A stretch of 64,000 nt of DNA from Candidatus Poribacteria bacterium. Its GTDB lineage: Bacteria > Poribacteria > WGA-4E > WGA-3G. The stretch spans positions 3,008,001 through 3,072,000 of the forward strand of contig OZ242029.1 in the NCBI GenBank assembly GCA_965205015.1. The letters run 5' to 3'. This document shows, piece by piece, positions 1-64,000 of this stretch (the stretch's first letter is position 1; the number at the start of each line of letters is the position of its first letter). The notes under the pieces were generated by a model. That model saw only the letters and a list, made by a program, of their open reading frames with translations, ran no database searches and was not told the origin of the DNA. A program made the position numbers and the translations under genes.

Positions 1-2
1 AT

Positions 3-629
3 CACCCGCGACGCTTCGGGAAAAGCAAGTACGGACTCGGTAGAGTATGGCGCGTGATACTGGATATTATCGCTTTCAAGTTTATCATCTCTGTCTTTTC
101 ATCGCGTCCGGCTCCACAACAACCATCACTGCGACAGCGATTGTCAGATGTTCTTTTCCGTCCGAAGCAGCGAGCATTCCGAGTTGCTGCGTTCCTAAGT
201 CTACCTTTCTTTGTGTTAGGACGTGTTTTATTCGGAAGTGCTAACAGTGCAGCACTGAGTTGCTTCGGCTTAGGGGTAGCCCTACTGATACTTGGCTGGA
301 TAACTGAGGACAAAATTCAGCACGCTAAGAAAGCGTCAGCCACCTTAGGCACACTCGCGCGTTTTTTTATCGTTCAGTGTAAACGGAGACCTATTCGGTT
401 GTTTGGACCTATTGGCGTGGCGTTATTCGGACTCGGTGGGATCTTACGACTCGCGCCTATCAACTCTCTTTTGCTGAAAATTTTGGACGTTGGGTCATCG
501 AATCCGAGTGTTATTTTTATCACTGGCGGCATCTTCGTATTCTGCTTCGGTTTGTTTGGTGAAATTATCACATTTGCGAACGCAGGACGGGTAAAAGACT
601 ACACGGTCTCGGAGGTCACGAAAAGGTAA
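3..629 (+). CDS. Glycosyltransferase family 2 (ArnC/DPM1-like), C-terminal part; 5' end outside window
   Basis: Frame open from position 3: HPRRFGKSKYGLGRVWRVILD is the typical GT2 'R..G.SKY' segment, followed by TM helices and GLFGEII. Confidence 0.75.
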   Translation, partial: HPRRFGKSKYGLGRVWRVILDIIAFKFIISVFSSRPAPQQPSLRQRLSDVLFRPKQRAFRVAAFLSLPFFVLGRVLFGSANSAALSCFGLGVALLILGWITEDKIQHAKKASATLGTLARFFIVQCKRRPIRLFGPIGVALFGLGGILRLAPINSLLLKILDVGSSNPSVIFITGGIFVFCFGLFGEIITFANAGRVKDYTVSEVTKR

Positions 630-635
630 GATATA

Positions 636-1799
636 GTGAATAGTGCTTCTGTCGGGAATCGGAGTTCCCTCCTACAGCAAGATTGGCGGCGTGAATTTCC
701 GGTAACTGAAACTTATATCTATATGAACCATGCGGGGGTTGCCCCGTTATCGCTTCGGGTGCGGGACGCGATGGCAGGATTTATAGAGGATGCGACGCTG
801 AACGGTGCCGTGAATGCCGAACAGTGGGCGGAAACAGCCGAAGTATGTCGTGCAGCGGCAGCACAACTTATCAATGCGGATACCACAGAAGTCGCATTCA
901 TGAAGAATACAACACAAGGTATTCTTATCGCGGCCAACGGTATTGAGTGGCGAGAAGGGGACAATGTCGTCACGACAGCAGTCGAATTTCCTGCCAATAT
1001 TTATCCGTGGTGGAGTTTGAAAGAACGCTACGGTGTTCAAACGCGCATGGTGCCGGAGCGAGATGGGTGCATTCATATTGAGGATATCGCTTCCGCGATT
1101 GACACACGGACACGTGCTTTGACAATCAGCCATGTAGAGTTCGCCTCCGGGTTCCGAAACGATATTCAGGCACTCGGCGAGCTGTGCCGAGCACACAATA
1201 TTTGGTTCATCGTTGATGCCATTCAAAGCCTCGGCGCGATCGAAGTAGATGTGAAATCTTGTCATGTTGATATTCTGGCAGCGGATGGACATAAATGGCT
1301 ATTGGCACCGGAGGGTGCGGCAATCTTCTATTGTGCCGACGAAAAACGTGAGCGACTCATCAATACCAATATTGGGTGGTCGAGTGTCGTAAACCCACGC
1401 GATTTTCTCAATTACGATTTAACCCAGAAACCGGACGCGACCCGTTTTGAGGAAGGCTCTTACAACAGCGTCGGACTTTATGGACTCAAAGCAGCGATTG
1501 ACTTACTCCTTGACATCGGTATCCCTACAATTGAGGGGCGCATTTTGGAACTCACGAAGCGTTTAATAGGAGGATTAGAAGCCAAAGGCTATCGTGTCAA
1601 CACACCGAAAACAGATTCAGAGCGAGCGGGGATTGTCATTTTTGAAAGTGAATGGCACACACCTTCTGAAGTTTATGAGAGACTCCACACTGAGAAGATA
1701 ATTACAGCAGAACGCGGAAGTGGTGTCAGAGTCTCTCCTCATTTTTACAACACACCATCTGAGGTCGAACGCCTGCTTGAAGTGCTACCAGACCTGTAA
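636..1799 (+). CDS. Aminotransferase class V (cysteine desulfurase/isopenicillin N epimerase-like) PLP enzyme
   Basis: YMNHAGVAP, VDAIQSLG, ADGHKWLLAPEG (PLP Lys), RVSPHFYN. Confidence 0.9.
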   Translation: MNSASVGNRSSLLQQDWRREFPVTETYIYMNHAGVAPLSLRVRDAMAGFIEDATLNGAVNAEQWAETAEVCRAAAAQLINADTTEVAFMKNTTQGILIAANGIEWREGDNVVTTAVEFPANIYPWWSLKERYGVQTRMVPERDGCIHIEDIASAIDTRTRALTISHVEFASGFRNDIQALGELCRAHNIWFIVDAIQSLGAIEVDVKSCHVDILAADGHKWLLAPEGAAIFYCADEKRERLINTNIGWSSVVNPRDFLNYDLTQKPDATRFEEGSYNSVGLYGLKAAIDLLLDIGIPTIEGRILELTKRLIGGLEAKGYRVNTPKTDSERAGIVIFESEWHTPSEVYERLHTEKIITAERGSGVRVSPHFYNTPSEVERLLEVLPDL

Positions 1800-1832
1800 G
1801 TTCAATGGTTACTACTAAAAAAGGAAAAACAA

Positions 1833-3458
1833 TTGAGTATACATCAACAAAACAGCACTCAGGCACATACAGCACGCCAGTCATCGCCTGAGAGGAAAGC
1901 GTTGATGAAGGACAGGAAAGATGGATGGACGGGTGTTCCTAATCTTCCAATCTTCCAATCTTCCAATCTTCTCTTCCGACAGCCTCTCTTTTACCTGTCG
2001 CTTATGTTAGGCATACTGTTGATATTCAATGCCTGTACGATGCCCGGCGGTGATCAGAAGATTAGCAAGATCCGCCTCTCCATCCAAAATACATTACCGC
2101 TTCCTCGAAAGAGGGTTCCGATTGTGTTGACCGGTGCACAACTCCGAAAAGTGAATCCCGATTTCACCTTTAAAGCCTATTCCGTCGTTACCGGAAAAGC
2201 GCCGCGAGAAGTGATGGTTCCATCGCAAGCAGATGACTTAGACTATGACGGTGAACTCGATCAGCTCTGTTTTCTGTTGGATTTAGAGTCTGAACAGACA
2301 AAGGAGATTTCCATTCTTTATGATCCAAATGTCAAAGCGACGTTAACACTGGATATTAATAAACAGACGCGCGCCGTTATCTTTCCCGAACTCAACGTCG
2401 TGGCAGCAATGGAATCGAATTTGATTGCGTATTTATTAAAACCGAACGGTGCCTTCATCGCTTATGGTAAAAAACGAGCGGAATTATTCAGCGTAGATAC
2501 AATGTTTCAACCCGAATTAGATTACGAAAGACCGCCCTCACCGGAACTCAGACACCATTTCGAGAACAACGACATCCCCCTCTCCCAACAGGTCCAAATA
2601 GAAATAGAGAAACCGGAGCAAAAATGGATCATCCGCGATCTTGAGAATCAGGAAATCTACTTTATCCGAAAATCGCACAATATTGAAACCGGTCTTGAGC
2701 AAGAGGCTACAACAGAAGGGCAGTTGGACATAGTTCAGTCGATTGGCTTATCACTGAACGCACTTCTCAAACCTGAAACACCCGAGATGGTTGCGCTAAA
2801 TCGTTCTGAGGGTCTCATAGGTTGTGGCGGCATTGCCTTGTGGCATAAGGAAAAAGAGGAGATGATCCCACTCCCCACGGAAGGGGATTACGTCCGTATC
2901 CTCGCTGATGGGTCCATCCGTTCTATTGTCCAACGGATTATACCAGCGTGGAAAATTCAAGAGAGGACCCACCGGTTAACGTTAACCGCCTTCATCTATG
3001 GAGATAATCCGTGGATCGAGCATCATATCCATATTGATGGTAATCTCGCAACGGATTATGCTATTGCTACAGGTATCCCATACCTGAATGGGGCTTATGG
3101 AGAGGACAGAAAGCAGGGGTGGATATGGAGTTGGGGGGCGGATCCAAGCAACATAGATACACTGGGTGTCGCTCTCATTGCCCCCACGCATCGCGATGTA
3201 CAGGAGGCAAAGGCGCGAGCCTCTATAGGAGACCTGCGGGACAATGCTGCTCACGAAGCATCGGAGAGTTCTCTTTTGCCAGTTATCCTCACCCCTGATG
3301 CAGAAGGCAGACTCAATTATCGGACGTTTGCTATCTGGGGAGGTGGCATTGATGGCGTTGAGACCGAGACGGAATTCGCGGAACATGTTCAAATTACAAC
3401 GACTGCGTTGAAGACCCCGCCACACATCAAGTTCCTACCGAAAGAAGAAGAAAAGTAG
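1833..3458 (+). CDS. Putative lipoprotein, DUF4861-like; start uncertain
   Basis: 541-aa ORF, hydrophobic stretch ending LLIFNAC (lipobox), PSQADDLDYDGELDQLCF, GCGGIALW; N-terminus contains repeat-derived sequence. Confidence 0.6.
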   Translation: MSIHQQNSTQAHTARQSSPERKALMKDRKDGWTGVPNLPIFQSSNLLFRQPLFYLSLMLGILLIFNACTMPGGDQKISKIRLSIQNTLPLPRKRVPIVLTGAQLRKVNPDFTFKAYSVVTGKAPREVMVPSQADDLDYDGELDQLCFLLDLESEQTKEISILYDPNVKATLTLDINKQTRAVIFPELNVVAAMESNLIAYLLKPNGAFIAYGKKRAELFSVDTMFQPELDYERPPSPELRHHFENNDIPLSQQVQIEIEKPEQKWIIRDLENQEIYFIRKSHNIETGLEQEATTEGQLDIVQSIGLSLNALLKPETPEMVALNRSEGLIGCGGIALWHKEKEEMIPLPTEGDYVRILADGSIRSIVQRIIPAWKIQERTHRLTLTAFIYGDNPWIEHHIHIDGNLATDYAIATGIPYLNGAYGEDRKQGWIWSWGADPSNIDTLGVALIAPTHRDVQEAKARASIGDLRDNAAHEASESSLLPVILTPDAEGRLNYRTFAIWGGGIDGVETETEFAEHVQITTTALKTPPHIKFLPKEEEK

Positions 3459-3481
3459 GGGCGAGGTTACCTCGTCCCTAC
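3455..3481. repeat. GTAG/CTAC-tagged REP-like palindrome; relatives at 654-675, 4095-4120, 8508-8537, 21933-21955, 26060-26086, 45459-45487, 52945-52967
   Basis: GTAGGGGCGAGG-TTA-CCTCGTCCCTAC; 26060-26086 is the perfect version GTAGGGGCGAGG-TGA-CCTCGCCCCTAC. Confidence 0.8.
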
Positions 3482-3495
3482 AATTGGAGAAAACG

Positions 3496-4095
3496 ATGCT
3501 CATCAAGGAAGAGTGCTTGCAACTTATTGCAAACCAACGTACGGACGAAATCGTCGTCACAACAATGGGAACCACAGTGCCGTGGGGTAAAATATCAACA
3601 CATCCGTTGGATTACGCCTCCGTCGGGAGTGCGATGGGACACGCTGCCGATTTCGCACTCGGCATCGCACTTGCTAAACCCGATAAAAAGGTGATCGTGC
3701 TCAATGGTGACGGGAGTATGTTGATGTGCTTAGGGACATTGGCGACGATTACCGCTCTGAACACACCACCCCCTAACTATCTGCTCTTTGTCTGTGACAA
3801 CGGCACCTACGAAGTCACGGGCAATCAACCGGTGCCTGCTGGCAATGCGGGTTTCAGCTGGACCACGATTGCGAGAGGGGTCGGTTTTGAGAAGGTTTAT
3901 GAATTTGACAATCCGGACGTTTTGGATGAAGCACTCCCGAAAATCTGGAGTGAAACTGGACCCACTTTTGTGAATCTGAAGATTGTGCAAGCGCATGAAC
4001 CGCCGCCGGATCGGTGGGGTGGTTTTCCGTATCCGTATCTGCAAGAGTCACTCGCCGAATCCACGCATAAATTAAAAGAAGCACTTGCCAAGTAG
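3496..4095 (+). CDS. TPP-dependent decarboxylase beta subunit (sulfopyruvate/phosphonopyruvate decarboxylase-like)
   Basis: GSAMGHA, GDGSMLM...DNGTYEVTGNQP TPP-binding motif; GGAG RBS before ATG 3496. Confidence 0.8.
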   Translation: MLIKEECLQLIANQRTDEIVVTTMGTTVPWGKISTHPLDYASVGSAMGHAADFALGIALAKPDKKVIVLNGDGSMLMCLGTLATITALNTPPPNYLLFVCDNGTYEVTGNQPVPAGNAGFSWTTIARGVGFEKVYEFDNPDVLDEALPKIWSETGPTFVNLKIVQAHEPPPDRWGGFPYPYLQESLAESTHKLKEALAK

Positions 4096-4133
4096 TAGGC
4101 ACGCTCCACCGTGCCGTAACCCATAGGACAATT

Positions 4134-5036
4134 ATGGAAACCACCACAAAATTAGAAACTCGACGGATGGGGCGCACTGAGATGCGGCCGAACGCGCTTG
4201 CGCTCGGTGCAGCATGGATGTGGCAGAAACCGGATGCTGAAGTTATTGAAGCGATCCGACGCGGTATCGAACTCGGGATTAATTACATTGATACGTATCC
4301 AGGGCATGCCGAACATCTCTGGGGAGAAGCACTCTCTGATGGCGTGAGGGAAAGGGTCTATTTGCAGGCGAAGGTAGGCACACATCCAGAGCGACGGAAA
4401 GACTTCTCAGCGGACGGGACGCGATGGAGTGTGACAAACAGTCTCAAAAGTCTCCGCACGGAGGTCCTGGATTCTGTCCTCATCCACGATCCGATCGATA
4501 TGGAGAGTGTACTGGCACCCGGATGTGCCTTGGATACACTGTTAGAGATGAAGTCGGAAGGCTGTATTCGACATATCGGTGCGGGTGTCCGCTCCCATGA
4601 ATTCCACACAGAGCTCATCGAAACAGGACATATCGACATCATCCTTACTTTCTTAGACTATACGCTGTTGTCTCAATCTGTGTCGGAGACAACCTTGCCA
4701 CTGGCGCGCGAACACGATGTCGGCATCATTCTCGCGAGTCCCTTAGGCATGGGAAGTCTGACCGGTGCAGAACCCAATGTAGAGGAGGAACGCCGCCGGA
4801 ATCCGGATGCTGAGCCGAAGGCATACGCAATGTGGAAATGGTGTCAGGAACGCAATGTTAACATCCGTCATTTGGCGATGCAGTTTTGTCTTGCTGCCCC
4901 TATAGACGGTGTCGTGATGTTCGGTCCCGCGGATAAGGCACAGGTCGAAGACGGATATGCAGCGGCGACGGCTGACATCCCAGAACATATTTGGGAGACG
5001 TTTGAGGCGGAGTTTGGTATCAAACGTGGTATGTAG
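4134..5036 (+). CDS. Aldo/keto reductase
   Basis: RRMGRT, GINYIDT, QAKVG, SLKSLRTEVLDSVLIHDP, ASPLGMG. Confidence 0.9.
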   Translation: METTTKLETRRMGRTEMRPNALALGAAWMWQKPDAEVIEAIRRGIELGINYIDTYPGHAEHLWGEALSDGVRERVYLQAKVGTHPERRKDFSADGTRWSVTNSLKSLRTEVLDSVLIHDPIDMESVLAPGCALDTLLEMKSEGCIRHIGAGVRSHEFHTELIETGHIDIILTFLDYTLLSQSVSETTLPLAREHDVGIILASPLGMGSLTGAEPNVEEERRRNPDAEPKAYAMWKWCQERNVNIRHLAMQFCLAAPIDGVVMFGPADKAQVEDGYAAATADIPEHIWETFEAEFGIKRGM

Positions 5037-5090
5037 TTAATTGTCTAAGTCTCGAATTTTCGCGTTTCGTATTCATCAATAACTTAAGAC

Positions 5091-5696
5091 TCAAGCCTTT
5101 TGTGCTACCATGCTTGCGAGAATACCGAGAATTTTGTCGCATCGTTCGAGCATGTAAGTAGACATGTCAATATGGAGTCGCTTGCCTTCCAATTTGAGAA
5201 AGAGCCAATTGACTCCTGTCGTGGTGGCACCGTAAACACGTGAAATGTCGTTCTCTTTTTCAGCATTAAAGCGTTGGGCGGCAATCATCTCCGCTACACA
5301 CTGTCCGAGGCCTGTTATGAGATCATCCTTCTTCGCTTCAACAAGGATAATGACAGGTGACTCCAAATAGTACTGATTTGGGGATAAGCTCACCAAAAAA
5401 TCGCACACGCCTGTGAGGTCATTTTCGGTATCGACATTGAAATCAATGCCTGAAAAGAGGCTGATGCAGTGCTCAAAGTGTTCTCGGAGTTCAATGAGGA
5501 CATCGGCGACAATCATCTCCGATTTCGCTTTCTCCGTGCCTATTGCAACGGCTAATGGAACCTTTTTTGCTAACGCTTTGGTGAGTTCCGCGCTCGGTTC
5601 GACTCGCTCTGTTTCGGAAAAGAGTCCTGTGGACTGAACCATTTCGAGTTGAAATGTTTCTCTGACTGTTTCCAAGGTAAAGTTGCTATAAGCCAT
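5091..5696 (-). CDS. PD-(D/E)XK restriction-endonuclease-like hypothetical protein
   Basis: MAYSNFTL start, GVCDFL...LVEAKK, GQCVAEM, YGATTTG..W.F. Confidence 0.7.
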   Translation of the reverse strand: MAYSNFTLETVRETFQLEMVQSTGLFSETERVEPSAELTKALAKKVPLAVAIGTEKAKSEMIVADVLIELREHFEHCISLFSGIDFNVDTENDLTGVCDFLVSLSPNQYYLESPVIILVEAKKDDLITGLGQCVAEMIAAQRFNAEKENDISRVYGATTTGVNWLFLKLEGKRLHIDMSTYMLERCDKILGILASMVAQKA

Positions 5697-5733
5697 GTAT
5701 TGAATCCTCCGTTTGTTCGATGCGATGGATTCT

Positions 5734-6534
5734 TTAGGTCTTTACACCAATCGCCAAATCTGACGTGAATTGTTTCACCGCAGTGAGCAATTTGGCTTCG
5801 TTGTCCATATTGTCTTCAATGACATTGACAATGGCACTCCCAACAATCACACCATCGGCGATCTGCGCGACCTGCGTTGCCTGATCTGGTGTTGATATAC
5901 CGAAACCGACGCTAATCGGTTTATCTGTATGTTTCCGCAGTTCTGCAATCATGGGCGAGATTTCATCCGACAACATCGCCCGCGCCCCGGTTACACCCGT
6001 GACTGAGACACAATAGATAAATCCCGTGCTGACCGATGCGATCAGTTGCATCCGTTCCGGCGGACTTGTCGGTGCGGCGAGAAAGATCGTGGCGAGGTTA
6101 TAGTTCGGTGCGACTTCAAGGAGCGCTTGTGCTTGTTCAGGTGGTAAGTCTGGGACGATAACACCGTCGACCCCTGCGGCTTGGGCAGCCTTACAAAATG
6201 CGTCCTCTCCCATCCGAAAAATCGGATTATAGTAGCTCATGAGCGCAATCGGGATGTCCGTCTGTGTGCGGAGGGTTGTCACCATCTCAAGGATCTGTTG
6301 AAGTGAAATGCGATGGGTGAGTGCGCGTTCGCTGGCGCGTTGGACGGTGGGTCCGTCCGCGATTGGATCAGAAAAAGGGACACCGAGTTCGATGATGTCT
6401 GCGCCTGCTTCCTCAAGTGTAAGGAGGAGTTTGGAGGTAAGTTCCGGGGTTGGGTCTCCGGCACAGAGATATGGCATAAATGCCTTAGCACTTTGGTCTC
6501 GGAGTTCTTGAAATTTTTTATCAATTCGGTTCAT
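5734..6534 (-). CDS. trpA: Tryptophan synthase alpha chain
   Basis: AGDP, ELGVPFSDPIADGPTVQ, YYNPIF, PDLP, GVTG, VGFGIS, DGVIVGSA; start set at MNRID (ATG 6534). Confidence 0.97.
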   Translation of the reverse strand: MNRIDKKFQELRDQSAKAFMPYLCAGDPTPELTSKLLLTLEEAGADIIELGVPFSDPIADGPTVQRASERALTHRISLQQILEMVTTLRTQTDIPIALMSYYNPIFRMGEDAFCKAAQAAGVDGVIVPDLPPEQAQALLEVAPNYNLATIFLAAPTSPPERMQLIASVSTGFIYCVSVTGVTGARAMLSDEISPMIAELRKHTDKPISVGFGISTPDQATQVAQIADGVIVGSAIVNVIEDNMDNEAKLLTAVKQFTSDLAIGVKT

Positions 6535-6575
6535 GGATATGATTGAGTTTCGCTTTCTGTTAATATGTTTTCTCA

Positions 6576-6604
6576 ATTATACCTTGCACGAATTGAATTG
6601 TCAA
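6576..6604 (-). promoter_or_regulatory. Consensus sigma70 promoter of trpA
   Basis: Minus strand TTGACA-17 bp-TATAAT. Confidence 0.8.
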
Positions 6605-6741
6605 GCGGAGTTTTGTCAGTGAACCGGGAGTTTCAGTTGCGTGCGAACAGCGTGCCGCACTTCATCACAAATCGGTTCCTCCTATTGGCTATTTTCGCGT
6701 CAATCTTATCTATCCATATATTTTTCGATTTTACTATAATC

Positions 6742-8346
6742 CTAAGCCGATGAAGGACTTTTTTCTATCACAGGAATGACGTAACTCCGTATCGTGTAAC
6801 CATCTACCGTCTCTATCTCCACCCGCGATTCTGGCTCCTCGCGGTGATCAAAGACGACGTAGTATCCTTCTATCGCTTTCTCCAATTTGAGATACGCAGC
6901 AAGCTGCCTTTTGCCTGCTTGATACCGGCGTTCACCTCTCCAAATCTTGGTCTCAACGACATACTTGCGTTGATTGTGGATGATGCAGATGTCTATTCTA
7001 CCGCGCCCGGTTTGCACTTCAAGGAACAGGCTACCTCCTACTATTTGGACAAACTGGTCAAGATATGTGAGAAGCAGGTGTCTTCCGACAGACTCTTGAG
7101 GGGTTTGGGGTACTTCCAGAATCCGAAAACCTGCACGCGCAATGAAGTGGCAAAAATTATCGAGTAACGGTTGCATGTCAATCTGTCCGGTATCTGTGAG
7201 GTAAGTTTGGAAGCCCTTGATGTTGTCTTCGGGGAAATATAGTTCTTCCAACCCATTTACTGTCGGTTTGAATGCTTGCAGGATGCGGTAGAGATAAATC
7301 GGATTGGCGATGTCGCATAAGCCATCTGTCCCCTCCGCGATGACCCCATAAGTCGCAAGTTCACTGATAACATCATCATCTATATTGAAAGGCACGCCAT
7401 CCTCATGTGCTGTAATTCTCATAAGGATTTTTTCAAAGCGCGGATCTTTACGAATATTGGTTGTCAGATGCTCAATATTAGTGTTCCGACGGTGGAGGAG
7501 TCGCGTGTGTGCGGTTGTAAAATGTGCCATTGTAATCGGTTTGGTTTTTGGAACGTCAAGCTCTTCTGTAAGAATCTGCGCGAGCCGGTTGACGAGCACG
7601 GGTTGACCAGCGGTCTGCTTATGAATAGCGGTGATCACCTCGGGGGCGAAGGTTTGGCCGACTTCATCCGTGTATTGTCCAAACAGGTCTTGCACCTCCT
7701 CGCGCGTGAAGTTTGGCAAATGGAACTCATCCTGAATATTGAAGGGCGAGATGGACCGATCGTAGTTGAGTTGGTTGATGCTCTTGACCCCGACGATGCT
7801 CACACTGTGGGGACATCGGGGTTTGCCGGCGATGTAGATGTGGCGGAGGGTGTGGAGAAAATCACTTAAGGCGGCTTGTGGAATGCCGTCAAACTCGTCA
7901 ATAACGAGGACAACCTTTTGTCCGTTATATTCAACGTCTAAAAAACTCGCAAACTCCCTAAAAAATTCCAGCAGTGAAAGGTGGTCAGTGAGCGTTGTGT
8001 TTTTCAAAAATTGCGTTAGAGCGTCCGAAGGCACATTGTCGTGTTTCTGTAACACGTGCTCAATGCCTTGGCGAATTTGCTGGTAGAGATGCCCGTAGAA
8101 AGCCGAAGGGGAAAGGTTTTTATAGATGTCAAAATTCAGCGGAATCGGAAAGTAGGAGGGTTCTTCTTTTGTGAATCTGTCCAGCGCACGCTGAAAAAAG
8201 GTGGTTTTGCCGGTTTGACGCGGTGCAAAGATGACAATATACCGTCCCTCTTTGATGCGGTTGATGAAATCCTTAATCCTTTCAGTGCGTGCGACAACAT
8301 AGTTTTCCGCTGGATGCACGGGACCTTGAGTTCCAAACCGTCTCAT
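6742..8346 (-). CDS. AAA-like P-loop ATPase with C-terminal PD-(D/E)XK nuclease-like domain
   Basis: Walker A APRQTGKTT, Walker B LVIDEFD, SPFNI, GQP.LVN, C-terminal GRGRIDI...VVETKIW...QL..YL. Confidence 0.85.
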   Translation of the reverse strand: MRRFGTQGPVHPAENYVVARTERIKDFINRIKEGRYIVIFAPRQTGKTTFFQRALDRFTKEEPSYFPIPLNFDIYKNLSPSAFYGHLYQQIRQGIEHVLQKHDNVPSDALTQFLKNTTLTDHLSLLEFFREFASFLDVEYNGQKVVLVIDEFDGIPQAALSDFLHTLRHIYIAGKPRCPHSVSIVGVKSINQLNYDRSISPFNIQDEFHLPNFTREEVQDLFGQYTDEVGQTFAPEVITAIHKQTAGQPVLVNRLAQILTEELDVPKTKPITMAHFTTAHTRLLHRRNTNIEHLTTNIRKDPRFEKILMRITAHEDGVPFNIDDDVISELATYGVIAEGTDGLCDIANPIYLYRILQAFKPTVNGLEELYFPEDNIKGFQTYLTDTGQIDMQPLLDNFCHFIARAGFRILEVPQTPQESVGRHLLLTYLDQFVQIVGGSLFLEVQTGRGRIDICIIHNQRKYVVETKIWRGERRYQAGKRQLAAYLKLEKAIEGYYVVFDHREEPESRVEIETVDGYTIRSYVIPVIEKSPSSA

Positions 8347-8400
8347 TGCTGCTCCTTAGGTTTCTCAGACATGCTATGTGTTGACTTGTTGGTGATATAA

Positions 8401-8429
8401 AGTCTAACACAGTATCACGCTGATGTCAA
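8401..8429 (-). promoter_or_regulatory. Sigma70 promoter of the AAA ATPase gene
   Basis: Minus strand TTGACA-17 bp-(TGn)TAGACT. Confidence 0.6.
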
Positions 8430-8549
8430 TTTTTTAGGGAAAAGGGGTGTGTTCATGTTTGAAAATGTGTGGAACAATAGTGCTTAGGCGATCCATCAAC
8501 AAAAATAGGCGAGGTTAGGAAACCTCGCCAGCGGTGGGAGCCAGATCCT

Positions 8550-11132
8550 TTATACCTTACGGAAGCCGAACCCGCCATCTTCAAAGTCAACAACGATTGC
8601 GTCGCCATTGTGGAAGACCCCTTCCAGCATCTGGATCGCTAACGGATTAAGAATATCCCGCTGGAGGGTTCGCCGGAGCGGGCGCGCACCGTAGACTGGA
8701 TCGAATCCGCGTTTTACCAACGCTTCTTTGGCAGATTCAGAAAGCGTCAGTGCCATCTCCTTCTCCGAGAAACGGTGACCGAGTTGCGTGAGTTCAAGCG
8801 CGACAATCCGTTTTAATTCTTCGATACCGAGACGGTCAAAGATAATCAGATCGTCAATACGGTTCAGGAATTCGGGTGGGAAATGGGTCTGGACCGCCTC
8901 CATCACCTTCCGACGAATCTCTTTTGTGTCTAACAGTGCGTCGCTAATCCACTGACTCCCAATATTAGAGGTCATGATGACAACCGCGTTCTTGAAATCG
9001 ACGGTGCGTCCTTGTCCATCCGTCATTCTGCCGTCATCGAGCATCTGGAGCAAGACATTGAAGACCTCTGGATGCGCCTTCTCAACTTCATCAAGCAGAA
9101 TGACACAGTAAGGATGTCGTCGGACAGCCTCGGTCAGCTGGCCACCCTCATCGTAACCGACGTATCCCGGTGGCGCGCCGATCAATCGGGAGACGGTGTG
9201 TTTCTCCATGTACTCGCTCATATCAATACGCGCCATGGCGTTCGCATCGTCAAACAGGAACTCGGCGAGCGATTTAGCAAGGTGCGTTTTACCGACGCCG
9301 GTGGGTCCCATGAAGAGGAAGGAACCGAGCGGTCGATCGGGATCCCCGAGACCGACGCGAGCGCGTCGAATCGCATTGGAGACAGCACTCACCGCCGCAT
9401 CTTGTCCGATCACCTGTTCGCGCAGCCGTTCTTCCATGTTGAGGAGTTTCTGGGTCTCACCTTCCATGAGTCGGGAAACAGGAATACCGGTCCACTTTGC
9501 TACAATTTCAGCGATGTCTTCCGCACGCACGCGTTCCTTCAACATCTGCGTCCCTTGTGCATCCGTTTCCAAAGTCTCTCGGACAGTTTTAAGCTGCGAT
9601 TCCAACTCCGGTATCTTACCGTACTCAATCTCTGACGCTCTACCGAGGTTGCCTGCGCGTTTGGCTTGTTCCGACGCAATACGGAGTGCTTCAATCTGTT
9701 CCATCAACGCACCGATCTGTGTCAAATTCGCTTTTTCGTTCTGCCACGCGGCTTTGAGGGCATTCGCTCTCTCTTTGAGTTCAGCAAGCTCAGCCGTCAG
9801 TTTCTCAAGTCGTTGTTGTGAAGTATTGTCCTCCTCTTTCTCCAATGCCTGTTGCTCAATTTGGAGTTGGATGATCCGACGTTCCACCTCGTCAATCTCC
9901 TCCGGCACACTATCGATCTCAATTCGCAGTCGTGATGCCGCTTCATCCACCAAATCCACGGCTTTATCGGGTAGGAATCGTTCGGAGATATACCGCTTCG
10001 AGAGGGTAGCCGCCGCGACAATAGCACTGTCCTGAATTTGGACACCGTGGTGCGTCTCATAGCGTTCCTTCAAGCCCCGAAGAATGGCGATCGTGTCCTC
10101 AACCGACGGCTCTTCAACCTGCACCGGCTGGAATCGGCGTTCCAAAGCGGCATCCTTCTCAATATGTTTCCGGTACTCATCGAGTGTCGTCGCGCCGATG
10201 CACCGGAGTTCACCCCGTGCCAATGCGGGTTTGAGCATGTTTGAAGCGTCTACAGCCCCTTCCGCTGCACCCGCCCCGACGATGGTATGGAGTTCATCGA
10301 TAAAGAGCACGACCTGACCCTCTGCTTGTTCCACATCGGCAAGCACGGCTTTCAGGCGGTCTTCAAATTCACCACGATACTTACTCCCTGCGATGAGTGC
10401 CCCTAAATCGAGGGCGATAAGCCGTTTATCGCGGAGGCTTTCTGGAACATCACCATCAGCGATACGTTGTGCTAATCCCTCCACGATCGCCGTTTTTCCG
10501 ACACCGGGTTCACCGATGAGGACGGGATTATTTTTCCGTCTGCGGGAGAGCACTTGCATCACTCGCCGGATTTCATCGTCTCGTCCGATAACTGGATCGA
10601 GTTTACCTGCGATCGCCTCTTGCGTGAGTTCCCTGCCAAATCGGGTAAGTGCCTGATATTTATCCTCTGGATTCGGATCGGTTATCCGCTGCGTACCCCG
10701 GATATCGACGAGTGCCTTGAGAATTTTATCTTTTGTTACACCGGCTTCCCGCAGGAGTTTACTGACTTCACTCTGTTTCGTCTCGGCACACGCTACCAAG
10801 AGATGCTCTGTACTGACGTATTCATCCTTGAGGGCTGTCGCTTCTTTGAATCCGGCATCCAAAACGGATTGGAGAGCGGGAGCGATCCGCATTTCAGCCG
10901 CCGTGCCTTGTACTTTCGGTGTCTTTTGAACGGCGGTTTCAATTGCTGACGTAATCCCTGTCGTATCAACTCCCAGCTTCTGGAGAATCGGTATGACAAT
11001 TCCATCTGTCTGCCTGATGAGTGCTAACATCAGATGTTCAACCCCAAGTTCAGGACTGTGGGCATCTGCTGCTATACTTTGTGCTGTTTCGAGTGCTTCT
11101 TGTGCTTTAATTGTAAATCTATCAAATCTCAT
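8550..11132 (-). CDS. clpB: ATP-dependent chaperone ClpB
   Basis: Two AAA+ modules ([16 protein letters not shown]), coiled-coil middle domain, [17 protein letters not shown]. Confidence 0.98.
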
Positions 11133-11221
11133 TTTTTAATTTTTCCTTGCGGTTCGGTGAGGTGAGTTGGTTGAATGCGCTTATTTTCCGTATATCCGCC
11201 TGCGCCGTTGTTGCAGGCTGC
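11133..11221 (-). repeat. Element L copy 1; occupies the predicted clpB 5' UTR
   Basis: GCAGCCTGC-AACAACGGC-GCAGGCGGATATACGGAAA...CCGAACCGCAAGGAAAAATTAAAAA-ATG. Confidence 0.85.
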
Positions 11222-11232
11222 GCGTTAACGTA

Positions 11233-11247
11233 GCAAGATTTATGCCA
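11233..11247 (-). promoter_or_regulatory. Sigma54 (-24/-12) promoter upstream of clpB
   Basis: Minus strand TGGCATAAATCTTGC matches TGGCAY-N5-TTGC; three TTGGCA motifs lie upstream (11267-11305). Confidence 0.7.
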
Positions 11248-11330
11248 TTTTAACCACTAAGCCATTTTGGCATCCAACGTGCAAAATTGGCAGGAACAAT
11301 TGGCACATTTTCGTCTGGTGTTGGCGGGTG

Positions 11331-12995
11331 TTAGTTATCCGAAAGGGGTTCTGTCACGACAAGTTCCTGGTTCGCTGCGAGGTTTTCCAACGTTTGCACA
11401 ACGCCGCTCTGCCAATGAATCTGAAGTTTATCCACAACGGTCCGCTCCCCAAGCCCAAAGCGTACCCTCGGATCGTTGCTACTGAGATAACTGTATCCTC
11501 GACGGACTTCCCGCGTCTGGGATTCAGTACCGAGCGTCACTGTAACACGCGTCCCTATGCCATCACGATTGCTGCGTATGCCGATCAATTTGAGACGCAG
11601 ATAGTTGTTGGAGGTGCGATTCTCATTTCGGAGGAGCGTCACTTTGGCATTCAACTGTGTGATGAGAAGGTCTGTGTCACCGTCGTTGTCGTAGTCGCCG
11701 AAAAGGGTCCCACGGCTGACGGCATCCCGACCTTTAAATTGCCTCTCGACAAACGTGCCATCGTCTTGGTTCCAATAGAGCTGATTGGGTTGTTTGTATG
11801 AGAGGACATCTGTGGTCCGCTCAACATTCGGGAAAATATGACCATTCGCGACAAAAATATCAAGGTGGCCATTGTTATCGGGGTCGAAGAATCCGGTTCC
11901 GAACCCCAAGAAGAGATAACTTTCTTCACCGAGCCGCGCCTTGTAACTGACATCGGAGAAAGTCCCGTCCCCGTTATTCCGATAGAGGGTGTTTGTCTCG
12001 TAAGAGAAGTTAGTGACGAAGATATCAAGAAATCCATCGCTGTTGTAGTCCCCGGCGTCGACACCCATACCGGCTTGGGCTATGCCGTCCGCGCTGTAGG
12101 CGCAACCTGTGAGAATAGCGATTTCGGCAAACGTGCCATCGCCTTTATTATAGAAAAGATAATTTGGCGTGTCATCGTTGGCGACGTAAATGTCGGGATT
12201 GCCATCGACATCAAAGTCTGCGGCAACAACACCTAATCCCTTGCCAAGAAACATGCCCCCCGGATCCCGAATATTGGCGGCATCTGTCGTATCGGTAAAG
12301 GTGCCATCGCCGTTGTTTCGATAGAGTCTATCGGGTGCCCCTTCAAAGTGCTTCGGGTGACAATAACCACGCACTTTCTCGGTGGCATTGAACGCCGGAT
12401 CTTCTAAACAGATAGGCGCGGATCCGTCTAATCTATAGTTGACGTAGTTAACGACGTAGAGATCGAGATAACTATCGCTGTCGTAATCGAAAAAAGTCGC
12501 GCTACTACTCCAACGGGTATCGCCGACGCCTGCTTGAGCGGTAATATCCGTGAATGTCCCGTCGCCGTTATTATGATACAGCCGGTTCGCACCGAAATTG
12601 GTTACATAAATGTCCACGTAACCGTCATTGTTGACATCTCCGCAGGCAACGCCGTGTCCATAACTCCCTTGATTGTTGACTTTAGCAGACGTAGTAATAT
12701 CCGTGAAAGTACCATCGCCGTTGTTTCGGAAAAGCGCACTTGGAGCGGCACTATTGACGAGGTAAAGATCGAGGTTACCATCATTATCATAATCGAGGAA
12801 TGCCCCGCCTGCCCCGAGGGTCTCAGGCAGATGAAACGCCCCTGTCGCACCGTTGGCGTGCGTAAATCGGATACCGGCACTATCGGTAACCTCTGTGAAA
12901 TGGGTAGGGGATTCTGCTGATAGCGCGGGAAACGGAATGAGGGAAAGGAACAAATGGAGCGCAGTCAAGAGTGTCCATAAATTAAAAACTTTCAT
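11331..12995 (-). CDS. CRTAC1-family FG-GAP/VCBS repeat protein with ASPIC/UnbV domain, secreted
   Basis: Signal peptide, repeated DYDNDG..D.YV.N and LYRNNGDGTF.D motifs, C-terminal SNRDGIG.RV...GYLSS...FGLG. Confidence 0.92.
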   Translation of the reverse strand: MKVFNLWTLLTALHLFLSLIPFPALSAESPTHFTEVTDSAGIRFTHANGATGAFHLPETLGAGGAFLDYDNDGNLDLYLVNSAAPSALFRNNGDGTFTDITTSAKVNNQGSYGHGVACGDVNNDGYVDIYVTNFGANRLYHNNGDGTFTDITAQAGVGDTRWSSSATFFDYDSDSYLDLYVVNYVNYRLDGSAPICLEDPAFNATEKVRGYCHPKHFEGAPDRLYRNNGDGTFTDTTDAANIRDPGGMFLGKGLGVVAADFDVDGNPDIYVANDDTPNYLFYNKGDGTFAEIAILTGCAYSADGIAQAGMGVDAGDYNSDGFLDIFVTNFSYETNTLYRNNGDGTFSDVSYKARLGEESYLFLGFGTGFFDPDNNGHLDIFVANGHIFPNVERTTDVLSYKQPNQLYWNQDDGTFVERQFKGRDAVSRGTLFGDYDNDGDTDLLITQLNAKVTLLRNENRTSNNYLRLKLIGIRSNRDGIGTRVTVTLGTESQTREVRRGYSYLSSNDPRVRFGLGERTVVDKLQIHWQSGVVQTLENLAANQELVVTEPLSDN

Positions 12996-13774
12996 TCCGA
13001 TGTTCGATACATCTCCGAGATGATTTCAAGCATGTCGGGGGCTTTGGTGAGATAGCGCACCTTTGCCTCTTCTTTAATGTCGTTGGGGATACCGTGCAGT
13101 GCTTCTGCGATACCACCGGCAATCGAACCGAGGGTATCGGAATCGCCACCGAGGGAGATGGCGTTACGCACTGCGTCTTCGTAACTTTCTGATTCTAAAG
13201 CGCACGTGACTGCCTGCGGCACTGTCCCTTGACACGTCATATCAAAAGCATAACTGGGGCGGATATCGTCCACCGTTTGTGTCAGATCGTAGCCGTACTC
13301 GGCAGTGATAACCTCGCGGATGTCTGTAGGACTTTCGCCTCGGAAGGCGAGATAGATGGCGTGGGTTGTTGCCCGCGCGCCTTTTATGCCTTCGGGATGG
13401 TCGTGACTGATAACGGTCACCTTATCGGCGGCGACGCGTGCGGCATTCAGATCCGTTCGGTTCAGAAACGCCGCGGGTGAGACGCGCATCGCTGCGCCGT
13501 TGCGGAAAGTGCAGTTAGGTGCGTCCGCTTCGGAATAGATCCAACTTTTAAATATCTGACTGAAACCGCATCTTGGATACCGCTTCCCCCACTTCCGCAT
13601 TGTTTCGGCTGGTGGAAGATTGTGTAAAAGCGCATCAGCGACAGCAGTCGTGCAGACCGAATCATCTGTGAAACGGCAGTCCTCACCGAAAAAAGGAAAA
13701 TCTTTGGTTTTAATCCGACGATCTTTGGGTTCGTAGATCGAACCGACAATATCCCCGATAATTGCTCCTAACAT
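12992..13774 (-). CDS. ADP-ribosylglycohydrolase family protein
   Basis: MLGAIIGDIVGS, FTDDS, NGAAMRVSP, SHDHPEG, GGDSDTLGSIAG. Confidence 0.93.
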   Translation of the reverse strand: MLGAIIGDIVGSIYEPKDRRIKTKDFPFFGEDCRFTDDSVCTTAVADALLHNLPPAETMRKWGKRYPRCGFSQIFKSWIYSEADAPNCTFRNGAAMRVSPAAFLNRTDLNAARVAADKVTVISHDHPEGIKGARATTHAIYLAFRGESPTDIREVITAEYGYDLTQTVDDIRPSYAFDMTCQGTVPQAVTCALESESYEDAVRNAISLGGDSDTLGSIAGGIAEALHGIPNDIKEEAKVRYLTKAPDMLEIISEMYRTSE

Positions 13775-13807
13775 ATTTTGTCCCTTTTAGAAAGCAGTCT
13801 GAACTAT

Positions 13808-13867
13808 GATTTATGTGATTTACCGTGATGATGTGCTCTCGGAGAATCATAGTAAATCACATAAATC
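13808..13867. repeat. Perfect 16-bp inverted repeat (intergenic hairpin)
   Basis: GATTTATGTGATTTAC (13808-13823) ... GTAAATCACATAAATC (13852-13867). Confidence 0.8.
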
Positions 13868-13875
13868 CTGGTCGG

Positions 13876-14712
13876 TTATTGGTGTGTGCGTTGGGCTTTC
13901 AGGTATGCCCACGTGGTGGTGAATTTGCCTTGCGCTTCAACGCTCAAAGGCTCTGCGAGTTCAGTGAAATCTCCCTCGTCAAAAGCGGAACCGTAGACAA
14001 GCACTTCGTCGATGAGACCCCCAAACCAGTCAACATCGGTTTGCCCGCCGCCACCACCATCGTGATAAACGGTGTTCTGGTTGAGATGACCGACACCAAT
14101 ATCGTCGCCGTGGGCATGGAGTTGTCCCCCCTTTTCTTGGGCAATGCGTTTGCCATCCAGCCACATCTCAAACTTTTTGTTCTCGACCTTGTCCCTGGCG
14201 TCCCGAATTACCAAACCGACGTGGTACCACTGCTTTGACTTAATGTCCGCTGAGGGCCAGGCACCGTTCCAGTTGTATTCGGCGCGATTCCAACCGCCGG
14301 CGTAGACTTTACCGCCATGCACATAAAGTATTAAGCCTCGTGTGGCTCCACCTTCTTCAAAAATCACCTGCTTCCGATCATCAATTTTCGCGTTATCGCA
14401 GTAGAATAACGCTGCGACCGTCCGGTTGGTATAAGGTCCACCGGTATTGATGTCCACGGAATCTGGAAATTTGATACCATCGCTTTTGCCGTTGAACTGC
14501 AACGCTTTTCCTGCGATACCCTCAACGGCTTTCGGTTTTCCAGTGAAATTGCCGTCCAATCCTTTCTTCGATGTATCTTTGGCACTTCCATCGTTGAATG
14601 TCCAGTTCGCAGCAACTGTCGCTTCATCTCGCTGTGCGTTCGCTGGCATGACGAGGAGTAGTACACCCGATAACAGGACGATACAGAGTGTAGAAATAAA
14701 GACTCGAATCAT
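13876..14712 (-). CDS. Secreted LamG/concanavalin A-like protein
   Basis: Signal peptide, W.FNDG...D.S, GKALQFNG, WYHV, F.G.IDEV.VY, C-terminal VEAQGKFTTTWAYLK tail. Confidence 0.88.
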   Translation of the reverse strand: MIRVFISTLCIVLLSGVLLLVMPANAQRDEATVAANWTFNDGSAKDTSKKGLDGNFTGKPKAVEGIAGKALQFNGKSDGIKFPDSVDINTGGPYTNRTVAALFYCDNAKIDDRKQVIFEEGGATRGLILYVHGGKVYAGGWNRAEYNWNGAWPSADIKSKQWYHVGLVIRDARDKVENKKFEMWLDGKRIAQEKGGQLHAHGDDIGVGHLNQNTVYHDGGGGGQTDVDWFGGLIDEVLVYGSAFDEGDFTELAEPLSVEAQGKFTTTWAYLKAQRTHQ

Positions 14713-15051
14713 TTTTTATTTCTCCTAAATATTTTCTCCTTTTTATTTTTGGAGGTTAAGATTTTGAGACAAGGGGATCCATGTCTCAGACTTCTAACGT
14801 ATGATACACTTCCAATCATTATTTAAAATTTCTAAAATTTTGTCAAATTAAAAACGCAAAATGGGAATCAAAATAACGTGAGTTGCATAAAAAATCTGAT
14901 AAAATCTTTTTTCCAAGCGATGTAACGTTTTGCCTAAAAATTGTGTCTTTAAAATAAGAAAAAAGGTATTGACACTAACCCGTATCTTAAGTTATTTTAT
15001 GCTAAAAGAGTTGATAAAAATTCGATCTACTTTGCTTTTCAAATGTAGGAA

Positions 15052-15147
15052 TAGTTGTCAGTTCGAAAAATCCTTTCAGTTGTCAGGCGTCAGTTAAAGA
15101 GGTGTTAGAACTATCAGCGTCCTCTCTTAACTGATAACTGATAACTA
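15052..15147. repeat. Heptamer-arm palindromic element (family C)
   Basis: TAGTTGTCAG...CAGTTAAAGAGG...CCTCTCTTAACTGATAACTGATAACTA. Confidence 0.75.
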
Positions 15148-15180
15148 CTAAAACCGAAACCCCCTAAAGGAGATAGGACG

Positions 15181-15846
15181 ATGAAGAAAATAATAGGGAC
15201 TGCCCCGACACTCGTCTATCCCGAATCAGACGGTGAACCGATGGCAGAAACGCCCAAACATCAGCAAGTGATGATAGATTGTATGGATATCATGCGAAGA
15301 CATTTTCGTGAAGTTCCAGATGTGTATATCGGTGGGAACATGTTCCTGTATTACGAAGAGGGGAATTCTCAGAAGAGCATCTCCCCAGATGTTTTCATGG
15401 TGCGCGGTGTCCCCAAAAAAGAGCTCCGGGTGTATAAAACCTGGGAACAGCCGCCGACCCTGGATTTTGTGTTGGAGGTCGCGAGTCCGAGCACCTTTGA
15501 GAAGGACTTCACAGTGAAAAAGGAGATTTACGCGAAGATTCTTTGTGTGAAAGAGTATTACATCTATGATCCATATCACGAGATTGACCCCGCTTTTATC
15601 GGTTTTCGACTTGTGGGTACGGACTATGAAGAGATAGATTTTGTAGAGGGGCGTCTTCCGTCTGAGGTGTTAGGTTTAGAGTTAGGTGAGTATGAGGAGG
15701 CACTGCGGCTGTATAATCCGGTCACGTTGTCGTGGTTACATCCGTCTCAAGATCGTGTAGACGATGCCGAGGACCGTGCAGATAGGGCGGAAGCCGAACT
15801 TGCAAAGGTACGCGCTGAGCTCAAACGGTTACAAACTTCCGAATAG
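15181..15846 (+). CDS. Uma2-family putative restriction endonuclease
   Basis: YPESDGEPMAET..H, SPDVFMVRG, VLEVASPST, EYYIYDP. Confidence 0.92.
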   Translation: MKKIIGTAPTLVYPESDGEPMAETPKHQQVMIDCMDIMRRHFREVPDVYIGGNMFLYYEEGNSQKSISPDVFMVRGVPKKELRVYKTWEQPPTLDFVLEVASPSTFEKDFTVKKEIYAKILCVKEYYIYDPYHEIDPAFIGFRLVGTDYEEIDFVEGRLPSEVLGLELGEYEEALRLYNPVTLSWLHPSQDRVDDAEDRADRAEAELAKVRAELKRLQTSE

Positions 15847-15891
15847 GCTGTTTCTTTTGTTTGGGTAGGAATCGTAAGGAGATACACCTAT

Positions 15892-18027
15892 ATGCAGTCA
15901 GTCAAAATACAACACATTTTCATTTTCACACCTATGCTCTGCCTGATGGCGTTCTTAATGTTTCCATTGACAGCATCCGCACAAAACGTCACTATACCGG
16001 ATGCCAACCTCCGCGCTGCGATTGCGGAAACCCTCGGTAAAGCACCGCAGGCACCGATTACCAGAGCAGACATGAAGAGATTGACACGCCTCGAAGCACA
16101 TAATAGAGACATCACCGATTTAACAGGTCTGAAGTTTGCGACGAATCTCAACGAGATCCGCGCCAACGACAATTTGATAGAAGATTTATCACCCCTTGAA
16201 GGTTTAACCCGGTTGGATGTGATCGAGTTCAGACATAACGTGATAAGCGATTTATCACCGCTCGCGGGACTCATCAATTTGGAATGGTTAATTGTCCCGC
16301 ATAATCTCATCTCGGACTTATCACCCATTGCGGAGTTAAGCACCTTGCGTGGAACAGATATTGCACATAACGCCATCTCCGATTTCTCTCCGTTAGCGGG
16401 GCTAACGAAACTTGAACGTATTTGGCTTCACGAGAATCCGATCGCCGATTTGTCTGACTTCACTGGACTCACGAGTTTGAGGGGATTTCACTCGTGGGGC
16501 ACACCCGTTTTCAACCTTTCTGCGTTGACGGAACTACCGAAACTGCAAGTCCTTGATATTTGCGGGGGTGACATATTAGACATCTCACAGTTAGGAGATT
16601 TGACGAATTTGAGTGAGCTGTATTTGGTTGGCAACGAAATCACAGACATCTCGCCGTTAGCAAACCTCACAAACTTGAAACGGCTGAATCTCCAGCATAA
16701 TCAGGTTCAGGATGTCTCGCCCCTTGCGGCTTTGCATAATTTGACGTGGATACAACTTGAAGACAATGAGATATTGGATTTTTCGCCTTTAGATGCGCTG
16801 CCTAAAAGTGTTACTATCGTCAAGCACGATAATCCCGGATTCAGGCGCGATCCGAAGAAAATAGAGGGTCCCTGGCTATGGATGATCGTGCCGACAGGTC
16901 GCTTAGCGGGTTCAATCGCGGCGGCTTCCGGACGAGATTTCCTATCCGTGGCGAGCGGCCAGAAGACGACGGAAAAACGGATAGCGACGCAGGGCGCGAC
17001 AGAGGACGACCGAGTTGGCGATAAGGTCTGGACGGCTGGCAGGCTTTCAAGGAGCGGACCCAACAATATCAATGATATGGTGAATGTGACCGGCTTAGGA
17101 ACAGACAATATAGATTTTCACGTCGCTTATGGATCGATCGCCTTAGATTCCCCGCGTCAACAAAGCACGCGGCTGTTTATCGGCAGCGGGGATGCCGTGA
17201 AAGTTTGGCTCAACGGAACAATGGTTTATAACAAACCGGTTGATAGGGAGGCTGAGGGGTATCAAGAAGATGTCCCTGTGACGTTAAAACAGGGCGAAAA
17301 TATCCTGCTCGTCGCCGTTTACGAAGGCGATGGCTGGTGGAGCGGGTTCTTTGGGCTGGAGAGCACGGACTATACGCCTTACTTACCAAATCCTGTTGTC
17401 GTCCCAGTTGGACGGCAGCGGGTCGCAGATGTGGATAGCGATGGTGTGGTGAGTATCTTGGATATGATTTTAGTGTCGCGGCATTTGGGCAGAATTAAGA
17501 TTACCCAGCCTCAGATGGATGTAAACAATGATGGGAAAATTAATATCTCAGACCTCGTTCTTGTGGCACGCAGTATGGACACAGAAGCGGGTGCTGCCCC
17601 TTCGGCACTCACGCCAGACCTTTCAGAAAGGGTGCAGGCATGGATCGCACAGGCGGAAGCAGCAGATGACGGATCGCTCGTTTTCAGGCAGGGGATAGCA
17701 AACCTCAAACGCCTCTTCGCCGCAATGCCGCCAGAGCGGACGAATGTGTTCGCCAACTACCCGAATCCATTTAACCCGGAGACTTGGATACCGTATCAAC
17801 TCGCGGAGCCCACCGAAGTCACGGTGCGTATCTATGATGCAACAGGCGCGTTAGTGCGGACATTGGCGTTAGGGCATCAAACTGCAGGGATATATCAAGA
17901 AAAAAGCCGTGCCGCGTATTGGGACGGGAAAAACGAAGTGGGTGAGTCGGTTGCAAGCGGACTCTATTTCTATACGCTCACCGCAGGTGATTTCACTGCC
18001 ACGCGCAAAATGCTCATACGGAAGTAA
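15892..18027 (+). CDS. Secreted internalin-like LRR protein with beta-sandwich domain, dockerin-like duplicated Ca-binding loops and FlgD-Ig/T9SS-like C-terminal domain
   Basis: Signal peptide, IPDANLRAAI cap, 22-aa LRRs (N.I.DLSPL..L..L), GSGDAVKVWLNG, DVDSDGVVSILDM / DVNNDGKINISDL, NYPNPFNPETWIPYQL. Confidence 0.9.
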   Translation: MQSVKIQHIFIFTPMLCLMAFLMFPLTASAQNVTIPDANLRAAIAETLGKAPQAPITRADMKRLTRLEAHNRDITDLTGLKFATNLNEIRANDNLIEDLSPLEGLTRLDVIEFRHNVISDLSPLAGLINLEWLIVPHNLISDLSPIAELSTLRGTDIAHNAISDFSPLAGLTKLERIWLHENPIADLSDFTGLTSLRGFHSWGTPVFNLSALTELPKLQVLDICGGDILDISQLGDLTNLSELYLVGNEITDISPLANLTNLKRLNLQHNQVQDVSPLAALHNLTWIQLEDNEILDFSPLDALPKSVTIVKHDNPGFRRDPKKIEGPWLWMIVPTGRLAGSIAAASGRDFLSVASGQKTTEKRIATQGATEDDRVGDKVWTAGRLSRSGPNNINDMVNVTGLGTDNIDFHVAYGSIALDSPRQQSTRLFIGSGDAVKVWLNGTMVYNKPVDREAEGYQEDVPVTLKQGENILLVAVYEGDGWWSGFFGLESTDYTPYLPNPVVVPVGRQRVADVDSDGVVSILDMILVSRHLGRIKITQPQMDVNNDGKINISDLVLVARSMDTEAGAAPSALTPDLSERVQAWIAQAEAADDGSLVFRQGIANLKRLFAAMPPERTNVFANYPNPFNPETWIPYQLAEPTEVTVRIYDATGALVRTLALGHQTAGIYQEKSRAAYWDGKNEVGESVASGLYFYTLTAGDFTATRKMLIRK

Positions 18028-18038
18028 GGAGATTCACG

Positions 18039-21000
18039 ATGAAACATATCAGATCCTTCGTTCTCGTTTTCTTAACAGTCATCACACTTGGGTGTATTGG
18101 GACGGCAGCTGCGCAAGAGAACCTTGCACAACAGGCGTATGCGATCTTTCAACAGAACTGCCTCAGATGCCATGGTGAGCATGGTAACTTCACAGAGGCA
18201 TTCGTCATCCAGCCCTCATCTCCACAGACATTGGTTCAATCAGGTGTGGTCGTCCCAGGGGAACCCCTGGAATCCGTGGTCTATACGCGGCTCCTTGAGG
18301 CTGATCTCGCAAAACGGATGCCTCTCAGACAACCTGCACTCTCCCCACAAGCGATTCTGACGATTGGTAATTGGATCCTTGCAGGCGCGCCGAGTTGGGA
18401 AGTTCAACGCGATGACTTTATTACGACTGATACGATGCTCACTACCATGGAAAAGCATCTCGGAACGCTGGACCCCTTTGACCGTCCCTCAGCACGCTAT
18501 TTTACGACCACACATCTCTATAACGCTGGTGAAGGTTCAGAACCCCTCCGTGCTGCTGAGATTGCCGTCTCAAAGTTGGTGAACAGTCTCTCGTGGAGTT
18601 TCGATATCGTCAAGCCGCTGCCGGTTGACACACAACGGACGATCTTCTATATCGACTTACGCGATTATGAATGGGATGTCCGAGACGTATGGACGCAGAT
18701 TGAAGCCGTGTATCCCTATACTATTGAGTTTGATGCCGCAACACATGCCGGTCTACATAAAAAACTGGTGGAGCTCCGGCGAGAGATGGAATGTAAGGTG
18801 CCGTTCGTACAAGCGGATTGGTTTCTGGCGACGGCTTCGCTACCGCCCTTGTATCATGACATTCTCGGCCTGCCGGAGACGGATCGGCAGTTGGAGCGGG
18901 AACTGGGTATAGATGTTGAACAGAATCTGCAGCGGGCACCGGGGCGGAGCGTCTGGCGTGCGGGAACGAACGCTTCGATAGTATCGGAGAACAACCGCGT
19001 CGTAGAGCGACACAAGTCTCGATATGGTGCGTATTGGAAAAGTTACGATTTTGCGGGCAATGTGGGTAGGCAGAATATCTTCAACTATCCGTTGTCTTTC
19101 AGACAGGATGGGGGTGAGATTATCTTCAATCTTCCGAATGGGTTACAGGCGTATTATATCTCGGATGGGTCAGGGAATCGGATAGACGAGGCACCGCCTG
19201 AGATTGTACCTAACCCGATTGCGACGGATAAGATCGTGCGGAATGGCATCTCTTGTATCGGTTGCCACACCGAGGGTATGAAGACGTTTAAAGATGAGGT
19301 TCGGGCAGTAATAACAGAGACGGCGAACCCTACTTATGATAGGGATCAAGCCTTGCGCTTATATGTGGAAGCGGCTGTGATGGATCGTTATGTTGAGCAG
19401 GATACCGAACATTATAGAACAGCACTTGAAGCGACGGGGGACACGTTTGGGGGTATTGTGGAGCCTGTGCATCGTTTCTACGAGGCGTTTCAAGGTGCGT
19501 TGGATGCGGGACATGCTGCGGCTGCCCTCGGCATGGAGACGGAAGTGTTCCTTGAAAAGATCGGTAATGAGCCAAGTTTACAGTCCTTAGGATTGACGGG
19601 ATTGCTGAGTGGTGGGAGTGTGAAGCGTGATGTATGGGAGTCTAACTTTTCGGATGTGGTTGCGTGTGTGTATAGTGATGAGTGTGCAGAACAACTTCCG
19701 CCCCCACTTCCACCGTCTGATGATCTAATTCCCGATGTGAACCTGCGGGCGGCGATTGCGGAGACATTGGGAATACCCTCGGGCACTTCAATCAAGCCGG
19801 AGGATTTAGTGCGATTGACGAGACTCGTCGCTGATGAGCAAGGGATAACCGACTTAAGGGGACTTGAATATGCGGAACGCCTTGAACGGATTGAATTGCG
19901 ACGCAACGAGATTTCGGACCTCTCCCCGATCGCCGAGTTGATACGACTGAATAACATCAAGTTGCGAGGGAATAGGATTAAAGATGTGTCGCCGCTTGCG
20001 GGCTTAATTAATGTGGATTGGTTAGGACTTGAAGAGAACCAAATCACTGATTTATCACCCCTGCAGGGGTTAAAGAAGTTGAACGGGATCGGGATTTCGG
20101 GGAACCCGGTATCAGACGTGTCGTCGCTGGTGGGTCTTATCAGTCTTGAACGGATAGACGCGTGGCGGACCCCTATTTCGGATTTCTCTGCTTTAGCGAA
20201 ACTTCCAAGGCTCCGATGGATAGAACTCGGCAACGATAGAGCCATCTCAAAGGTTCCTTCCCTAAAGGGATTAAAAGCACTCCGACGCTTGGAGATCCGA
20301 GGCTGCAACGTCTCCGACCTTTCCGCGCTCACGGAATTGAGAACATTGCAATGGCTCAGTCTCGTCGATAACACGATCTCGGATGTATCGCCGTTGGCAC
20401 AGTTAACGAGGTTGGAGCATCTCAACCTTGATGCCAATCTCATCTCCGATGTGAAGCCACTTGCAGCGTTAACAAGATTGGAAGTGCTTTACCTTGAAAA
20501 TAACGCCATCTCCGACGTATCGTCGCTTGCAGGGTTCAAAAACTTGGATCGACTCGACCTTCGGAATAATGCTATCTCTGACTTCTCGTCATTGGAAGGC
20601 TTACCCGATAAGACATTCGTTCGAATGGATGGCAATCCGGGGTTCCCTTCAGGCGGTCCGAAGATAACGGGTCCTTGGTTGTGGGCGATAGTCCCCGGGA
20701 CACGGCTTGATGACAGGACAGATTTCCTATCACGAGCGACAAGCGGTGCTGCCACAGAAATAAAGGTATCGACAAACGGTGCGAAGGAAGGGAAGGCTGT
20801 TGGAAAGCGTAAATGGGCATTGCATTCAATCTCGGCGACCGATTCGGATAACATCAACCGAATGACAGCGGCACTCGGTTGGGGAACACGAGAGGAGATA
20901 TACGATCATATCGTCTACGGATCGGTTATCTTGGAGGCTCCAAAAGAACAGCAGACACAGATGCTCGTCGGCTCTGATGATGCCGTCAAAGTCTGGCTCA

Positions 21001-21932
21001 ATGGTGAATTGGTGCATTCGGCACTCGTTGCGCGCGGGGCAGGCGATTATCAAGACTTCTTCCCTGTTACCTTGAAACAGGGGAAAAATGCGTTGTTAGT
21101 CGCCCTCGATAACCGCGGGCACGGAGGGTTCAGCGGATTTTTTGGGTTTGCCCCCGACGCAAAATATACCGTGTTCCGTCCGAGCCTGAATTTCGTTTTT
21201 CAGAGGGATACGACTCCGATAGCCGTCGGAGACAGTTTTACTGTTAATCTGAACGTCGAAAACGTTACCGATGTGGGAGGCTGGCAAGCCGACCTGACCT
21301 TCGATCCGAAGGTGCTAACAGCACGTAGTGTCACCGAAGGCGATTTCCTAAAGCAGGATGAAGGCGAAACTTTCTTCCAAAAAGGCACTATCAAGAATCA
21401 GGTTGGTAAGATCACGGGCATTAAGGCGGCACGACTGACACAGAAGCCTGTGAGAGGACACGGCACCCTCTTGTCTATTACCTTTAGGGCACTCCGAAAT
21501 GGGGAATCAAAATTGACGCTCCAAAACTTTCAGGTTGGCACACGGAGAGGCGAGAAAACCCGTTCTATCCCACCGGAGATTACCATCGTTGTTGGAAACT
21601 CCGCGCCTGCAGCACCTACAGCACACGGCATTCCACCGGATCGGACACAACTCCTTGTAAACTATCCAAATCCGTTCAACCCAGAGACGTGGATACCCTA
21701 TCAACTCTCGGAACCCGCGCACGTCACAGTGCGTATCTATGCAACAAGTGGTGTCTTGGTTCGGAGGTTAGGGCTCGGACATCAACCTGCGGGGTATTAT
21801 ACGAACAGAAGCCGTGCGGCGTATTGGGATGGGAAAAACGCTGTGGGTGAGTCAGTTGCGAGCGGTGTCTATTTCTATACGCTCACTGCTGGCGATTTCA
21901 CGGCTACTGGCAAAATGTTGATACGGAAGTAA
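18039..21932 (+). CDS. Secreted multidomain protein: cytochrome c (2x CxxCH) + LRR + beta-sandwich + cohesin + FlgD-Ig/T9SS-like tail
   Basis: CLRCH with distal RMP, CIGCH, LRR block, GSDDAVKVWLNG, cohesin-like VGDSFTVNLNVENVTDVGGWQADLTFDPKVL...GTLLSITF, NYPNPFNPETW. Confidence 0.88.
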   Translation: MKHIRSFVLVFLTVITLGCIGTAAAQENLAQQAYAIFQQNCLRCHGEHGNFTEAFVIQPSSPQTLVQSGVVVPGEPLESVVYTRLLEADLAKRMPLRQPALSPQAILTIGNWILAGAPSWEVQRDDFITTDTMLTTMEKHLGTLDPFDRPSARYFTTTHLYNAGEGSEPLRAAEIAVSKLVNSLSWSFDIVKPLPVDTQRTIFYIDLRDYEWDVRDVWTQIEAVYPYTIEFDAATHAGLHKKLVELRREMECKVPFVQADWFLATASLPPLYHDILGLPETDRQLERELGIDVEQNLQRAPGRSVWRAGTNASIVSENNRVVERHKSRYGAYWKSYDFAGNVGRQNIFNYPLSFRQDGGEIIFNLPNGLQAYYISDGSGNRIDEAPPEIVPNPIATDKIVRNGISCIGCHTEGMKTFKDEVRAVITETANPTYDRDQALRLYVEAAVMDRYVEQDTEHYRTALEATGDTFGGIVEPVHRFYEAFQGALDAGHAAAALGMETEVFLEKIGNEPSLQSLGLTGLLSGGSVKRDVWESNFSDVVACVYSDECAEQLPPPLPPSDDLIPDVNLRAAIAETLGIPSGTSIKPEDLVRLTRLVADEQGITDLRGLEYAERLERIELRRNEISDLSPIAELIRLNNIKLRGNRIKDVSPLAGLINVDWLGLEENQITDLSPLQGLKKLNGIGISGNPVSDVSSLVGLISLERIDAWRTPISDFSALAKLPRLRWIELGNDRAISKVPSLKGLKALRRLEIRGCNVSDLSALTELRTLQWLSLVDNTISDVSPLAQLTRLEHLNLDANLISDVKPLAALTRLEVLYLENNAISDVSSLAGFKNLDRLDLRNNAISDFSSLEGLPDKTFVRMDGNPGFPSGGPKITGPWLWAIVPGTRLDDRTDFLSRATSGAATEIKVSTNGAKEGKAVGKRKWALHSISATDSDNINRMTAALGWGTREEIYDHIVYGSVILEAPKEQQTQMLVGSDDAVKVWLNGELVHSALVARGAGDYQDFFPVTLKQGKNALLVALDNRGHGGFSGFFGFAPDAKYTVFRPSLNFVFQRDTTPIAVGDSFTVNLNVENVTDVGGWQADLTFDPKVLTARSVTEGDFLKQDEGETFFQKGTIKNQVGKITGIKAARLTQKPVRGHGTLLSITFRALRNGESKLTLQNFQVGTRRGEKTRSIPPEITIVVGNSAPAAPTAHGIPPDRTQLLVNYPNPFNPETWIPYQLSEPAHVTVRIYATSGVLVRRLGLGHQPAGYYTNRSRAAYWDGKNAVGESVASGVYFYTLTAGDFTATGKMLIRK

Positions 21933-21962
21933 GGGTTGGGGAACCCAGCCCCTACGTGCTGA

Positions 21963-22328
21963 TTACTGATTGCTATAAAAACCGAGGAAAGCAATATCTC
22001 GTAAGCCCCGGAAAAGTCGTCGTCGGACTTTGAAACGGCTCTTTGCCCAACTTTCGATATATTTTACGGCATCACGCGGAACGAGCTGCGTAAAACGACA
22101 CGGCTTCCCAATGAATAGCGGCGGACCCCATTGAAATAGATGGAGCCCAAAACGGAGTTGCTTGCGTAACGCTTTTGGTAAGTGCTGGACAAACGCATCA
22201 ATCACGATGATTGGAATGTCCAATGTGGTATCTTCTGAAACGCCTACCATATACGTGCATACGGATTTGAGGATATCGTGTTCAACCTCGGTGAAAAAAT
22301 AGGTGGCTTTTGAAGTCGTTCTAAACAT
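21963..22328 (-). CDS. Small hypothetical protein, gluconate 2-dehydrogenase subunit 3-like
   Basis: RFTQL.P.....Y...W..S....RR.LF.GLR.IA.LGFYS pattern. Confidence 0.6.
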   Translation of the reverse strand: MFRTTSKATYFFTEVEHDILKSVCTYMVGVSEDTTLDIPIIVIDAFVQHLPKALRKQLRFGLHLFQWGPPLFIGKPCRFTQLVPRDAVKYIESWAKSRFKVRRRLFRGLRDIAFLGFYSNQ

Positions 22329-22411
22329 CAGTTTGATAGTCCTGCATTAGCGTTAGCACGTAATGAAATTAGGTTCTCCTTAAATGGCATAATTTGTCTT
22401 TGCTTTACATT

Positions 22412-22486
22412 TGGAGTGCGGATGTGAAGGAATGCACTTGAGCGTTCAGACGCCCGTTGTTTCTCCGCAAGGTATCTTAAAAAAAA
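22412..22486 (+). repeat. Element L, degenerate copy, antisense to both neighbours; overlaps the stop of 22477..23376
   Basis: TGGAGTGCGGATGTGAAGG...TCTCCGCAAGGTATCTTAAAAAAAA. Confidence 0.65.
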
Positions 22487-23376
22487 GATTCGCATAATTC
22501 TCGCGCTTCTACCACCGGTTCCACTTCACAGTGCCGAATTTCCAACACCTTCAAGATATCCGATGGGAGTTGTTCAAAGAGTGTGTCCCACTCCAAGTCC
22601 CCGGTCCCCGGTGGGTGATATGCCTCAAGTCCTTGTAGGTCGTGGAGATTCACGCCGACGAGGTGTTCTGCATAACGATCGAGCCACGCATCTGCCCAGC
22701 ACACGCCGAGTCTTTCCTGCAGCGCGGCATGTCCTATGTCGTGCCAATACCGCATTGGACTGCCATAAAACGCCTCAAAGAACAACCCAACCTCGTCAAA
22801 ATTCGGGATTTGGTGGTAGTGTGGACGATTCTCAATGGCGATACAAAGTTCCATCTTCAAGGCATACTCGTTGAGTGCATCAAGACTCCGTAACACTGCA
22901 TCCTGATGTTTCGTTTCCTTACGCTTTCGCCACTCTGTGGCTTCGGTCACTTTTTGGCCGAAGGCTTCAAACTCGCGCTCGCCGTAATTGTAGAGGTCCC
23001 GCATCAGATAGGACCTGTTGTAGGTGTCAACTTCGCCGAGATGAAGGACGACAATTGGCACCTCCAATTCAACAGCGAGTTCCATCGTTTGGACGGTACG
23101 CCGGACAGCCTCCAGTCGCTCGTCTATATTGAGACTCGAAAGTAAAATTTTATCCTGTTCCGCCTCTGCTTGCGACGTTCCGGGAAGGATGGGACAGAAG
23201 TTGTGGATCGAACAGGGCGGGTTTTGGCGGAGATACGGCTTGAGCTGCTCTACCTGATCCGGTGTGAGATGTCTGCTGAGTTCGAGCGTTTCAAAGCCAA
23301 GATTTTTGAGAGCATCGAACAGCGCTGCACCGTCCTGTTGCTTCAAGGCGTTCCACAGTGTTGAAATCGCTAACAT
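22477..23376 (-). CDS. Sugar phosphate isomerase/epimerase (xylose isomerase-like TIM barrel)
   Basis: SIHNFCP, VVLHLG, IENR, WHDIGH, NLHD, H.PPG.G. Confidence 0.85.
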   Translation of the reverse strand: MLAISTLWNALKQQDGAALFDALKNLGFETLELSRHLTPDQVEQLKPYLRQNPPCSIHNFCPILPGTSQAEAEQDKILLSSLNIDERLEAVRRTVQTMELAVELEVPIVVLHLGEVDTYNRSYLMRDLYNYGEREFEAFGQKVTEATEWRKRKETKHQDAVLRSLDALNEYALKMELCIAIENRPHYHQIPNFDEVGLFFEAFYGSPMRYWHDIGHAALQERLGVCWADAWLDRYAEHLVGVNLHDLQGLEAYHPPGTGDLEWDTLFEQLPSDILKVLEIRHCEVEPVVEARELCESFF

Positions 23377-23476
23377 TCTTTTAATTATACCTTGCGGATA
23401 AGTGAAGCCTGTTTGGGCTTTGATGGTTTCCGTGTTCGAGCCGCCTGCTCCGTTGTCGCAGGCTGCATTTTTGGTA
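23377..23476 (-). repeat. Element L copy
   Basis: TACCAAAAATGCAGCCTGC-GACAACGGA-GCAGGCGGCTCGAACACGGAAACCATCAAAG...CTTATCCGCAAGGTATAATTAAAAGA-ATG. Confidence 0.85.
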
Positions 23477-23510
23477 AAGAGTCGTGAGTAAAACTCACTC
23501 TTACAAACTC

Positions 23511-24131
23511 CTAAAGTCCTGATTCAGACGATTCTACAATAACTTTTCGTCCTTCAATTTTCAACCGACCTTGTGCGAACCATTTGATAACTTCCGGGTA
23601 GAGTTTATGCTCCTCAACCTGAATGCGGTTGTGTAAACTCTCCTCATCGTCCGTATCCAAAACGGGCACAGCCGACTGGGCAATAATGGGACCTGAATCC
23701 ACATCCTCATCGACAAAATGAACGGTGACACCGGCGATCTTCACACCGTATGCCAATGTATCAGCAACGGGATGCGCGCCCGGAAATGCTGGTAAAAGCG
23801 TTGGATGAACGTTGATAATCCGGTTCCGGTATTTTTGCACAAAGGGCGGTTGGAACAACTTCATAAAGCCCGCGAGGACTATTAATTCAACGGCATAGTG
23901 CTCAATGACCCTTGAAATCTCTGCGTCAAAATTGAGGCGGCTTTCATGATCCCGCACTCTAACAACGTGTGTTGGTATACCCGCACGCTTTGCGCGTGTG
24001 AGTGCGTAAGCCTTGCGCCGATCACTGAGGACAACTGCGATGTTTATACCACTTGTCTCGTCTTGATGTAGCTGCTCAATCAGGGTTTGCAGATTGGTCC
24101 CACTCCCTGAAACGAGGACTGCGATCTTCAA
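23511..24131 (-). CDS. purN: Phosphoribosylglycinamide formyltransferase
   Basis: AVLVSGSGTNLQ, LAGFM, INVHPTLLPAFPG, GVTVHFVDE..DSGPII.Q; TTG start at 24131 with AAAGGA RBS. Confidence 0.96.
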   Translation of the reverse strand: MKIAVLVSGSGTNLQTLIEQLHQDETSGINIAVVLSDRRKAYALTRAKRAGIPTHVVRVRDHESRLNFDAEISRVIEHYAVELIVLAGFMKLFQPPFVQKYRNRIINVHPTLLPAFPGAHPVADTLAYGVKIAGVTVHFVDEDVDSGPIIAQSAVPVLDTDDEESLHNRIQVEEHKLYPEVIKWFAQGRLKIEGRKVIVESSESGL

Positions 24132-24141
24132 TATTAATCCT

Positions 24142-25956
24142 TTACCAGTACGAATTGTTTGTCGTATGTCCCTCTGGAATCGGCACCCAGACCCCACCGG
24201 TTTGGATTGCTACCTGTTGCTGGAAATCGTCGTAAGTGCCAACAACACTGACGAGGACATGTTTTTGTTGTAACATTTGGATAATCGCGAGTGCTGAGTA
24301 TTCACCCTCCGCGGGTTCATCTGTAATTAGGATGAAATAGGGTTGTGCCTTCGGACGAAGTTTTAGCCGTCGGAGTCCTTCCACTACGGCGTCCAATAAC
24401 ATTTCATCGCCTTGGCACGGCAATTCAACGATTTTCCGAACCTGTTTAAGCGTTTGTGGTGGATTGAAAACGTTGACGATGTTTACAGAGGCACGCGATC
24501 GGAAACGCACCACCCCCATCTGATAGTCTATAAGCGCGTTATCCAAATCGCGAACAAGGAGGTCGAGTTGTTTCAAAAAATGCGGAAGTTTATCGTCCAT
24601 ACTTTTGCTACTGTCAACGAACAGAACAATATCGATTGGGGTGTTCCGACTGAGTTGTAGCGCGGCACTCCCGACTTTCGTAATATCTGTCCATTGTGCT
24701 TGGCGTAGTAATGCTGCTCTGTTTCGTGCGTACATCGGTACTTTAGGGGGTTGTGCGGTTTGCGGTTGTGGTTCTTCAGGAATGACATGCCACTTGCCCC
24801 CCGTTTCAGAAGCAAGTCTCTGGTGTTCAGTGAGAGGAAGTCCAAGCACATTTACATAGATACCAAATTCCCGGCAGTATGCGATGACATCTTCCACCTC
24901 TAATCCGTCCCGACTTGTGAAATGTTCATCCGTAACGAGAATAAAATGTTTTTTGGACGTAGGGCGGAATCGGAGTTCTTTGACAGTCTGAACGACAGCA
25001 TCCAAAGCGTTTTCGTCCTGATGTACCTCGATCGCTTGCAGGGTCCGTTTGTAGTTTGTGAAGCTTTTTGTGAGTTGGACAACTCTGATTCTATTTCGGT
25101 TCTTATTCGCCCAGAATTCCGTCACACCGAGCGCATAATCTATCTTAGAGGCTTTGTATACATCCACCATCTCGCTCAAGTGTTCTACAACGGATTTGAT
25201 ATTATCGCGCATACTCCCGCTGGCGTCAATGATGAATACCACGTCGATTGGACCGCCGCCACTGGTTTCGACGATCTCTTGTGCAAGCGTCTTCATAAGC
25301 ACCGAAAACGGAATATGTGGTAACGCCTTCCGCTTCTCGCTAATTTCTGCCAACAGTGCCGGGGACAATCCCTCCTCTTCTTTTAATATTTTAAGTGTTG
25401 AAATCTCTGGGGCACGTTGAATCCTTGGGGGCCCAGAACGTTTTGCGCCGAAGGTGGTATCTCCTGCTGGACTTGCGGCTTCCGTTTTCGACAAACTGCC
25501 TTCAACATCCTGAAGCGTGCGAGTCGCTGTGCTGACTTCGTTCCAGTTTTTTCTTGACAGATCTAAAGAGGGCGATGGATTTTCTGTTTTAACGTCATCT
25601 CGCAAGCTGCGTCCTAAGGCAGGACGTGGCGTTTCAGTGTTCACAGCAACGGGGGATGCGAGAGAGGGTGGCGACTCCCCAGTGCTGACATGCGGATTTA
25701 TGAGTTCACGTTCGGAAGCGAGAAAACGCGGCGAAACCTTTTTCAACGCCGACTTCGGTCGAGGTGTGTTATCGACAGAAATGAGCTCGGCAGCCAAGCC
25801 TGCTTTATCTGATGCTATTGGCTGATTCCGCACCACGAGGTAAAACGTTGTGATGAAAAAAAAGAGGTGGAATATCAGCGAGATGAGTAACGCGCTACGC
25901 GTTCCAGATTTCGCTTTCTGTGAAATGAGCAGCGCTCTACGCGTTAAAAGTGTCAT
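24142..25956 (-). CDS. Membrane-anchored protein with Pro/Ser-rich linker and two vWA domains
   Basis: TM helix ISLIFHLFF, DVVFIIDASGSM and DIVLFVDSSKSM MIDAS motifs, ILVTDE / ILITDE. Confidence 0.85.
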   Translation of the reverse strand: MTLLTRRALLISQKAKSGTRSALLISLIFHLFFFITTFYLVVRNQPIASDKAGLAAELISVDNTPRPKSALKKVSPRFLASERELINPHVSTGESPPSLASPVAVNTETPRPALGRSLRDDVKTENPSPSLDLSRKNWNEVSTATRTLQDVEGSLSKTEAASPAGDTTFGAKRSGPPRIQRAPEISTLKILKEEEGLSPALLAEISEKRKALPHIPFSVLMKTLAQEIVETSGGGPIDVVFIIDASGSMRDNIKSVVEHLSEMVDVYKASKIDYALGVTEFWANKNRNRIRVVQLTKSFTNYKRTLQAIEVHQDENALDAVVQTVKELRFRPTSKKHFILVTDEHFTSRDGLEVEDVIAYCREFGIYVNVLGLPLTEHQRLASETGGKWHVIPEEPQPQTAQPPKVPMYARNRAALLRQAQWTDITKVGSAALQLSRNTPIDIVLFVDSSKSMDDKLPHFLKQLDLLVRDLDNALIDYQMGVVRFRSRASVNIVNVFNPPQTLKQVRKIVELPCQGDEMLLDAVVEGLRRLKLRPKAQPYFILITDEPAEGEYSALAIIQMLQQKHVLVSVVGTYDDFQQQVAIQTGGVWVPIPEGHTTNNSYW

Positions 25957-26546
25957 TATTTTTGCTGGAGATAGGTTGTGAGTAACCGTTTTGGCGGCTC
26001 GTGTTGAATCACTTCAAAGGAAATTAATTTTTCACCGTTCAGTTCTTGTGATTTCTTCTGTAGGGGCGAGGTGACCTCGCCCCTACTCCCAAACCTACTG
26101 CTGGGGGATTGGTAAAGCGTCGCCCCCACCATCGTAAAAACGGCGAAGGTCAGTACAAATATGTAAACTGGACTGCGCGTCCGAATATTGTAGCGGAGTT
26201 TGTCAGCGAACATTGAGCCGTGTCGCGCCCATCCAAGCGATACCCCGATGAACCGTGTGGCATGGGACCAAAGCGAGTCGTATTGTCTCTGGTATTTCGT
26301 TGTGTCCGATACGCGCGCCATGACGCTGCTCAAAAAGTCATCAGAGACTTCGATCTCACCGCCTCGGCGTAGGAAATCGTCGGTTTGCTGCAACCGCTGG
26401 ACCTGATTGGTACAAGTCGCACACTTTTTAAGGTGCTGTCGGATGAGATGGCGTTTCCATACTGGCAATTCTTTATCAATATAAGCTGACAGTTCGTCCC
26501 GGCTCGCAAGCTGCGCTTCACATGTCATCTGTTTATTTTTTTTCAT
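25956..26546 (-). CDS. Zinc-binding anti-sigma factor (zf-HC2) with TM helix
   Basis: LSAYIDKEL...HLKKCATC (HxxxCxxC), TM helix; follows the ECF sigma gene. Confidence 0.85.
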   Translation of the reverse strand: MKKNKQMTCEAQLASRDELSAYIDKELPVWKRHLIRQHLKKCATCTNQVQRLQQTDDFLRRGGEIEVSDDFLSSVMARVSDTTKYQRQYDSLWSHATRFIGVSLGWARHGSMFADKLRYNIRTRSPVYIFVLTFAVFTMVGATLYQSPSSRFGSRGEVTSPLQKKSQELNGEKLISFEVIQHEPPKRLLTTYLQQK

Positions 26547-27135
26547 TGATACTTTCCTCCGCTATTCCCGCCTTGATGAGCAGTTTTCTCATTTTTTGCC
26601 GCGCGCGGTGAATCAACGCTTTCACAGCACCTACTGAGCATCCCAGAATTTTCGAAACCTCTTCATACTGTAAGTCTTGATAGGTAACGAGCGTGAGTGC
26701 CAGGCGTTGATTTTCTGGTAGCTGTGCGAGTGCTTTGCGGATAATCTGTCTCTGTTCTTTTTTCTCTAAGAGCAGGTCCGGCAGGTAGCGGGTATCCTGC
26801 ATGATGTTGGCATGGTAAACATCTTCGCCTTCTTCGACCAGATCTTCAAAAAAATAGGTGTTTCGACGTGTACGGTTCCGAATCTCATTTCGACACAAAT
26901 TCGTCGCAATTGTATAGAGCCAACTTTTGAAGGATGCCGTCGGCTCATAACGGTTCGCACTTTTGAACACACGCAGGAACGTTTCTTGGGAAAGGTCTTC
27001 CGCGCGTTGATAATCGTCAATGGAGCGGTGAATGTAGTTAATTAAAGGGTTCTGATATCGCCTTACCAGCAGCTCGAAGGCGCTCATATCCCCTTTACTG
27101 CATTTCACCATCAAGTCTTCATCCGAAACAAACAT
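26533..27135 (-). CDS. ECF sigma-70 factor
   Basis: GDMSAFELLVRRY, AEDLSQETFLRV, FKSWLYTIATN, region 4 YEEVSKILGCSVGAVKALIHRAR. Confidence 0.95.
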   Translation of the reverse strand: MFVSDEDLMVKCSKGDMSAFELLVRRYQNPLINYIHRSIDDYQRAEDLSQETFLRVFKSANRYEPTASFKSWLYTIATNLCRNEIRNRTRRNTYFFEDLVEEGEDVYHANIMQDTRYLPDLLLEKKEQRQIIRKALAQLPENQRLALTLVTYQDLQYEEVSKILGCSVGAVKALIHRARQKMRKLLIKAGIAEESINEKK

Positions 27136-27224
27136 TTTTTTAATTTACCTTGCGAATAAGCGTCGGGCTTTATTTTAACGGGTTTCGTGTTCGAGTTCGG
27201 TTGTTGCAAGCTGCGTTTTTGGTA
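27136..27224 (-). repeat. Element L copy (3' arm of the 5' hairpin missing)
   Basis: TACCAAAAACGCAGCTTGCAACAACCGAACTCGAACACGAAA...CTTATTCGCAAGGTAAATTAAAAAA-ATG. Confidence 0.8.
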
Positions 27225-27232
27225 CGAATCTT

Positions 27233-27829
27233 TCACTTTTCCACGGATGGAGCCCCGGGTTGGGCTTCCGCGCCCTGGTCAAAATCCGATTGAAGTTTCA
27301 ATTTAAGTTTAAGGCGCATCGCTGTTTTATAGGCATTCACGGCTTCACGCCGCTTGCCCTGAAACGTATAGACTGTCCCGAGTTCAGAATGCAACTCAGG
27401 ATGGCTCGGTATAAAACGAATCGCACGCGTGTAAACGTCAATCGCCTCGTCATAGCGTTTGAGCAGCCGATACGTTGCTGCGAGATTGAGGTATGCCGTC
27501 GCTTCGCTCGGTTCGCACGCTATCGCCATTTTGTATGCATCTATTGCCTTTTCATACTCCTCCAGCATAAAATGTGCCAAACCGAGGTGGAAGTGCGCTT
27601 CAGCCGATTCGCGGTTGTACTGGATGACCTGCTGAAATTCTTGAATTGCTGTCGCGTAGTCTCGAACGTTTAAGGCGTCTGCCCCCTGTTTTAAGTGCTT
27701 CGCAGCGGTCTGGTGCGCGTGAATATCGACGCGCCCGCGCTGGATGAGTTCTTTTTGCAATCCGCTTGAAGGCACCGAGGATTTTTCAGGTGTTAAGGCA
27801 CGTTCTACACCGGTTTTACGCTCTTTCAT
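27233..27829 (-). CDS. Tetratricopeptide repeat protein
   Basis: Four TPR-like repeats (AHFHLGLAH, AYLNLAATY, LHSELGTVY). Confidence 0.88.
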   Translation of the reverse strand: MKERKTGVERALTPEKSSVPSSGLQKELIQRGRVDIHAHQTAAKHLKQGADALNVRDYATAIQEFQQVIQYNRESAEAHFHLGLAHFMLEEYEKAIDAYKMAIACEPSEATAYLNLAATYRLLKRYDEAIDVYTRAIRFIPSHPELHSELGTVYTFQGKRREAVNAYKTAMRLKLKLKLQSDFDQGAEAQPGAPSVEK

Positions 27830-27950
27830 TTTTTAATTTTACCTTGCGGATAAGGAACGTGGGTTAAGACTTTGACGTTCTCGTGTTCGAGTTGCTTGCT
27901 TGTTTTTGCTTGGGTGTTTTTGCGTATTGTTGCAAGCTGGGTTCTTGGTA
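27830..27950 (-). repeat. Element L copy with enlarged hairpin loop
   Basis: GCTTGC-[AACAATACGCAAAAACACCCAAGCAAAAACAA]-GCAAGC...CTCGAACACG...TCAAAG...CTTATCCGCAAGGTAAAATTAAAAA-ATG. Confidence 0.85.
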
Positions 27951-27973
27951 CTACTTTTTCACAACAGATATTT

Positions 27974-28873
27974 TTACCATGTGATACGGAACCCGATTAC
28001 AAACTCTGCGTATCCATTGCTAAAAAAATCGTAACTGGTGCAAGTGCTATAGTCGTGGTTGTAATACCACGCGCCTCCACATGCCACGCGGAAGTTCCCT
28101 TCATCGTCATACGATGTGTCCGTCCATTCCCATACGTTGCCGACCATATCGTAGCATCCGAATGGACTCACGCCGTCTCTGAAACTAACGACCGGGGTTG
28201 TCGTTCCTGCACCGAGTTCTGCGGTGTTGCACCGCGGTCTGTCAACTTCGTAGCCCCACGGGAAAAGCCTATCGTCCGCACCGCGGGCGGCGTATTGCCA
28301 CTCTGGGAATGTTGGTAGCCTGCCGCCGACGTAACGGGCATAAGCCTCTGCATCCTCACATGTAATCCAGACGACAGGATGGTCACCCCTGTTTTCTGGA
28401 TAGACCCCCTCTGTCCAATCGGGTGGTGGCGTGTGTCCTGTATCCTGAAGAAACCGCTGATACTGGGCGTTGGTTACAGGATAAACCCCAATCTCAAACC
28501 CATCGACTTCCAACGGTGCACATTCTTCGCCGATCTGAGCAACGCCTGTAGGAATATGAACAGTCGCATCTAATACCTGTAGCGCGGCATCACGAATATC
28601 TTTATCCTCGTGTGCGAGTGCATAACCGAGTGGGGATATGACCTCGCCAACCGGCGGTGTTGTGAGTTGCGGTGGCGTCTCCCAACCGAGTTCTGTGCTT
28701 AGCAGCAACCGAGCGGCATCTGACAGCGATTCGTCGAAATGCCACGTCCAATACTCTCGACAGAGTTTTTGAAGGGCATCTGGCGTATCGCTTTTCGTCA
28801 GCGCGATTCGAGATGCACTCGGCTTTTCTATATTTAGGATGTTTTTTATCGTAGTGCTGTTCGTGTGCTCCAT
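27974..28873 (-). CDS. FGE-sulfatase (SUMF1/EgtB/PvdO) domain protein
   Basis: YPVTNAQY, HPVVWIT..DA, RLPT.PEWQYAARG, FPWG, YDMVGNVWEW, GFR; start moved to MEHTN (28873) from promoter position. Confidence 0.88.
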   Translation of the reverse strand: MEHTNSTTIKNILNIEKPSASRIALTKSDTPDALQKLCREYWTWHFDESLSDAARLLLSTELGWETPPQLTTPPVGEVISPLGYALAHEDKDIRDAALQVLDATVHIPTGVAQIGEECAPLEVDGFEIGVYPVTNAQYQRFLQDTGHTPPPDWTEGVYPENRGDHPVVWITCEDAEAYARYVGGRLPTFPEWQYAARGADDRLFPWGYEVDRPRCNTAELGAGTTTPVVSFRDGVSPFGCYDMVGNVWEWTDTSYDDEGNFRVACGGAWYYNHDYSTCTSYDFFSNGYAEFVIGFRITW

Positions 28874-28880
28874 AGGTATC

Positions 28881-28910
28881 ATGATACCATAAAGAGGCAT
28901 CTTTAGGCAA
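28881..28910 (-). promoter_or_regulatory. Sigma70 promoter placed for a leaderless transcript
   Basis: TTGCCT-18 bp-(TGn)TATCAT-7 nt-ATG. Confidence 0.55.
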
Positions 28911-28945
28911 ACGATTTTGAATTGTGTCTATTTTTCCGAAAGCGT

Positions 28946-28984
28946 TTGGTTCAGGGACAAAATTTCTTGGTTCAGGGACAAAAT
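28946..28984. repeat. 18-bp tandem direct repeat, 21-bp period (operator-like)
   Basis: TTGGTTCAGGGACAAAAT at 28946 and 28967. Confidence 0.75.
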
Positions 28985-29156
28985 GTGTTTCTCAACGGTT
29001 GCGATGCGTCTAAACAACCACACAAATCCGGTGCCATTAAAAATCAACACACCTATATCTATAATTGTTACACCAAACCAACTAAAGTCCATCTATTTCG
29101 CCTTCCGGTTTTTGTGTTTTTTGGCAGAGACATCACGAGAAGATCGCTCTTATCAA

Positions 29157-29936
29157 CTATTGTGGAATCGTTCCTAATCCGGGTATGATAGTGCGCTTAC
29201 CTCTCAGAACGATACCCGTGAGACGTTTCTCATAAAACGATAATTCATCTATTGGGAAACGTTTTTCACTTTCATAAAGCGCATCAAAGAACGCTCTATC
29301 GACATGTGCGTAGGCTCCATCCCAATATATAATCGGCCCTGACTCTGATGGTTGATTAGGTAAATCCTTAAACAATCCCCTACCGGAATAGCGACGATCT
29401 CTCTGAATTAGTTTTTGGGTGGAAGGATCCAGGTTGGAAAATATCACAGTCTCGGTCTCTTTCCATACCATTTCTTCAAGCCCATCAAGATAGTTGTGAT
29501 GGATGTCTGGGACTCCGTATTTGTCAACCGCTTCCTTGATGAGATTATCGGCATTCGGAATCGGTGTGATAGAAAGATAACCTGCTGTCCGCAACCTATT
29601 ATCCTTGAACGTATAAACAAGCTCACAATAGACACCATTAAGTTTACATTTATAGACCAAAACGTTCTCAGCTCTCTTATACACGGTATTCCCCGCTTCA
29701 GCCAGTTCAACGCGTTCTTGACTGAATCCCCATTTCACTTTGCGAAAATGATAACCGCTATCACCCTCAGAGAAGATATTGGAAAGTCTATCGGAAAATG
29801 AAGGTGTCTCAGCGTCACCATCCTCCAGTGGGACGTTTTCGTCCCATGTGGGGTGGTTGGACGGTGAACGTTGTGTCTGTGCACAGCCCGCCAGCAACAC
29901 TGTCAGCGCGAAAATTGTAATTAGCGTGCCTTTCAT
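29157..29936 (-). CDS. Putative lipoprotein of unknown function
   Basis: MKGTLITIFALTVLLAGC lipobox, FRKVKWGFSQERV..AE motif; RBS AAGGAG. Confidence 0.7.
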   Translation of the reverse strand: MKGTLITIFALTVLLAGCAQTQRSPSNHPTWDENVPLEDGDAETPSFSDRLSNIFSEGDSGYHFRKVKWGFSQERVELAEAGNTVYKRAENVLVYKCKLNGVYCELVYTFKDNRLRTAGYLSITPIPNADNLIKEAVDKYGVPDIHHNYLDGLEEMVWKETETVIFSNLDPSTQKLIQRDRRYSGRGLFKDLPNQPSESGPIIYWDGAYAHVDRAFFDALYESEKRFPIDELSFYEKRLTGIVLRGKRTIIPGLGTIPQ

Positions 29937-30072
29937 TGGATTCTCCTTTATCAAGATCTCAAACTGAGATATGTAAGAGGGTTTCCAGTGAAATAACGAT
30001 GGAATGGAGGTCCCTCATAACACTCTTGCCCATATACAATCAATCGTTGAATCAATAGATGGGTCTCAGAGA

Positions 30073-30420
30073 TCAACGCTCTTTCGGGATTTCTAAAAGT
30101 AGTTCAATTTTTTGCCAAACCTCTTTTAAGGTCGCGACAGGTATCTGACAAATAAAAGTTGTTTTTCGTTCTCTCCAAGCCACGCAACGGATTTGGTCTG
30201 CCAAAATAACGCCGGTTACCGCCAAACCCGCCGGGATGGAAACCTCAAAAGGATAACCTTTCGCTTGAGTTGTAATGGGACAGATGACTGCCAAACGGGT
30301 TTTTCTATTATAATCGCTTCTTGATAGCACTACGGCAGGGCGATGTCCGGCTTGCTCTGGTCCTTTCTGTGGCTCCAGGTCAATCCACACTACATCTCCG
30401 CGCCATGGAACGTACGCCAT
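30073..30420 (-). CDS. mazF: MazF/PemK endoribonuclease toxin
   Basis: YVP.RGDVVWIDLEPQKG.EQAGHRPAVVLS..YN, CPITT..KGYPFEV, GVILADQI. Confidence 0.92.
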   Translation of the reverse strand: MAYVPWRGDVVWIDLEPQKGPEQAGHRPAVVLSRSDYNRKTRLAVICPITTQAKGYPFEVSIPAGLAVTGVILADQIRCVAWRERKTTFICQIPVATLKEVWQKIELLLEIPKER

Positions 30421-30428
30421 TACTCTCC

Positions 30429-30899
30429 CTACGTCTCATTTTCCGTTGAAGGTTCTACGTTACCCTCATCGGGCAGATTGTCCTCTGTCACCTGTGCTAA
30501 TAGATCGTCAAGTGTGTGTGTGGATTTTTCGAATTTTGCTGGCGAATATGCTTCTTCGGGAATACGACGAGTCGGGGACGGATCTGTGTGACAATTTTGA
30601 TTGATAGGTGTCGCCTCCACATCCTTACACTGCGCAGCATCTTCCCGCGGATCAAGATCGTTGTAGACATCCATTTCTGGATCGTCCCAGCCAGCACGGC
30701 GCCCGCATTCAATAAGCAAAGCAGTTTGTTCCTCCTCTGTTATTGGACTGTCATCGTAGTATATCCCGTTTTGCAGCTGTTCAAACATCTCAGCGGGTAA
30801 CACAACGTATTCTGCGTTTGTCTCTGGGTTGATCAGGCGGACAAGATTATCTTTGGATTCCTGAATCGCCTGTTGAAGTTCTTTAGAAATTGTGATCAT
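30429..30899 (-). CDS. Putative antitoxin; chimera of a GWDDPEMD-type domain and a MazE-like C-terminal remnant
   Basis: N-terminal part paralogous to 31619..31900; C-terminal TLDDLLAQVTEDNL resembles the MazE tail. Confidence 0.6.
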   Translation of the reverse strand: MITISKELQQAIQESKDNLVRLINPETNAEYVVLPAEMFEQLQNGIYYDDSPITEEEQTALLIECGRRAGWDDPEMDVYNDLDPREDAAQCKDVEATPINQNCHTDPSPTRRIPEEAYSPAKFEKSTHTLDDLLAQVTEDNLPDEGNVEPSTENET

Positions 30900-31641
30900 T
30901 CTGTTCTCTCCACCCTAAAATTTCAGGGATTTCGGTCAATGTAGTCACTTCGTAGTCAGGTCGGATTTCTGTGTTGTTCGGTGCGCCTTCACGGTTGAGC
31001 CAGACGGAATACGCGCCAGCGTTCCGCGCCCCCGCGACATCGTTTTCGAGTGAGTCTCCGACATGGAGCATCTGTGTGAGTTCACAACCCGCGCGCTCGG
31101 CAGTTATTTCAAAAATTCTTCGATCCGGTTTCTCAACCTGTACATCTTGGGAAAATACAACAAAGGCGAAATATCCCTCAAGTCCACAGCGTTCTGGGTA
31201 GGTATTTCCATTTGAGAGGAGTCCGAGTTTGAAATGTGGCGCCAAAACATCAAAAGTCGGGATGACATCTGGGTATAACTCTATATCTTCAAATCGGTGC
31301 TTCCGATATATTGCATTTAAATGCGCCGCGAGTGCTTTATCTGGGCACCCGACATATTCAAGTGTTCTCTCAAATGCGCGTAGTCTGATTTCTTCAAGAT
31401 TCCAAACTTTGCCCTTTACTTCTTCAGCAAATTGCTCACGAATAGCAATCATTTCGTTAATTGTTAATTTTAGGGTGCGCGGTGTCGGACGCTGTTTTTG
31501 TAGTTCTGTCAATGTATGTTTGAGCGAGTGATGCATGACCTTCCGAAAATCCCACAAAGTCATGTCGCCATCAAAAGAGATAGTTGAAATTTTCAAAGGA
31601 AAATCCACCAGAACTATGTCACCGCGTTGAACTCTCATCAT
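30883..31641 (-). CDS. HAD-family hydrolase with a PemK-like N-terminal 15 aa (alternative TTG start at 31596)
   Basis: FDGDMTL, LSNG, KPD, HVGDS.ENDV.GA; N-terminus MMRVQRGDIVLVDFP. Confidence 0.85.
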   Translation of the reverse strand: MMRVQRGDIVLVDFPLKISTISFDGDMTLWDFRKVMHHSLKHTLTELQKQRPTPRTLKLTINEMIAIREQFAEEVKGKVWNLEEIRLRAFERTLEYVGCPDKALAAHLNAIYRKHRFEDIELYPDVIPTFDVLAPHFKLGLLSNGNTYPERCGLEGYFAFVVFSQDVQVEKPDRRIFEITAERAGCELTQMLHVGDSLENDVAGARNAGAYSVWLNREGAPNNTEIRPDYEVTTLTEIPEILGWREQNDHNF

Positions 31642-31900
31642 CCCTCCATGGAACCATGTCGTTGTAAACGTCCATCTCTGGGTCATCCCAACCAATACTG
31701 AGTCCCATTTCAACGAGTAAGGCTGTGCGTTCCTCCTCTGTTATTGGACCGTCATCGTAGTATACCCCCTTTCGCATTTGCTCAAATGTCTCAGCGGGTA
31801 ACACAACATATTCTACATTCGTTTCTGGATCGATCAGACGTATCAGATTGTCCTCAGATTTCTGAACTGCCTCTTGAATTTCCTTAGAGAGTGCTATCAC
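31619..31900 (-). CDS. Putative antitoxin (GWDDPEMDVY type)
   Basis: GTG start with GGAGG RBS; LIDPETNVEYVVLPAE.FE...GWDDPEMDVYND; overlaps a PemK-like start. Confidence 0.65.
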   Translation of the reverse strand: MIALSKEIQEAVQKSEDNLIRLIDPETNVEYVVLPAETFEQMRKGVYYDDGPITEEERTALLVEMGLSIGWDDPEMDVYNDMVPWRDDESSTR

Positions 31901-31913
31901 GATGGGTCCTCCG

Positions 31914-32297
31914 TTATTGATGCCCGATCGAGGCGTGGATCTGTGCAAACTTCCACAATTCGCCAGTCTTTTCCAAGACACCCGTCATCCGCATGACGAA
32001 TTCCTCTGGCGTGCCTTGCCATTTGAGTCGCCAAACTTGACGTGTATAGAACCAGGCGACATCGTCCCGTTCCTGCACGTCAAGGTTAATAAATTCAATG
32101 CTGAAATCCTCCGTGCTCGCGGCGTGGTTTCGGTAATACGCCGCGATTTCTGCGCTTCCCTCAACGACTTCGTCAGCATCGGTACCGATCTTGACGTAGT
32201 GTGAGGCAGGAAGCATCAGGGCAATGAGGGTTTCAGCATCACCAACAACAAGCGCGTCAAAATACGCCGTCACTGTCTCATACGCATTCCGCATCAT
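31914..32297 (-). CDS. SnoaL/NTF2-like protein
   Basis: IGTDADE...G, DVAW, RMTGVLEK....WKFAQIHAS. Confidence 0.85.
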   Translation of the reverse strand: MMRNAYETVTAYFDALVVGDAETLIALMLPASHYVKIGTDADEVVEGSAEIAAYYRNHAASTEDFSIEFINLDVQERDDVAWFYTRQVWRLKWQGTPEEFVMRMTGVLEKTGELWKFAQIHASIGHQ

Positions 32298-32868
32298 GGA
32301 TTCCCGTGAGAGCGTCCCACAAGGCGGCACTCATCTGTTCACACGCTTGCACGACAGTGGCGTGCGAATCTGATGGCAAGGCGCCGATATGCGCAAGCAG
32401 TTTTTCCGCTTCATGCTCGTTGTGTGAATGTGTTACAAAATAGGGCTTCACCGATTCTGGGAGTTGATAGAACGCCTTCAAACCTGCGAGTTTCGATTGG
32501 GCGGTCGCCGGTTGCTGTACTTCAAACGCATAGAGTGCCCCGAGAGCAGTCGTGGGTTCCGAGAAAAGTTCGTGTGCCGTCTCCATCAATGCCTTCACCT
32601 GCGGAATTTGCGCTTCAGTAACGGCGGTGTCAAGTCCAGCAGCGAAGTCTGCCCACAAGTCGATGTGTTCGATCTCCTCCGCTGCGATTTCGGTGTCGCC
32701 GAGTGCTTCCCATCCTATCGGCACTGTAGAGATAAAAGTACCATACTCACGTGCATAGGAGCGTAGGGCTTCGACGGGTAATTCGCCCGCACTCCACGCT
32801 TGGTAAAATGGGTGATTGAGTAAGTTGTAATCTGCGATTTTGCTGTCTAAGGCTTGTTTGAAATCCAT
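32278..32868 (-). CDS. CADD/PqqC/TenA-like heme-oxygenase-fold redox protein
   Basis: LLNHPFYQAWSAGEL, EE..H..LW..FA, ALYAFE.QQP, K..GL..FY, YF..H. Confidence 0.85.
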   Translation of the reverse strand: MDFKQALDSKIADYNLLNHPFYQAWSAGELPVEALRSYAREYGTFISTVPIGWEALGDTEIAAEEIEHIDLWADFAAGLDTAVTEAQIPQVKALMETAHELFSEPTTALGALYAFEVQQPATAQSKLAGLKAFYQLPESVKPYFVTHSHNEHEAEKLLAHIGALPSDSHATVVQACEQMSAALWDALTGIHDAECV

Positions 32869-32984
32869 TAAATTGTTTACTCCGTTTTATGTATGTCAAT
32901 AATGTTCAACAATCCGTTGATGCTTTCCACAGTAATTCTCGGTTTGCAGGTTACGCCGAGACGTACTGTTCGTGGCATGTTTTT

Positions 32985-33014
32985 AGTATAGCATACACCG
33001 TGTATCGGTGTCAA
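32985..33014 (-). promoter_or_regulatory. Sigma70 promoter of the CADD-like operon with a palindrome in the spacer
   Basis: TTGACA-18 bp-(TGn)TATACT; ACACCG-N5-CGGTGT overlaps the spacer and -35. Confidence 0.7.
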
Positions 33015-33022
33015 ACAAAGGT

Positions 33023-33185
33023 GCGTTACTTTTTTAGGTGATTTCGTTTTCGATTTCACGTTTAGTTTTCGTTCACTTCTGTGAAGAAAAAATATATAAA
33101 ACGTAAGCGTTACACCTGTTACGGCACACGGCGTGTGCCTACCACTTTTAAAACTAAATAGCCCTGGCGTTACTTTTTTAGGTGA
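33023..33185. repeat. Exact 19-bp direct repeat in a divergent intergenic region
   Basis: GCGTTACTTTTTTAGGTGA at 33023-33041 and 33167-33185. Confidence 0.8.
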
Positions 33186-33369
33186 ATTGTATTTTTCAGG
33201 ATACGGCATCTACCCAGAGGTCTCCCGTGATGAGACTCAAAAAACGAGAATAGATGTTTCTACTTGACGATAGCAGTGTAACCCGATTTAAAAATCGTTT
33301 TGAATTAAACCTAAAATTTGCTATAATACTTCGGAAGACCCGAAGCGTTATTCATGAGAGGGAATTGTT

Positions 33370-34113
33370 ATGACGGAAGAACAGAAATTTATTTTTGATC
33401 TCAAGGGGTACCTGTTAATTCCTGAAGTTTTAAAGCCTTCGGAAATTGCGGCATTGAAAGTACAAATTGAGACGATTCGAACAAATCCTGAGTCTTTGCC
33501 GCCGCACGAACGGCGGTTTCCAGGGGGGACCGCGTCATTTTTAATTGATCATCCAGTGGTGATGGATATTCTCCATGAAATTTTAGGAGAAGTTCGGATG
33601 GAATCCAGTTGGTTCACCTACCGCACTGTTGGAGATGGAGGCCCCCCGCCACATGGTGGTGTGCGAAACGTGAATCCCAACTTCAACTACCAGTGTCGAG
33701 ACGGGAAAATCTACTCCGCACTGACGCGGGTTGTCTTTGAACTGAACGAAGTCAAAGCGGGTGAGGGGGGTACATTATTTTTGCCGGGAAGCCACAAAGC
33801 GAACTTCCAAATTCCTGAAGGGCATCGGCAGACGGATTCACCGCTCTTTGAAACCTACAGTTGTCCCCCGGGTTCCGTCATTATCTTCACGGAAAACCTT
33901 TGTCATTCTGGGGTTGCTTGGCAAAATCCAGATCGACCGCGGATCGCTATCTTCAATTGTTATAACTTCGTTGGGTGTCAATTTCACAAACCCTCGGTGC
34001 CGAAGCATGTGATTGAAGGGTTGCCTCCAGAAAAACAGGCATATTTTCGTAACGTTTGGGTGTGGCATCAAGGTGGTTCCGACAATGGAAAAAACCTACG
34101 TTACGAGGGTTAA
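33370..34113 (+). CDS. Phytanoyl-CoA dioxygenase (PhyH)-like protein
   Basis: FIFDLKGYL, LIDHP, PHGG, FLPGSHKANF, PPGSVIIFTENLCHSG..W. Confidence 0.85.
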   Translation: MTEEQKFIFDLKGYLLIPEVLKPSEIAALKVQIETIRTNPESLPPHERRFPGGTASFLIDHPVVMDILHEILGEVRMESSWFTYRTVGDGGPPPHGGVRNVNPNFNYQCRDGKIYSALTRVVFELNEVKAGEGGTLFLPGSHKANFQIPEGHRQTDSPLFETYSCPPGSVIIFTENLCHSGVAWQNPDRPRIAIFNCYNFVGCQFHKPSVPKHVIEGLPPEKQAYFRNVWVWHQGGSDNGKNLRYEG

Positions 34114-34193
34114 TGCGTGTTGCGCGCAGGAGCGTTTCTATAATATAGAAGGGCGGATCCAGGAAGGCTGGCGTTCCAATCCGGACATCATGC

Positions 34194-34523
34194 ATGGCTC
34201 CAGAAACAAACATACCCTCCGCATCACTGATCTGCATAGCGCGGGCTGACGCATCCCGTAGCGTCTCAAAGTGGCGTTGGATCGTGTTTGGTGCTGTTCT
34301 CAGTATTCTGCCTATGATCAATATTGTGGTTCTCGGTATCAGTGCCGCTGTTATGGGTATTTTAACACCTAAAATAGACTTGTCCACGCCGAAACGGCTC
34401 ACGTTCTATTTCCAAAATCCAGCGTGCTACACGGTGGAATACCAGCGGACAGCAAAAAGATTGCGATGCCTTCGAACTTTGTACGGATGGCTTGCTGGCT
34501 TCATTATTTTCAAGCTTTTTTGA
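34194..34523 (+). CDS. Small membrane protein of unknown function
   Basis: 109-aa ORF with hydrophobic segments; ARADASR..SKWRW motif. Confidence 0.5.
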   Translation: MAPETNIPSASLICIARADASRSVSKWRWIVFGAVLSILPMINIVVLGISAAVMGILTPKIDLSTPKRLTFYFQNPACYTVEYQRTAKRLRCLRTLYGWLAGFIIFKLF

Positions 34524-34542
34524 GGAAGAAGGGAACAAGCAA

Positions 34543-34869
34543 ATGTCAGATAAACCAACGCCTTACAAAGGATTGGAAGATCAACTGATCTTGCGAGACC
34601 ATCTTGCTGCAGATCGGACGATCCTCGCCAACGAGCGAACCTTCCTTGCCTATATTCGCACGGCATTAACGTTGTTCGTCGCGGGTTTATCTTTTGTCCA
34701 TCTCAAAATTTTTGAATCACACGTTTTTGAGGTGATCGGTATCGTCTTTATTTTACTCGGCATTGCGACCTTCTTCGTTGGGCTTTTCAGATACAAACGG
34801 ATGCAAGCCTTGATTCGTAAGATTAAGCAAGAAGAATTAGAGGAATTAGGAGAAAAAGATTCACAATGA
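34543..34869 (+). CDS. DUF202 (YidH-like) membrane protein
   Basis: RDHLA.DRT.LANERTFLAYIRTAL; start MSDKP. Confidence 0.9.
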   Translation: MSDKPTPYKGLEDQLILRDHLAADRTILANERTFLAYIRTALTLFVAGLSFVHLKIFESHVFEVIGIVFILLGIATFFVGLFRYKRMQALIRKIKQEELEELGEKDSQ

Positions 34870-35888
34870 AAATAAGAGAGGTTGTTGTAACAGGTCAGAA
34901 CCAAGTGGCGCTGCAGACTGCCGATATAGACGCATCGGTGCTCGCTGCCAACGAATTGCTGATAGACACAGAATACACCTTTATCAGTAGTGGCACAGAA
35001 CTCGCGAATTATACCGGCAGAGAGCCGAAAGTTTTCCAGAAAGGGGAATGGTGTGAGTATCCGTGGCGTTCTGGTTACGCGAATGTCGGCATTGTGCGTG
35101 AAGTGGGTGCTGGCGTTACCCGCGCAGCCCCTGGTGATCGGGTTTTCACTTATGGACGACACGCGTCTACGATTCGCTACTCACAAGATCGATTGGTTGC
35201 CCCTATTAAAGAAACGGTGGATCCGGCTGTCGTTGCGGCATCACGAATGGCAGGCGTTGCGATGACAGCGATTATTGTGGGAGAAATTGGAACCCATCCA
35301 TGGGTCGTCGTTTTCGGCTTAGGGCTTGTCGGAAACTTGGCATCCCAGATGTTCCAGATTCACGGCTGCCGTGTTATCGGGGTCGACCCGGTAGCGGAGA
35401 GACGGGAACTCGCCCAGCGGTGTGGGATTGGTCATACCGTCGGCGGCGATGCGGACGAGGCACAAGCGCAGGTTGAGGAGATAACGGGGGGTGAACTTGG
35501 GAATATTACGGTCGATGCTGTAGGGCATAGTGGTGTCGTTATGCAAGCACTTCGCGCCACCGCCAGCCACGGACAACTCATCATCCTCGGTTCCCCGCGT
35601 GTTGAAGTCCAAGGGAACCTGACGGATCTGCTCTCCGAAACACATCTGCGATGGATTACCATCCGTGGGGCATTGGAGTGGTGCGTGCCGATGTATCCGG
35701 ACATCGGGAATAGAACCTCTCAATGGAGCAAACAGCAAACTATCTTTGACTGGATGGCACGCGGGGAATTGCACGTTGACCCCTTAATCTCTCATCGTCT
35801 CAAACCGGAACAGATTAAGCAGGCTTACGATGGTCTCCTCAACGAACCGAATGTGTATACAGGTGTTGTTTTAGATTGGAATTTTTAA
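34866..35888 (+). CDS. MDR-superfamily (zinc-binding alcohol dehydrogenase-like) oxidoreductase
   Basis: ISSGTEL, GY.NVG.V.EVG, GLGLVG Rossmann motif, ISHR. Confidence 0.88.
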   Translation: MKIREVVVTGQNQVALQTADIDASVLAANELLIDTEYTFISSGTELANYTGREPKVFQKGEWCEYPWRSGYANVGIVREVGAGVTRAAPGDRVFTYGRHASTIRYSQDRLVAPIKETVDPAVVAASRMAGVAMTAIIVGEIGTHPWVVVFGLGLVGNLASQMFQIHGCRVIGVDPVAERRELAQRCGIGHTVGGDADEAQAQVEEITGGELGNITVDAVGHSGVVMQALRATASHGQLIILGSPRVEVQGNLTDLLSETHLRWITIRGALEWCVPMYPDIGNRTSQWSKQQTIFDWMARGELHVDPLISHRLKPEQIKQAYDGLLNEPNVYTGVVLDWNF

Positions 35889-35979
35889 TTATACCTTGCG
35901 GATCAATGGCGTGGTTTGGGGCTTTCGTGTTTTTTGTGTTCGAGTCGTCCTCCACTTCGTTACGGGCTTGGTGTTTGGT
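35881..35979 (-). repeat. Element L copy, antisense; overlaps the stop of 34866..35888
   Basis: AAGCCCGTAACGAAGTGGAGGACGACTCGAACAC...GATCCGCAAGGTATAATTAAAAAT. Confidence 0.85.
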
Positions 35980-36076
35980 GTTATCCTATACAAGATTCTC
36001 AAATAGCGTTGCGACTTAATCAGCAATCTGCGCGTCATGGAATGGAGCGCAGGATAGAAACTTAATAATTAGAAAA

Positions 36077-36970
36077 ATGGAAAAAACAGAAATATTCCGG
36101 AACTGCATCCAATCTGAGTTGCCTCCGGGACTCAAAATACGGTTCGATAAAAAGCAAGTGATGGCTCTCACTTTCTCACCAGATGGCACCCGACTCGCTG
36201 CAGGTGGCGATGGGCGTATCTGGATATATGACACAGCCACCGGGGCACAATTCGCGATGCTCTCAGGTTATACGGAACACATGCGGGCATTGGCATTTGC
36301 GCCGGATAATTCTCTGCTTGCCAGTGGAAGTGAGGACAATACGCTTCGACTCTGGGACACCGCCACGGCGCGCGAAGTCCTAACGCTCGCTGGCGATTCT
36401 CATCTGGTGAACGCGTTAGCATCATCTTCACCCGATGGGGTCCCACTTCCGGGCTGGGATCCACGGACGGAGCGGTTGCTTGCCGCTTCTACTGAAGCCC
36501 CTGGTAGAATTAGAAGTCTCGCCTTTTCGCCGGATGGAACAACCCTCGCGAGTGGAAGCGCGGACGGCAAAATTCGCGTGTGGGAAGTCGAAACGGGCGG
36601 CCTGCTCTCCACTTTTTCAGCACACGACGGACTCGTCTTGGCTTTGGCATTTTCACCTGAAAATGAAACACTGGCGAGTGGCGGTTCCGATACGCTTGTG
36701 AGGCTATGGAATTTGGAAAGCAAGCACTTGCTCTCTATTTTAAGGGGGCATACCGACTCAGTCAGTGCGTTGGCGTTTTCTGCCGATGGTGAATTGCTTG
36801 TCAGCGGCGGAAGGGATAACTATATTCAGTTGTGGGAAACGGGAGATGATAACCCTATATCCATGTTTCCTGTCCAAGAAGGTATCATTCGTGAATTGAC
36901 TTTTTCAGTAGATGGTGAAAAACTTATATACGCCACACAGGACGGTTCGCTCTTCATAAGAGGGCGATGA
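36077..36970 (+). CDS. WD40 repeat protein
   Basis: Repeated ..LAFSPDG..LASGS.D.T.RLW. Confidence 0.93.
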   Translation: MEKTEIFRNCIQSELPPGLKIRFDKKQVMALTFSPDGTRLAAGGDGRIWIYDTATGAQFAMLSGYTEHMRALAFAPDNSLLASGSEDNTLRLWDTATAREVLTLAGDSHLVNALASSSPDGVPLPGWDPRTERLLAASTEAPGRIRSLAFSPDGTTLASGSADGKIRVWEVETGGLLSTFSAHDGLVLALAFSPENETLASGGSDTLVRLWNLESKHLLSILRGHTDSVSALAFSADGELLVSGGRDNYIQLWETGDDNPISMFPVQEGIIRELTFSVDGEKLIYATQDGSLFIRGR

Positions 36971-37039
36971 TCAGGAAAGAAAAAGTTGGGCACAAACGAA
37001 CCTGATTGGAAAGTGTAAAAGACAGAAGGAGTTGAAGCA

Positions 37040-37861
37040 GTGATCGGTATCTCTTATCATGCGGGTGGTATGAAAGACATCCCCCTACAAGAAGTTATCA
37101 CGATTCTCGCCGATGCAGGCTACGACGCAATCGAGATGATGTGCGGTCCAGAAGCGCATATCCCCTCCGGTGAAGTCACCGATGGTCTACTCAAAGAGGT
37201 CAAAACGAGAGTCGCCGATAGCGGATTAAAGGTCTCAGTCATTAATCCGTTCACGGGAAAAGGCTTATACCAGTTGGCAGCAGAAGACCAGCAGGGTGCA
37301 GTTGACCATTACGCGCTACTTCAAGACGTAGCAGTCGCCCTTGGGGCAGGGGGTGTTAACTTCCTTACAGGGTATGGTGGTGAGAACGGCGACGCCTTCG
37401 CATGGCGGCTCCTTGTTGATGTCCTGAAGCCGATCTGCCGACGTGCTGAAGAACTCGGTATTACCATGAACATCCACAATCACGAAGCGACGACAATAGA
37501 TGCCTCTTCAAAAGTCACGCTTCTGATTGAACATGTTGGCTCTGATGCCTTGAGATCCCTCAATGACATCACCAATTTCTATCATATCGGTGAAGACATC
37601 GCCGAAGTCACCGAAAAACTGGGACCGCTCACGACGCATTGCCATGTGAAAGGCGTGACAGGGATGTATCCCTATAGCACCTTCCTGATCCCCGGGGAAG
37701 ACGGAGATGAGTTGGATTTCCGAACCTTTGCCGAGAGTTTAGGGAACGTCGGTTACGATAAGTACATCTCGGTTGAAACGTTCCCGCACATGCGGATGGA
37801 GAAGGCACAAATCGCTCATGACATGATGGCAAGCACATTGAAAGAGTTGGGACTACGGTGA
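37040..37861 (+). CDS. Sugar phosphate isomerase/epimerase (TIM barrel)
   Basis: AGYDAIE, NIHNH, D..N, HCHVKG, PG, GYDKYISVE. Confidence 0.85.
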   Translation: MIGISYHAGGMKDIPLQEVITILADAGYDAIEMMCGPEAHIPSGEVTDGLLKEVKTRVADSGLKVSVINPFTGKGLYQLAAEDQQGAVDHYALLQDVAVALGAGGVNFLTGYGGENGDAFAWRLLVDVLKPICRRAEELGITMNIHNHEATTIDASSKVTLLIEHVGSDALRSLNDITNFYHIGEDIAEVTEKLGPLTTHCHVKGVTGMYPYSTFLIPGEDGDELDFRTFAESLGNVGYDKYISVETFPHMRMEKAQIAHDMMASTLKELGLR

Positions 37862-37870
37862 CATACCAGA

Positions 37871-37954
37871 AATGGAAGGACTTGGTTGGAAGGTTGGAAG
37901 GTTGGAAGATTGGAAGACTGGGCACCCATCCTTCCGTTCTTCCATTCTTCCATT
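37871..37954. repeat. Octamer-arm palindromic element (family B) between convergent genes
   Basis: TTGGAAGG TTGGAAGG TTGGAAGA TTGGAAGA ... CCTTCCGT TCTTCCAT TCTTCCAT. Confidence 0.8.
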
Positions 37955-37984
37955 CGAGAATCTTTTTTGTCGAGGGGACCAGCA

Positions 37985-38782
37985 CTACAAGGATTTATTG
38001 TCCAACGCCTTGATGCCGGGCCAATCTCGCCACATATCCTCGCTTGGCGGTTCTTCTTGCGTTTGTTCTAATTCCGTTTTCCGGAAGTCGTATAGGACTG
38101 CTTGTCGGATTTGTCGCGAATAGTTATGTCCTGCAGCGTGACCAATCCGATGGTGCCAGAAGACGACATCCCCTGCGTTCCCGTAGCATTCAACACCTGC
38201 TTCTCTGCTGAGACGCTCGCGGTCGATCTCGTATTGCGGGGTCGGCTCGTTCTTGTATTGGGAATGGTAATCGTAATAGAAGATTTTGTGGCTCCCTGGC
38301 CAGACTGTAAAGCCACCGCCCTCTGGCGGTACATCGTCAATATAGCCGACGGCACCGAGATGGAACGGATGTGCGTCAACATGACATCCGATTGATTTCT
38401 TCGGAACATCGCCGTAAGGGAGCGTGCAATAGATACCGCGCACACGGTCGGGCTGTACTAAATTCCCCTCACCCAAAAATTGTTCTGCCATCCGCCAGAC
38501 GTTTGGATCGGTCGCGAGAAGTTGAACCATCCAATCTTCGTCCCCCGGTTCCCGGAAATTCCACCGGAATCCACGTCGATGGTTATTTCCGTCGGGGTTT
38601 TCTTCTTCTGGTGTGAAGGGACCGACCCATGTTTCCGGATCCTCGCGTTTGCGCCCTTCGGGAGCGCCCTCCCAGAGCCTTGCCCGTGCCCGCTCCATCA
38701 ATTCCGGGTTCAGGACGTTCCGTTTCACCAAGTACCCTTCATTTCTGAAAAATTCAATGTCTTCCCGTGTAAGTTCAACCAT
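37985..38782 (-). CDS. Phytanoyl-CoA dioxygenase (PhyH)-like protein
   Basis: FFRNEGYLV, HVD, GGFTVWPGSH, AGDVVFWHHRIGH..G.N...R. Confidence 0.88.
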   Translation of the reverse strand: MVELTREDIEFFRNEGYLVKRNVLNPELMERARARLWEGAPEGRKREDPETWVGPFTPEEENPDGNNHRRGFRWNFREPGDEDWMVQLLATDPNVWRMAEQFLGEGNLVQPDRVRGIYCTLPYGDVPKKSIGCHVDAHPFHLGAVGYIDDVPPEGGGFTVWPGSHKIFYYDYHSQYKNEPTPQYEIDRERLSREAGVECYGNAGDVVFWHHRIGHAAGHNYSRQIRQAVLYDFRKTELEQTQEEPPSEDMWRDWPGIKALDNKSL

Positions 38783-38795
38783 TTTTTATGATTCC

Positions 38796-38894
38796 TTTTT
38801 TTTATTTACCTTGCGGTTAAACAGAGTGGGTTTGGACTTTGATGTGTCTTTCTTATATCCGCTCTCCACTACGTTACGAGCTATACGCTTTTGG
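38796..38894 (-). repeat. Element L copy, upstream of a separate AAGGA RBS
   Basis: TAGCTC-GTAACGTAGTGGA-GAGCGGATATAAGAAAGACACATCAAAG...TTTAACCGCAAGGTAAATAAAAAA. Confidence 0.85.
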
Positions 38895-39075
38895 ACTCTC
38901 CTGAAAAAGAAACAGACACATTGCGCTCGGAAGTCACGCGGTCACAATTATCGTGATGACATGCTTCCACCTAACCACATTTCAAGAATTTTAAAGGAAT
39001 TCAGCGATTTTTTCAAGGAAAAGTTATTGGCTGTCAATGGTCGGTGTGTCGTCTAAAGCAGCCCGACAAACGAAA

Positions 39076-40587
39076 CTACGGAGACCGAAAAGAACTGAGA
39101 CGTATCTCACAGTTAAGATTGCCTTGTAAGCGGAGTGGTATAAATAGTGCAGTTTGTGTGAAGGCGGAATCTCCTACGATAACAGTATCTACCGTGCTTT
39201 GCACCGACAGTCCTGGTGAAAGAGCGTCCCGAAGACCATTTTCCGTGAAAGTGCCACGCGAAACGGACAAGTGATATTCGGAACCATCTAATAACTTTTC
39301 TTGCAGTGTGCTGAGGCGGAGCGTGAGTTTATCTTCAAGGGTCGTTCGGACATTTGAGAAGATCCCCTCGCCTCTATTTTCGACAATTTTTAAGAGTAGA
39401 CTTTGCGTTGTGAAGGCATGGTCAAATTCAGTGATAGCAAAAGACAGTGCTGTGGGACCAGTCCTCGGTGTTCCGAGCAGATAGAGCTGCCCTGTCGCGC
39501 CTAAGAAAGGCATACGGAATCCGACATCTGCCGCGAGTTGTGTACCACTGCCGTAAAGTGTTAGATTTTCAAGGACGATACCCTTTGGGTTTTGTGCTTT
39601 TTCGATATAGGACCTGGCGAGGTCTTCAAGGGCAGCATAAGTTATCTGAACTGGCGCATTGATATGGTAGCCGGGCGTGAGTGCATCCACAAAACGGATG
39701 TCTGGCAAATCGCTACGCGGTTTTGCGGGGGAGGCTGGATCCGTTGATACATCTCCGCCGTTGACCTGAATAAAAGTTTTAATGCCGATGTTTAGAGAGA
39801 GCGTTCTCCTGTCGCCTGTTAGTTTTTGGGCGAGGATTTCTCTCGGTTCCAGAGTGAGCACGATGAGCGGTTCTGCCTTCAGTAATATCGGTTTGTGGAG
39901 TTTCGCCCATACATCGGCAGCGCGGGGTTTCAGGTCTATATCGATATTGGCAATGGTTTCTTGTAATTGCGGGAGGACTGTTTCCTTTGCCACTTGCGCG
40001 AAGGTTGCGCGCAGTGATAGCGTTTGCCCCTCAAAAAACCATCTGCGTTCTAATACTGCTTCAGCCTCCTGAACAAGGATGTTGACATCTGTTTCTAAAG
40101 TAAAACGCCATTCCGGAGAGAGCGTTGGGGTGAGCGTTAAGGATAGGAGGGCTTGTCCTGTAATAGGCCCTTTCACTGCGAATGAAAGGAAACCCGTATC
40201 AGCGCGTAGCTCGCCGCTGATCTGAAGTGGAATTTTTACTGACACCCTCCCGTCCCTTGTGCTCATGATTGTCGGTGCCCCGGGTTTCAGATAAATGGTA
40301 GCGCGCGCCCTGTCATCTTCCCATTGGATGGGTTCGCGAACATAATTTCCGATGATATCTGCTACGTACTCCCTAACTTTAGGCAGCGGTAGTTCCACTT
40401 TCGCGGTAAGGGTTGAGAGGATCGGCGCGGGTAAGGGGCCCGGTATAACTTCCCGCGGCGGCGCGAGCGATTCAACGTCTCTGTTCGACTTCCATGGGAT
40501 CAACAGAAATAGAGCCGTCAAGATCAACACAATCCCCAGAGAAATAAGGCTGATAATTATTTTTTTCGATCTCGTCATAACTTTCAT
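39076..40587 (-). CDS. DUF4403-like membrane-anchored protein
   Basis: N-terminal TM, APPR..P, ST...VELPL, W..L.KPI, LYL.GTP; family recalled from motif pattern. Confidence 0.6.
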   Translation of the reverse strand: MKVMTRSKKIIISLISLGIVLILTALFLLIPWKSNRDVESLAPPREVIPGPLPAPILSTLTAKVELPLPKVREYVADIIGNYVREPIQWEDDRARATIYLKPGAPTIMSTRDGRVSVKIPLQISGELRADTGFLSFAVKGPITGQALLSLTLTPTLSPEWRFTLETDVNILVQEAEAVLERRWFFEGQTLSLRATFAQVAKETVLPQLQETIANIDIDLKPRAADVWAKLHKPILLKAEPLIVLTLEPREILAQKLTGDRRTLSLNIGIKTFIQVNGGDVSTDPASPAKPRSDLPDIRFVDALTPGYHINAPVQITYAALEDLARSYIEKAQNPKGIVLENLTLYGSGTQLAADVGFRMPFLGATGQLYLLGTPRTGPTALSFAITEFDHAFTTQSLLLKIVENRGEGIFSNVRTTLEDKLTLRLSTLQEKLLDGSEYHLSVSRGTFTENGLRDALSPGLSVQSTVDTVIVGDSAFTQTALFIPLRLQGNLNCEIRLSSFRSP

Positions 40588-40622
40588 CTCGTGTGTTTTG
40601 GGCAGAAAAGTTACAGAAAAAT

Positions 40623-41831
40623 CTAATCGCTATCCGCAGCCAAGACCGCCTTCACACAGCGGAACCCGCTCGGGCGATTCGCCGTATATCTGTGGACACG
40701 GACACCGTATCCTAAGAGGTCCGGCAGGGGGTCCCGCCAATTGCCTCCCAGCAGCACCCCGTCATAATCAGCATCAGTACTTGGAAAATTACTGACAACG
40801 TTTGATATTTTGTCGTCAAAAGACAGATGATAATCAAACTGAGACTTTGAAACGATACTACCGGTGCTAAGTCCTCTATCCAAGCTCAATTCCGACACGT
40901 TGCCCCACATGTCATAGAGACCATACCCATTCGGGGCATAACTCCCTACAGGCGTGGTATCGCCAACTTCGTTTGCGAGATTGGATCTGGTAACATTAAA
41001 AAACTTATCCACCCAGCGGTATCTTTTACCGACTAACCCCTCGCGTGCTGCATGCAACCATTCTCCGGCTGTTGGTAAACGTTTCTGTGCCCATGTGGCG
41101 TATGCCATTGCTCCGTACCAACTCACATTACTGACTGGGTGATTCTCATATCCCTCCTTCACATGATAAACGCCATTCACATGCTCTATTCGGGGCTCAG
41201 GATATTCGAGCTTAAAAAACACGAGGTTATACAATGCACGCCCAACTCCATTAAGAAACTTAAGATAATCTGTTATGACCTCCTCAGAACCTTCGAGCTG
41301 AACCCAGACGCGCGCTGTATCTATATCTTTACCACTCTCGTTGAGGAACACCACGTATTCTGCGTTTGTCACTTCATATCTATCCATATAGAAAGCACCA
41401 ATGTAGATATCAGGGGAACGGGGATCGCCGCCCCATTTAAGTTTACCTTCGGGAATCAGCACCATGCCCTCAGGTCCCGAGGACCCGGAAGGTAGCTGTG
41501 CTGTATGTGCCTTGATTTCGGTAAAGGGATTCGTTTTGACTTTGGCAGCACCCACGAGAACTAACAAGAGCACAGGGGAGATGGCTATTAAAATCCCGAT
41601 CCACTTTCGTCCATAAACCTTCATTTCTCGGTACCCCTGAATCGCTGCCCCAATGACAAATCCCCAGAAAGCCCACACCACAACAACAGGTACGTCAAAG
41701 CCGAGATAAAAGAGTTTATCCAGTGCGATAAAAAACATAACCGCGCCACCTTGGAGTAGGGCTCCGATAATACAGACAATCAGGAAAAACCCGAGAAGAA
41801 TCGCAATACAACCAACATTCCCTTTTTTCAT
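40623..41831 (-). CDS. Membrane protein with C-terminal FGE-sulfatase domain
   Basis: 3 TM helices, GMVLIPEG, YEVTNAEY, HPVSNVSWYGA, RLPT.GEW, PNGYGLYDMWGNVSE, GFRC. Confidence 0.85.
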   Translation of the reverse strand: MKKGNVGCIAILLGFFLIVCIIGALLQGGAVMFFIALDKLFYLGFDVPVVVVWAFWGFVIGAAIQGYREMKVYGRKWIGILIAISPVLLLVLVGAAKVKTNPFTEIKAHTAQLPSGSSGPEGMVLIPEGKLKWGGDPRSPDIYIGAFYMDRYEVTNAEYVVFLNESGKDIDTARVWVQLEGSEEVITDYLKFLNGVGRALYNLVFFKLEYPEPRIEHVNGVYHVKEGYENHPVSNVSWYGAMAYATWAQKRLPTAGEWLHAAREGLVGKRYRWVDKFFNVTRSNLANEVGDTTPVGSYAPNGYGLYDMWGNVSELSLDRGLSTGSIVSKSQFDYHLSFDDKISNVVSNFPSTDADYDGVLLGGNWRDPLPDLLGYGVRVHRYTANRPSGFRCVKAVLAADSD

Positions 41832-41904
41832 AATTCGTAACCCCCTTCTCATAAATAAATGAAATTTATTTATCACACTTGTTTCGTAGGAATCCCTGAA
41901 ATTA

Positions 41905-43476
41905 TCAGCGTGTCTGTTTCTTCTTGGAGAAAAAGAACCCGTATTTCTTGAAGAAAAAGAACCGATAGGCAAATATGCCTATGCATAGCGAGGCGAACGC
42001 AGCTATAAACTGCCAAGGTCCGTACTTGTAGAAGTATTGGTGGTTCTGTAGCTGCACCCCGTGGAGGATGAGGCCCACTGCTGTCAAGCGAGTCGATAAC
42101 CACTCGAAACCTCCAAAGAGTAGGACTATCAGCCGCGGAACAAGGACAATCAGCGCAACAGCGATACCACTGATGAGTATCCGACCAATTGACTTCCAAA
42201 TCGGATAATCAACGTAGCAGGAAATTGGCACGTTTAAACGCCCACTGTTTGTCTGAACAATCAATTCTGTCTCGTGCAATTGTTTGACGGCAAGGTGGCT
42301 TGCGTCGAGTTCGAGGGTGACAACCGCCTCTCCCCGAATAGCGGACGATGAAAGTTGCAGCCCTGGCAGTTCACTCGCGAATTGGACATCGCCGTGGAGG
42401 AATCCGCGTCCGGCGTTCTTAATCTCAAGTTGGATTGTTTTTTGCGTTTCCGTATCAATCTGCCCGAAGTCGATCCGGGGGTGGCTCACTTCGAGTACCG
42501 GCTGCCCAATCTGCGGGTCAAGTGCTTGGACTAACATTTCCAAACCTACGTCTGGGTCATCGCTGTAACGGCTGGTGATTGTTTTCGCCGTGTTTGCCAA
42601 TTGGGGGTGTGTCGTATACTCCAACCAGAGTGCCATGAACCCGCTGTAGAGTAGCATTTTCGCCTGTTCCCAATTTACGTCAATCAGGCGTGCGAGTTGT
42701 TTGGGGGTCCGCGCTTCATTCTGTTTCTGAACCTCCATTTCTTGCCCGAACTGCTTAGGAGTTTCGGCTTCACGTCCTTTCTGAAATTCCATTTTCCCTT
42801 GAAGGATTTGGACCATCGCCTTGCGTCCCAATTCACGGTTGTTGGGAAATTCAGTGACGACTGCCTGCGCCGCGGTGGCAAAGTGCATTTCGCCGACTCT
42901 GCCGAGACTCTGCTCCAAGTAGCCCTGATAGAGAGCATTCGTAGCATCTTCTGGATTTTCCGTCATCAACGCCGCAAGTTGTGATATATCAGTGGCTTCG
43001 GCGCCATTAGAGAACTTAAAGATGAGGCGCCCTTCTCCCTTTAATGCCGCGTCGTCCTTCGCTCGCTGAAGGTTAACGATGTGTTCACGACGTTTTTCGG
43101 GGTCTTTTAAAGTATCTTGGGCGTCATTCAAAAGAATCCGCCATTGCTCTTCGGTACGACCATCGGGACGGACACGCCCACCGGCGCGCAATGAAGCCTT
43201 ATAGTGTTGTTCATGGGTTGCATCAATACGAGTGACTATATCTGTTTCGCTCTCATCTTGGAGATCTTCAATTGAAAGCCCTAATATCGCAAAATAGTTT
43301 ACCTCCTCGCCAATGGTGAGACCCGATGCCTCCAGGATTTCAGTTGCGTCATCAGCGGAGAGACCATATTCCCGCACTGCTTGTTGGAGGAGTCCCATGC
43401 GTTGTGTAGCACTTATAGTCGGCGAAGCTGCTTTGAATGCCCTGACAACTGCCACGAATTCATCATGTTTAGACAT
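41905..43476 (-). CDS. J-domain-like + two helical repeats + Ig/BACON-like domain + C-terminal TM helices
   Basis: NYFAILGL...RVRPDG...LLNDAQDTLKDPEKRREH; repeats F.F..G.EA....QLA.L; LEVSHPRIDFG...LEIKNAGRGFL.G. Confidence 0.7.
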   Translation of the reverse strand: MSKHDEFVAVVRAFKAASPTISATQRMGLLQQAVREYGLSADDATEILEASGLTIGEEVNYFAILGLSIEDLQDESETDIVTRIDATHEQHYKASLRAGGRVRPDGRTEEQWRILLNDAQDTLKDPEKRREHIVNLQRAKDDAALKGEGRLIFKFSNGAEATDISQLAALMTENPEDATNALYQGYLEQSLGRVGEMHFATAAQAVVTEFPNNRELGRKAMVQILQGKMEFQKGREAETPKQFGQEMEVQKQNEARTPKQLARLIDVNWEQAKMLLYSGFMALWLEYTTHPQLANTAKTITSRYSDDPDVGLEMLVQALDPQIGQPVLEVSHPRIDFGQIDTETQKTIQLEIKNAGRGFLHGDVQFASELPGLQLSSSAIRGEAVVTLELDASHLAVKQLHETELIVQTNSGRLNVPISCYVDYPIWKSIGRILISGIAVALIVLVPRLIVLLFGGFEWLSTRLTAVGLILHGVQLQNHQYFYKYGPWQFIAAFASLCIGIFAYRFFFFKKYGFFFSKKKQTR

Positions 43477-43559
43477 AGCGGAGTTCTCCTTCTTCTTCAT
43501 AAGTGTCAATTTTAGGAAAAAAGTCTATAGCGAAACCCAACGCCATACCGGCTCGTTGT

Positions 43560-45155
43560 TTACTCAACTTTCAAATCTTGGAGTTCCGATTGTGCTTCTG
43601 CAACTTCTTCTTCATCCAGGATTGGACGTTCAATTATAGAAAATACCTCGTAAACCGCCGCTGCTTCATCGTCTTTCTGGGAGGTTGCTGTCACTTCCAG
43701 CACTTGGTCTAAGTTGTATTTGTAGGTAACATGGATTGGGGATCCCTGTGGTAAATCCGGCGGTAGCGCGAGGGTACATTCACCTAATTGATACGTCTCA
43801 AATAGATAGACATCATCCTTGCGTTGATCTTGCTCAAGACTCTGGACGACTTCAATCAACACTGTCCGCTGGTTGTCGTCCACTGTGCCAAATTTAGTTG
43901 TAATCTCACAAGGCACGGCTGTCATTTTGGGAATCATGACATGGATAATGTGTTCGCGTTGCGGATTGAGAACGACGAGGCCGAGGTTATGTGTGGCTCC
44001 GTCTGTCACTGTCACTTTAGGATCCCCGTCTGGTCCGATGAACCGTTCAATAACCGCTTCTGTGAGGTCTGCTGTTGCTGAGGCGTCTTCGGAAATCTGA
44101 TGGAGAGTGCCTTGGATCGCTGCGCCGAGGGCAACTGCTTCGTCGGGATTGACTTCATGCAGATCGATCTCTTTTTCGCTAACATTGGCGATCATCTCCC
44201 TGACCATAGGCATCCGGGTGGCTCCCCCTACCAACACAACTGTATTGATGTCTGCCCACGTCAAACGCGCTTCTGAAAGGACGACATCACAGAGGACTCG
44301 GCATCTTTCAAGGAGCTCGGCGGTCAACGTCTCGAATTTTTTGCGTGTCAACTCGACGAGACTCATTTTACCATTGTATCCACAGACGATGCTGATTTGC
44401 TGTCGCTGGGACAAAGCGACTTTGGCGCTCACCGTCCGAAGTTGGAGGTCTTGATAGGCGTGAAGATCCTGTAACGGATTTTCGCCGTGTTCAATCTCAA
44501 ACATCTCTGCGACATGCGTAATAATTTTATCGTCCCAATTTTTACCGCCGAGTCTATGATCCCCGTTTGTAGCAAGCATCTGGACGGTGGTTTCGGAAAT
44601 CTTCATGACGGTCGCATCAAAAGTGCCGCCCCCCAGGTCAAAGACAAAGACGTTCTGGTCTGCTCCGAGTTGCTCTATACCGTAGGCGAGCGCAGCAGCA
44701 GTGGGTTCATTGAGGACCTGTAAAACGTTGAATCCAGCAATTTTACCGGCGTTGCGTGTGGCTTCGCGCTCGGCATCGTGGAAATACGCCGGCACCGTAA
44801 TAACCGCGTCGGTGATTTCGGTCTTCAGATACGCTTCGGCATCCTGTTTGAGTTTCCTCAAAATCAACGCCGAGAGTTCTTCGGCGGAATAGTCTTTGCC
44901 ATTAAACGTGCGGAAAAACGTGGATTTTGATTTCCCCATCTCACGTTTGACGAACTCAACAATCTGTTCGGGCACCGCTTTGGCGCTCTGCTTCGCAACT
45001 TTCCCGATGGTGACGAGGTCGTCCTCAAACAGAATTACGGATGGCGTGATTCTGTCGCCTTCGGCGTTCGGGATCATCTCTGGCTGTCCATGTTCATTGA
45101 CATGTGCAATCGCTGAGAAGGTCGTCCCTAAATCAATTCCAACAACTTTCCCCAT
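43560..45155 (-). CDS. Hsp70-family protein (non-canonical DnaK paralog, no alpha-helical lid)
   Basis: GIDLGTT, TVPAYF, NEPTAAALAYG, DLGGGTFD, VGGATRMP; 531 aa, ends shortly after the beta substrate-binding subdomain. Confidence 0.92.
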   Translation of the reverse strand: MGKVVGIDLGTTFSAIAHVNEHGQPEMIPNAEGDRITPSVILFEDDLVTIGKVAKQSAKAVPEQIVEFVKREMGKSKSTFFRTFNGKDYSAEELSALILRKLKQDAEAYLKTEITDAVITVPAYFHDAEREATRNAGKIAGFNVLQVLNEPTAAALAYGIEQLGADQNVFVFDLGGGTFDATVMKISETTVQMLATNGDHRLGGKNWDDKIITHVAEMFEIEHGENPLQDLHAYQDLQLRTVSAKVALSQRQQISIVCGYNGKMSLVELTRKKFETLTAELLERCRVLCDVVLSEARLTWADINTVVLVGGATRMPMVREMIANVSEKEIDLHEVNPDEAVALGAAIQGTLHQISEDASATADLTEAVIERFIGPDGDPKVTVTDGATHNLGLVVLNPQREHIIHVMIPKMTAVPCEITTKFGTVDDNQRTVLIEVVQSLEQDQRKDDVYLFETYQLGECTLALPPDLPQGSPIHVTYKYNLDQVLEVTATSQKDDEAAAVYEVFSIIERPILDEEEVAEAQSELQDLKVE

Positions 45156-45170
45156 CTGTTTCGTCTCCTT

Positions 45171-45412
45171 TAGGACTTACGCGGCGTCGAGAGAACGCGT
45201 CTACCTCTTGTAGGAGAGGTTGGGAACCTCGATGCTATATAGAGGGGTTTGAAACACAACAACCGATACATCGCGTAAGTCCTACTTATTCAGGACTTAT
45301 GCACAATTGGCTTCTATGCCAAAACTGAGGTGATATTCCCGAAGAAAGCGCAATCAATTGCGCTGCTACGAACCAAAGACGGCACAAAAACAGGGAAACT
45401 GCGTAAGTCCTA
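45171..45412. mobile_element. Two tandem MITE-like units with TAGGACTTACGC...GCGTAAGTCCTA inverted ends
   Basis: Unit 1 45171-45284 with perfect 12-bp inverted ends; unit 2 45292-45412 (left end AGGACTTATGC); each carries an internal REP-like hairpin and is followed by CTTATT. Confidence 0.6.
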
Positions 45413-45665
45413 CTTATTATTATAGTAAAACCCGTAATTACTTATACACCAACATAAGGGCGAGGATACAATCCTCGCCAGCGGTGGTGGGGTGTTTGTT
45501 CCCTGACGAACTGTAAACATATTTTTGGATTTTACTATAATGTGCGTTGGATAAGAGATTTCTCTATGCATATTATATCGCTTTTCGGTGATATCGAGGC
45601 TTTTTTCTCGCGGTATTTGAAAAACAGATTCAGGATCCCTCCGACCGGGGGCTACGAATGGCATC

Positions 45666-45788
45666 CTATTTCCGTATCAACATCTTGCGCGTTGCCGCGA
45701 AATCGCCTGCCTTGAGTGTGAACCTTCTTGACCCCGCGATCCTGCAATTTATCTGAGAGGCAGTATCAATATGATACCCTTCACGCAT
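45666..45788 (-). pseudogene. 40-codon remnant ending in the secretion-tail peptide TLKAGDFAATRKMLIRK
   Basis: Hand translation MREGYHIDTASQINCRIAGSRRFTLKAGDFAATRKMLIRK*; tail matches the ends of 15892..18027 and 18039..21932. Confidence 0.75.
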
Positions 45789-45799
45789 TTTTAACGTTG

Positions 45800-45814
45800 G
45801 CAAGTTTCATGCCA
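45800..45814 (-). promoter_or_regulatory. Sigma54 (-24/-12) promoter
   Basis: Minus strand TGGCATGAAACTTGC; 21-bp-period repeats upstream at 45858-45914. Confidence 0.6.
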
Positions 45815-46132
45815 AGCAAATTGGGGCAGTGACGGGTAAAAAAATGGCAATTTCCTCACAAGTTGTGTAGGAATCCACAGAAGTTATGTAAAAATCTGCA
45901 GAAGTTTTGCAAAGAAAAGGGCGTTGTGAGTATCACAACTTTGCATGCCTTCCGTTGAATCTACGTTAAAAAATAAAAAAAATACTTTTTTACAAAACCA
46001 ATCGACTACTTCTTCAGAATCGAGGGAAGTTTTCCCGGATCATTACACCCTTTTTTGAATGTGAACCAAGATCGGTCTTCGCGGTTTATAGTAAACCGTG
46101 GAAATAACTTTCAATGTGAGGCAACTTTAGAA

Positions 46133-46172
46133 AACACAAACACCTCTCCTTCATTGGCGGGGTGTTTGTGTT
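46133..46172. terminator. Terminator-like hairpin
   Basis: AACACAAACACC ... GGTGTTTGTGTT 12-bp inverted repeat. Confidence 0.5.
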
Positions 46173-46199
46173 ATCGTGCTTACAAAGAAATGGTCAAAT

Positions 46200-46228
46200 T
46201 TGACAACATGCGATATTTCAACTATAAT
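46200..46228 (+). promoter_or_regulatory. Consensus sigma70 promoter placed for a leaderless transcript
   Basis: TTGACA-17 bp-TATAAT-6 nt-ATG(46235); no SD. Confidence 0.8.
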
Positions 46229-46234
46229 TAACGC

Positions 46235-48469
46235 ATGCCAAAACTTGTAGCTGCTCTACTGTTATTCATTGCCTATCCTATCCTCCTTTTTGCACACCCA
46301 GAAGGCATGGGTGAACATGTCGTTGACGCCCACCGGATCGTAGGCGAACCCCCGCGAATTGACGGGATACTGGACGACGCTGTGTGGCACCACGCAGAAC
46401 CACAAAGCGGTTTTATTCAACTCGAGCCGTCACGCGGGAATCCCGCAACTGATGACACAGAATTTCGTATCGCTTACGATGTGCATAACCTCTACGTCGC
46501 ATTCCGATGTTACGATGCAGAACCCGACAAGATCGTCAATCGAATGACGCGCCGCGGGAACATCTATGGTTCAGATGTCATCTCCTTCTTTATTGATCCA
46601 CATCACGACCACCGCACCGGCTATAAATTCGCCACAAACCCAGCAGGGGTCCAGAGCGACAATTATCGGTACGAGGACACCCAACGCGACAGCAACTGGA
46701 AAGGAATTTGGTGGGTTGAAAGTAGCATTGATGAATTGGGGTGGAGTGCCGAGTTTAAAATCCCGTTTGCAAACTTTCGGTTCACCGATAAACCAACCCA
46801 GATTTGGGGGTTTGATGTGGAACGGGTAAACCGTCGGAAAAGCGAGGTTACGGTATGGAAGCAATTGACCCAAGCCGGGGTCGTCACGCGGATGTCCGAT
46901 TTAGGACACATCGTGGGTATGCACGCTATTGAAACAGGAAAAAACTTTGAAATCTCACCCTATTTTTTAGGCGGTGGTATGCGTGCGACTGATGCCGATT
47001 TAACACGCCAACTCGGAACAGGTTTGGATGTGCAATACAGTCTCACAAGTGCCCTAAAGGCGAACGTTACAGTCAATCCCGATTTCGCGCAGGTTGAAGC
47101 GGACCAATTAGAGATTAATCTGACCCGCTTCCCGACGCGTTTTCCTGAAAAACGTCCGTTTTTTGTTGAAGGAAACAGCTTTTTTGAAACGCCTTATGAC
47201 CTGATGTTCAGTCGGCGTATCGGGAGTCGTGGGAACATCCTTTGGGGGAGTAAACTTACGGGTAAAGTCGGTAACTATTCCGTCGGCGTCTTGGGAAACC
47301 AGACGGGTGAATTCAGGTTTTCTGAGAGTACACCGTCCGAAAAGGAGGAGGCATGGTTCTCTGCAATCCGTGTTAAACGCGACATCCTCAAACGTTCGAA
47401 CATTGGGGTCCTATTGGTGAACAAGGAACAGCCCGGTCGTGAAAACTGGCGTCATAGCCGAGTGGGTGGCGTTGATATGAACCTCGCTTTAGGCAAAACG
47501 TATCATCTCACGGGACAATATGCGGGGAGTTTCCATCCCGGCGAAGATCGTGATAACTTTGCGTATACGGTTGACTTCGCACAGCGTAACTATCTCTGGA
47601 GCAGCGACATTGGGTTTGAACGGGTCGGTCCGAATTTTGAAATTAATCAGACGGGATTTTTACGAAAGGAACGAAACCGCGGCTGGCAACGCGTCTCTAT
47701 GCGGAGTTCTTATTCTCCACATTGGGGAAAGCACCAATTTTTTTCTCGTATAATCGCTCGTCTCTCTCAAAGTCTTTATACCCCCGCGTATTTTGCGGCG
47801 TGGAGAGAACGTAACCCAGTGTTGTCCCTCTCACCTGAATTTGATGAAGATTTGCTCAGATGGAGTGCGGGTGCCGACGTTGGGATGGATTTCAGGGAAA
47901 TCCTTTTGGATGACCTTAATGTTTACTATTTCCGAAGTCGGGAAGTTGAGCTCACGGAGGTATTTACGACAAATAGATACGGGTTTGAGATTGACACCAA
48001 CTCCACATATCCAATTGCTATCGGGGTCGCTGTAGATTTCGCCGACTATTTTAACTTCAGTCGGCAACAAGCGGGTAAACAGCGGAGTCTCACGCTTGAA
48101 TCTACGATCCGTCCACGGAGCAATTTGTCCATAGAATTAGACGGCGGCTATGCCCAGAGTTTTGATTTAGAAGGTGCGATTGATGGCAGGTTTTTCGTCA
48201 GTTCATTGCGTACGACGTATTTGTTCACGCGAGAGTCGTTTCTCCGAATGTTCGCGCAAGCCAATAGGGAACGCCTATTTTCTATGGAGATTCACCAGAC
48301 GTATCTGCTCAGTTTTCTCTTTGGATGGGAATATAATCCAAAGAGCCACCTTTTCGTTGCATATAACGAGGCGTGGGGTGATGCGCCTGTTGGGACAGCC
48401 TCCGATCGGGCGTTACAACTGGAAAACCGTGTCATTGTCATTAAAGTAACGTATCTCTATAACCTATAG
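46235..48469 (+). CDS. CBM9-like domain + DUF5916-type outer-membrane beta-barrel protein
   Basis: Signal peptide, PRIDG.LDD..W, WSAEFKIPF, TVNPDFAQVEAD, FPEKRPFF.EG, C-terminal KVTYL. Confidence 0.88.
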   Translation: MPKLVAALLLFIAYPILLFAHPEGMGEHVVDAHRIVGEPPRIDGILDDAVWHHAEPQSGFIQLEPSRGNPATDDTEFRIAYDVHNLYVAFRCYDAEPDKIVNRMTRRGNIYGSDVISFFIDPHHDHRTGYKFATNPAGVQSDNYRYEDTQRDSNWKGIWWVESSIDELGWSAEFKIPFANFRFTDKPTQIWGFDVERVNRRKSEVTVWKQLTQAGVVTRMSDLGHIVGMHAIETGKNFEISPYFLGGGMRATDADLTRQLGTGLDVQYSLTSALKANVTVNPDFAQVEADQLEINLTRFPTRFPEKRPFFVEGNSFFETPYDLMFSRRIGSRGNILWGSKLTGKVGNYSVGVLGNQTGEFRFSESTPSEKEEAWFSAIRVKRDILKRSNIGVLLVNKEQPGRENWRHSRVGGVDMNLALGKTYHLTGQYAGSFHPGEDRDNFAYTVDFAQRNYLWSSDIGFERVGPNFEINQTGFLRKERNRGWQRVSMRSSYSPHWGKHQFFSRIIARLSQSLYTPAYFAAWRERNPVLSLSPEFDEDLLRWSAGADVGMDFREILLDDLNVYYFRSREVELTEVFTTNRYGFEIDTNSTYPIAIGVAVDFADYFNFSRQQAGKQRSLTLESTIRPRSNLSIELDGGYAQSFDLEGAIDGRFFVSSLRTTYLFTRESFLRMFAQANRERLFSMEIHQTYLLSFLFGWEYNPKSHLFVAYNEAWGDAPVGTASDRALQLENRVIVIKVTYLYNL

Positions 48470-48583
48470 GAATTGGCAGTCAGCAAGATAGCAAAGAAGC
48501 CGTTAACTATTTCCGCTGAATATCTCTGAAATGCGGTCCTAAAAATTGTAATAAAAAGAGTGGAGATGTGATATAATAAAGTT

Positions 48584-48952
48584 ATGAAAGATTTTTTACT
48601 GCTATTCTTCAACGTTTTACTAACCGTCATCGGACAGATTTTGTTTAAACACGGTATGAACACAATCGGTCGTATCAATAGTTTACGGAGTGCTATGGAC
48701 AAATTGGTCCAGGCGTTCCTGAACCCTTATATCCTCAGTGGGATTGCGATATATGGCTTTACAACGCTCGTCTGGTTGATTATCCTGTCGCGTGTTAAAC
48801 TGAGCATTGCGTATCCGATGTTAAGTTCTGGGTATGTGCTGTCGATCCTGTTTTCTTGGATGTTTTTCAAGGAATCTGTTCCGAAGATTCGTATCATGGG
48901 TGCTCTGATCATCTGTATCGGGGTCTACCTTGTGGCACAAGGGGAGTCTTAA
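48584..48952 (+). CDS. EamA/SMR-family (ArnE/F-like) small transporter
   Basis: GQILFK.G, W...LSRV.LS.AYP, FFKE; preceded by TGnTATAAT 6 nt before ATG. Confidence 0.88.
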   Translation: MKDFLLLFFNVLLTVIGQILFKHGMNTIGRINSLRSAMDKLVQAFLNPYILSGIAIYGFTTLVWLIILSRVKLSIAYPMLSSGYVLSILFSWMFFKESVPKIRIMGALIICIGVYLVAQGES

Positions 48953-48955
48953 TCA

Positions 48956-49414
48956 ATGGTAGACCCCGCAAACGCGCGTGTCACCGCCAGCAATTCTCGA
49001 GGCACGGAAGGGAAATCTGCTGATCGTTCTTTCGTTGCGATGGTCCTGTCCGCCATTTTTCCAGGACTCGGTCAACTCTACTTAGGGCAATTTCCGAAAG
49101 CGGTTATCCTTTTTGCCATTTTTGCGTCCGCAATTGGTATTTTCTACCTAAATTCGTTGCCCGTAACGGGATGGGATGATTTAATGCGGTTCAAACCCGC
49201 AACGCGGGAGAACCCCTCAACAGGTGAAACCGCGAACTCTGAAGCGCAAGAGCCTTATTCGATTCACATCTGGACATTCGACGATGGCGAACAGTTGATG
49301 TACCGTCCCTCTTGGAAACTGAAAATTAGTGCGTCCGTTCAAGGGATTTTATGTTGGCTCTATGCGGTTGGCGATGGGTGGAGAGGCAGGCGTAGAAATA
49401 GAAAACGCCGATAA
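48956..49414 (+). CDS. Membrane protein (PGLGQ motif)
   Basis: LSAIFPGLGQLYLGQ..K; W.YAV.D. Confidence 0.7.
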   Translation: MVDPANARVTASNSRGTEGKSADRSFVAMVLSAIFPGLGQLYLGQFPKAVILFAIFASAIGIFYLNSLPVTGWDDLMRFKPATRENPSTGETANSEAQEPYSIHIWTFDDGEQLMYRPSWKLKISASVQGILCWLYAVGDGWRGRRRNRKRR

Positions 49415-49435
49415 TTGATTTCCTGTAGGAGGGGA

Positions 49436-49629
49436 AGAAATCCGCAGAAATCCGCAGAAATACGCAGAAACACCCAAGCAAAGACACCAAGCAAAGACAC
49501 CAAGCAAATACCCCTATCAATACGCAGAAATACCCAAGCAAAAACACTTCGATTCCTGACGCTTGATCTCTACGGAAAAAAACGTGAAACTATCAACCTA
49601 CCTGACCGAACCACAATGTATAATTAAAG
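49436..49629 (+). repeat. Tandemly expanded (T/C)CGCAGAAA / CACCAAGCAAA module followed by a degenerate element L
   Basis: TCCGCAGAAA TCCGCAGAAA TACGCAGAAA CACCCAAGCAAAGACACCAAGCAAAGACACCAAGC...CTACGGAAAA...CCTGACCGAACCACAATGTATAATTAAAG. Confidence 0.7.
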
Positions 49630-50948
49630 TCTGTAGCATCCTTCTCGTTGTCTTAGTGACCGGGTGCCAAGATGATACGGCGGTTCTCAAAAAGAGTGAA
49701 GAACTTCTGAACGCCGGAACCCCACAAGCAGCAGTGGAAGCACTGGAGGTTTTTATCGAAACGGCACCTGAGGATCCGAGGGCACGGCTGTTATTGGGAA
49801 AAGCCTACAATGACTTGGGGCGTTACACCGACGCCGTTATCGAGCTACAAAAGGCGTCACAACTTTATGCTGCACAACCCGAAGAGCGGATTGCGGCGCG
49901 ACTGGAATTGGCACGTACCTATTTAAGATTCGGTGATAGAAGTTCCGCCTTTCGTGTGCTCCGACTCGTTCAGCGGAGTACGCTGGATCCTGAGGTTTTG
50001 CGCGAAATCATCGAACTCGTGGGAGACAGTTATCATACAAGGCAGTTGACCCGTGGGGATTCAGATAACTATTCACCCACCTTCTCACCGGACGGCACAC
50101 AAATTGCCTTCGCCTCCTTTCGCCTCGACAACGGCGAACTCTATTTAATGGACTTAAACGGACGTATCCAACGCCGTGTAACCTTCACAACGGATTTCAA
50201 CGATAGTTCACCCGCATTCCTCACAACCCCGAACTATCTGTTTTATAGTAGCGAACCGAAATCATCGCGCGAAGTTAAAGTTGTCATCCAAAGCAGCGGT
50301 TCCACGCCGATTTACGCCGGCTTCCATGTAACGCATATTCATAGCAAAATAACGCGAACCGTTTTGCCTGTGAGTTTCGGTGCCCGCGTGCCTCGTAGGT
50401 CACCTGCCGGAAATCAGGTTGTTTATGAATCCAACGTGGATGGAAACCTGGAATTATATCTCCTCGATTTGGCAGGACTCGATCTGGCAGGACTCACACC
50501 AGAAGATGTTGCGCCGAAACGTATTACCTTTAACGAAACCGATGACGGGAGCCCGGCATTCTTCCCGGACGGAAAACGCATCATATTTGTCTCCTCTCGA
50601 AATGAACGAAATCAACTTTATACCGTAGACATTGATGGGAAAAACGAAAAGCATTTCAATCCAAATCGCTATGGGTGTTATAACCCGACGGTGTCGCCGG
50701 ACGGAAAAACGATTGCGTATGTTTCGGCGAGGGACGGTGATTGGGAGATTTATCTCATTGATGCGGATGGTAAAAATGAGCGGCGGATCACCAGCGACAT
50801 CGGTAGGTCTATTCAACCCGCCTTTTCACCTGATGGACGCTACCTCGCGTATGTTTCCGACAGGAGTGATACGTTCCACATCTATCTGATGTCTCTTGAT
50901 AAACCTGTCACGCGTCAGGATTTAGCCAAACGTCTTTTTAACTATTAA
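49563..50948 (+). CDS. TPR + PD40 (TolB-like beta-propeller) lipoprotein; start uncertain
   Basis: LVTGC lipobox, TPRs, repeated P.FSPDG..IAF.S.R.G..EIY. Confidence 0.88.
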   Translation: MISTEKNVKLSTYLTEPQCIIKVCSILLVVLVTGCQDDTAVLKKSEELLNAGTPQAAVEALEVFIETAPEDPRARLLLGKAYNDLGRYTDAVIELQKASQLYAAQPEERIAARLELARTYLRFGDRSSAFRVLRLVQRSTLDPEVLREIIELVGDSYHTRQLTRGDSDNYSPTFSPDGTQIAFASFRLDNGELYLMDLNGRIQRRVTFTTDFNDSSPAFLTTPNYLFYSSEPKSSREVKVVIQSSGSTPIYAGFHVTHIHSKITRTVLPVSFGARVPRRSPAGNQVVYESNVDGNLELYLLDLAGLDLAGLTPEDVAPKRITFNETDDGSPAFFPDGKRIIFVSSRNERNQLYTVDIDGKNEKHFNPNRYGCYNPTVSPDGKTIAYVSARDGDWEIYLIDADGKNERRITSDIGRSIQPAFSPDGRYLAYVSDRSDTFHIYLMSLDKPVTRQDLAKRLFNY

Positions 50949-50978
50949 ATCTGGGCATCGTTCCACTTGCAAGATAAG

Positions 50979-51093
50979 AAAGTTTGCAAGTGTACTAAAG
51001 TTTGCAAGTGCCTAAAGTTGGAAGAGCGGTGTGGATATTCTAACACCTCTTCCAACTTCTAAACTTTAGAACACTTTAGAACACTTTACTTTA
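50979..51093. repeat. Palindromic element with tandemly repeated arms
   Basis: AAAGTTTGCAAGTG x2, core AAGTTGGAAGAG...CTCTTCCAACTT, ACTTTAGAAC x2. Confidence 0.7.
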
Positions 51094-51108
51094 AGGGAAA
51101 CTAAAAAA

Positions 51109-52071
51109 ATGATTCGAGTAACGAAGCCAGAAGGTTTCGGCAACATCCAATTGGAAGAGGTGCCGATACCGGAAATCAATGCACAGCAGGTTCGGGTACA
51201 GGCGGACACGACCTTAATCAGTCGCGGTTCCGAATTGTTTCGACGGTATATCCGGGAAGAGGCTGTTTCACCGTCAATTATGGGGTACTCCCTCACAGGT
51301 GTCGTGGATGCAGTTGGCGAAGAGGTAGAAGATTATCAGGTGGGTCAACGCGTCATGGTTGTAGCACCACACGCCGAATATGTCGTTGCTGAACCGAATG
51401 CGACCGATGGACGCATCGTACCGCTTCTTGACGATGTTAGTTTTGAGGAAGGGACGTTTCTACCGCTTGCCACCAGTGCAGTCGCTTGGTCAGATTCGTC
51501 GGGTGTGAAAGCCGAAGATACCATTGTCATTCTCGGACAAGGCTTAGTGGGAAGCCTTATGATGCAGGTGTTACAAGGCTACAATCCCGCCCGAATTATA
51601 ACCGTGGATGCGTTGCCACTGCGCTGCGAATTATCGGCAAAACTCGGTGCCAATACGGTCATAAACGCTGAGGACGTCGATCCGGTGGAAACGGTTTTGG
51701 GTCTTACGGGTGGCAAAGGGGCGGATCTGGTCATCGATTGTGTCGGAGGCTACGCTGGGGTCAAATCGTTTGAGCAGGCGCAAGATATGACCTGTCGATT
51801 CGGTATTATCCAACTCATCGCGCTCTACCAACAGGCACCCTTACCTCTGCATTCCTCGAAGATGATGAGCAAACGTCTGGTTGCGGGTATTTTGACGGAC
51901 GAACCTCGTTCTCAAATTGCATCGCGCGCCTTGCAAAAGATACAGGATAACGAAATTCGCGCATCTGAGATGATCACCCATCGCTTCCACTATACTGAAG
52001 CGAAGGATGCGTTTGACCTTCTCTGGAATACTCCCGGTGATGCACTCGGAGTTTTGATGAAATGGCGGTAG
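51109..52071 (+). CDS. MDR-superfamily oxidoreductase
   Basis: LISRGSEL, GYSLTGVV..VG, GQGLVG, DCVG, ITHRF. Confidence 0.88.
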   Translation: MIRVTKPEGFGNIQLEEVPIPEINAQQVRVQADTTLISRGSELFRRYIREEAVSPSIMGYSLTGVVDAVGEEVEDYQVGQRVMVVAPHAEYVVAEPNATDGRIVPLLDDVSFEEGTFLPLATSAVAWSDSSGVKAEDTIVILGQGLVGSLMMQVLQGYNPARIITVDALPLRCELSAKLGANTVINAEDVDPVETVLGLTGGKGADLVIDCVGGYAGVKSFEQAQDMTCRFGIIQLIALYQQAPLPLHSSKMMSKRLVAGILTDEPRSQIASRALQKIQDNEIRASEMITHRFHYTEAKDAFDLLWNTPGDALGVLMKWR

Positions 52072-52637
52072 ATTCCTTTCCACGAGAAGTCAACTTCCAA
52101 ACGGAATTGCGTGGTACACGGCTTAGCTTTTCTGCAACGTGGGGACTTTTTTCGCCAAAAGCGATTGATGCAGGAACGCACCTGTTGATTGAGCACCTCG
52201 ATATCCAAGCGGGCGACATCTGTCTCGATCTTGGGTGTGGATATGGTGCCATCGGTATCACGCTCGCGAAATGCGTGCAAACGGCAACCGTCTATATGGT
52301 GGACAAGGATTTCGTAGCGGTTGACTACGCCCGTAAAAACGTAGAACAGCATCGACTCCAGAATTGTCATGTTCTCCTGAGCAATGGGTTTAGCCATCTC
52401 CCCGATATTCAATTCGATCTCATCGCTGCGAACCTACCCGCCAACGTTGGTAAGGAACTCCTACAGATTTTTTTGACCGATGCGAAGCAGCACCTCAAAC
52501 CGAATGGACGGCTTTATGTCGTTACCATCTCAGGACTCCGAGCGTTCATCAAGCGTAATTTTCTGAACATCTTTGGAAACTATCAGAAGGTCAAACAACG
52601 CCACACCCATACCGTTGCTATGGCAACCCGTGTATAA
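52062..52637 (+). CDS. Class I SAM methyltransferase (MTS/RsmC-like small domain)
   Basis: GLFSPK.ID.GT.LL, LDLGCGYG.IG, FD.I..N.P. Confidence 0.9.
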   Translation: MAVDSFPREVNFQTELRGTRLSFSATWGLFSPKAIDAGTHLLIEHLDIQAGDICLDLGCGYGAIGITLAKCVQTATVYMVDKDFVAVDYARKNVEQHRLQNCHVLLSNGFSHLPDIQFDLIAANLPANVGKELLQIFLTDAKQHLKPNGRLYVVTISGLRAFIKRNFLNIFGNYQKVKQRHTHTVAMATRV

Positions 52638-52659
52638 CTGTATTGCTTCCGCAGTGGAC

Positions 52660-52688
52660 TTGACATAAGCACACCCATCAGGTATAAT
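52660..52688 (+). promoter_or_regulatory. Consensus sigma70 promoter
   Basis: TTGACA-17 bp-TATAAT. Confidence 0.8.
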
Positions 52689-52714
52689 TAATATTACAGA
52701 GACAACATATTCGT

Positions 52715-52743
52715 TCACTGACCCGCAAGGAGTAATTAAAAAT
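52715..52743 (+). repeat. Element L, 3' end only
   Basis: CACTGACCCGCAAGGAGTAATTAAAAAT-TTG(start). Confidence 0.6.
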
Positions 52744-54276
52744 TTGAGGTTTTATCATCTACGCGGCTTTGTGTTTGTATGCATGGCGGCGATACTTCTT
52801 AATTTCGGCTTACAAGCAGCGACACCAGCGGACGCTGCGGACAAAACACAACGCACATTCGAGAACATGCTAAACTATCCGCAAGAGCATTGGTATAGTC
52901 TTACCTTGATGAACACCAAGATCGGCTATATGCACACGTCACACGGGCGAGGCTACCTCGCCCCTACGAAAACTGAGTATCAGGGAAAACAGGTCGCTCG
53001 GAATAAAACCGATATTGTTATGAACTTTAAGGCACTTGGGACTGACATAACAGTTGAAATTACCCGCGTTGAATCCATCGGTCCCGACTTAATGCCACTT
53101 CATTTCCTCTCGACCTCTAATGAATCTGGTTTAAAACAGATAGAAGGGCGGGTGATAGATGGCATCGCTCACGTTAAAACAACGCTCAACGGTGAAACGA
53201 CGGAGTCAAAAATTCCGGTGCCACCAGATACTGTGTCTGAGTATACAGGCGTTTCCTCACTGTTAACCCAGAAAGGACTTAAAACAGGCGATAAGCAGAC
53301 CTTTCACGTGTTCGTCTTCGATCTCTTAAAGCCTGTGAAAACGGAGCTTGAGGTTTTAGGAGAAGAGACTCTAACCTATCAGTCAGAGGAGAAGCGGGTC
53401 TACGTTCTGAAACAGACGATGCACATGATGAATGGTATTACCGCAAAACTGTGGATTGACCCTGACGGCGTAAACTATCGAACAGAGGTGCCGTTGATGG
53501 GGCTTTCCATGGTAACGACGAAAACCGACAAGGAAACTGCCCTTGAGGGGACTGAAGAGGTTGACGTTGTTTTAAAAACGCGTATCCTTCCATCTGGCAG
53601 GCTCCCGATTCCAACAGCAAAACACCTTGAGGCAGCAGTGAAACTCCCAACAGGGACCATCGCCGAAGTTGTTATGTCCACCCCTCGACAGAAACTTGAG
53701 ACAAACACTGCACGCGCGGGTAAACTCTCTATTCAGGTTCCATCAATTGTCGCTGAGGACTGTCCGAATCTCCCTATTCGGAATGCAGAAGGTGAATTCT
53801 TAACTGCAAGTGCCTATATCCAAGCCGATCATCCTGACATTCAGGCGCAGGCTGCGGATATCTTAGAAAACGAGGTTAATTCATGGCATGCGGCGGAAAA
53901 ATTATGTCGGTGGGTTTATGCCTCTATTCAGGATAAAAAGATGAGTGGGGGGTTTGCGTCGTCATTAACAGCCCTACAATCGCTCTCGGGAGATTGCACG
54001 GAACATACGGTGTTATTCATCGCGCTGGCGCGTGCTGCTGGCATTCCTGCACGAATCTGTTCCGGTATTGTGTTCGCAAAGGATGCGTTTTACTACCATT
54101 TCTGGCCCGAAGTCTACGTCGGTAAATGGGTACAAATGGACCCAACGTTGGACCAGACCATCGCTGATGCGACCCACATTCAACTCGGTGGAAGTATCTT
54201 GGAGTCGAACAATCTTATGGAATACGCAGCAGATGTTTTCCATACGCTCAATCAACTTGAAATTACGATCTATTAG
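52744..54276 (+). CDS. Secreted transglutaminase-like domain protein
   Basis: Signal peptide; GDCTEH..LF.AL.RA.GIPAR, YHFWPEVY.G.W..MDPT (Cys-His-Asp triad). Confidence 0.9.
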   Translation: MRFYHLRGFVFVCMAAILLNFGLQAATPADAADKTQRTFENMLNYPQEHWYSLTLMNTKIGYMHTSHGRGYLAPTKTEYQGKQVARNKTDIVMNFKALGTDITVEITRVESIGPDLMPLHFLSTSNESGLKQIEGRVIDGIAHVKTTLNGETTESKIPVPPDTVSEYTGVSSLLTQKGLKTGDKQTFHVFVFDLLKPVKTELEVLGEETLTYQSEEKRVYVLKQTMHMMNGITAKLWIDPDGVNYRTEVPLMGLSMVTTKTDKETALEGTEEVDVVLKTRILPSGRLPIPTAKHLEAAVKLPTGTIAEVVMSTPRQKLETNTARAGKLSIQVPSIVAEDCPNLPIRNAEGEFLTASAYIQADHPDIQAQAADILENEVNSWHAAEKLCRWVYASIQDKKMSGGFASSLTALQSLSGDCTEHTVLFIALARAAGIPARICSGIVFAKDAFYYHFWPEVYVGKWVQMDPTLDQTIADATHIQLGGSILESNNLMEYAADVFHTLNQLEITIY

Positions 54277-54443
54277 TTGTCAGTTATCGGTTATCAGTTA
54301 TCAGTCACAAGAGAGGTTTGGTAACACGCATCGTTCTAAATGGGGATTGATACCCAACGAAGATAAGATTGTTAAAAAACCCCTCTTAACTGACGACTGA
54401 CGCCTCTAAAAACTGATGACTGACGACTGACAACTGATAACTA
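54274..54443. repeat. Heptamer-arm palindromic element (family C) filling the intergenic gap
   Basis: TAGTTGTCAGTTATCGGTTATCAGTTATCAG...CTGATGACTGACGACTGACAACTGATAACTA; its first TAG is the upstream stop codon. Confidence 0.85.
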
Positions 54444-54445
54444 AA

Positions 54446-56800
54446 ATGGCATTTCTCAATCCATTTTTTCTTTTTGGACTCCTCGCCACCGGTATCCCCT
54501 TAGTCATTCACCTCTGGAACCGTCGTCGTGTTGTGACAATTGATTTTAGCAGTCTGATATTCATCACGGCAGCGCACCGCGAAAATGCTCGCCGATTCCA
54601 ACTCCGTCAGTTTCTCATTTTGCTGCTACGCATGGCAATTATTGCGCTCATTGCCCTCGCCTTGGCGCGTCCGTTTTTGACACTCGGGCTGCCGGTCGCA
54701 TCCGTGCGGGCGAAGACAGATGTGGTTATCGTCTTGGATCACTCTTACAGTATGGCGTATCAAGACATCAATGGCATCAGGTTCGACAAAGCGAAAATTT
54801 TGGCGACCGATATCATTGATACCTTGCGCCATGGCGATAGGGCTGCTCTCATATTAATGTCAGACATCCCGAAACCTGTCTTTCGGCACCTCACACCCGA
54901 CATTGAGAGCGTCACCGAAGCGATTAACGATACAGAAATTTCCTACCGCACTACGAATGTTCAGCCCAGCCTTGAACTCGCCCATGAGATCCTCACTGAA
55001 TCGGAACAACTCAACAAAGAAATCTATTTGATTTCGGACTTTGCCCAAAATGGATGGGAGAACTGGAATAGGCTTCCAAATCGGTCTGGTGCACGCATTT
55101 CTCTAATTCCGGTTGTTGAGGGTGAAGCACATAACATAAGTATTAAAGAAATTCGTCCGTCTCATCAACTAATAGGCGTAGACTTACCATTTCAATTAAA
55201 CGTGACGACTGTGAACCATTCAGTAGCACCTTCACGTCAAAATATACTCACACTGTTTATTGGGGGCGAGAAACAAAAGATCATGAGTCTTTCTGCGGCG
55301 GCGAACGAATCGCTGAACACCGCTCTAACATACAATTTTTCGACGCCCGGCACGCATATCGGTTACCTCACACTAACGGACGATCGCCTCAATATTGACA
55401 ACCACCGTTATTTTGCCTTGGATGTACTCGGTGAAGTCCGTGTGCTCTGTGTCGGTGAACAAACGGAATATCTGACGTTGGCGTTAAATCCACATACAAA
55501 TAGCCATCAGCAGTCAGCAGTCGACAGTCCGCAAGAGACTGGAATGGAAGAAGGGAAGGATGGAAGAAGGCCCGCCTCCCAATCTTCCAACCTTGAAACC
55601 TTCCAACCAAATGTCGACCGCCGATTGCTGACAGCCAATACAATGATTCTCCCAACGCAATGCACACCTGATGAATTTGAAACCTTTCCGTTGGAAGACT
55701 ATGATGTGATTGTCCTTGCGGACGTGCGGACACTATCACTCCGAATGCGTGCCCAACTTCAGGAATTCATTCGCCGTGGCAAAAGTATCATTGCCTTCGT
55801 GGGTTCTCACAGCGATCCGACAAGTTACAATCAACCTCAGAATGTTTGGTTACCTGCCCAACTGGGTAATCCGCTGACTTGGGTCCCGCCCCAGCGAGTG
55901 CAGGCGTATGAGGAAACACATCCTATTTTCGACATTTTTCCAAGCGAAGGATTCTCTATGCAATACGCCCCACGGTTTTACAGTGGCATAACACTGCAGC
56001 CTTCGCCGGAATCTAACGTTATCGCGCGTTTCGGGGATGATACACCCTTTCTCGTTGAACGAAGTCAAGGCACAAGTGCCGTGCTGCTCTATAACTGTGG
56101 CTTAATGGCGGTCAGCGGTCAGCAAGAACGAGTCACTTCACCGGAAAACCTTTTAACCGACAGCCATTACACAAACGACCTCCTCGTTAATCCATATTTC
56201 CTTCCGATACTTCAGCAGAGCGTACTTTACGCCGCAATAGCCAGCAATAATATTTTAACATGGGGCGGACATGTCGGGGATACCTATACAGCGCGCTACC
56301 CTCGGAGTGCGGGTGGAAAAGCGTCTATTCGTTTAATGACGGTCAGCGGTCAGGAAGAGAATGGGATGGAAGCATGGAATGGAAGCATGGAAGGCGGGAA
56401 GAATGCACACCCAACCTTCCAATCTTCCAACCTTCCAACCAAGATTCTTCCCATCGCCGAAGATGGCACACTCCGATTTCAAGGCACAGAACGTCCGGGT
56501 GTTTATCAGATCGAAGTGCGAACACAAGACGGAATCCAACGTGACTTTTTTGCCGTTAATGTGGATACGACTGAAGCTGAATTAACAGAGATCCCGCTAT
56601 CACAGGCGGCAGCACGCATCGGGGCGCAAACAACAGCAGGTCCGGAAAGCGGAGAAACAACGGTGGCGGCTGATGCCTACAACGTTAAACGACACGGCAG
56701 GGAGATTTGGGGTGAGTTGCTTGTTTTCGTCGTTTGTCTGATGCTGCTTGAAAGTTTTCTCTCGAATCGCGAAAGTGCCCTGACCGTAGGTGAATCATAA
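54446..56800 (+). CDS. BatA N-terminal + vWA + GATase-like membrane protein
   Basis: FLNP.FL.GL....IP..IHL, LLLRM......LALARP, VLDHSYSM, LISDF, PGVY, AVN...E, E.W. Confidence 0.88.
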   Translation: MAFLNPFFLFGLLATGIPLVIHLWNRRRVVTIDFSSLIFITAAHRENARRFQLRQFLILLLRMAIIALIALALARPFLTLGLPVASVRAKTDVVIVLDHSYSMAYQDINGIRFDKAKILATDIIDTLRHGDRAALILMSDIPKPVFRHLTPDIESVTEAINDTEISYRTTNVQPSLELAHEILTESEQLNKEIYLISDFAQNGWENWNRLPNRSGARISLIPVVEGEAHNISIKEIRPSHQLIGVDLPFQLNVTTVNHSVAPSRQNILTLFIGGEKQKIMSLSAAANESLNTALTYNFSTPGTHIGYLTLTDDRLNIDNHRYFALDVLGEVRVLCVGEQTEYLTLALNPHTNSHQQSAVDSPQETGMEEGKDGRRPASQSSNLETFQPNVDRRLLTANTMILPTQCTPDEFETFPLEDYDVIVLADVRTLSLRMRAQLQEFIRRGKSIIAFVGSHSDPTSYNQPQNVWLPAQLGNPLTWVPPQRVQAYEETHPIFDIFPSEGFSMQYAPRFYSGITLQPSPESNVIARFGDDTPFLVERSQGTSAVLLYNCGLMAVSGQQERVTSPENLLTDSHYTNDLLVNPYFLPILQQSVLYAAIASNNILTWGGHVGDTYTARYPRSAGGKASIRLMTVSGQEENGMEAWNGSMEGGKNAHPTFQSSNLPTKILPIAEDGTLRFQGTERPGVYQIEVRTQDGIQRDFFAVNVDTTEAELTEIPLSQAAARIGAQTTAGPESGETTVAADAYNVKRHGREIWGELLVFVVCLMLLESFLSNRESALTVGES

Positions 56801-58845
56801 TGGCAGATTTTTTCTATGTCACGCGCCCGTTCGGAACTTTGTGCTTAATCGTTTTAATGGCAGTCGGCGGTCAGCAGTTGGCAGTCAGCGAGAGGAAACC
56901 TGTGTTAAACGAAAACTCCTTGGTTTCCGCCAGCCGGGAGCCGCCAGCCGGGAGTCACTCTTTAGAAACGATAGACGCTGCAGAAAACGAAAAAGCCGTT
57001 TTAGGAGATGAACCGAGCATTGTACGGAGCCTCGTAATTGATGGAAACGAGTCGTTTTCTGAACAGCAGATCCGTGCGCTAATGCGGACAGATGTGTGGA
57101 GTCGTTATGATGAAACCGTTCTGAAATCCGATCTTGAAGCGATTACACGCTTTTATCAGGAGAACGGGTACCGTTTCGCGCGGGTCGATGAAGAGCGGCT
57201 CTCTGTGAAGAAATTCGCAGACGGTGTTTATCTTGGCATTGAGATTGACGAAGGGCGTGTTGGTCACATCATCGTAACTGGTAATATACAGACGAAAGAG
57301 GACGTTATCCGCCGAGAACTCCTGTTTATGCAGGGCGATATCTATACAGAAGCGGATAGAGTGGAAAGCGAACAGATCCTCCGGCGCAAGACGTATATTG
57401 GTGCCGCAAAGGTCGACGCACATTGGGATGAATTGTCGAAATCGGTGACAATTCACGCGACGATTCGGGAACTTTTGTCCTTCCCATTTGGAGGGGATCT
57501 GAATCTCAACAACCAAAAGCGGTATTGGCTGCTACAATTTCGAGATCCGAACATGTTCGGGTCGGGGCAAAGCACTTTATGGCGTTATGAACGGATTAGC
57601 GAAGTCGGTGAAAAGACGCTGAGCCTTGTGAGGGGACGGTATAACAACCCACGACTTTTCAATTCGCACTGGAACTTTGATGGTGAATATATCCAGAAAC
57701 GGGACGGTGATTCTTTGCTTGTGTTATTAGAGCGTCCCCAATATACACTGAAAAGTCAATGGAGCGCAAGTGTACGTTTTTCTGAATCGGTGAATCCGAT
57801 ATATTGGTATGAAAACGCAAAGAAAACCGATACGTTTGAGCAAAATTTACAGGGAATCTATGCGAATGTCAGACGGTATTTTGGGGACAGACGGCAACAG
57901 AATTATATAGGGGTATGGGCGGCTTCACGGCGTTCAAAGTACGTGCTACTTGAGAAGTCGAGCGGCTCCGATGCAATGTTAGAGAACCGAGATATAAAAC
58001 GGGTCGGCTTCACCTTAGGTCGGCAACGCATTGCCTATCACAAGACCCGATTTCTCCGACGGATGGGGCAAGAAGAAAATTTCCTCATCGGTTCTCAATA
58101 CGCACTTTCTCTTGGATACGCTTCGCCGTTATACGCCTCGGACCGTTCAGAATCTTACGCGGAGTTGGCTTTAGTGTCCGGAGGGATGAACGGAAAGAAG
58201 TTCTTTAACCTGACAGCATTGGCGTTTAGCACAAACTTCACGAATCGGATTGAACGTTCTATCCTCCAGGCACAAACCGCTTGGTTTTACACAGATGTCT
58301 TCAACACAGGTGAGATCTATACGCTTGAAACCGGTTTTAGAGAGAATGGCCTCTTTGATTTTCATCAAACGTTTGTTGCGCAGTTTAAAACAGAGATGCA
58401 GTTTGGATGGAGTGGACGCAGCCAAGTGCTCTTAGGCGCATTCGACGGGTTACGCGGCTACGCCTATAGGCAGTTTAGTGGTGAAAAGATGATGTTGCTG
58501 AGCCTCGAAAGTCGAACGATATTCGGTGGAACAGTTTTCCGTAAAGTGGACGAAGCACTTGCAGCGGTCGCGACGGCTGTGGCGCGTCCGTTCAGCGACA
58601 GACGCGTTCATCTCGGCGTTATGTTGAGTGGCGTCGTCTTTGCAGATGTTGGATACATTTGGAACGGCAATCGCACTTTCAATTTACTAAGACCCAAGCG
58701 GAGCGTTGGGTTTGGATTGCGTGGGAGTCTCTCTCAGTTTAGTGGGACGGGTATTCTTCGGGTAGAATTCGCTTTCCCACTCGATCCACCCTTTGCGCCA
58801 TCGTTTAGACCTCGAATTTTCTATGGTCAGGAGCGAGCCTTTTAA
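56800..58845 (+). CDS. POTRA + Omp85 (BamA/TamA-like) outer-membrane protein
   Basis: I.GNESFS, FYQENGY, I.V.GN..TKEDVIRREL, LRGY, FADVG..W, SVGFGLR, C-terminal F. Confidence 0.88.
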   Translation: MADFFYVTRPFGTLCLIVLMAVGGQQLAVSERKPVLNENSLVSASREPPAGSHSLETIDAAENEKAVLGDEPSIVRSLVIDGNESFSEQQIRALMRTDVWSRYDETVLKSDLEAITRFYQENGYRFARVDEERLSVKKFADGVYLGIEIDEGRVGHIIVTGNIQTKEDVIRRELLFMQGDIYTEADRVESEQILRRKTYIGAAKVDAHWDELSKSVTIHATIRELLSFPFGGDLNLNNQKRYWLLQFRDPNMFGSGQSTLWRYERISEVGEKTLSLVRGRYNNPRLFNSHWNFDGEYIQKRDGDSLLVLLERPQYTLKSQWSASVRFSESVNPIYWYENAKKTDTFEQNLQGIYANVRRYFGDRRQQNYIGVWAASRRSKYVLLEKSSGSDAMLENRDIKRVGFTLGRQRIAYHKTRFLRRMGQEENFLIGSQYALSLGYASPLYASDRSESYAELALVSGGMNGKKFFNLTALAFSTNFTNRIERSILQAQTAWFYTDVFNTGEIYTLETGFRENGLFDFHQTFVAQFKTEMQFGWSGRSQVLLGAFDGLRGYAYRQFSGEKMMLLSLESRTIFGGTVFRKVDEALAAVATAVARPFSDRRVHLGVMLSGVVFADVGYIWNGNRTFNLLRPKRSVGFGLRGSLSQFSGTGILRVEFAFPLDPPFAPSFRPRIFYGQERAF

Positions 58846-58948
58846 TAGTTGTCGGTTATCAGGTCGGCTTTTCCACGAAAACCCTTTCGGTAATCAGTTA
58901 GGAGGCAATTGTTTAACGAGACCTTCTTGTAACTGAAAACTGATAACC
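58846..58948. repeat. Family C element
   Basis: TAGTTGTCGGTTATCAG...CAGTTAGGAGG...CCTTCTTGTAACTGAAAACTGATAACC. Confidence 0.75.
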
Positions 58949-58968
58949 CATTCAGAAAGAAAATTAGC

Positions 58969-60876
58969 ATGGTCCCCTCTTCGCAGACATCCAGCGAAAG
59001 TATCACATGGCGAGCCATCCTGTTAGGATTATTATCGCTGCCCCTTAATATCTATCTCGTGGTTCAAACGGAAACGGTGTGGACAACACAATATCCGACC
59101 ACAATGGCGATTTTCTTCAATGCCGTCTTTACCCTCTTTCTCGTTGCCATATTCAACCTGTTCTTGACACGCCATCTCCCGAAATGGCAGCTCACACAAG
59201 CAGAAATGCTAACAGTGTATCTCATGGTAACGCTGGCCTGCGTCGTCTGCGGGCATGACCTTTTGCAGGCGACAATGTGTGTTTTGGGGCACGCGGCGTG
59301 GTTCGCGACACCAGAGAATGAATGGCAAACCCTCTTCTTTCGCTACATCCCGGATTGGATTGCTGTCATGAATCGGCGTGCCTTAACCGGCTACTATGAA
59401 GGCACCTCGAATCTATTCGAGATGGAACATATTCAGGCCTGGCTCACCCCGGTATTGGCATGGCTTGTGTTCTTCTCGGCGCTGGCATTCTCTATGATGA
59501 TGCTCAGTGTCATCCTCCGTAAACAGTGGATTGAACACGAGAAGCTGAGTTACCCAATCATCCTGCTCCCTTATGAAATGACGAAAGATGCGGGGTTCTA
59601 TCGAAACCGTCTCCTTTGGATAGGGTTCGCTATCGGATGCGGGATCGATTTGCTCAATGGAATTAGTTTTCTCTATCCTTACGTGCCGAGTATCCCCATC
59701 CGCCACGATATTGGGGTCTTGTTCACAGAAAAACCGCTGAGTGCTATGGGTTCAACCCCGATTCATCTAAACCCCTATGCCATTGGAATTGGTTTCTTAA
59801 TGCCGTTGGATTTATCGCTCTCTTGCTGGCTGTTCTACCTTTTCTGGAAGGCACAACTCGTCTTTGGGGCAATGACAGGGATGAATCAGACACCGGGTTA
59901 TCCGCATATTGATATGCAGTCGACGGGTGCGTATTTTGGGCTCTGTTTTTTCGCGCTTTGGATAACACACAAGCACCTCTGGCAGGTTGTACGCAGTATC
60001 TTAGGTTTGAAAACGGGTCTTGATACAACAAACGAACCGATGGGATACCGGAGCGCGTTTGTTGGGTTCTTGCTGGGTATCGCAGTTGTGTTTGGATTTT
60101 GTTTGAAGGCAGGGATGTCGTGGTGGGGCGTACTTGGGTTTTTCAGTATTCAATTCATACTTGTTTTAGCGTTCACTCGGATGCGTGCCGAACTTGGAAC
60201 ACCAACGATGGATTTCTATCGTGCCGGTCCTGGACTCTTCCTGACTTCGCTTGTGGGTTCCAGAAAAATTGGTGCCCCAACGCTAACGGGGTTCGCTTTC
60301 CTCTACGGATTTACCCGTAATTACCGTTCGCAACCGATGCCGAATCAATTGGAAGGATTTAAACTCGCTGACAGAGGTGGGATCAACGTTCGTCAGATTC
60401 TTTGGGTGATGTGGGGTGCGACGGTAATTGGGCTGGTGATTGGGTTCGTTGCGTTCCTTCATGCGGGTTACTTACATGGTAATCTCGGCACATGGCGCGG
60501 GCAGGAGGCTTTCAGTGATTTACAACGCTGGCTAACGCTCCCGAACGACACGGACTGGGGACGCATGGGGTTTTTTGGTTTCGGTATCACCTTGACGCTC
60601 ACGACGCTCTTTATGCGGCTGCGATTTATTTGGTGGCAGCTGCATCCGCTCGCCTATCCGCTTGCGGGCAATTGGAACTTCGGTAGGCTCTGGTTTCCTG
60701 TATTCTTAGCGTGGGTACTAAAATCTATACTGATTCGTCACGGTGGGATCGGGGCGTATCGCCGAACACTGCCCCTGTTTTTAGGGACAATGCTCGGCGA
60801 ATTCGTGATGGGGAGTCTATGGGCAATTTTAGGACTGTTTCTCGGACAGCGGATGTATTCGTTCAAACATTGGTAA
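58969..60876 (+). CDS. Polytopic membrane protein (DUF6785 / OPT-related putative peptide transporter)
   Basis: Many TM helices, ATPENEW, RKQWIEHEKLSYP, RMRAELG, WW.LHP..YP, PLFLG..LGEF. Confidence 0.75.
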   Translation: MVPSSQTSSESITWRAILLGLLSLPLNIYLVVQTETVWTTQYPTTMAIFFNAVFTLFLVAIFNLFLTRHLPKWQLTQAEMLTVYLMVTLACVVCGHDLLQATMCVLGHAAWFATPENEWQTLFFRYIPDWIAVMNRRALTGYYEGTSNLFEMEHIQAWLTPVLAWLVFFSALAFSMMMLSVILRKQWIEHEKLSYPIILLPYEMTKDAGFYRNRLLWIGFAIGCGIDLLNGISFLYPYVPSIPIRHDIGVLFTEKPLSAMGSTPIHLNPYAIGIGFLMPLDLSLSCWLFYLFWKAQLVFGAMTGMNQTPGYPHIDMQSTGAYFGLCFFALWITHKHLWQVVRSILGLKTGLDTTNEPMGYRSAFVGFLLGIAVVFGFCLKAGMSWWGVLGFFSIQFILVLAFTRMRAELGTPTMDFYRAGPGLFLTSLVGSRKIGAPTLTGFAFLYGFTRNYRSQPMPNQLEGFKLADRGGINVRQILWVMWGATVIGLVIGFVAFLHAGYLHGNLGTWRGQEAFSDLQRWLTLPNDTDWGRMGFFGFGITLTLTTLFMRLRFIWWQLHPLAYPLAGNWNFGRLWFPVFLAWVLKSILIRHGGIGAYRRTLPLFLGTMLGEFVMGSLWAILGLFLGQRMYSFKHW

Positions 60877-60878
60877 GG

Positions 60879-60948
60879 TGGTTATCGGTTGTCGGACAAG
60901 AGGTGTTCGTTTAACAACACCTCTTCACTGAAAACTGATAACCGACAC
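60879..60948. repeat. Family C element between convergent genes
   Basis: GGTTATCGGTTGTCGG-ACAAGAGGTGTT...AACACCTCTT-CACTGAAAACTGATAACCGAC. Confidence 0.75.
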
Positions 60949-60951
60949 CCA

Positions 60952-61536
60952 TTAAAGTTCTTTGTTCTGGTCAAGCTGTTGTGTCCGAATCTCTTGGAGG
61001 ATTTCCACAACAGTCTCCATTTGCGCTTCAAGTTTGGCAATACGCTGTTCAACAGATGTCGCCTCCTCATCCTCGTCTGAGATGATCTCAACGGTCTCAG
61101 GGGCATCCGCATTATTTTCTTGTGTCTGTCCGCTCCAAACATCTTTGAGGAAAGAGGGCATTGATTGCCGCACAACTTCGCTGACATCTTTCAACTCATC
61201 GCCGATCGTTTTCTTGATGTGCGTGAAGTCGACGAAATCATCAGCGCAGCTTTCTTTAACGTAGGCAGCGACTTGGTGGCAGGCGAAGCAAATATCGCCA
61301 AGGGATGCCTCATCGTTCTCCAAAGGTTCAAATAGATCCTCGGGCACTGCCCCGAGATCGGTCAGGAGTTCAAGGGCGTTGTTAAACTGTCGAGCGCATC
61401 GCTCCTCACTCCCTGAAAATTGATCCGTAATCGCTGAGGTCTCTATGATGCGTGCAGTCATTTCCAATAGCCTCAGAATCTGGCGAATTTCCTTCTGCCG
61501 ACGGATTTCCTTCTGGGCTTCACGTTCGTTAGACAT
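60952..61536 (-). CDS. Hypothetical protein with C-terminal coiled coil
   Basis: 194-aa ORF with AGGAG RBS; acidic helical composition. Confidence 0.7.
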   Translation of the reverse strand: MSNEREAQKEIRRQKEIRQILRLLEMTARIIETSAITDQFSGSEERCARQFNNALELLTDLGAVPEDLFEPLENDEASLGDICFACHQVAAYVKESCADDFVDFTHIKKTIGDELKDVSEVVRQSMPSFLKDVWSGQTQENNADAPETVEIISDEDEEATSVEQRIAKLEAQMETVVEILQEIRTQQLDQNKEL

Positions 61537-61639
61537 GATTTTCTCCTATTGTCCGGCAAGCCTCTATAGGAGACCTGCGCTTATGGATTTGCCTATATAG
61601 AGTCCCTTAAGATAGAAAAGGATAGTAAAAAATTCAAAA

Positions 61640-61700
61640 TAGTTATCGGTTTTCAGCAGTCAGTCGGATTTTTTTACAAAAAACCCTTTATTGATAACCA
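61640..61700. repeat. Family C element (short)
   Basis: TAGTTATCGGTTTTCAGCAGTCAGTCGG...TTGATAACCA. Confidence 0.55.
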
Positions 61701-61702
61701 TC

Positions 61703-62920
61703 TCACGACGAGGTTTCTGACTTTAACTCGGCGACGTTCCGGCGGATTTTAATCGCCGCCTTAATAATATCCTCTATATCCTCTTCACTCGCCATCAACA
61801 CGTTTTGACTTAAGGAAAGACCTGTTTGGCATATCTTTTCAGTTTCGGGACACTGCACATCGTCATAATTGAGATTTTGACCGAAAAGGTTAGAGGCGAG
61901 AAAGGATGCCCGGTACATAGGCGTCGTATACCAATATCCCATCGGTATCCCTTCGGCGCGCATTGCCTGGAGAAACGTCTCCCGTGAGATGCCTTCAAAT
62001 TCCTCCGAATCAAAGATCGCCTTATAGCCGTGGCATCCGCCGCGCGTGGCACGCGGGTCGAGCGGTGTGACTATGATGCCCGGGATCTCGCCGAGCCAAC
62101 CATCTAACCATCGCATGTTCTTATGCCGATAGTTGGTTTCCGCTTCGAGTCGAGTCAAACGGGAAAGGAGTAATCCTGCCTGCCACTCCGTCATTCGGAA
62201 GTTCCCGCCAAAGGGTTCCGCCTCTCCAAACTCGGCATCGGGTAGCGTGCGCCCACAATTGTGCAATGCCCATGCCCGTTCGTAGAGTTCCCGATCATTT
62301 ACAAGGACGATGCCGCCTTCGCCAGCACATAGGTTCTTAGATGATTGGAAACTGAAGCATCCGAAATGTCCCCAACTGCCGACCCCTCGTCCGCGCCATT
62401 CCGCGCCGTGCGCCTGCGCGCAATCCTCGACAATCCCCAGGTTATGCCGATTCGCGATGTCAATCAGCGCGTCCATATCTGCGGGATAGCCGGCGATATG
62501 AACCGGTAAAATGACTTTCGTTTTCTCGGTTATAGCGGCTTCAACCTTTGAAGGATCCAACAGGAAGCTGTCCGGGGCAGTATCTACAAAGACCGGGGTG
62601 GCGTGGGTCATTAAAATCGCGACGACTGTGGCTTGGAAAGTATAGGGTGTGGTGATAACTTCATCGCCTGGGCAAACGCCAGCGGCTTTCAGGGCGATAT
62701 AGAGTGCCGAGGTGCCGCTATTGACGCAAACGCCATAGGTCGCACTTTGGAATTCAGCGAACTGTTGTGCAAACTCAGGAACTTTCGGTCCACCGACCCC
62801 CCATTGTCCACTCCTATAAATGGTTTCAAATGCTTCAAGGTCTGCTGGATCAAACGTGGGCCATGCAGGGAATCCAGCGGTTCGGACAGGTTCGCCTCCG
62901 TTTATTGCTAATGTTGCCAT
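61703..62920 (-). CDS. DegT/DnrJ/EryC1/StrS aminotransferase
   Basis: LAINGG.P, NSGTSAL, PVH.AG, EDCAQAHGA, FSFQSSKNL.AGEGG, NFRMTEWQA. Confidence 0.95.
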   Translation of the reverse strand: MATLAINGGEPVRTAGFPAWPTFDPADLEAFETIYRSGQWGVGGPKVPEFAQQFAEFQSATYGVCVNSGTSALYIALKAAGVCPGDEVITTPYTFQATVVAILMTHATPVFVDTAPDSFLLDPSKVEAAITEKTKVILPVHIAGYPADMDALIDIANRHNLGIVEDCAQAHGAEWRGRGVGSWGHFGCFSFQSSKNLCAGEGGIVLVNDRELYERAWALHNCGRTLPDAEFGEAEPFGGNFRMTEWQAGLLLSRLTRLEAETNYRHKNMRWLDGWLGEIPGIIVTPLDPRATRGGCHGYKAIFDSEEFEGISRETFLQAMRAEGIPMGYWYTTPMYRASFLASNLFGQNLNYDDVQCPETEKICQTGLSLSQNVLMASEEDIEDIIKAAIKIRRNVAELKSETSS

Positions 62921-62942
62921 CTCTTCATCCCCCTTCGGTTTC

Positions 62943-63497
62943 CTAAGGTAATTTCTCTATGTAATCCTGCAAATCTGGGAATCCCGTTCTATGAATTATT
63001 TCCTGTAAGCGGTGCTCCACATGTCCAGACTCGACTTCAGCGATCAATGCCTTTAGGACTTCCAGTGCTTTTCTTTCCAATTCAGCGTCAATCACACCCT
63101 TCTGGACTGCTTCTTCAAATTCGTCTTCGTCCTGAATTTCGTAGGTGCCATCAGGATTTATCCAAAGGTCTAGGAACAGATCCGTTATTTCGAAACGATT
63201 CAGTTTCCCGTTTGCATCCACGCTCCGTTTGACGGGTTTCAGCACATCACAGTAATAGCCGGTCCACTCGTTTTCCAGATTATAGACCTTGCCGACATCA
63301 TACCATAAACCTGTAAATACAAACCAGATTGCGGCGAAGTTATCTCCTAAAACCGTCTCACCGTTCTGAACTATGGGTGAGGACGGTTTAACGCGTTGAG
63401 ACGTAACAATAACCGCGTCGTCGAGGTAAAGTAATTCTTGTTGAAAGTGGTTGACTCGATTGGGGGGTCTTTTATAGGTAAGTGTTACTGTTTCCAT
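62943..63497 (-). CDS. DUF402 domain protein
   Basis: WF.F...WYD, GYYCDV..P, DLFLDLW..PDG....DEDEFEEA. Confidence 0.9.
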   Translation of the reverse strand: METVTLTYKRPPNRVNHFQQELLYLDDAVIVTSQRVKPSSPIVQNGETVLGDNFAAIWFVFTGLWYDVGKVYNLENEWTGYYCDVLKPVKRSVDANGKLNRFEITDLFLDLWINPDGTYEIQDEDEFEEAVQKGVIDAELERKALEVLKALIAEVESGHVEHRLQEIIHRTGFPDLQDYIEKLP

Positions 63498-63592
63498 TCT
63501 TTAATTTTACCTTGCGGATAAGTGACGAGATTTGTGCTTTGACGGTTGTCGTGTTCGAGCCGCCCTCCACTTCGTTACGGGCTGCGTACTTG
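63498..63592 (-). repeat. Element L copy
   Basis: GCAGCCC-GTAACGAAGTGGA-GGGCGGCTCGAACACGACAACCGTCAAAG...CACTTATCCGCAAGGTAAAATTAAAGA-ATG. Confidence 0.88.
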
Positions 63593-63693
63593 TTTCACTT
63601 CTGTCCACCGAAATCCTCAAACCTTGTCACGACGTCACCAAAAACTCGCAAGGACAACGGACGCAGCAGTTCAGTAGCAATAAATTAAACAGT

Positions 63694-64000
63694 TTATGTT
63701 GAACGATACGACGCGATTGCCTCACGGAAGGCTTTAATGTGTGTCGGTGTCGTCCCACAACACCCACCTATTAAGTAAGCCCCTGCCTCTATGAGTGTCG
63801 GAACATGGCTTGCCATCTCTGTTGGGGTCTGCGTATAGACGGTTTCGTGGTTTTCATCGAGTTTCGGCATGCCAGCGTTGGGATATGCCATCGTCCGTTT
63901 ACCCTCAATGCCTGCTTCGATGAGTGCCGAGTGCAACTGCTGAGTCCCAGCAATCGCATAAGGCATCCCGGTATGTTCATCACGTCTGGATTCGGCACCG
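63694..64000 (-). CDS. Homocysteine S-methyltransferase family protein, C-terminal part; 5' end outside window
   Basis: AYPNAGMP and IGGCCGTTP.HI Zn-binding motif. Confidence 0.88.
   Translation of the reverse strand, partial: GAESRRDEHTGMPYAIAGTQQLHSALIEAGIEGKRTMAYPNAGMPKLDENHETVYTQTPTEMASHVPTLIEAGAYLIGGCCGTTPTHIKAFREAIASYRST

Follow-up and report, generated by a model that had tools for sequence, protein, structure and literature searches.

Element L, a dispersed repeat at gene starts in Poribacteria, and its possible role as a promoter for leaderless mRNAs

What is a non-coding repeat of about 100 bases doing in front of the start codons of unrelated genes? The question was raised by a stretch of 64,000 nt, hereafter the window, from Candidatus Poribacteria bacterium (GCA_965205015.1, contig OZ242029.1, positions 3,008,001-3,072,000 of the forward strand), in which a sequence-only reading had noticed ten copies of a dispersed element, Element L. 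We consider, with moderate confidence, that Element L is a repeat of mosaic build, with a REP-like hairpin in its 5′ part and a 3′ end that would act as a promoter for leaderless mRNAs; if this is true, it probably supplies genes that lack an mRNA leader with a portable promoter.

Copies, abundance and anatomy

All ten copies were found in place and on the strands first described. The 3′ core, CCGCAAGGWAWAWWWAAA, with up to two mismatches, was matched 10 times in the window (0.10 expected), a number reached in 0 of 100 shuffles. A profile HMM was built from 66 copies (6 from the window and 60 from other genomes) and at E ≤ 1 it recovered precisely the ten copies and no others, including those outside its training set (27830, 22412, 49565 and 52715). 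Because the information of the profile is mostly in the core, copies without the core are under-detected. The sub-motif CTCGAACACG alone was not significant in the window (9 matches versus 5.2 expected; 9 reached in 8 of 100 shuffles) and it is the mark of one subfamily only. The copies were the following.

11133..11228, minus strand: full copy (E 4.7e-16) with a GCAG head, a 6-bp hairpin (GCCTGC/GCAGGC) and a middle of the GGATATACGG type; its 3′ end, core CCGCAAGG plus AAAAAT plus TAAAAA, adjoins the ATG of clpB (ORF 8550-11132).
22409..22487, plus strand: 5′ arm and loop swapped for another repeat module (AAATGGCATAATTTG... type; model 25-98, E 1.1e-11); antisense, between two minus-strand genes, its TTAAAAA tail providing the TAA stop (22477-22479) of the TIM-barrel gene.
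23377..23476, minus strand: full copy of the CTCGAACACG subfamily (E 5.6e-17); TATAAT and 7 nt precede the ATG of a xylose-isomerase-like TIM-barrel gene (22477-23376).
27136..27224, minus strand: copy without the 3′ arm of the hairpin (E 2.3e-07), occupying the entire gap after the TPR gene; core TCGCAAGG, TAAATT and AAAAAA precede the ATG of an ECF sigma factor gene (26533-27135).
27830..27952, minus strand: full copy whose hairpin loop contains a nested 23-nt module; TAAAAT and TAAAAA precede the ATG of the TPR gene (27233-27829).
35881..35979, minus strand: full copy (E 1.4e-18) that is not followed by a gene in its own orientation; antisense and flanked by two plus-strand genes, its tail overlapping the stop codon of a zinc-dehydrogenase gene (34866-35888).
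38783..38894, minus strand: full copy (E 3.6e-19) followed by a partial second 3′ unit (AAGGAATCATAAAAA), which adjoins the ATG of a PhyH-family dioxygenase gene (37985-38782).
49567..49633, plus strand: 3′ two thirds with a degenerate core (CCACAATG plus TATAAT; model 36-96, E 2.1e-05), upstream of a PD40/TPR gene.
52694..52746, plus strand: 3′ end only (CCCGCAAGG AGTAAT TAAAAAT; E 0.011), running up to the TTG that opens a transglutaminase-like gene (52744-54276).
63498..63593, minus strand: full copy of the CTCGAACACG subfamily (E 1.1e-20); TAAAAT and TAAAGA precede the ATG of a DUF402 gene (62943-63497).

Element L reaches hundreds of copies per genome in a clade of this sponge-symbiont phylum; two genomes had 66 and 40 copies, respectively, in 400 kb. 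It was present in 62 of the 150 Poribacteria genomes searched, and only one section of the phylum has the family. As had been supposed, it corresponded to no known Rfam family, with no match at gathering score in the window and none in 40 kb of genome G002 (L148, L149) containing 12 copies. The alignments of 66 and 45 copies also agreed with the earlier view that the element has neither an ORF nor terminal inverted repeats: the ends, A-rich plus (G)TAG at 5′ and GGTAAAATTAAAAA at 3′, are not complementary. Inside, conserved blocks (CCGCAAGG, an AAAC block and TCAAAG) lie between saturated variable stretches of fixed length.

The covariation of the 5′ stem was evaluated on 45 full-length matches from 400 kb of a related genome, which were not selected for pairing. 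The 4-bp stem was paired in 94.4% of the cells (86.8 ± 0.9 in shuffles; 0/500) and 20 cells were changed on both sides (6.2 in shuffles; 0/500), which upholds the covariation proposed from the window copies. Independent events are few, since most of the signal is the difference between two subfamilies (U-A 27 and C-G 14 at one pair). The head preceding the hairpin was GTAG in 31 of the 45 copies and ended in AG in all of them, and the seven head-bearing copies of the window had GCAG (4), CCAG, CAAG and ATAG, with GTAG in none. The arrangement of REPs, in which a GT(A/G)G head immediately precedes a short, imperfect palindrome rich in GC, is therefore found in Element L; no T-run follows the hairpin in the alignments. 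The second fold that had been proposed, TTA(T)CC-GCAA-GG-TAA with a GNRA tetraloop at the 3′ end, was not sustained: its CC/GG is invariant, and only 4-56% of the 108 copies formed the flanking pairs, whichever register was taken. A middle hairpin in the element was not supported either.

The junction with start codons

Six copies had been said to run into a start codon, and these proved to be five ATG and one TTG. The ATG lies 12-13 nt after the GG of the core at clpB and at the TIM-barrel, ECF sigma, TPR and DUF402 genes, and the TTG of the transglutaminase gene lies 13 nt after it. We performed the same measurement on 108 copies with a 3′ end (59 from G002, 40 from G005 and 9 from the window), taking gene starts from a simple longest-ORF heuristic, not a gene finder. 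In 47 of them a start codon opening an ORF of at least 60 codons was located 8-16 nt after GG; among these, 41 had the start at 11-13 nt and 30 had ATG at exactly 12 nt. The controls gave 1-9 of 108 when other offsets or the opposite strand were taken, and 477 of 5000 random windows. A pattern-selected set behaved similarly, with a start at 11-13 nt in 51 of 144 copies, 45 of these being ATG. The share of ATG was 44/47 in abutting copies versus 263/328 in Shine-Dalgarno-class genes (Fisher p 0.025). Leaving out 12 copies with the midpoint inside a called ORF, 82 copies faced a co-oriented gene start versus 21 facing a gene end (binomial p 1e-9). The docked genes (clpB, ECF sigma, TPR, dioxygenase, DUF402) are functionally unrelated.

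The sequence between the core and the ATG reads as a -10 box followed by 6 nt. Positions 2 and 6 are the most constrained in sigma-70 -10 boxes. In the 108 copies the second base of the hexamer was A in 100% and the sixth was T in 98-100%, as required of such a box, and the first, third and fifth were variable; the G two bases before the hexamer sits at the place of the G in an extended -10 (TGn). Abutting copies had A/T alone between GG and ATG. They show the sequence pattern of leaderless genes, without a Shine-Dalgarno and with a -10 box ending 5-7 nt before the ATG. A canonical promoter of the window, TTGACA-N17-TATAAT (46200-46237), conserved in G002, stands in the same way 6 nt before the ATG of ORF 46235-48469, and in a second one (TTGACA 52660-52665, TATAAT 52683-52688) the GGTATAATTAA context is the same as that of the Element L end.

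According to the reading that we favour, the 3′ 20-25 nt, CCGCAAGG-(T/A)A(N)AAT-TAAAA(A), would most likely be a -35-independent promoter with the hexamer as -10 box and, with 6 ± 1 nt after the box, the first transcribed base would be the A of the adjoining ATG. With the start at this position, the docked genes would be leaderless and translated without a Shine-Dalgarno, and Element L, its -10 box lying 6 nt before the ATG, would remain outside the mRNA. Copies located further from the gene would give a short leader, and those facing a gene end an antisense or idle promoter. The 5′ third would be a REP-like unit, with an AG-ending head (usually GTAG) and the GC-rich covarying hairpin, probably recognised, now or formerly, for spreading and recombination; the hairpin may also serve at the 3′ end of the RNA of the upstream gene.

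Some features do not favour a promoter. A TTGACA-like -35 was not found 16-18 nt upstream of the box, where the region -38 to -30, of low to moderate conservation, has the sequence CAAACCCAC, whereas the canonical promoters in the same DNA do carry TTGACA. The first base of the hexamer in abutting copies was A in 60% versus T in 38%, the opposite of a strong -10. In addition, conservation extends over all of the last 20 nt at the 3′ end, with the TAAAA that separates box and ATG, and is as strong in non-abutting copies, so the 3′ profile could reflect descent or a need other than a promoter. The core itself is 95-100% conserved with AGG invariant, and the conservation of CCGCAAGG exceeds what a sigma-70 promoter would require.

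This excess of conservation, together with the missing -35, would suit an array of sites bound by a single clade-specific DNA-binding factor (alternative sigma factor, activator or nucleoid protein). The factor would read CCGCAAGG, the AAAC block and TCAAAG and co-regulate several hundred genes, the -10-like box being part of the site; the spaced conserved blocks and the limited distribution in the phylum (62/150) are in line with it. However, such a factor is hypothetical, the functions of the docked genes are unrelated, and the idea overlaps with the promoter reading and is compatible with it. As a separate explanation we regard it as very unlikely.

The AAGG found 12 nt before the start could instead be a weak, distant Shine-Dalgarno. 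It would then belong to a portable 5′-UTR or translation-initiation leader, one of the two options of the sequence-only reading. Element L would be part of the mRNA, with the promoter upstream or in its 5′ half, the hairpin would guard the 5′ end and the unstructured A-rich tail would recruit the ribosome. The invariant AGG at a fixed 12 nt from the start agrees with such a leader, and so does the covariation of the hairpin, as expected of an RNA or single-strand structure. The copy at 52694..52746 (52715 in the profile set) is indeed in a leader, about 30 nt downstream of the second canonical promoter, with a core reading AAGGAG 11 nt before the TTG. Nevertheless, 12 nt exceeds the peak of 6-8 nt observed in ordinary Shine-Dalgarno genes (about 55% of the heuristically called genes have GGAG, GAGG or AGGA), and a second small family with AGGAG 14 nt before the ATG again has a box plus 6 nt between. 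No promoter-like box was conserved in the 5′ half of the alignments, and in divergent gaps there are head-to-head pairs with only 12-21 nt between their 5′ ends, too short a distance to accommodate a promoter upstream of either copy. Copies without a hairpin are still located at start codons, as at clpB in G002 (model 34-99, adjoining the same ATG), and neither the two other folds nor an Rfam match speaks for an RNA module. We consider the leader improbable. The geometry and profile of the box, the canonical precedent, the Shine-Dalgarno leaders in orthologues and the head-to-head pairs lead us to prefer the promoter over it.

Orthologous sites, age and spread

The comparison of orthologous sites made it possible to see Element L at ATGs that elsewhere have Shine-Dalgarno leaders. 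Element L adjoins the ATG of the TPR gene in the window and in G004; it is absent in G001, G002, G003 and G005, where a conserved GGAAAGATTG (Shine-Dalgarno leader) precedes the same ATG. In the case of gene 4134, a Shine-Dalgarno AGGACAATT is found in the window, G001, G003 and G005, Element L adjoins the ATG in G002, and G004 has the same ATG behind GAGAGGCATCTT. No target-site duplication was detected in these two polarised filled/empty comparisons, a weak test with n = 2; both were replacements of the pre-ATG sequence, and one of them brought 44 nt of additional DNA.

The core was still at the ATG in three orthologous sites where the sequence upstream of it was decayed or replaced. In G002 the 5′ two thirds of the copy at 23377..23476 has decayed and the core adjoins the same ATG, and the upstream part at the DUF402 gene has been swapped for other modules with a core adjoining the same ATG. 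The PhyH-family dioxygenase gene of G002 is preceded by one core only, at 12 nt from the same ATG. The orthologue of 22409..22487 is full length there, and the sites of 27136..27224 and 35881..35979 are filled as well. The same syntenic stretch contains 10 copies in the window and 21 in G002, with many gains and losses. Judging by their divergence, the copies are old: the median pairwise identity is 0.65, with values of at least 0.9 in one tandem pair only. Tandem arrays, nested modules and 5′- or 3′-truncated copies occur.

Such turnover and mosaic forms, the REP-type head and hairpin, the 21 of 103 copies facing gene ends and the equal conservation of the core in non-abutting copies are compatible with a selfish REP/BIME-like or MITE-like repeat, functionless at most sites, whose placement reflects insertion tolerance and whose promoter-like end is a requirement of the spreading machinery. 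We find this doubtful. That 44% of the copies join pre-existing ATGs at a fixed distance, with removal of the Shine-Dalgarno, goes beyond tolerance alone, and old, diverged copies keep the conserved core although dead copies should decay evenly. The replacements without target duplication also argue against it.

The link with a transposase was evaluated on all 27 PF01797 matches in five complete genomes, with flanks of 1-1.5 kb. None of these Y1_Tnp genes (0/27) was flanked by the Element L hairpin, a further point against a selfish repeat; a copy was present in the fetched flank of two of them (L132, L140), on one side only. No Y1 gene lay between two inverted Element L hairpins, so a cognate rayt was discarded within this set. 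The HUH (Y1) connection of the earlier interpretation was thus not recovered and its RNA leader became less likely, while its dispersed, oriented element at gene starts with a hairpin of REP build stood. The same genomes have classic rayt-like genes with inverted GTAG palindromes of other sequence, and other GTAG palindromes were seen on both sides of L139, L165, L174 and L175. True RAYT/REP systems are active in these genomes, a point in favour of a selfish repeat.

Relation to known promoters and repeats

Promoters of leaderless genes, in which the -10 box lies a few bases ahead of the start codon, have been described for Actinobacteria and Deinococcus-Thermus. Element L resembles them in its -10-type hexamer 6 ± 1 nt before the ATG without a Shine-Dalgarno. 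It differs in that the box ends a repeat of about 100 nt present in hundreds of copies per genome, with an invariant CCGCAAGG in front and no -35, and in that leaderless transcription in Poribacteria is so far a prediction.

In REPs, according to Nunvar et al. (2010, PMC2817692), a short, imperfect palindrome rich in GC follows immediately on a GT(A/G)G head, and the cognate rayt (Y1 transposase) gene is located between two of the same REPs in inverted orientation. Element L shares with REP/BIME the type of head, the short GC-rich palindrome with a non-complementary middle, the stem kept by complementary changes, and the high copy number in extragenic, clustered and mosaic arrangements. Unlike them, its hairpin is only the 5′ third of an oriented unit of 100 nt, its copies face gene starts and not gene ends, and no hairpin-flanked Y1_Tnp was found among the 27 genes.

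Correia repeat-enclosed elements (CREE) of Neisseria, according to PMC2649163, have terminal inverted repeats and an IHF site and undergo RNase III processing. They are likewise dispersed, non-coding elements of about 100-150 nt able to create an end promoter that controls the neighbour gene. Element L has no inverted ends and, in the two cases examined, no target duplication, and its promoter-like box is at one end only, joined to the start codon. Of the marks of MITEs, CREE included, terminal inverted repeats and, in a weak test (n = 2), target-site duplications were both absent.

The PeSL (promoter-early stem-loop) cassettes of T4-type phages have stem-loops that are proven terminators, according to Arbiol et al. 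(2010, PMC2839356). Element L is a chromosomal repeat; a T-run is missing from its hairpin, and its predicted promoter adjoins the ATG. With this phage cassette it shares a small repeated unit between genes that combines a stem-loop and a sigma-70-like promoter (predicted in Element L). Genes and intergenic blocks are exchanged at the phage cassette, which can be compared with the block replacements at Element L.

A clade-restricted repeat family and its anatomy

Element L is a real, abundant and clade-restricted repeat family, which lies outside the known Rfam, MITE and RAYT-linked REP families. The ten copies reported for the window by the sequence-only reading were all recovered, each in its place and on its strand. 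With up to two mismatches, the 3′ core CCGCAAGGWAWAWWWAAA had 10 occurrences in the window, where 0.10 would be expected, and 0 of 100 dinucleotide-preserving shuffles gave 10. A profile HMM trained on 66 copies (six from the window and 60 from other genomes) returned at E<=1 exactly these ten copies and none besides, including copies 27830, 22412, 49565 and 52715 (named by their start coordinate in the window), which were outside the training set. The sub-motif CTCGAACACG, which marks one subfamily of the element, was not significant by itself in the window (9 matches versus 5.2 expected). As had been supposed, no known Rfam family was recognised: there were zero matches at gathering score in the window, nor were there any in 40 kb of a relative with a dozen copies.

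A search with the core over one genome per prokaryotic species gave at least 129 loci; among the 80 matches listed, 71 were titled Poribacteria. Two of the other nine, both "uncultured bacterium" loci, look element-like (L004, a full element, and L076, only a core beside an ATG), and the remaining seven are bare chance matches. Matches were obtained in 62 of 150 genomes taken from the phylum and were missing from the other 88, so that the element is confined, among those searched, to part of the phylum. Genome-wide statements rest on the relatives' genomes. In each of five complete genomes a covariance model gave at least 150 full-length matches, the initial pass having returned about 1900-2200 candidates per genome. 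The profile HMM was run on arbitrary 400-kb stretches of two relatives, G002 and G005.

Profile HMM matches to Element L in two 400-kb stretches
G002: 66 matches; 45 full length, 14 with the 3′ part only, 7 with the 5′ part only
G005: 40 matches; 26 full length, 14 with the 3′ part only, 0 with the 5′ part only

Scaling gave an estimate of about 600-900 copies per genome of 5.5-5.9 Mb, with a detection that favours copies retaining the core; this agrees with the 10 copies in the 64 kb of the window. The copies within a genome are old, with a median pairwise identity of 0.65-0.66 and a single pair, of tandem neighbours, that reaches 0.9; despite this age the core is 95-100% conserved. Contigs from three sequencing runs of one study were placed on window 20500-40400, and they presented joints between different repeat copies and extra depth over the repeats, as results from a multi-copy family; none of them cleanly skipped a copy of Element L.

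In the aligned copies the element starts at 5′ with an A-rich run, followed by a head of four bases with AG at its end (GTAG in 31/45 unselected copies) and a GC-rich hairpin of two or three types: GCCTGC-loop-GCAGGC, GCCC-GTAAYGNARTGGA-GGGC and GTCCAAAAC-AAC-GTTTTGGAC. Next to the hairpin, on its 3′ side, there is GG with a subfamily-specific block (GGATATACGG, GGATTTAAGG or GACTCGAACACG). The middle contains a loosely conserved TCAAAG and an AAAC block with saturated variable stretches between them, and the 3′ end is formed by the nearly invariant CCGCAAGG, the hexamer (T/A)A(N)AAT and TAAAA(A).

The covariation noticed in the 5′ stem was confirmed in 45 full-length matches unselected for pairing, where 94.4% of cells paired versus 86.8 +/- 0.9 in shuffles (0/500), and 20 cells were changed on both sides versus 6.2 (0/500). 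When the partner was shifted by 1-3 columns, pairing fell to 31-63%. The independent covariation events are few, since much of the stem signal separates two subfamilies. The claim rests on alignment A3; the rows of alignment A2 and model R1 had been pre-selected for a perfect stem, and for this reason their pairing figures are biased. The GNRA hairpin proposed around CC-GCAA-GG was unsupported beyond two invariant pairs, with 4-56% pairing in 108 copies. A middle hairpin was rejected as a family feature after the folding of 66 copies (mean z -0.25 versus shuffles, 13/66 below -1); this region pairs in some subfamilies (AGGAAC/GTTCCT, CGG..AGG/CCT..CCG) and not in the CTCGAACAC subfamily.

Docking at start codons and orthologous sites

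Gene starts were called by a simple ORF heuristic. Leaving out twelve copies with their midpoint inside a called ORF, 82 of the 103 copies between called ORFs face a co-oriented gene start and 21 face a convergent gene end (binomial p 1e-9). Of the 108 copies with a 3′ end, 47, hereafter the abutting copies, have a start codon 8-16 nt past the core's GG that opens at least 60 codons; three other offsets and the opposite strand gave 1-9/108, and random 9-nt windows 477/5000. The start is ATG in 44 of the abutting copies, and in 30 of them the ATG is located at exactly 12 nt after GG. It was also possible to see by eye about nine further copies, window copy 38796 included, in which a partial second 3′ unit itself abuts the ATG. 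Six copies of the window had been described as running into the start codon of unrelated genes, and this was borne out.

Start codons abutted by Element L in the window
ATG, 12-13 nt after GG: clpB, TIM-barrel gene, ECF sigma gene, TPR gene and DUF402 gene
TTG, 13 nt after GG: transglutaminase-like gene

In the antisense copies 22412 and 35881 the end coincides with a convergent gene's stop codon, the TAA being contained in the reversed TTAAAAA tail. Among 40 non-abutting copies with a start 17-89 nt away, the heuristic flagged 11 with a Shine-Dalgarno (SD) motif, about seven of these being partial core duplicates by eye, and 9 with a second box.

The window is collinear over its full length, inverted, with the chromosome of G002 (gene identity mostly 82-92% at nucleotide level), and this same syntenic stretch holds 10 copies in the window versus 21 in G002. 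Two sites, the TPR gene and gene 4134, were polarised with four more genomes. Element L abuts the ATG of the TPR gene in the window and G004, and at the same ATG G001, G002, G003 and G005 share a conserved 43-nt spacer ending in GGAAAGATTG; given that four genomes share this spacer, we take the Element L state as derived, with an SD-like stretch removed. In gene 4134, AGGACAATT precedes the ATG in the window, G001, G003 and G005, and G002 has 44 nt of other DNA plus Element L, ending on the ATG that G004 uses behind GAGAGGCATCTT. At both genes the native 5′ region was replaced up to a pre-existing start codon, and no target duplication was found at these two filled/empty sites. The SD-led-type and the element-docked states of the same gene are both visible in sister genomes. 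At the TIM-barrel gene, the DUF402 gene and the gene at window 51109, the core abuts the same ATG in both genomes, and in one of the two the upstream two thirds are decayed or have been exchanged for other modules.

Start codons are also adjoined by another, shorter module, with about 8-10 copies in the 400 kb of G002. It consists of the 3′ half of the Element L hairpin loop, (T/C)CCAGGAG(C/G), a -10-like hexamer (AATAGT, CATAAT and others), TAAAAA and the ATG, and its AGGAG is about 14 nt before the ATG.

Sites of the shorter module (g2 and g5, positions in the G002 and G005 stretches)
G002 (loci L142-L161): for example g2 198073, 217248, 279606, 310325
G005: g5 6109

A candidate promoter at the 3′ end

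Between the GG of the core and the ATG there are only A and T. In the hexamer that follows GG, position 2 is A in 100% and position 6 is T in 98-100% of 108 copies, and positions 1, 3 and 5 are variable; the second and sixth bases are the most constrained of the sigma-70 -10 box. Six more bases separate the hexamer from the ATG, and with this spacing the usual transcription start would fall on the A of the ATG. Considering those head-to-head pairs whose 5′ ends are separated by 12-21 nt, any promoter would be located inside Element L. The lack of a -35 in the 108 copies with a 3′ end counts against a promoter, as do the conservation of the whole 3′ 20 nt, equal in copies not beside a gene, and the first hexamer base of abutting copies, where A is commoner than T. 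Two other arrangements were rejected: an ECF-type or other two-box promoter (GGAAC ... CGTT), whose spacing by eye of about 21 nt is too long, and the core as a general promoter motif independent of Element L, for which only about six convincing solo cores lie outside the profile matches (131 regular-expression matches, 864 kb).

Textbook promoters in the window
46200-46237 (+): TTGACA (46200-46205), 17 nt, TATAAT, 6 nt and the ATG of ORF 46235-48469 (744 aa)
52660-52688: shares its GGTATAATTAA context with the Element L end

The promoter of ORF 46235-48469 is conserved in G002, TTGACA-17 nt-TATAAT, with a leaderless-type start and without any Element L. From these examples, promoters of the sigma-70 type are in use here, and the arrangement at one ordinary gene at least is what a leaderless message would call for. 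Otherwise the ordinary genes rely on SD motifs: GGAG, GAGG or AGGA was within range in 164/297 called genes of the G002 sample and 28/54 of the window, with a spacing peak at 6-8 nt. Core plus box stood at the start of about 8% of called genes (23/297 in G002; 4/54 in the window, strict regular expression). Leaderless initiation prefers AUG, so that the modest excess of ATG in abutting copies (44/47 versus 263/328 in SD-class genes, p 0.025) fits the leaderless reading.

On sequence grounds we lean, by a little more than an even chance, to Element L being a portable promoter that serves leaderless genes and has a REP-like module on its 5′ side. From its 3′ end, and without a -35, transcription would begin at the ATG next to it and produce leaderless mRNAs; the 5′ third would act as a hairpin unit of REP-like kind, connected with the spread of the element and perhaps also with the transcript upstream, at its 3′ end. 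The sequence-only reading had offered an RNA leader or a mobile element with a REP/HUH-type 5′ hairpin; the REP-type hairpin stands as regards structure only, a promoter at the 3′ end is favoured over the leader, and the link to HUH (Y1) enzymes was not found in five genomes. A further point against the promoter is that the core may work in RNA as a distant SD, given copy 52715, whose core is embedded in a leader, with AAGGAG 11 nt ahead of a TTG start.

Beyond the portable promoter, it is conceivable, although we think it less likely than not, that a self-spreading REP-like cassette converted genes genome-wide from SD-led to leaderless in one Poribacteria clade, in a reading that takes in all of the following parts. 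With each new copy, whatever natively lay 5′ of the ATG would give way to a prefabricated promoter that needs no -35, and about a tenth of the genes would by now have both their promoter and their start at a repeat end. A dedicated factor peculiar to the clade (sigma, activator or HUH enzyme) would land on the invariant CCGCAAGG and the blocks upstream, and through it the cell would have one handle on several hundred promoters.

If the promoter reading is right, one dispersed repeat would furnish hundreds of unrelated genes of an uncultured symbiont phylum with their promoter and would also settle how their translation begins. It would then be seen how a genome can pass genes from one mode of expression to the other, SD-led or leaderless, when cassettes are replaced. 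Annotators of Poribacteria would gain a rule by which to call starts and promoters, a compact sequence-defined promoter/start module would be available for testing in heterologous hosts, and the REP/BIME idea of a short hairpin repeat would be extended to a composite with a regulatory payload.

Known repeats and the mosaic build

The hairpin of Element L has the structure by which REPs are defined, with a GT(A/G)G head before a palindrome whose middle is non-complementary (PMC2817692). The genetic link that defines REPs is missing, as none of 27 Y1_Tnp matches in five genomes, flanks included, was flanked by the hairpin of Element L. Four of these 27 genes have other GTAG palindromes at either side, which indicates that true RAYT/REP systems exist in these genomes. 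Element L is not a strict MITE, being without inverted ends and, in the two cases examined, without target duplication. Its closest working likeness is to the Correia elements, described as able to create promoters at their ends (PMC2649163); for Element L such activity is predicted. It also resembles in its promoter-plus-stem-loop build the PeSL cassettes of T4-type phages, which are sites of gene shuffling (PMC2839356). What is unusual in Element L is the combination: chromosomal, in hundreds of copies, with a single oriented promoter-like end and directly fused to start codons. In the literature searched there was no work linking Poribacteria to such repeats, nor MITEs to leaderless promoters. 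Papers that combine Poribacteria with leaderless seem to concern neither repeats nor promoters, and those combining leaderless with repetitive extragenic palindromic are apparently general transcriptome maps and a hot-spring isolate survey.

A classic REP-type palindrome (GTAGGCAC... type, with GTAG head and GC-rich stem) was seen at window 4095-4115 (+), just after ORF 3484-4095. Related palindromes lie on both sides of Y1 transposase (rayt-like) genes in relatives (L174, L139, L165, L175); Poribacteria thus carry several genuine REP/RAYT systems.

Element L is itself a mosaic, in which other short modules are nested in the hairpin loop or immediately 3′ of the hairpin. Among them is a module of about 20 nt (GTTTTTGCTTGGGTGTTTC type), found in either orientation in the loop or directly 3′ of the hairpin. 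In other cases the 5′ part is replaced, by a GCTGAATGC...GCATTCAGC hairpin unit or by AAATGGCATAATTTGTCTTTGCTTTACATT, and these nested and replacing modules form a layered mosaic of small repeats. Whole copies also occur in tandem, and five head-to-head pairs were counted in 400 kb of G002. Head-to-tail duplications of the 21-nt 3′ unit (core, box and A-run) are frequent, and in these the final unit abuts the ATG.

Sites of nested and tandem units
GTTTTTGCTTGGGTGTTTC-type module: window 27890-27915 (-); many loci, for example L012, L022, L046-L048, L094
Tandem 3′ units: loci L021, L023, L026, L080, L099; g2 154518, 278625, 291377

Intergenic blocks are swapped wholesale between relatives. At window 37870-37985 (+) an inverted array of TTGGAAG-type heptamer repeats, also seen at locus L185 of G004, fills a convergent gene gap, and in G002 a copy of Element L occupies its place. 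Runs of short repeats like CTGATAAC / CAGTTATCAG were observed in several intergenic gaps (window 54290-54420 (-), g2 141270-141310), and one of them arrived in G002 along with an insertion of Element L.
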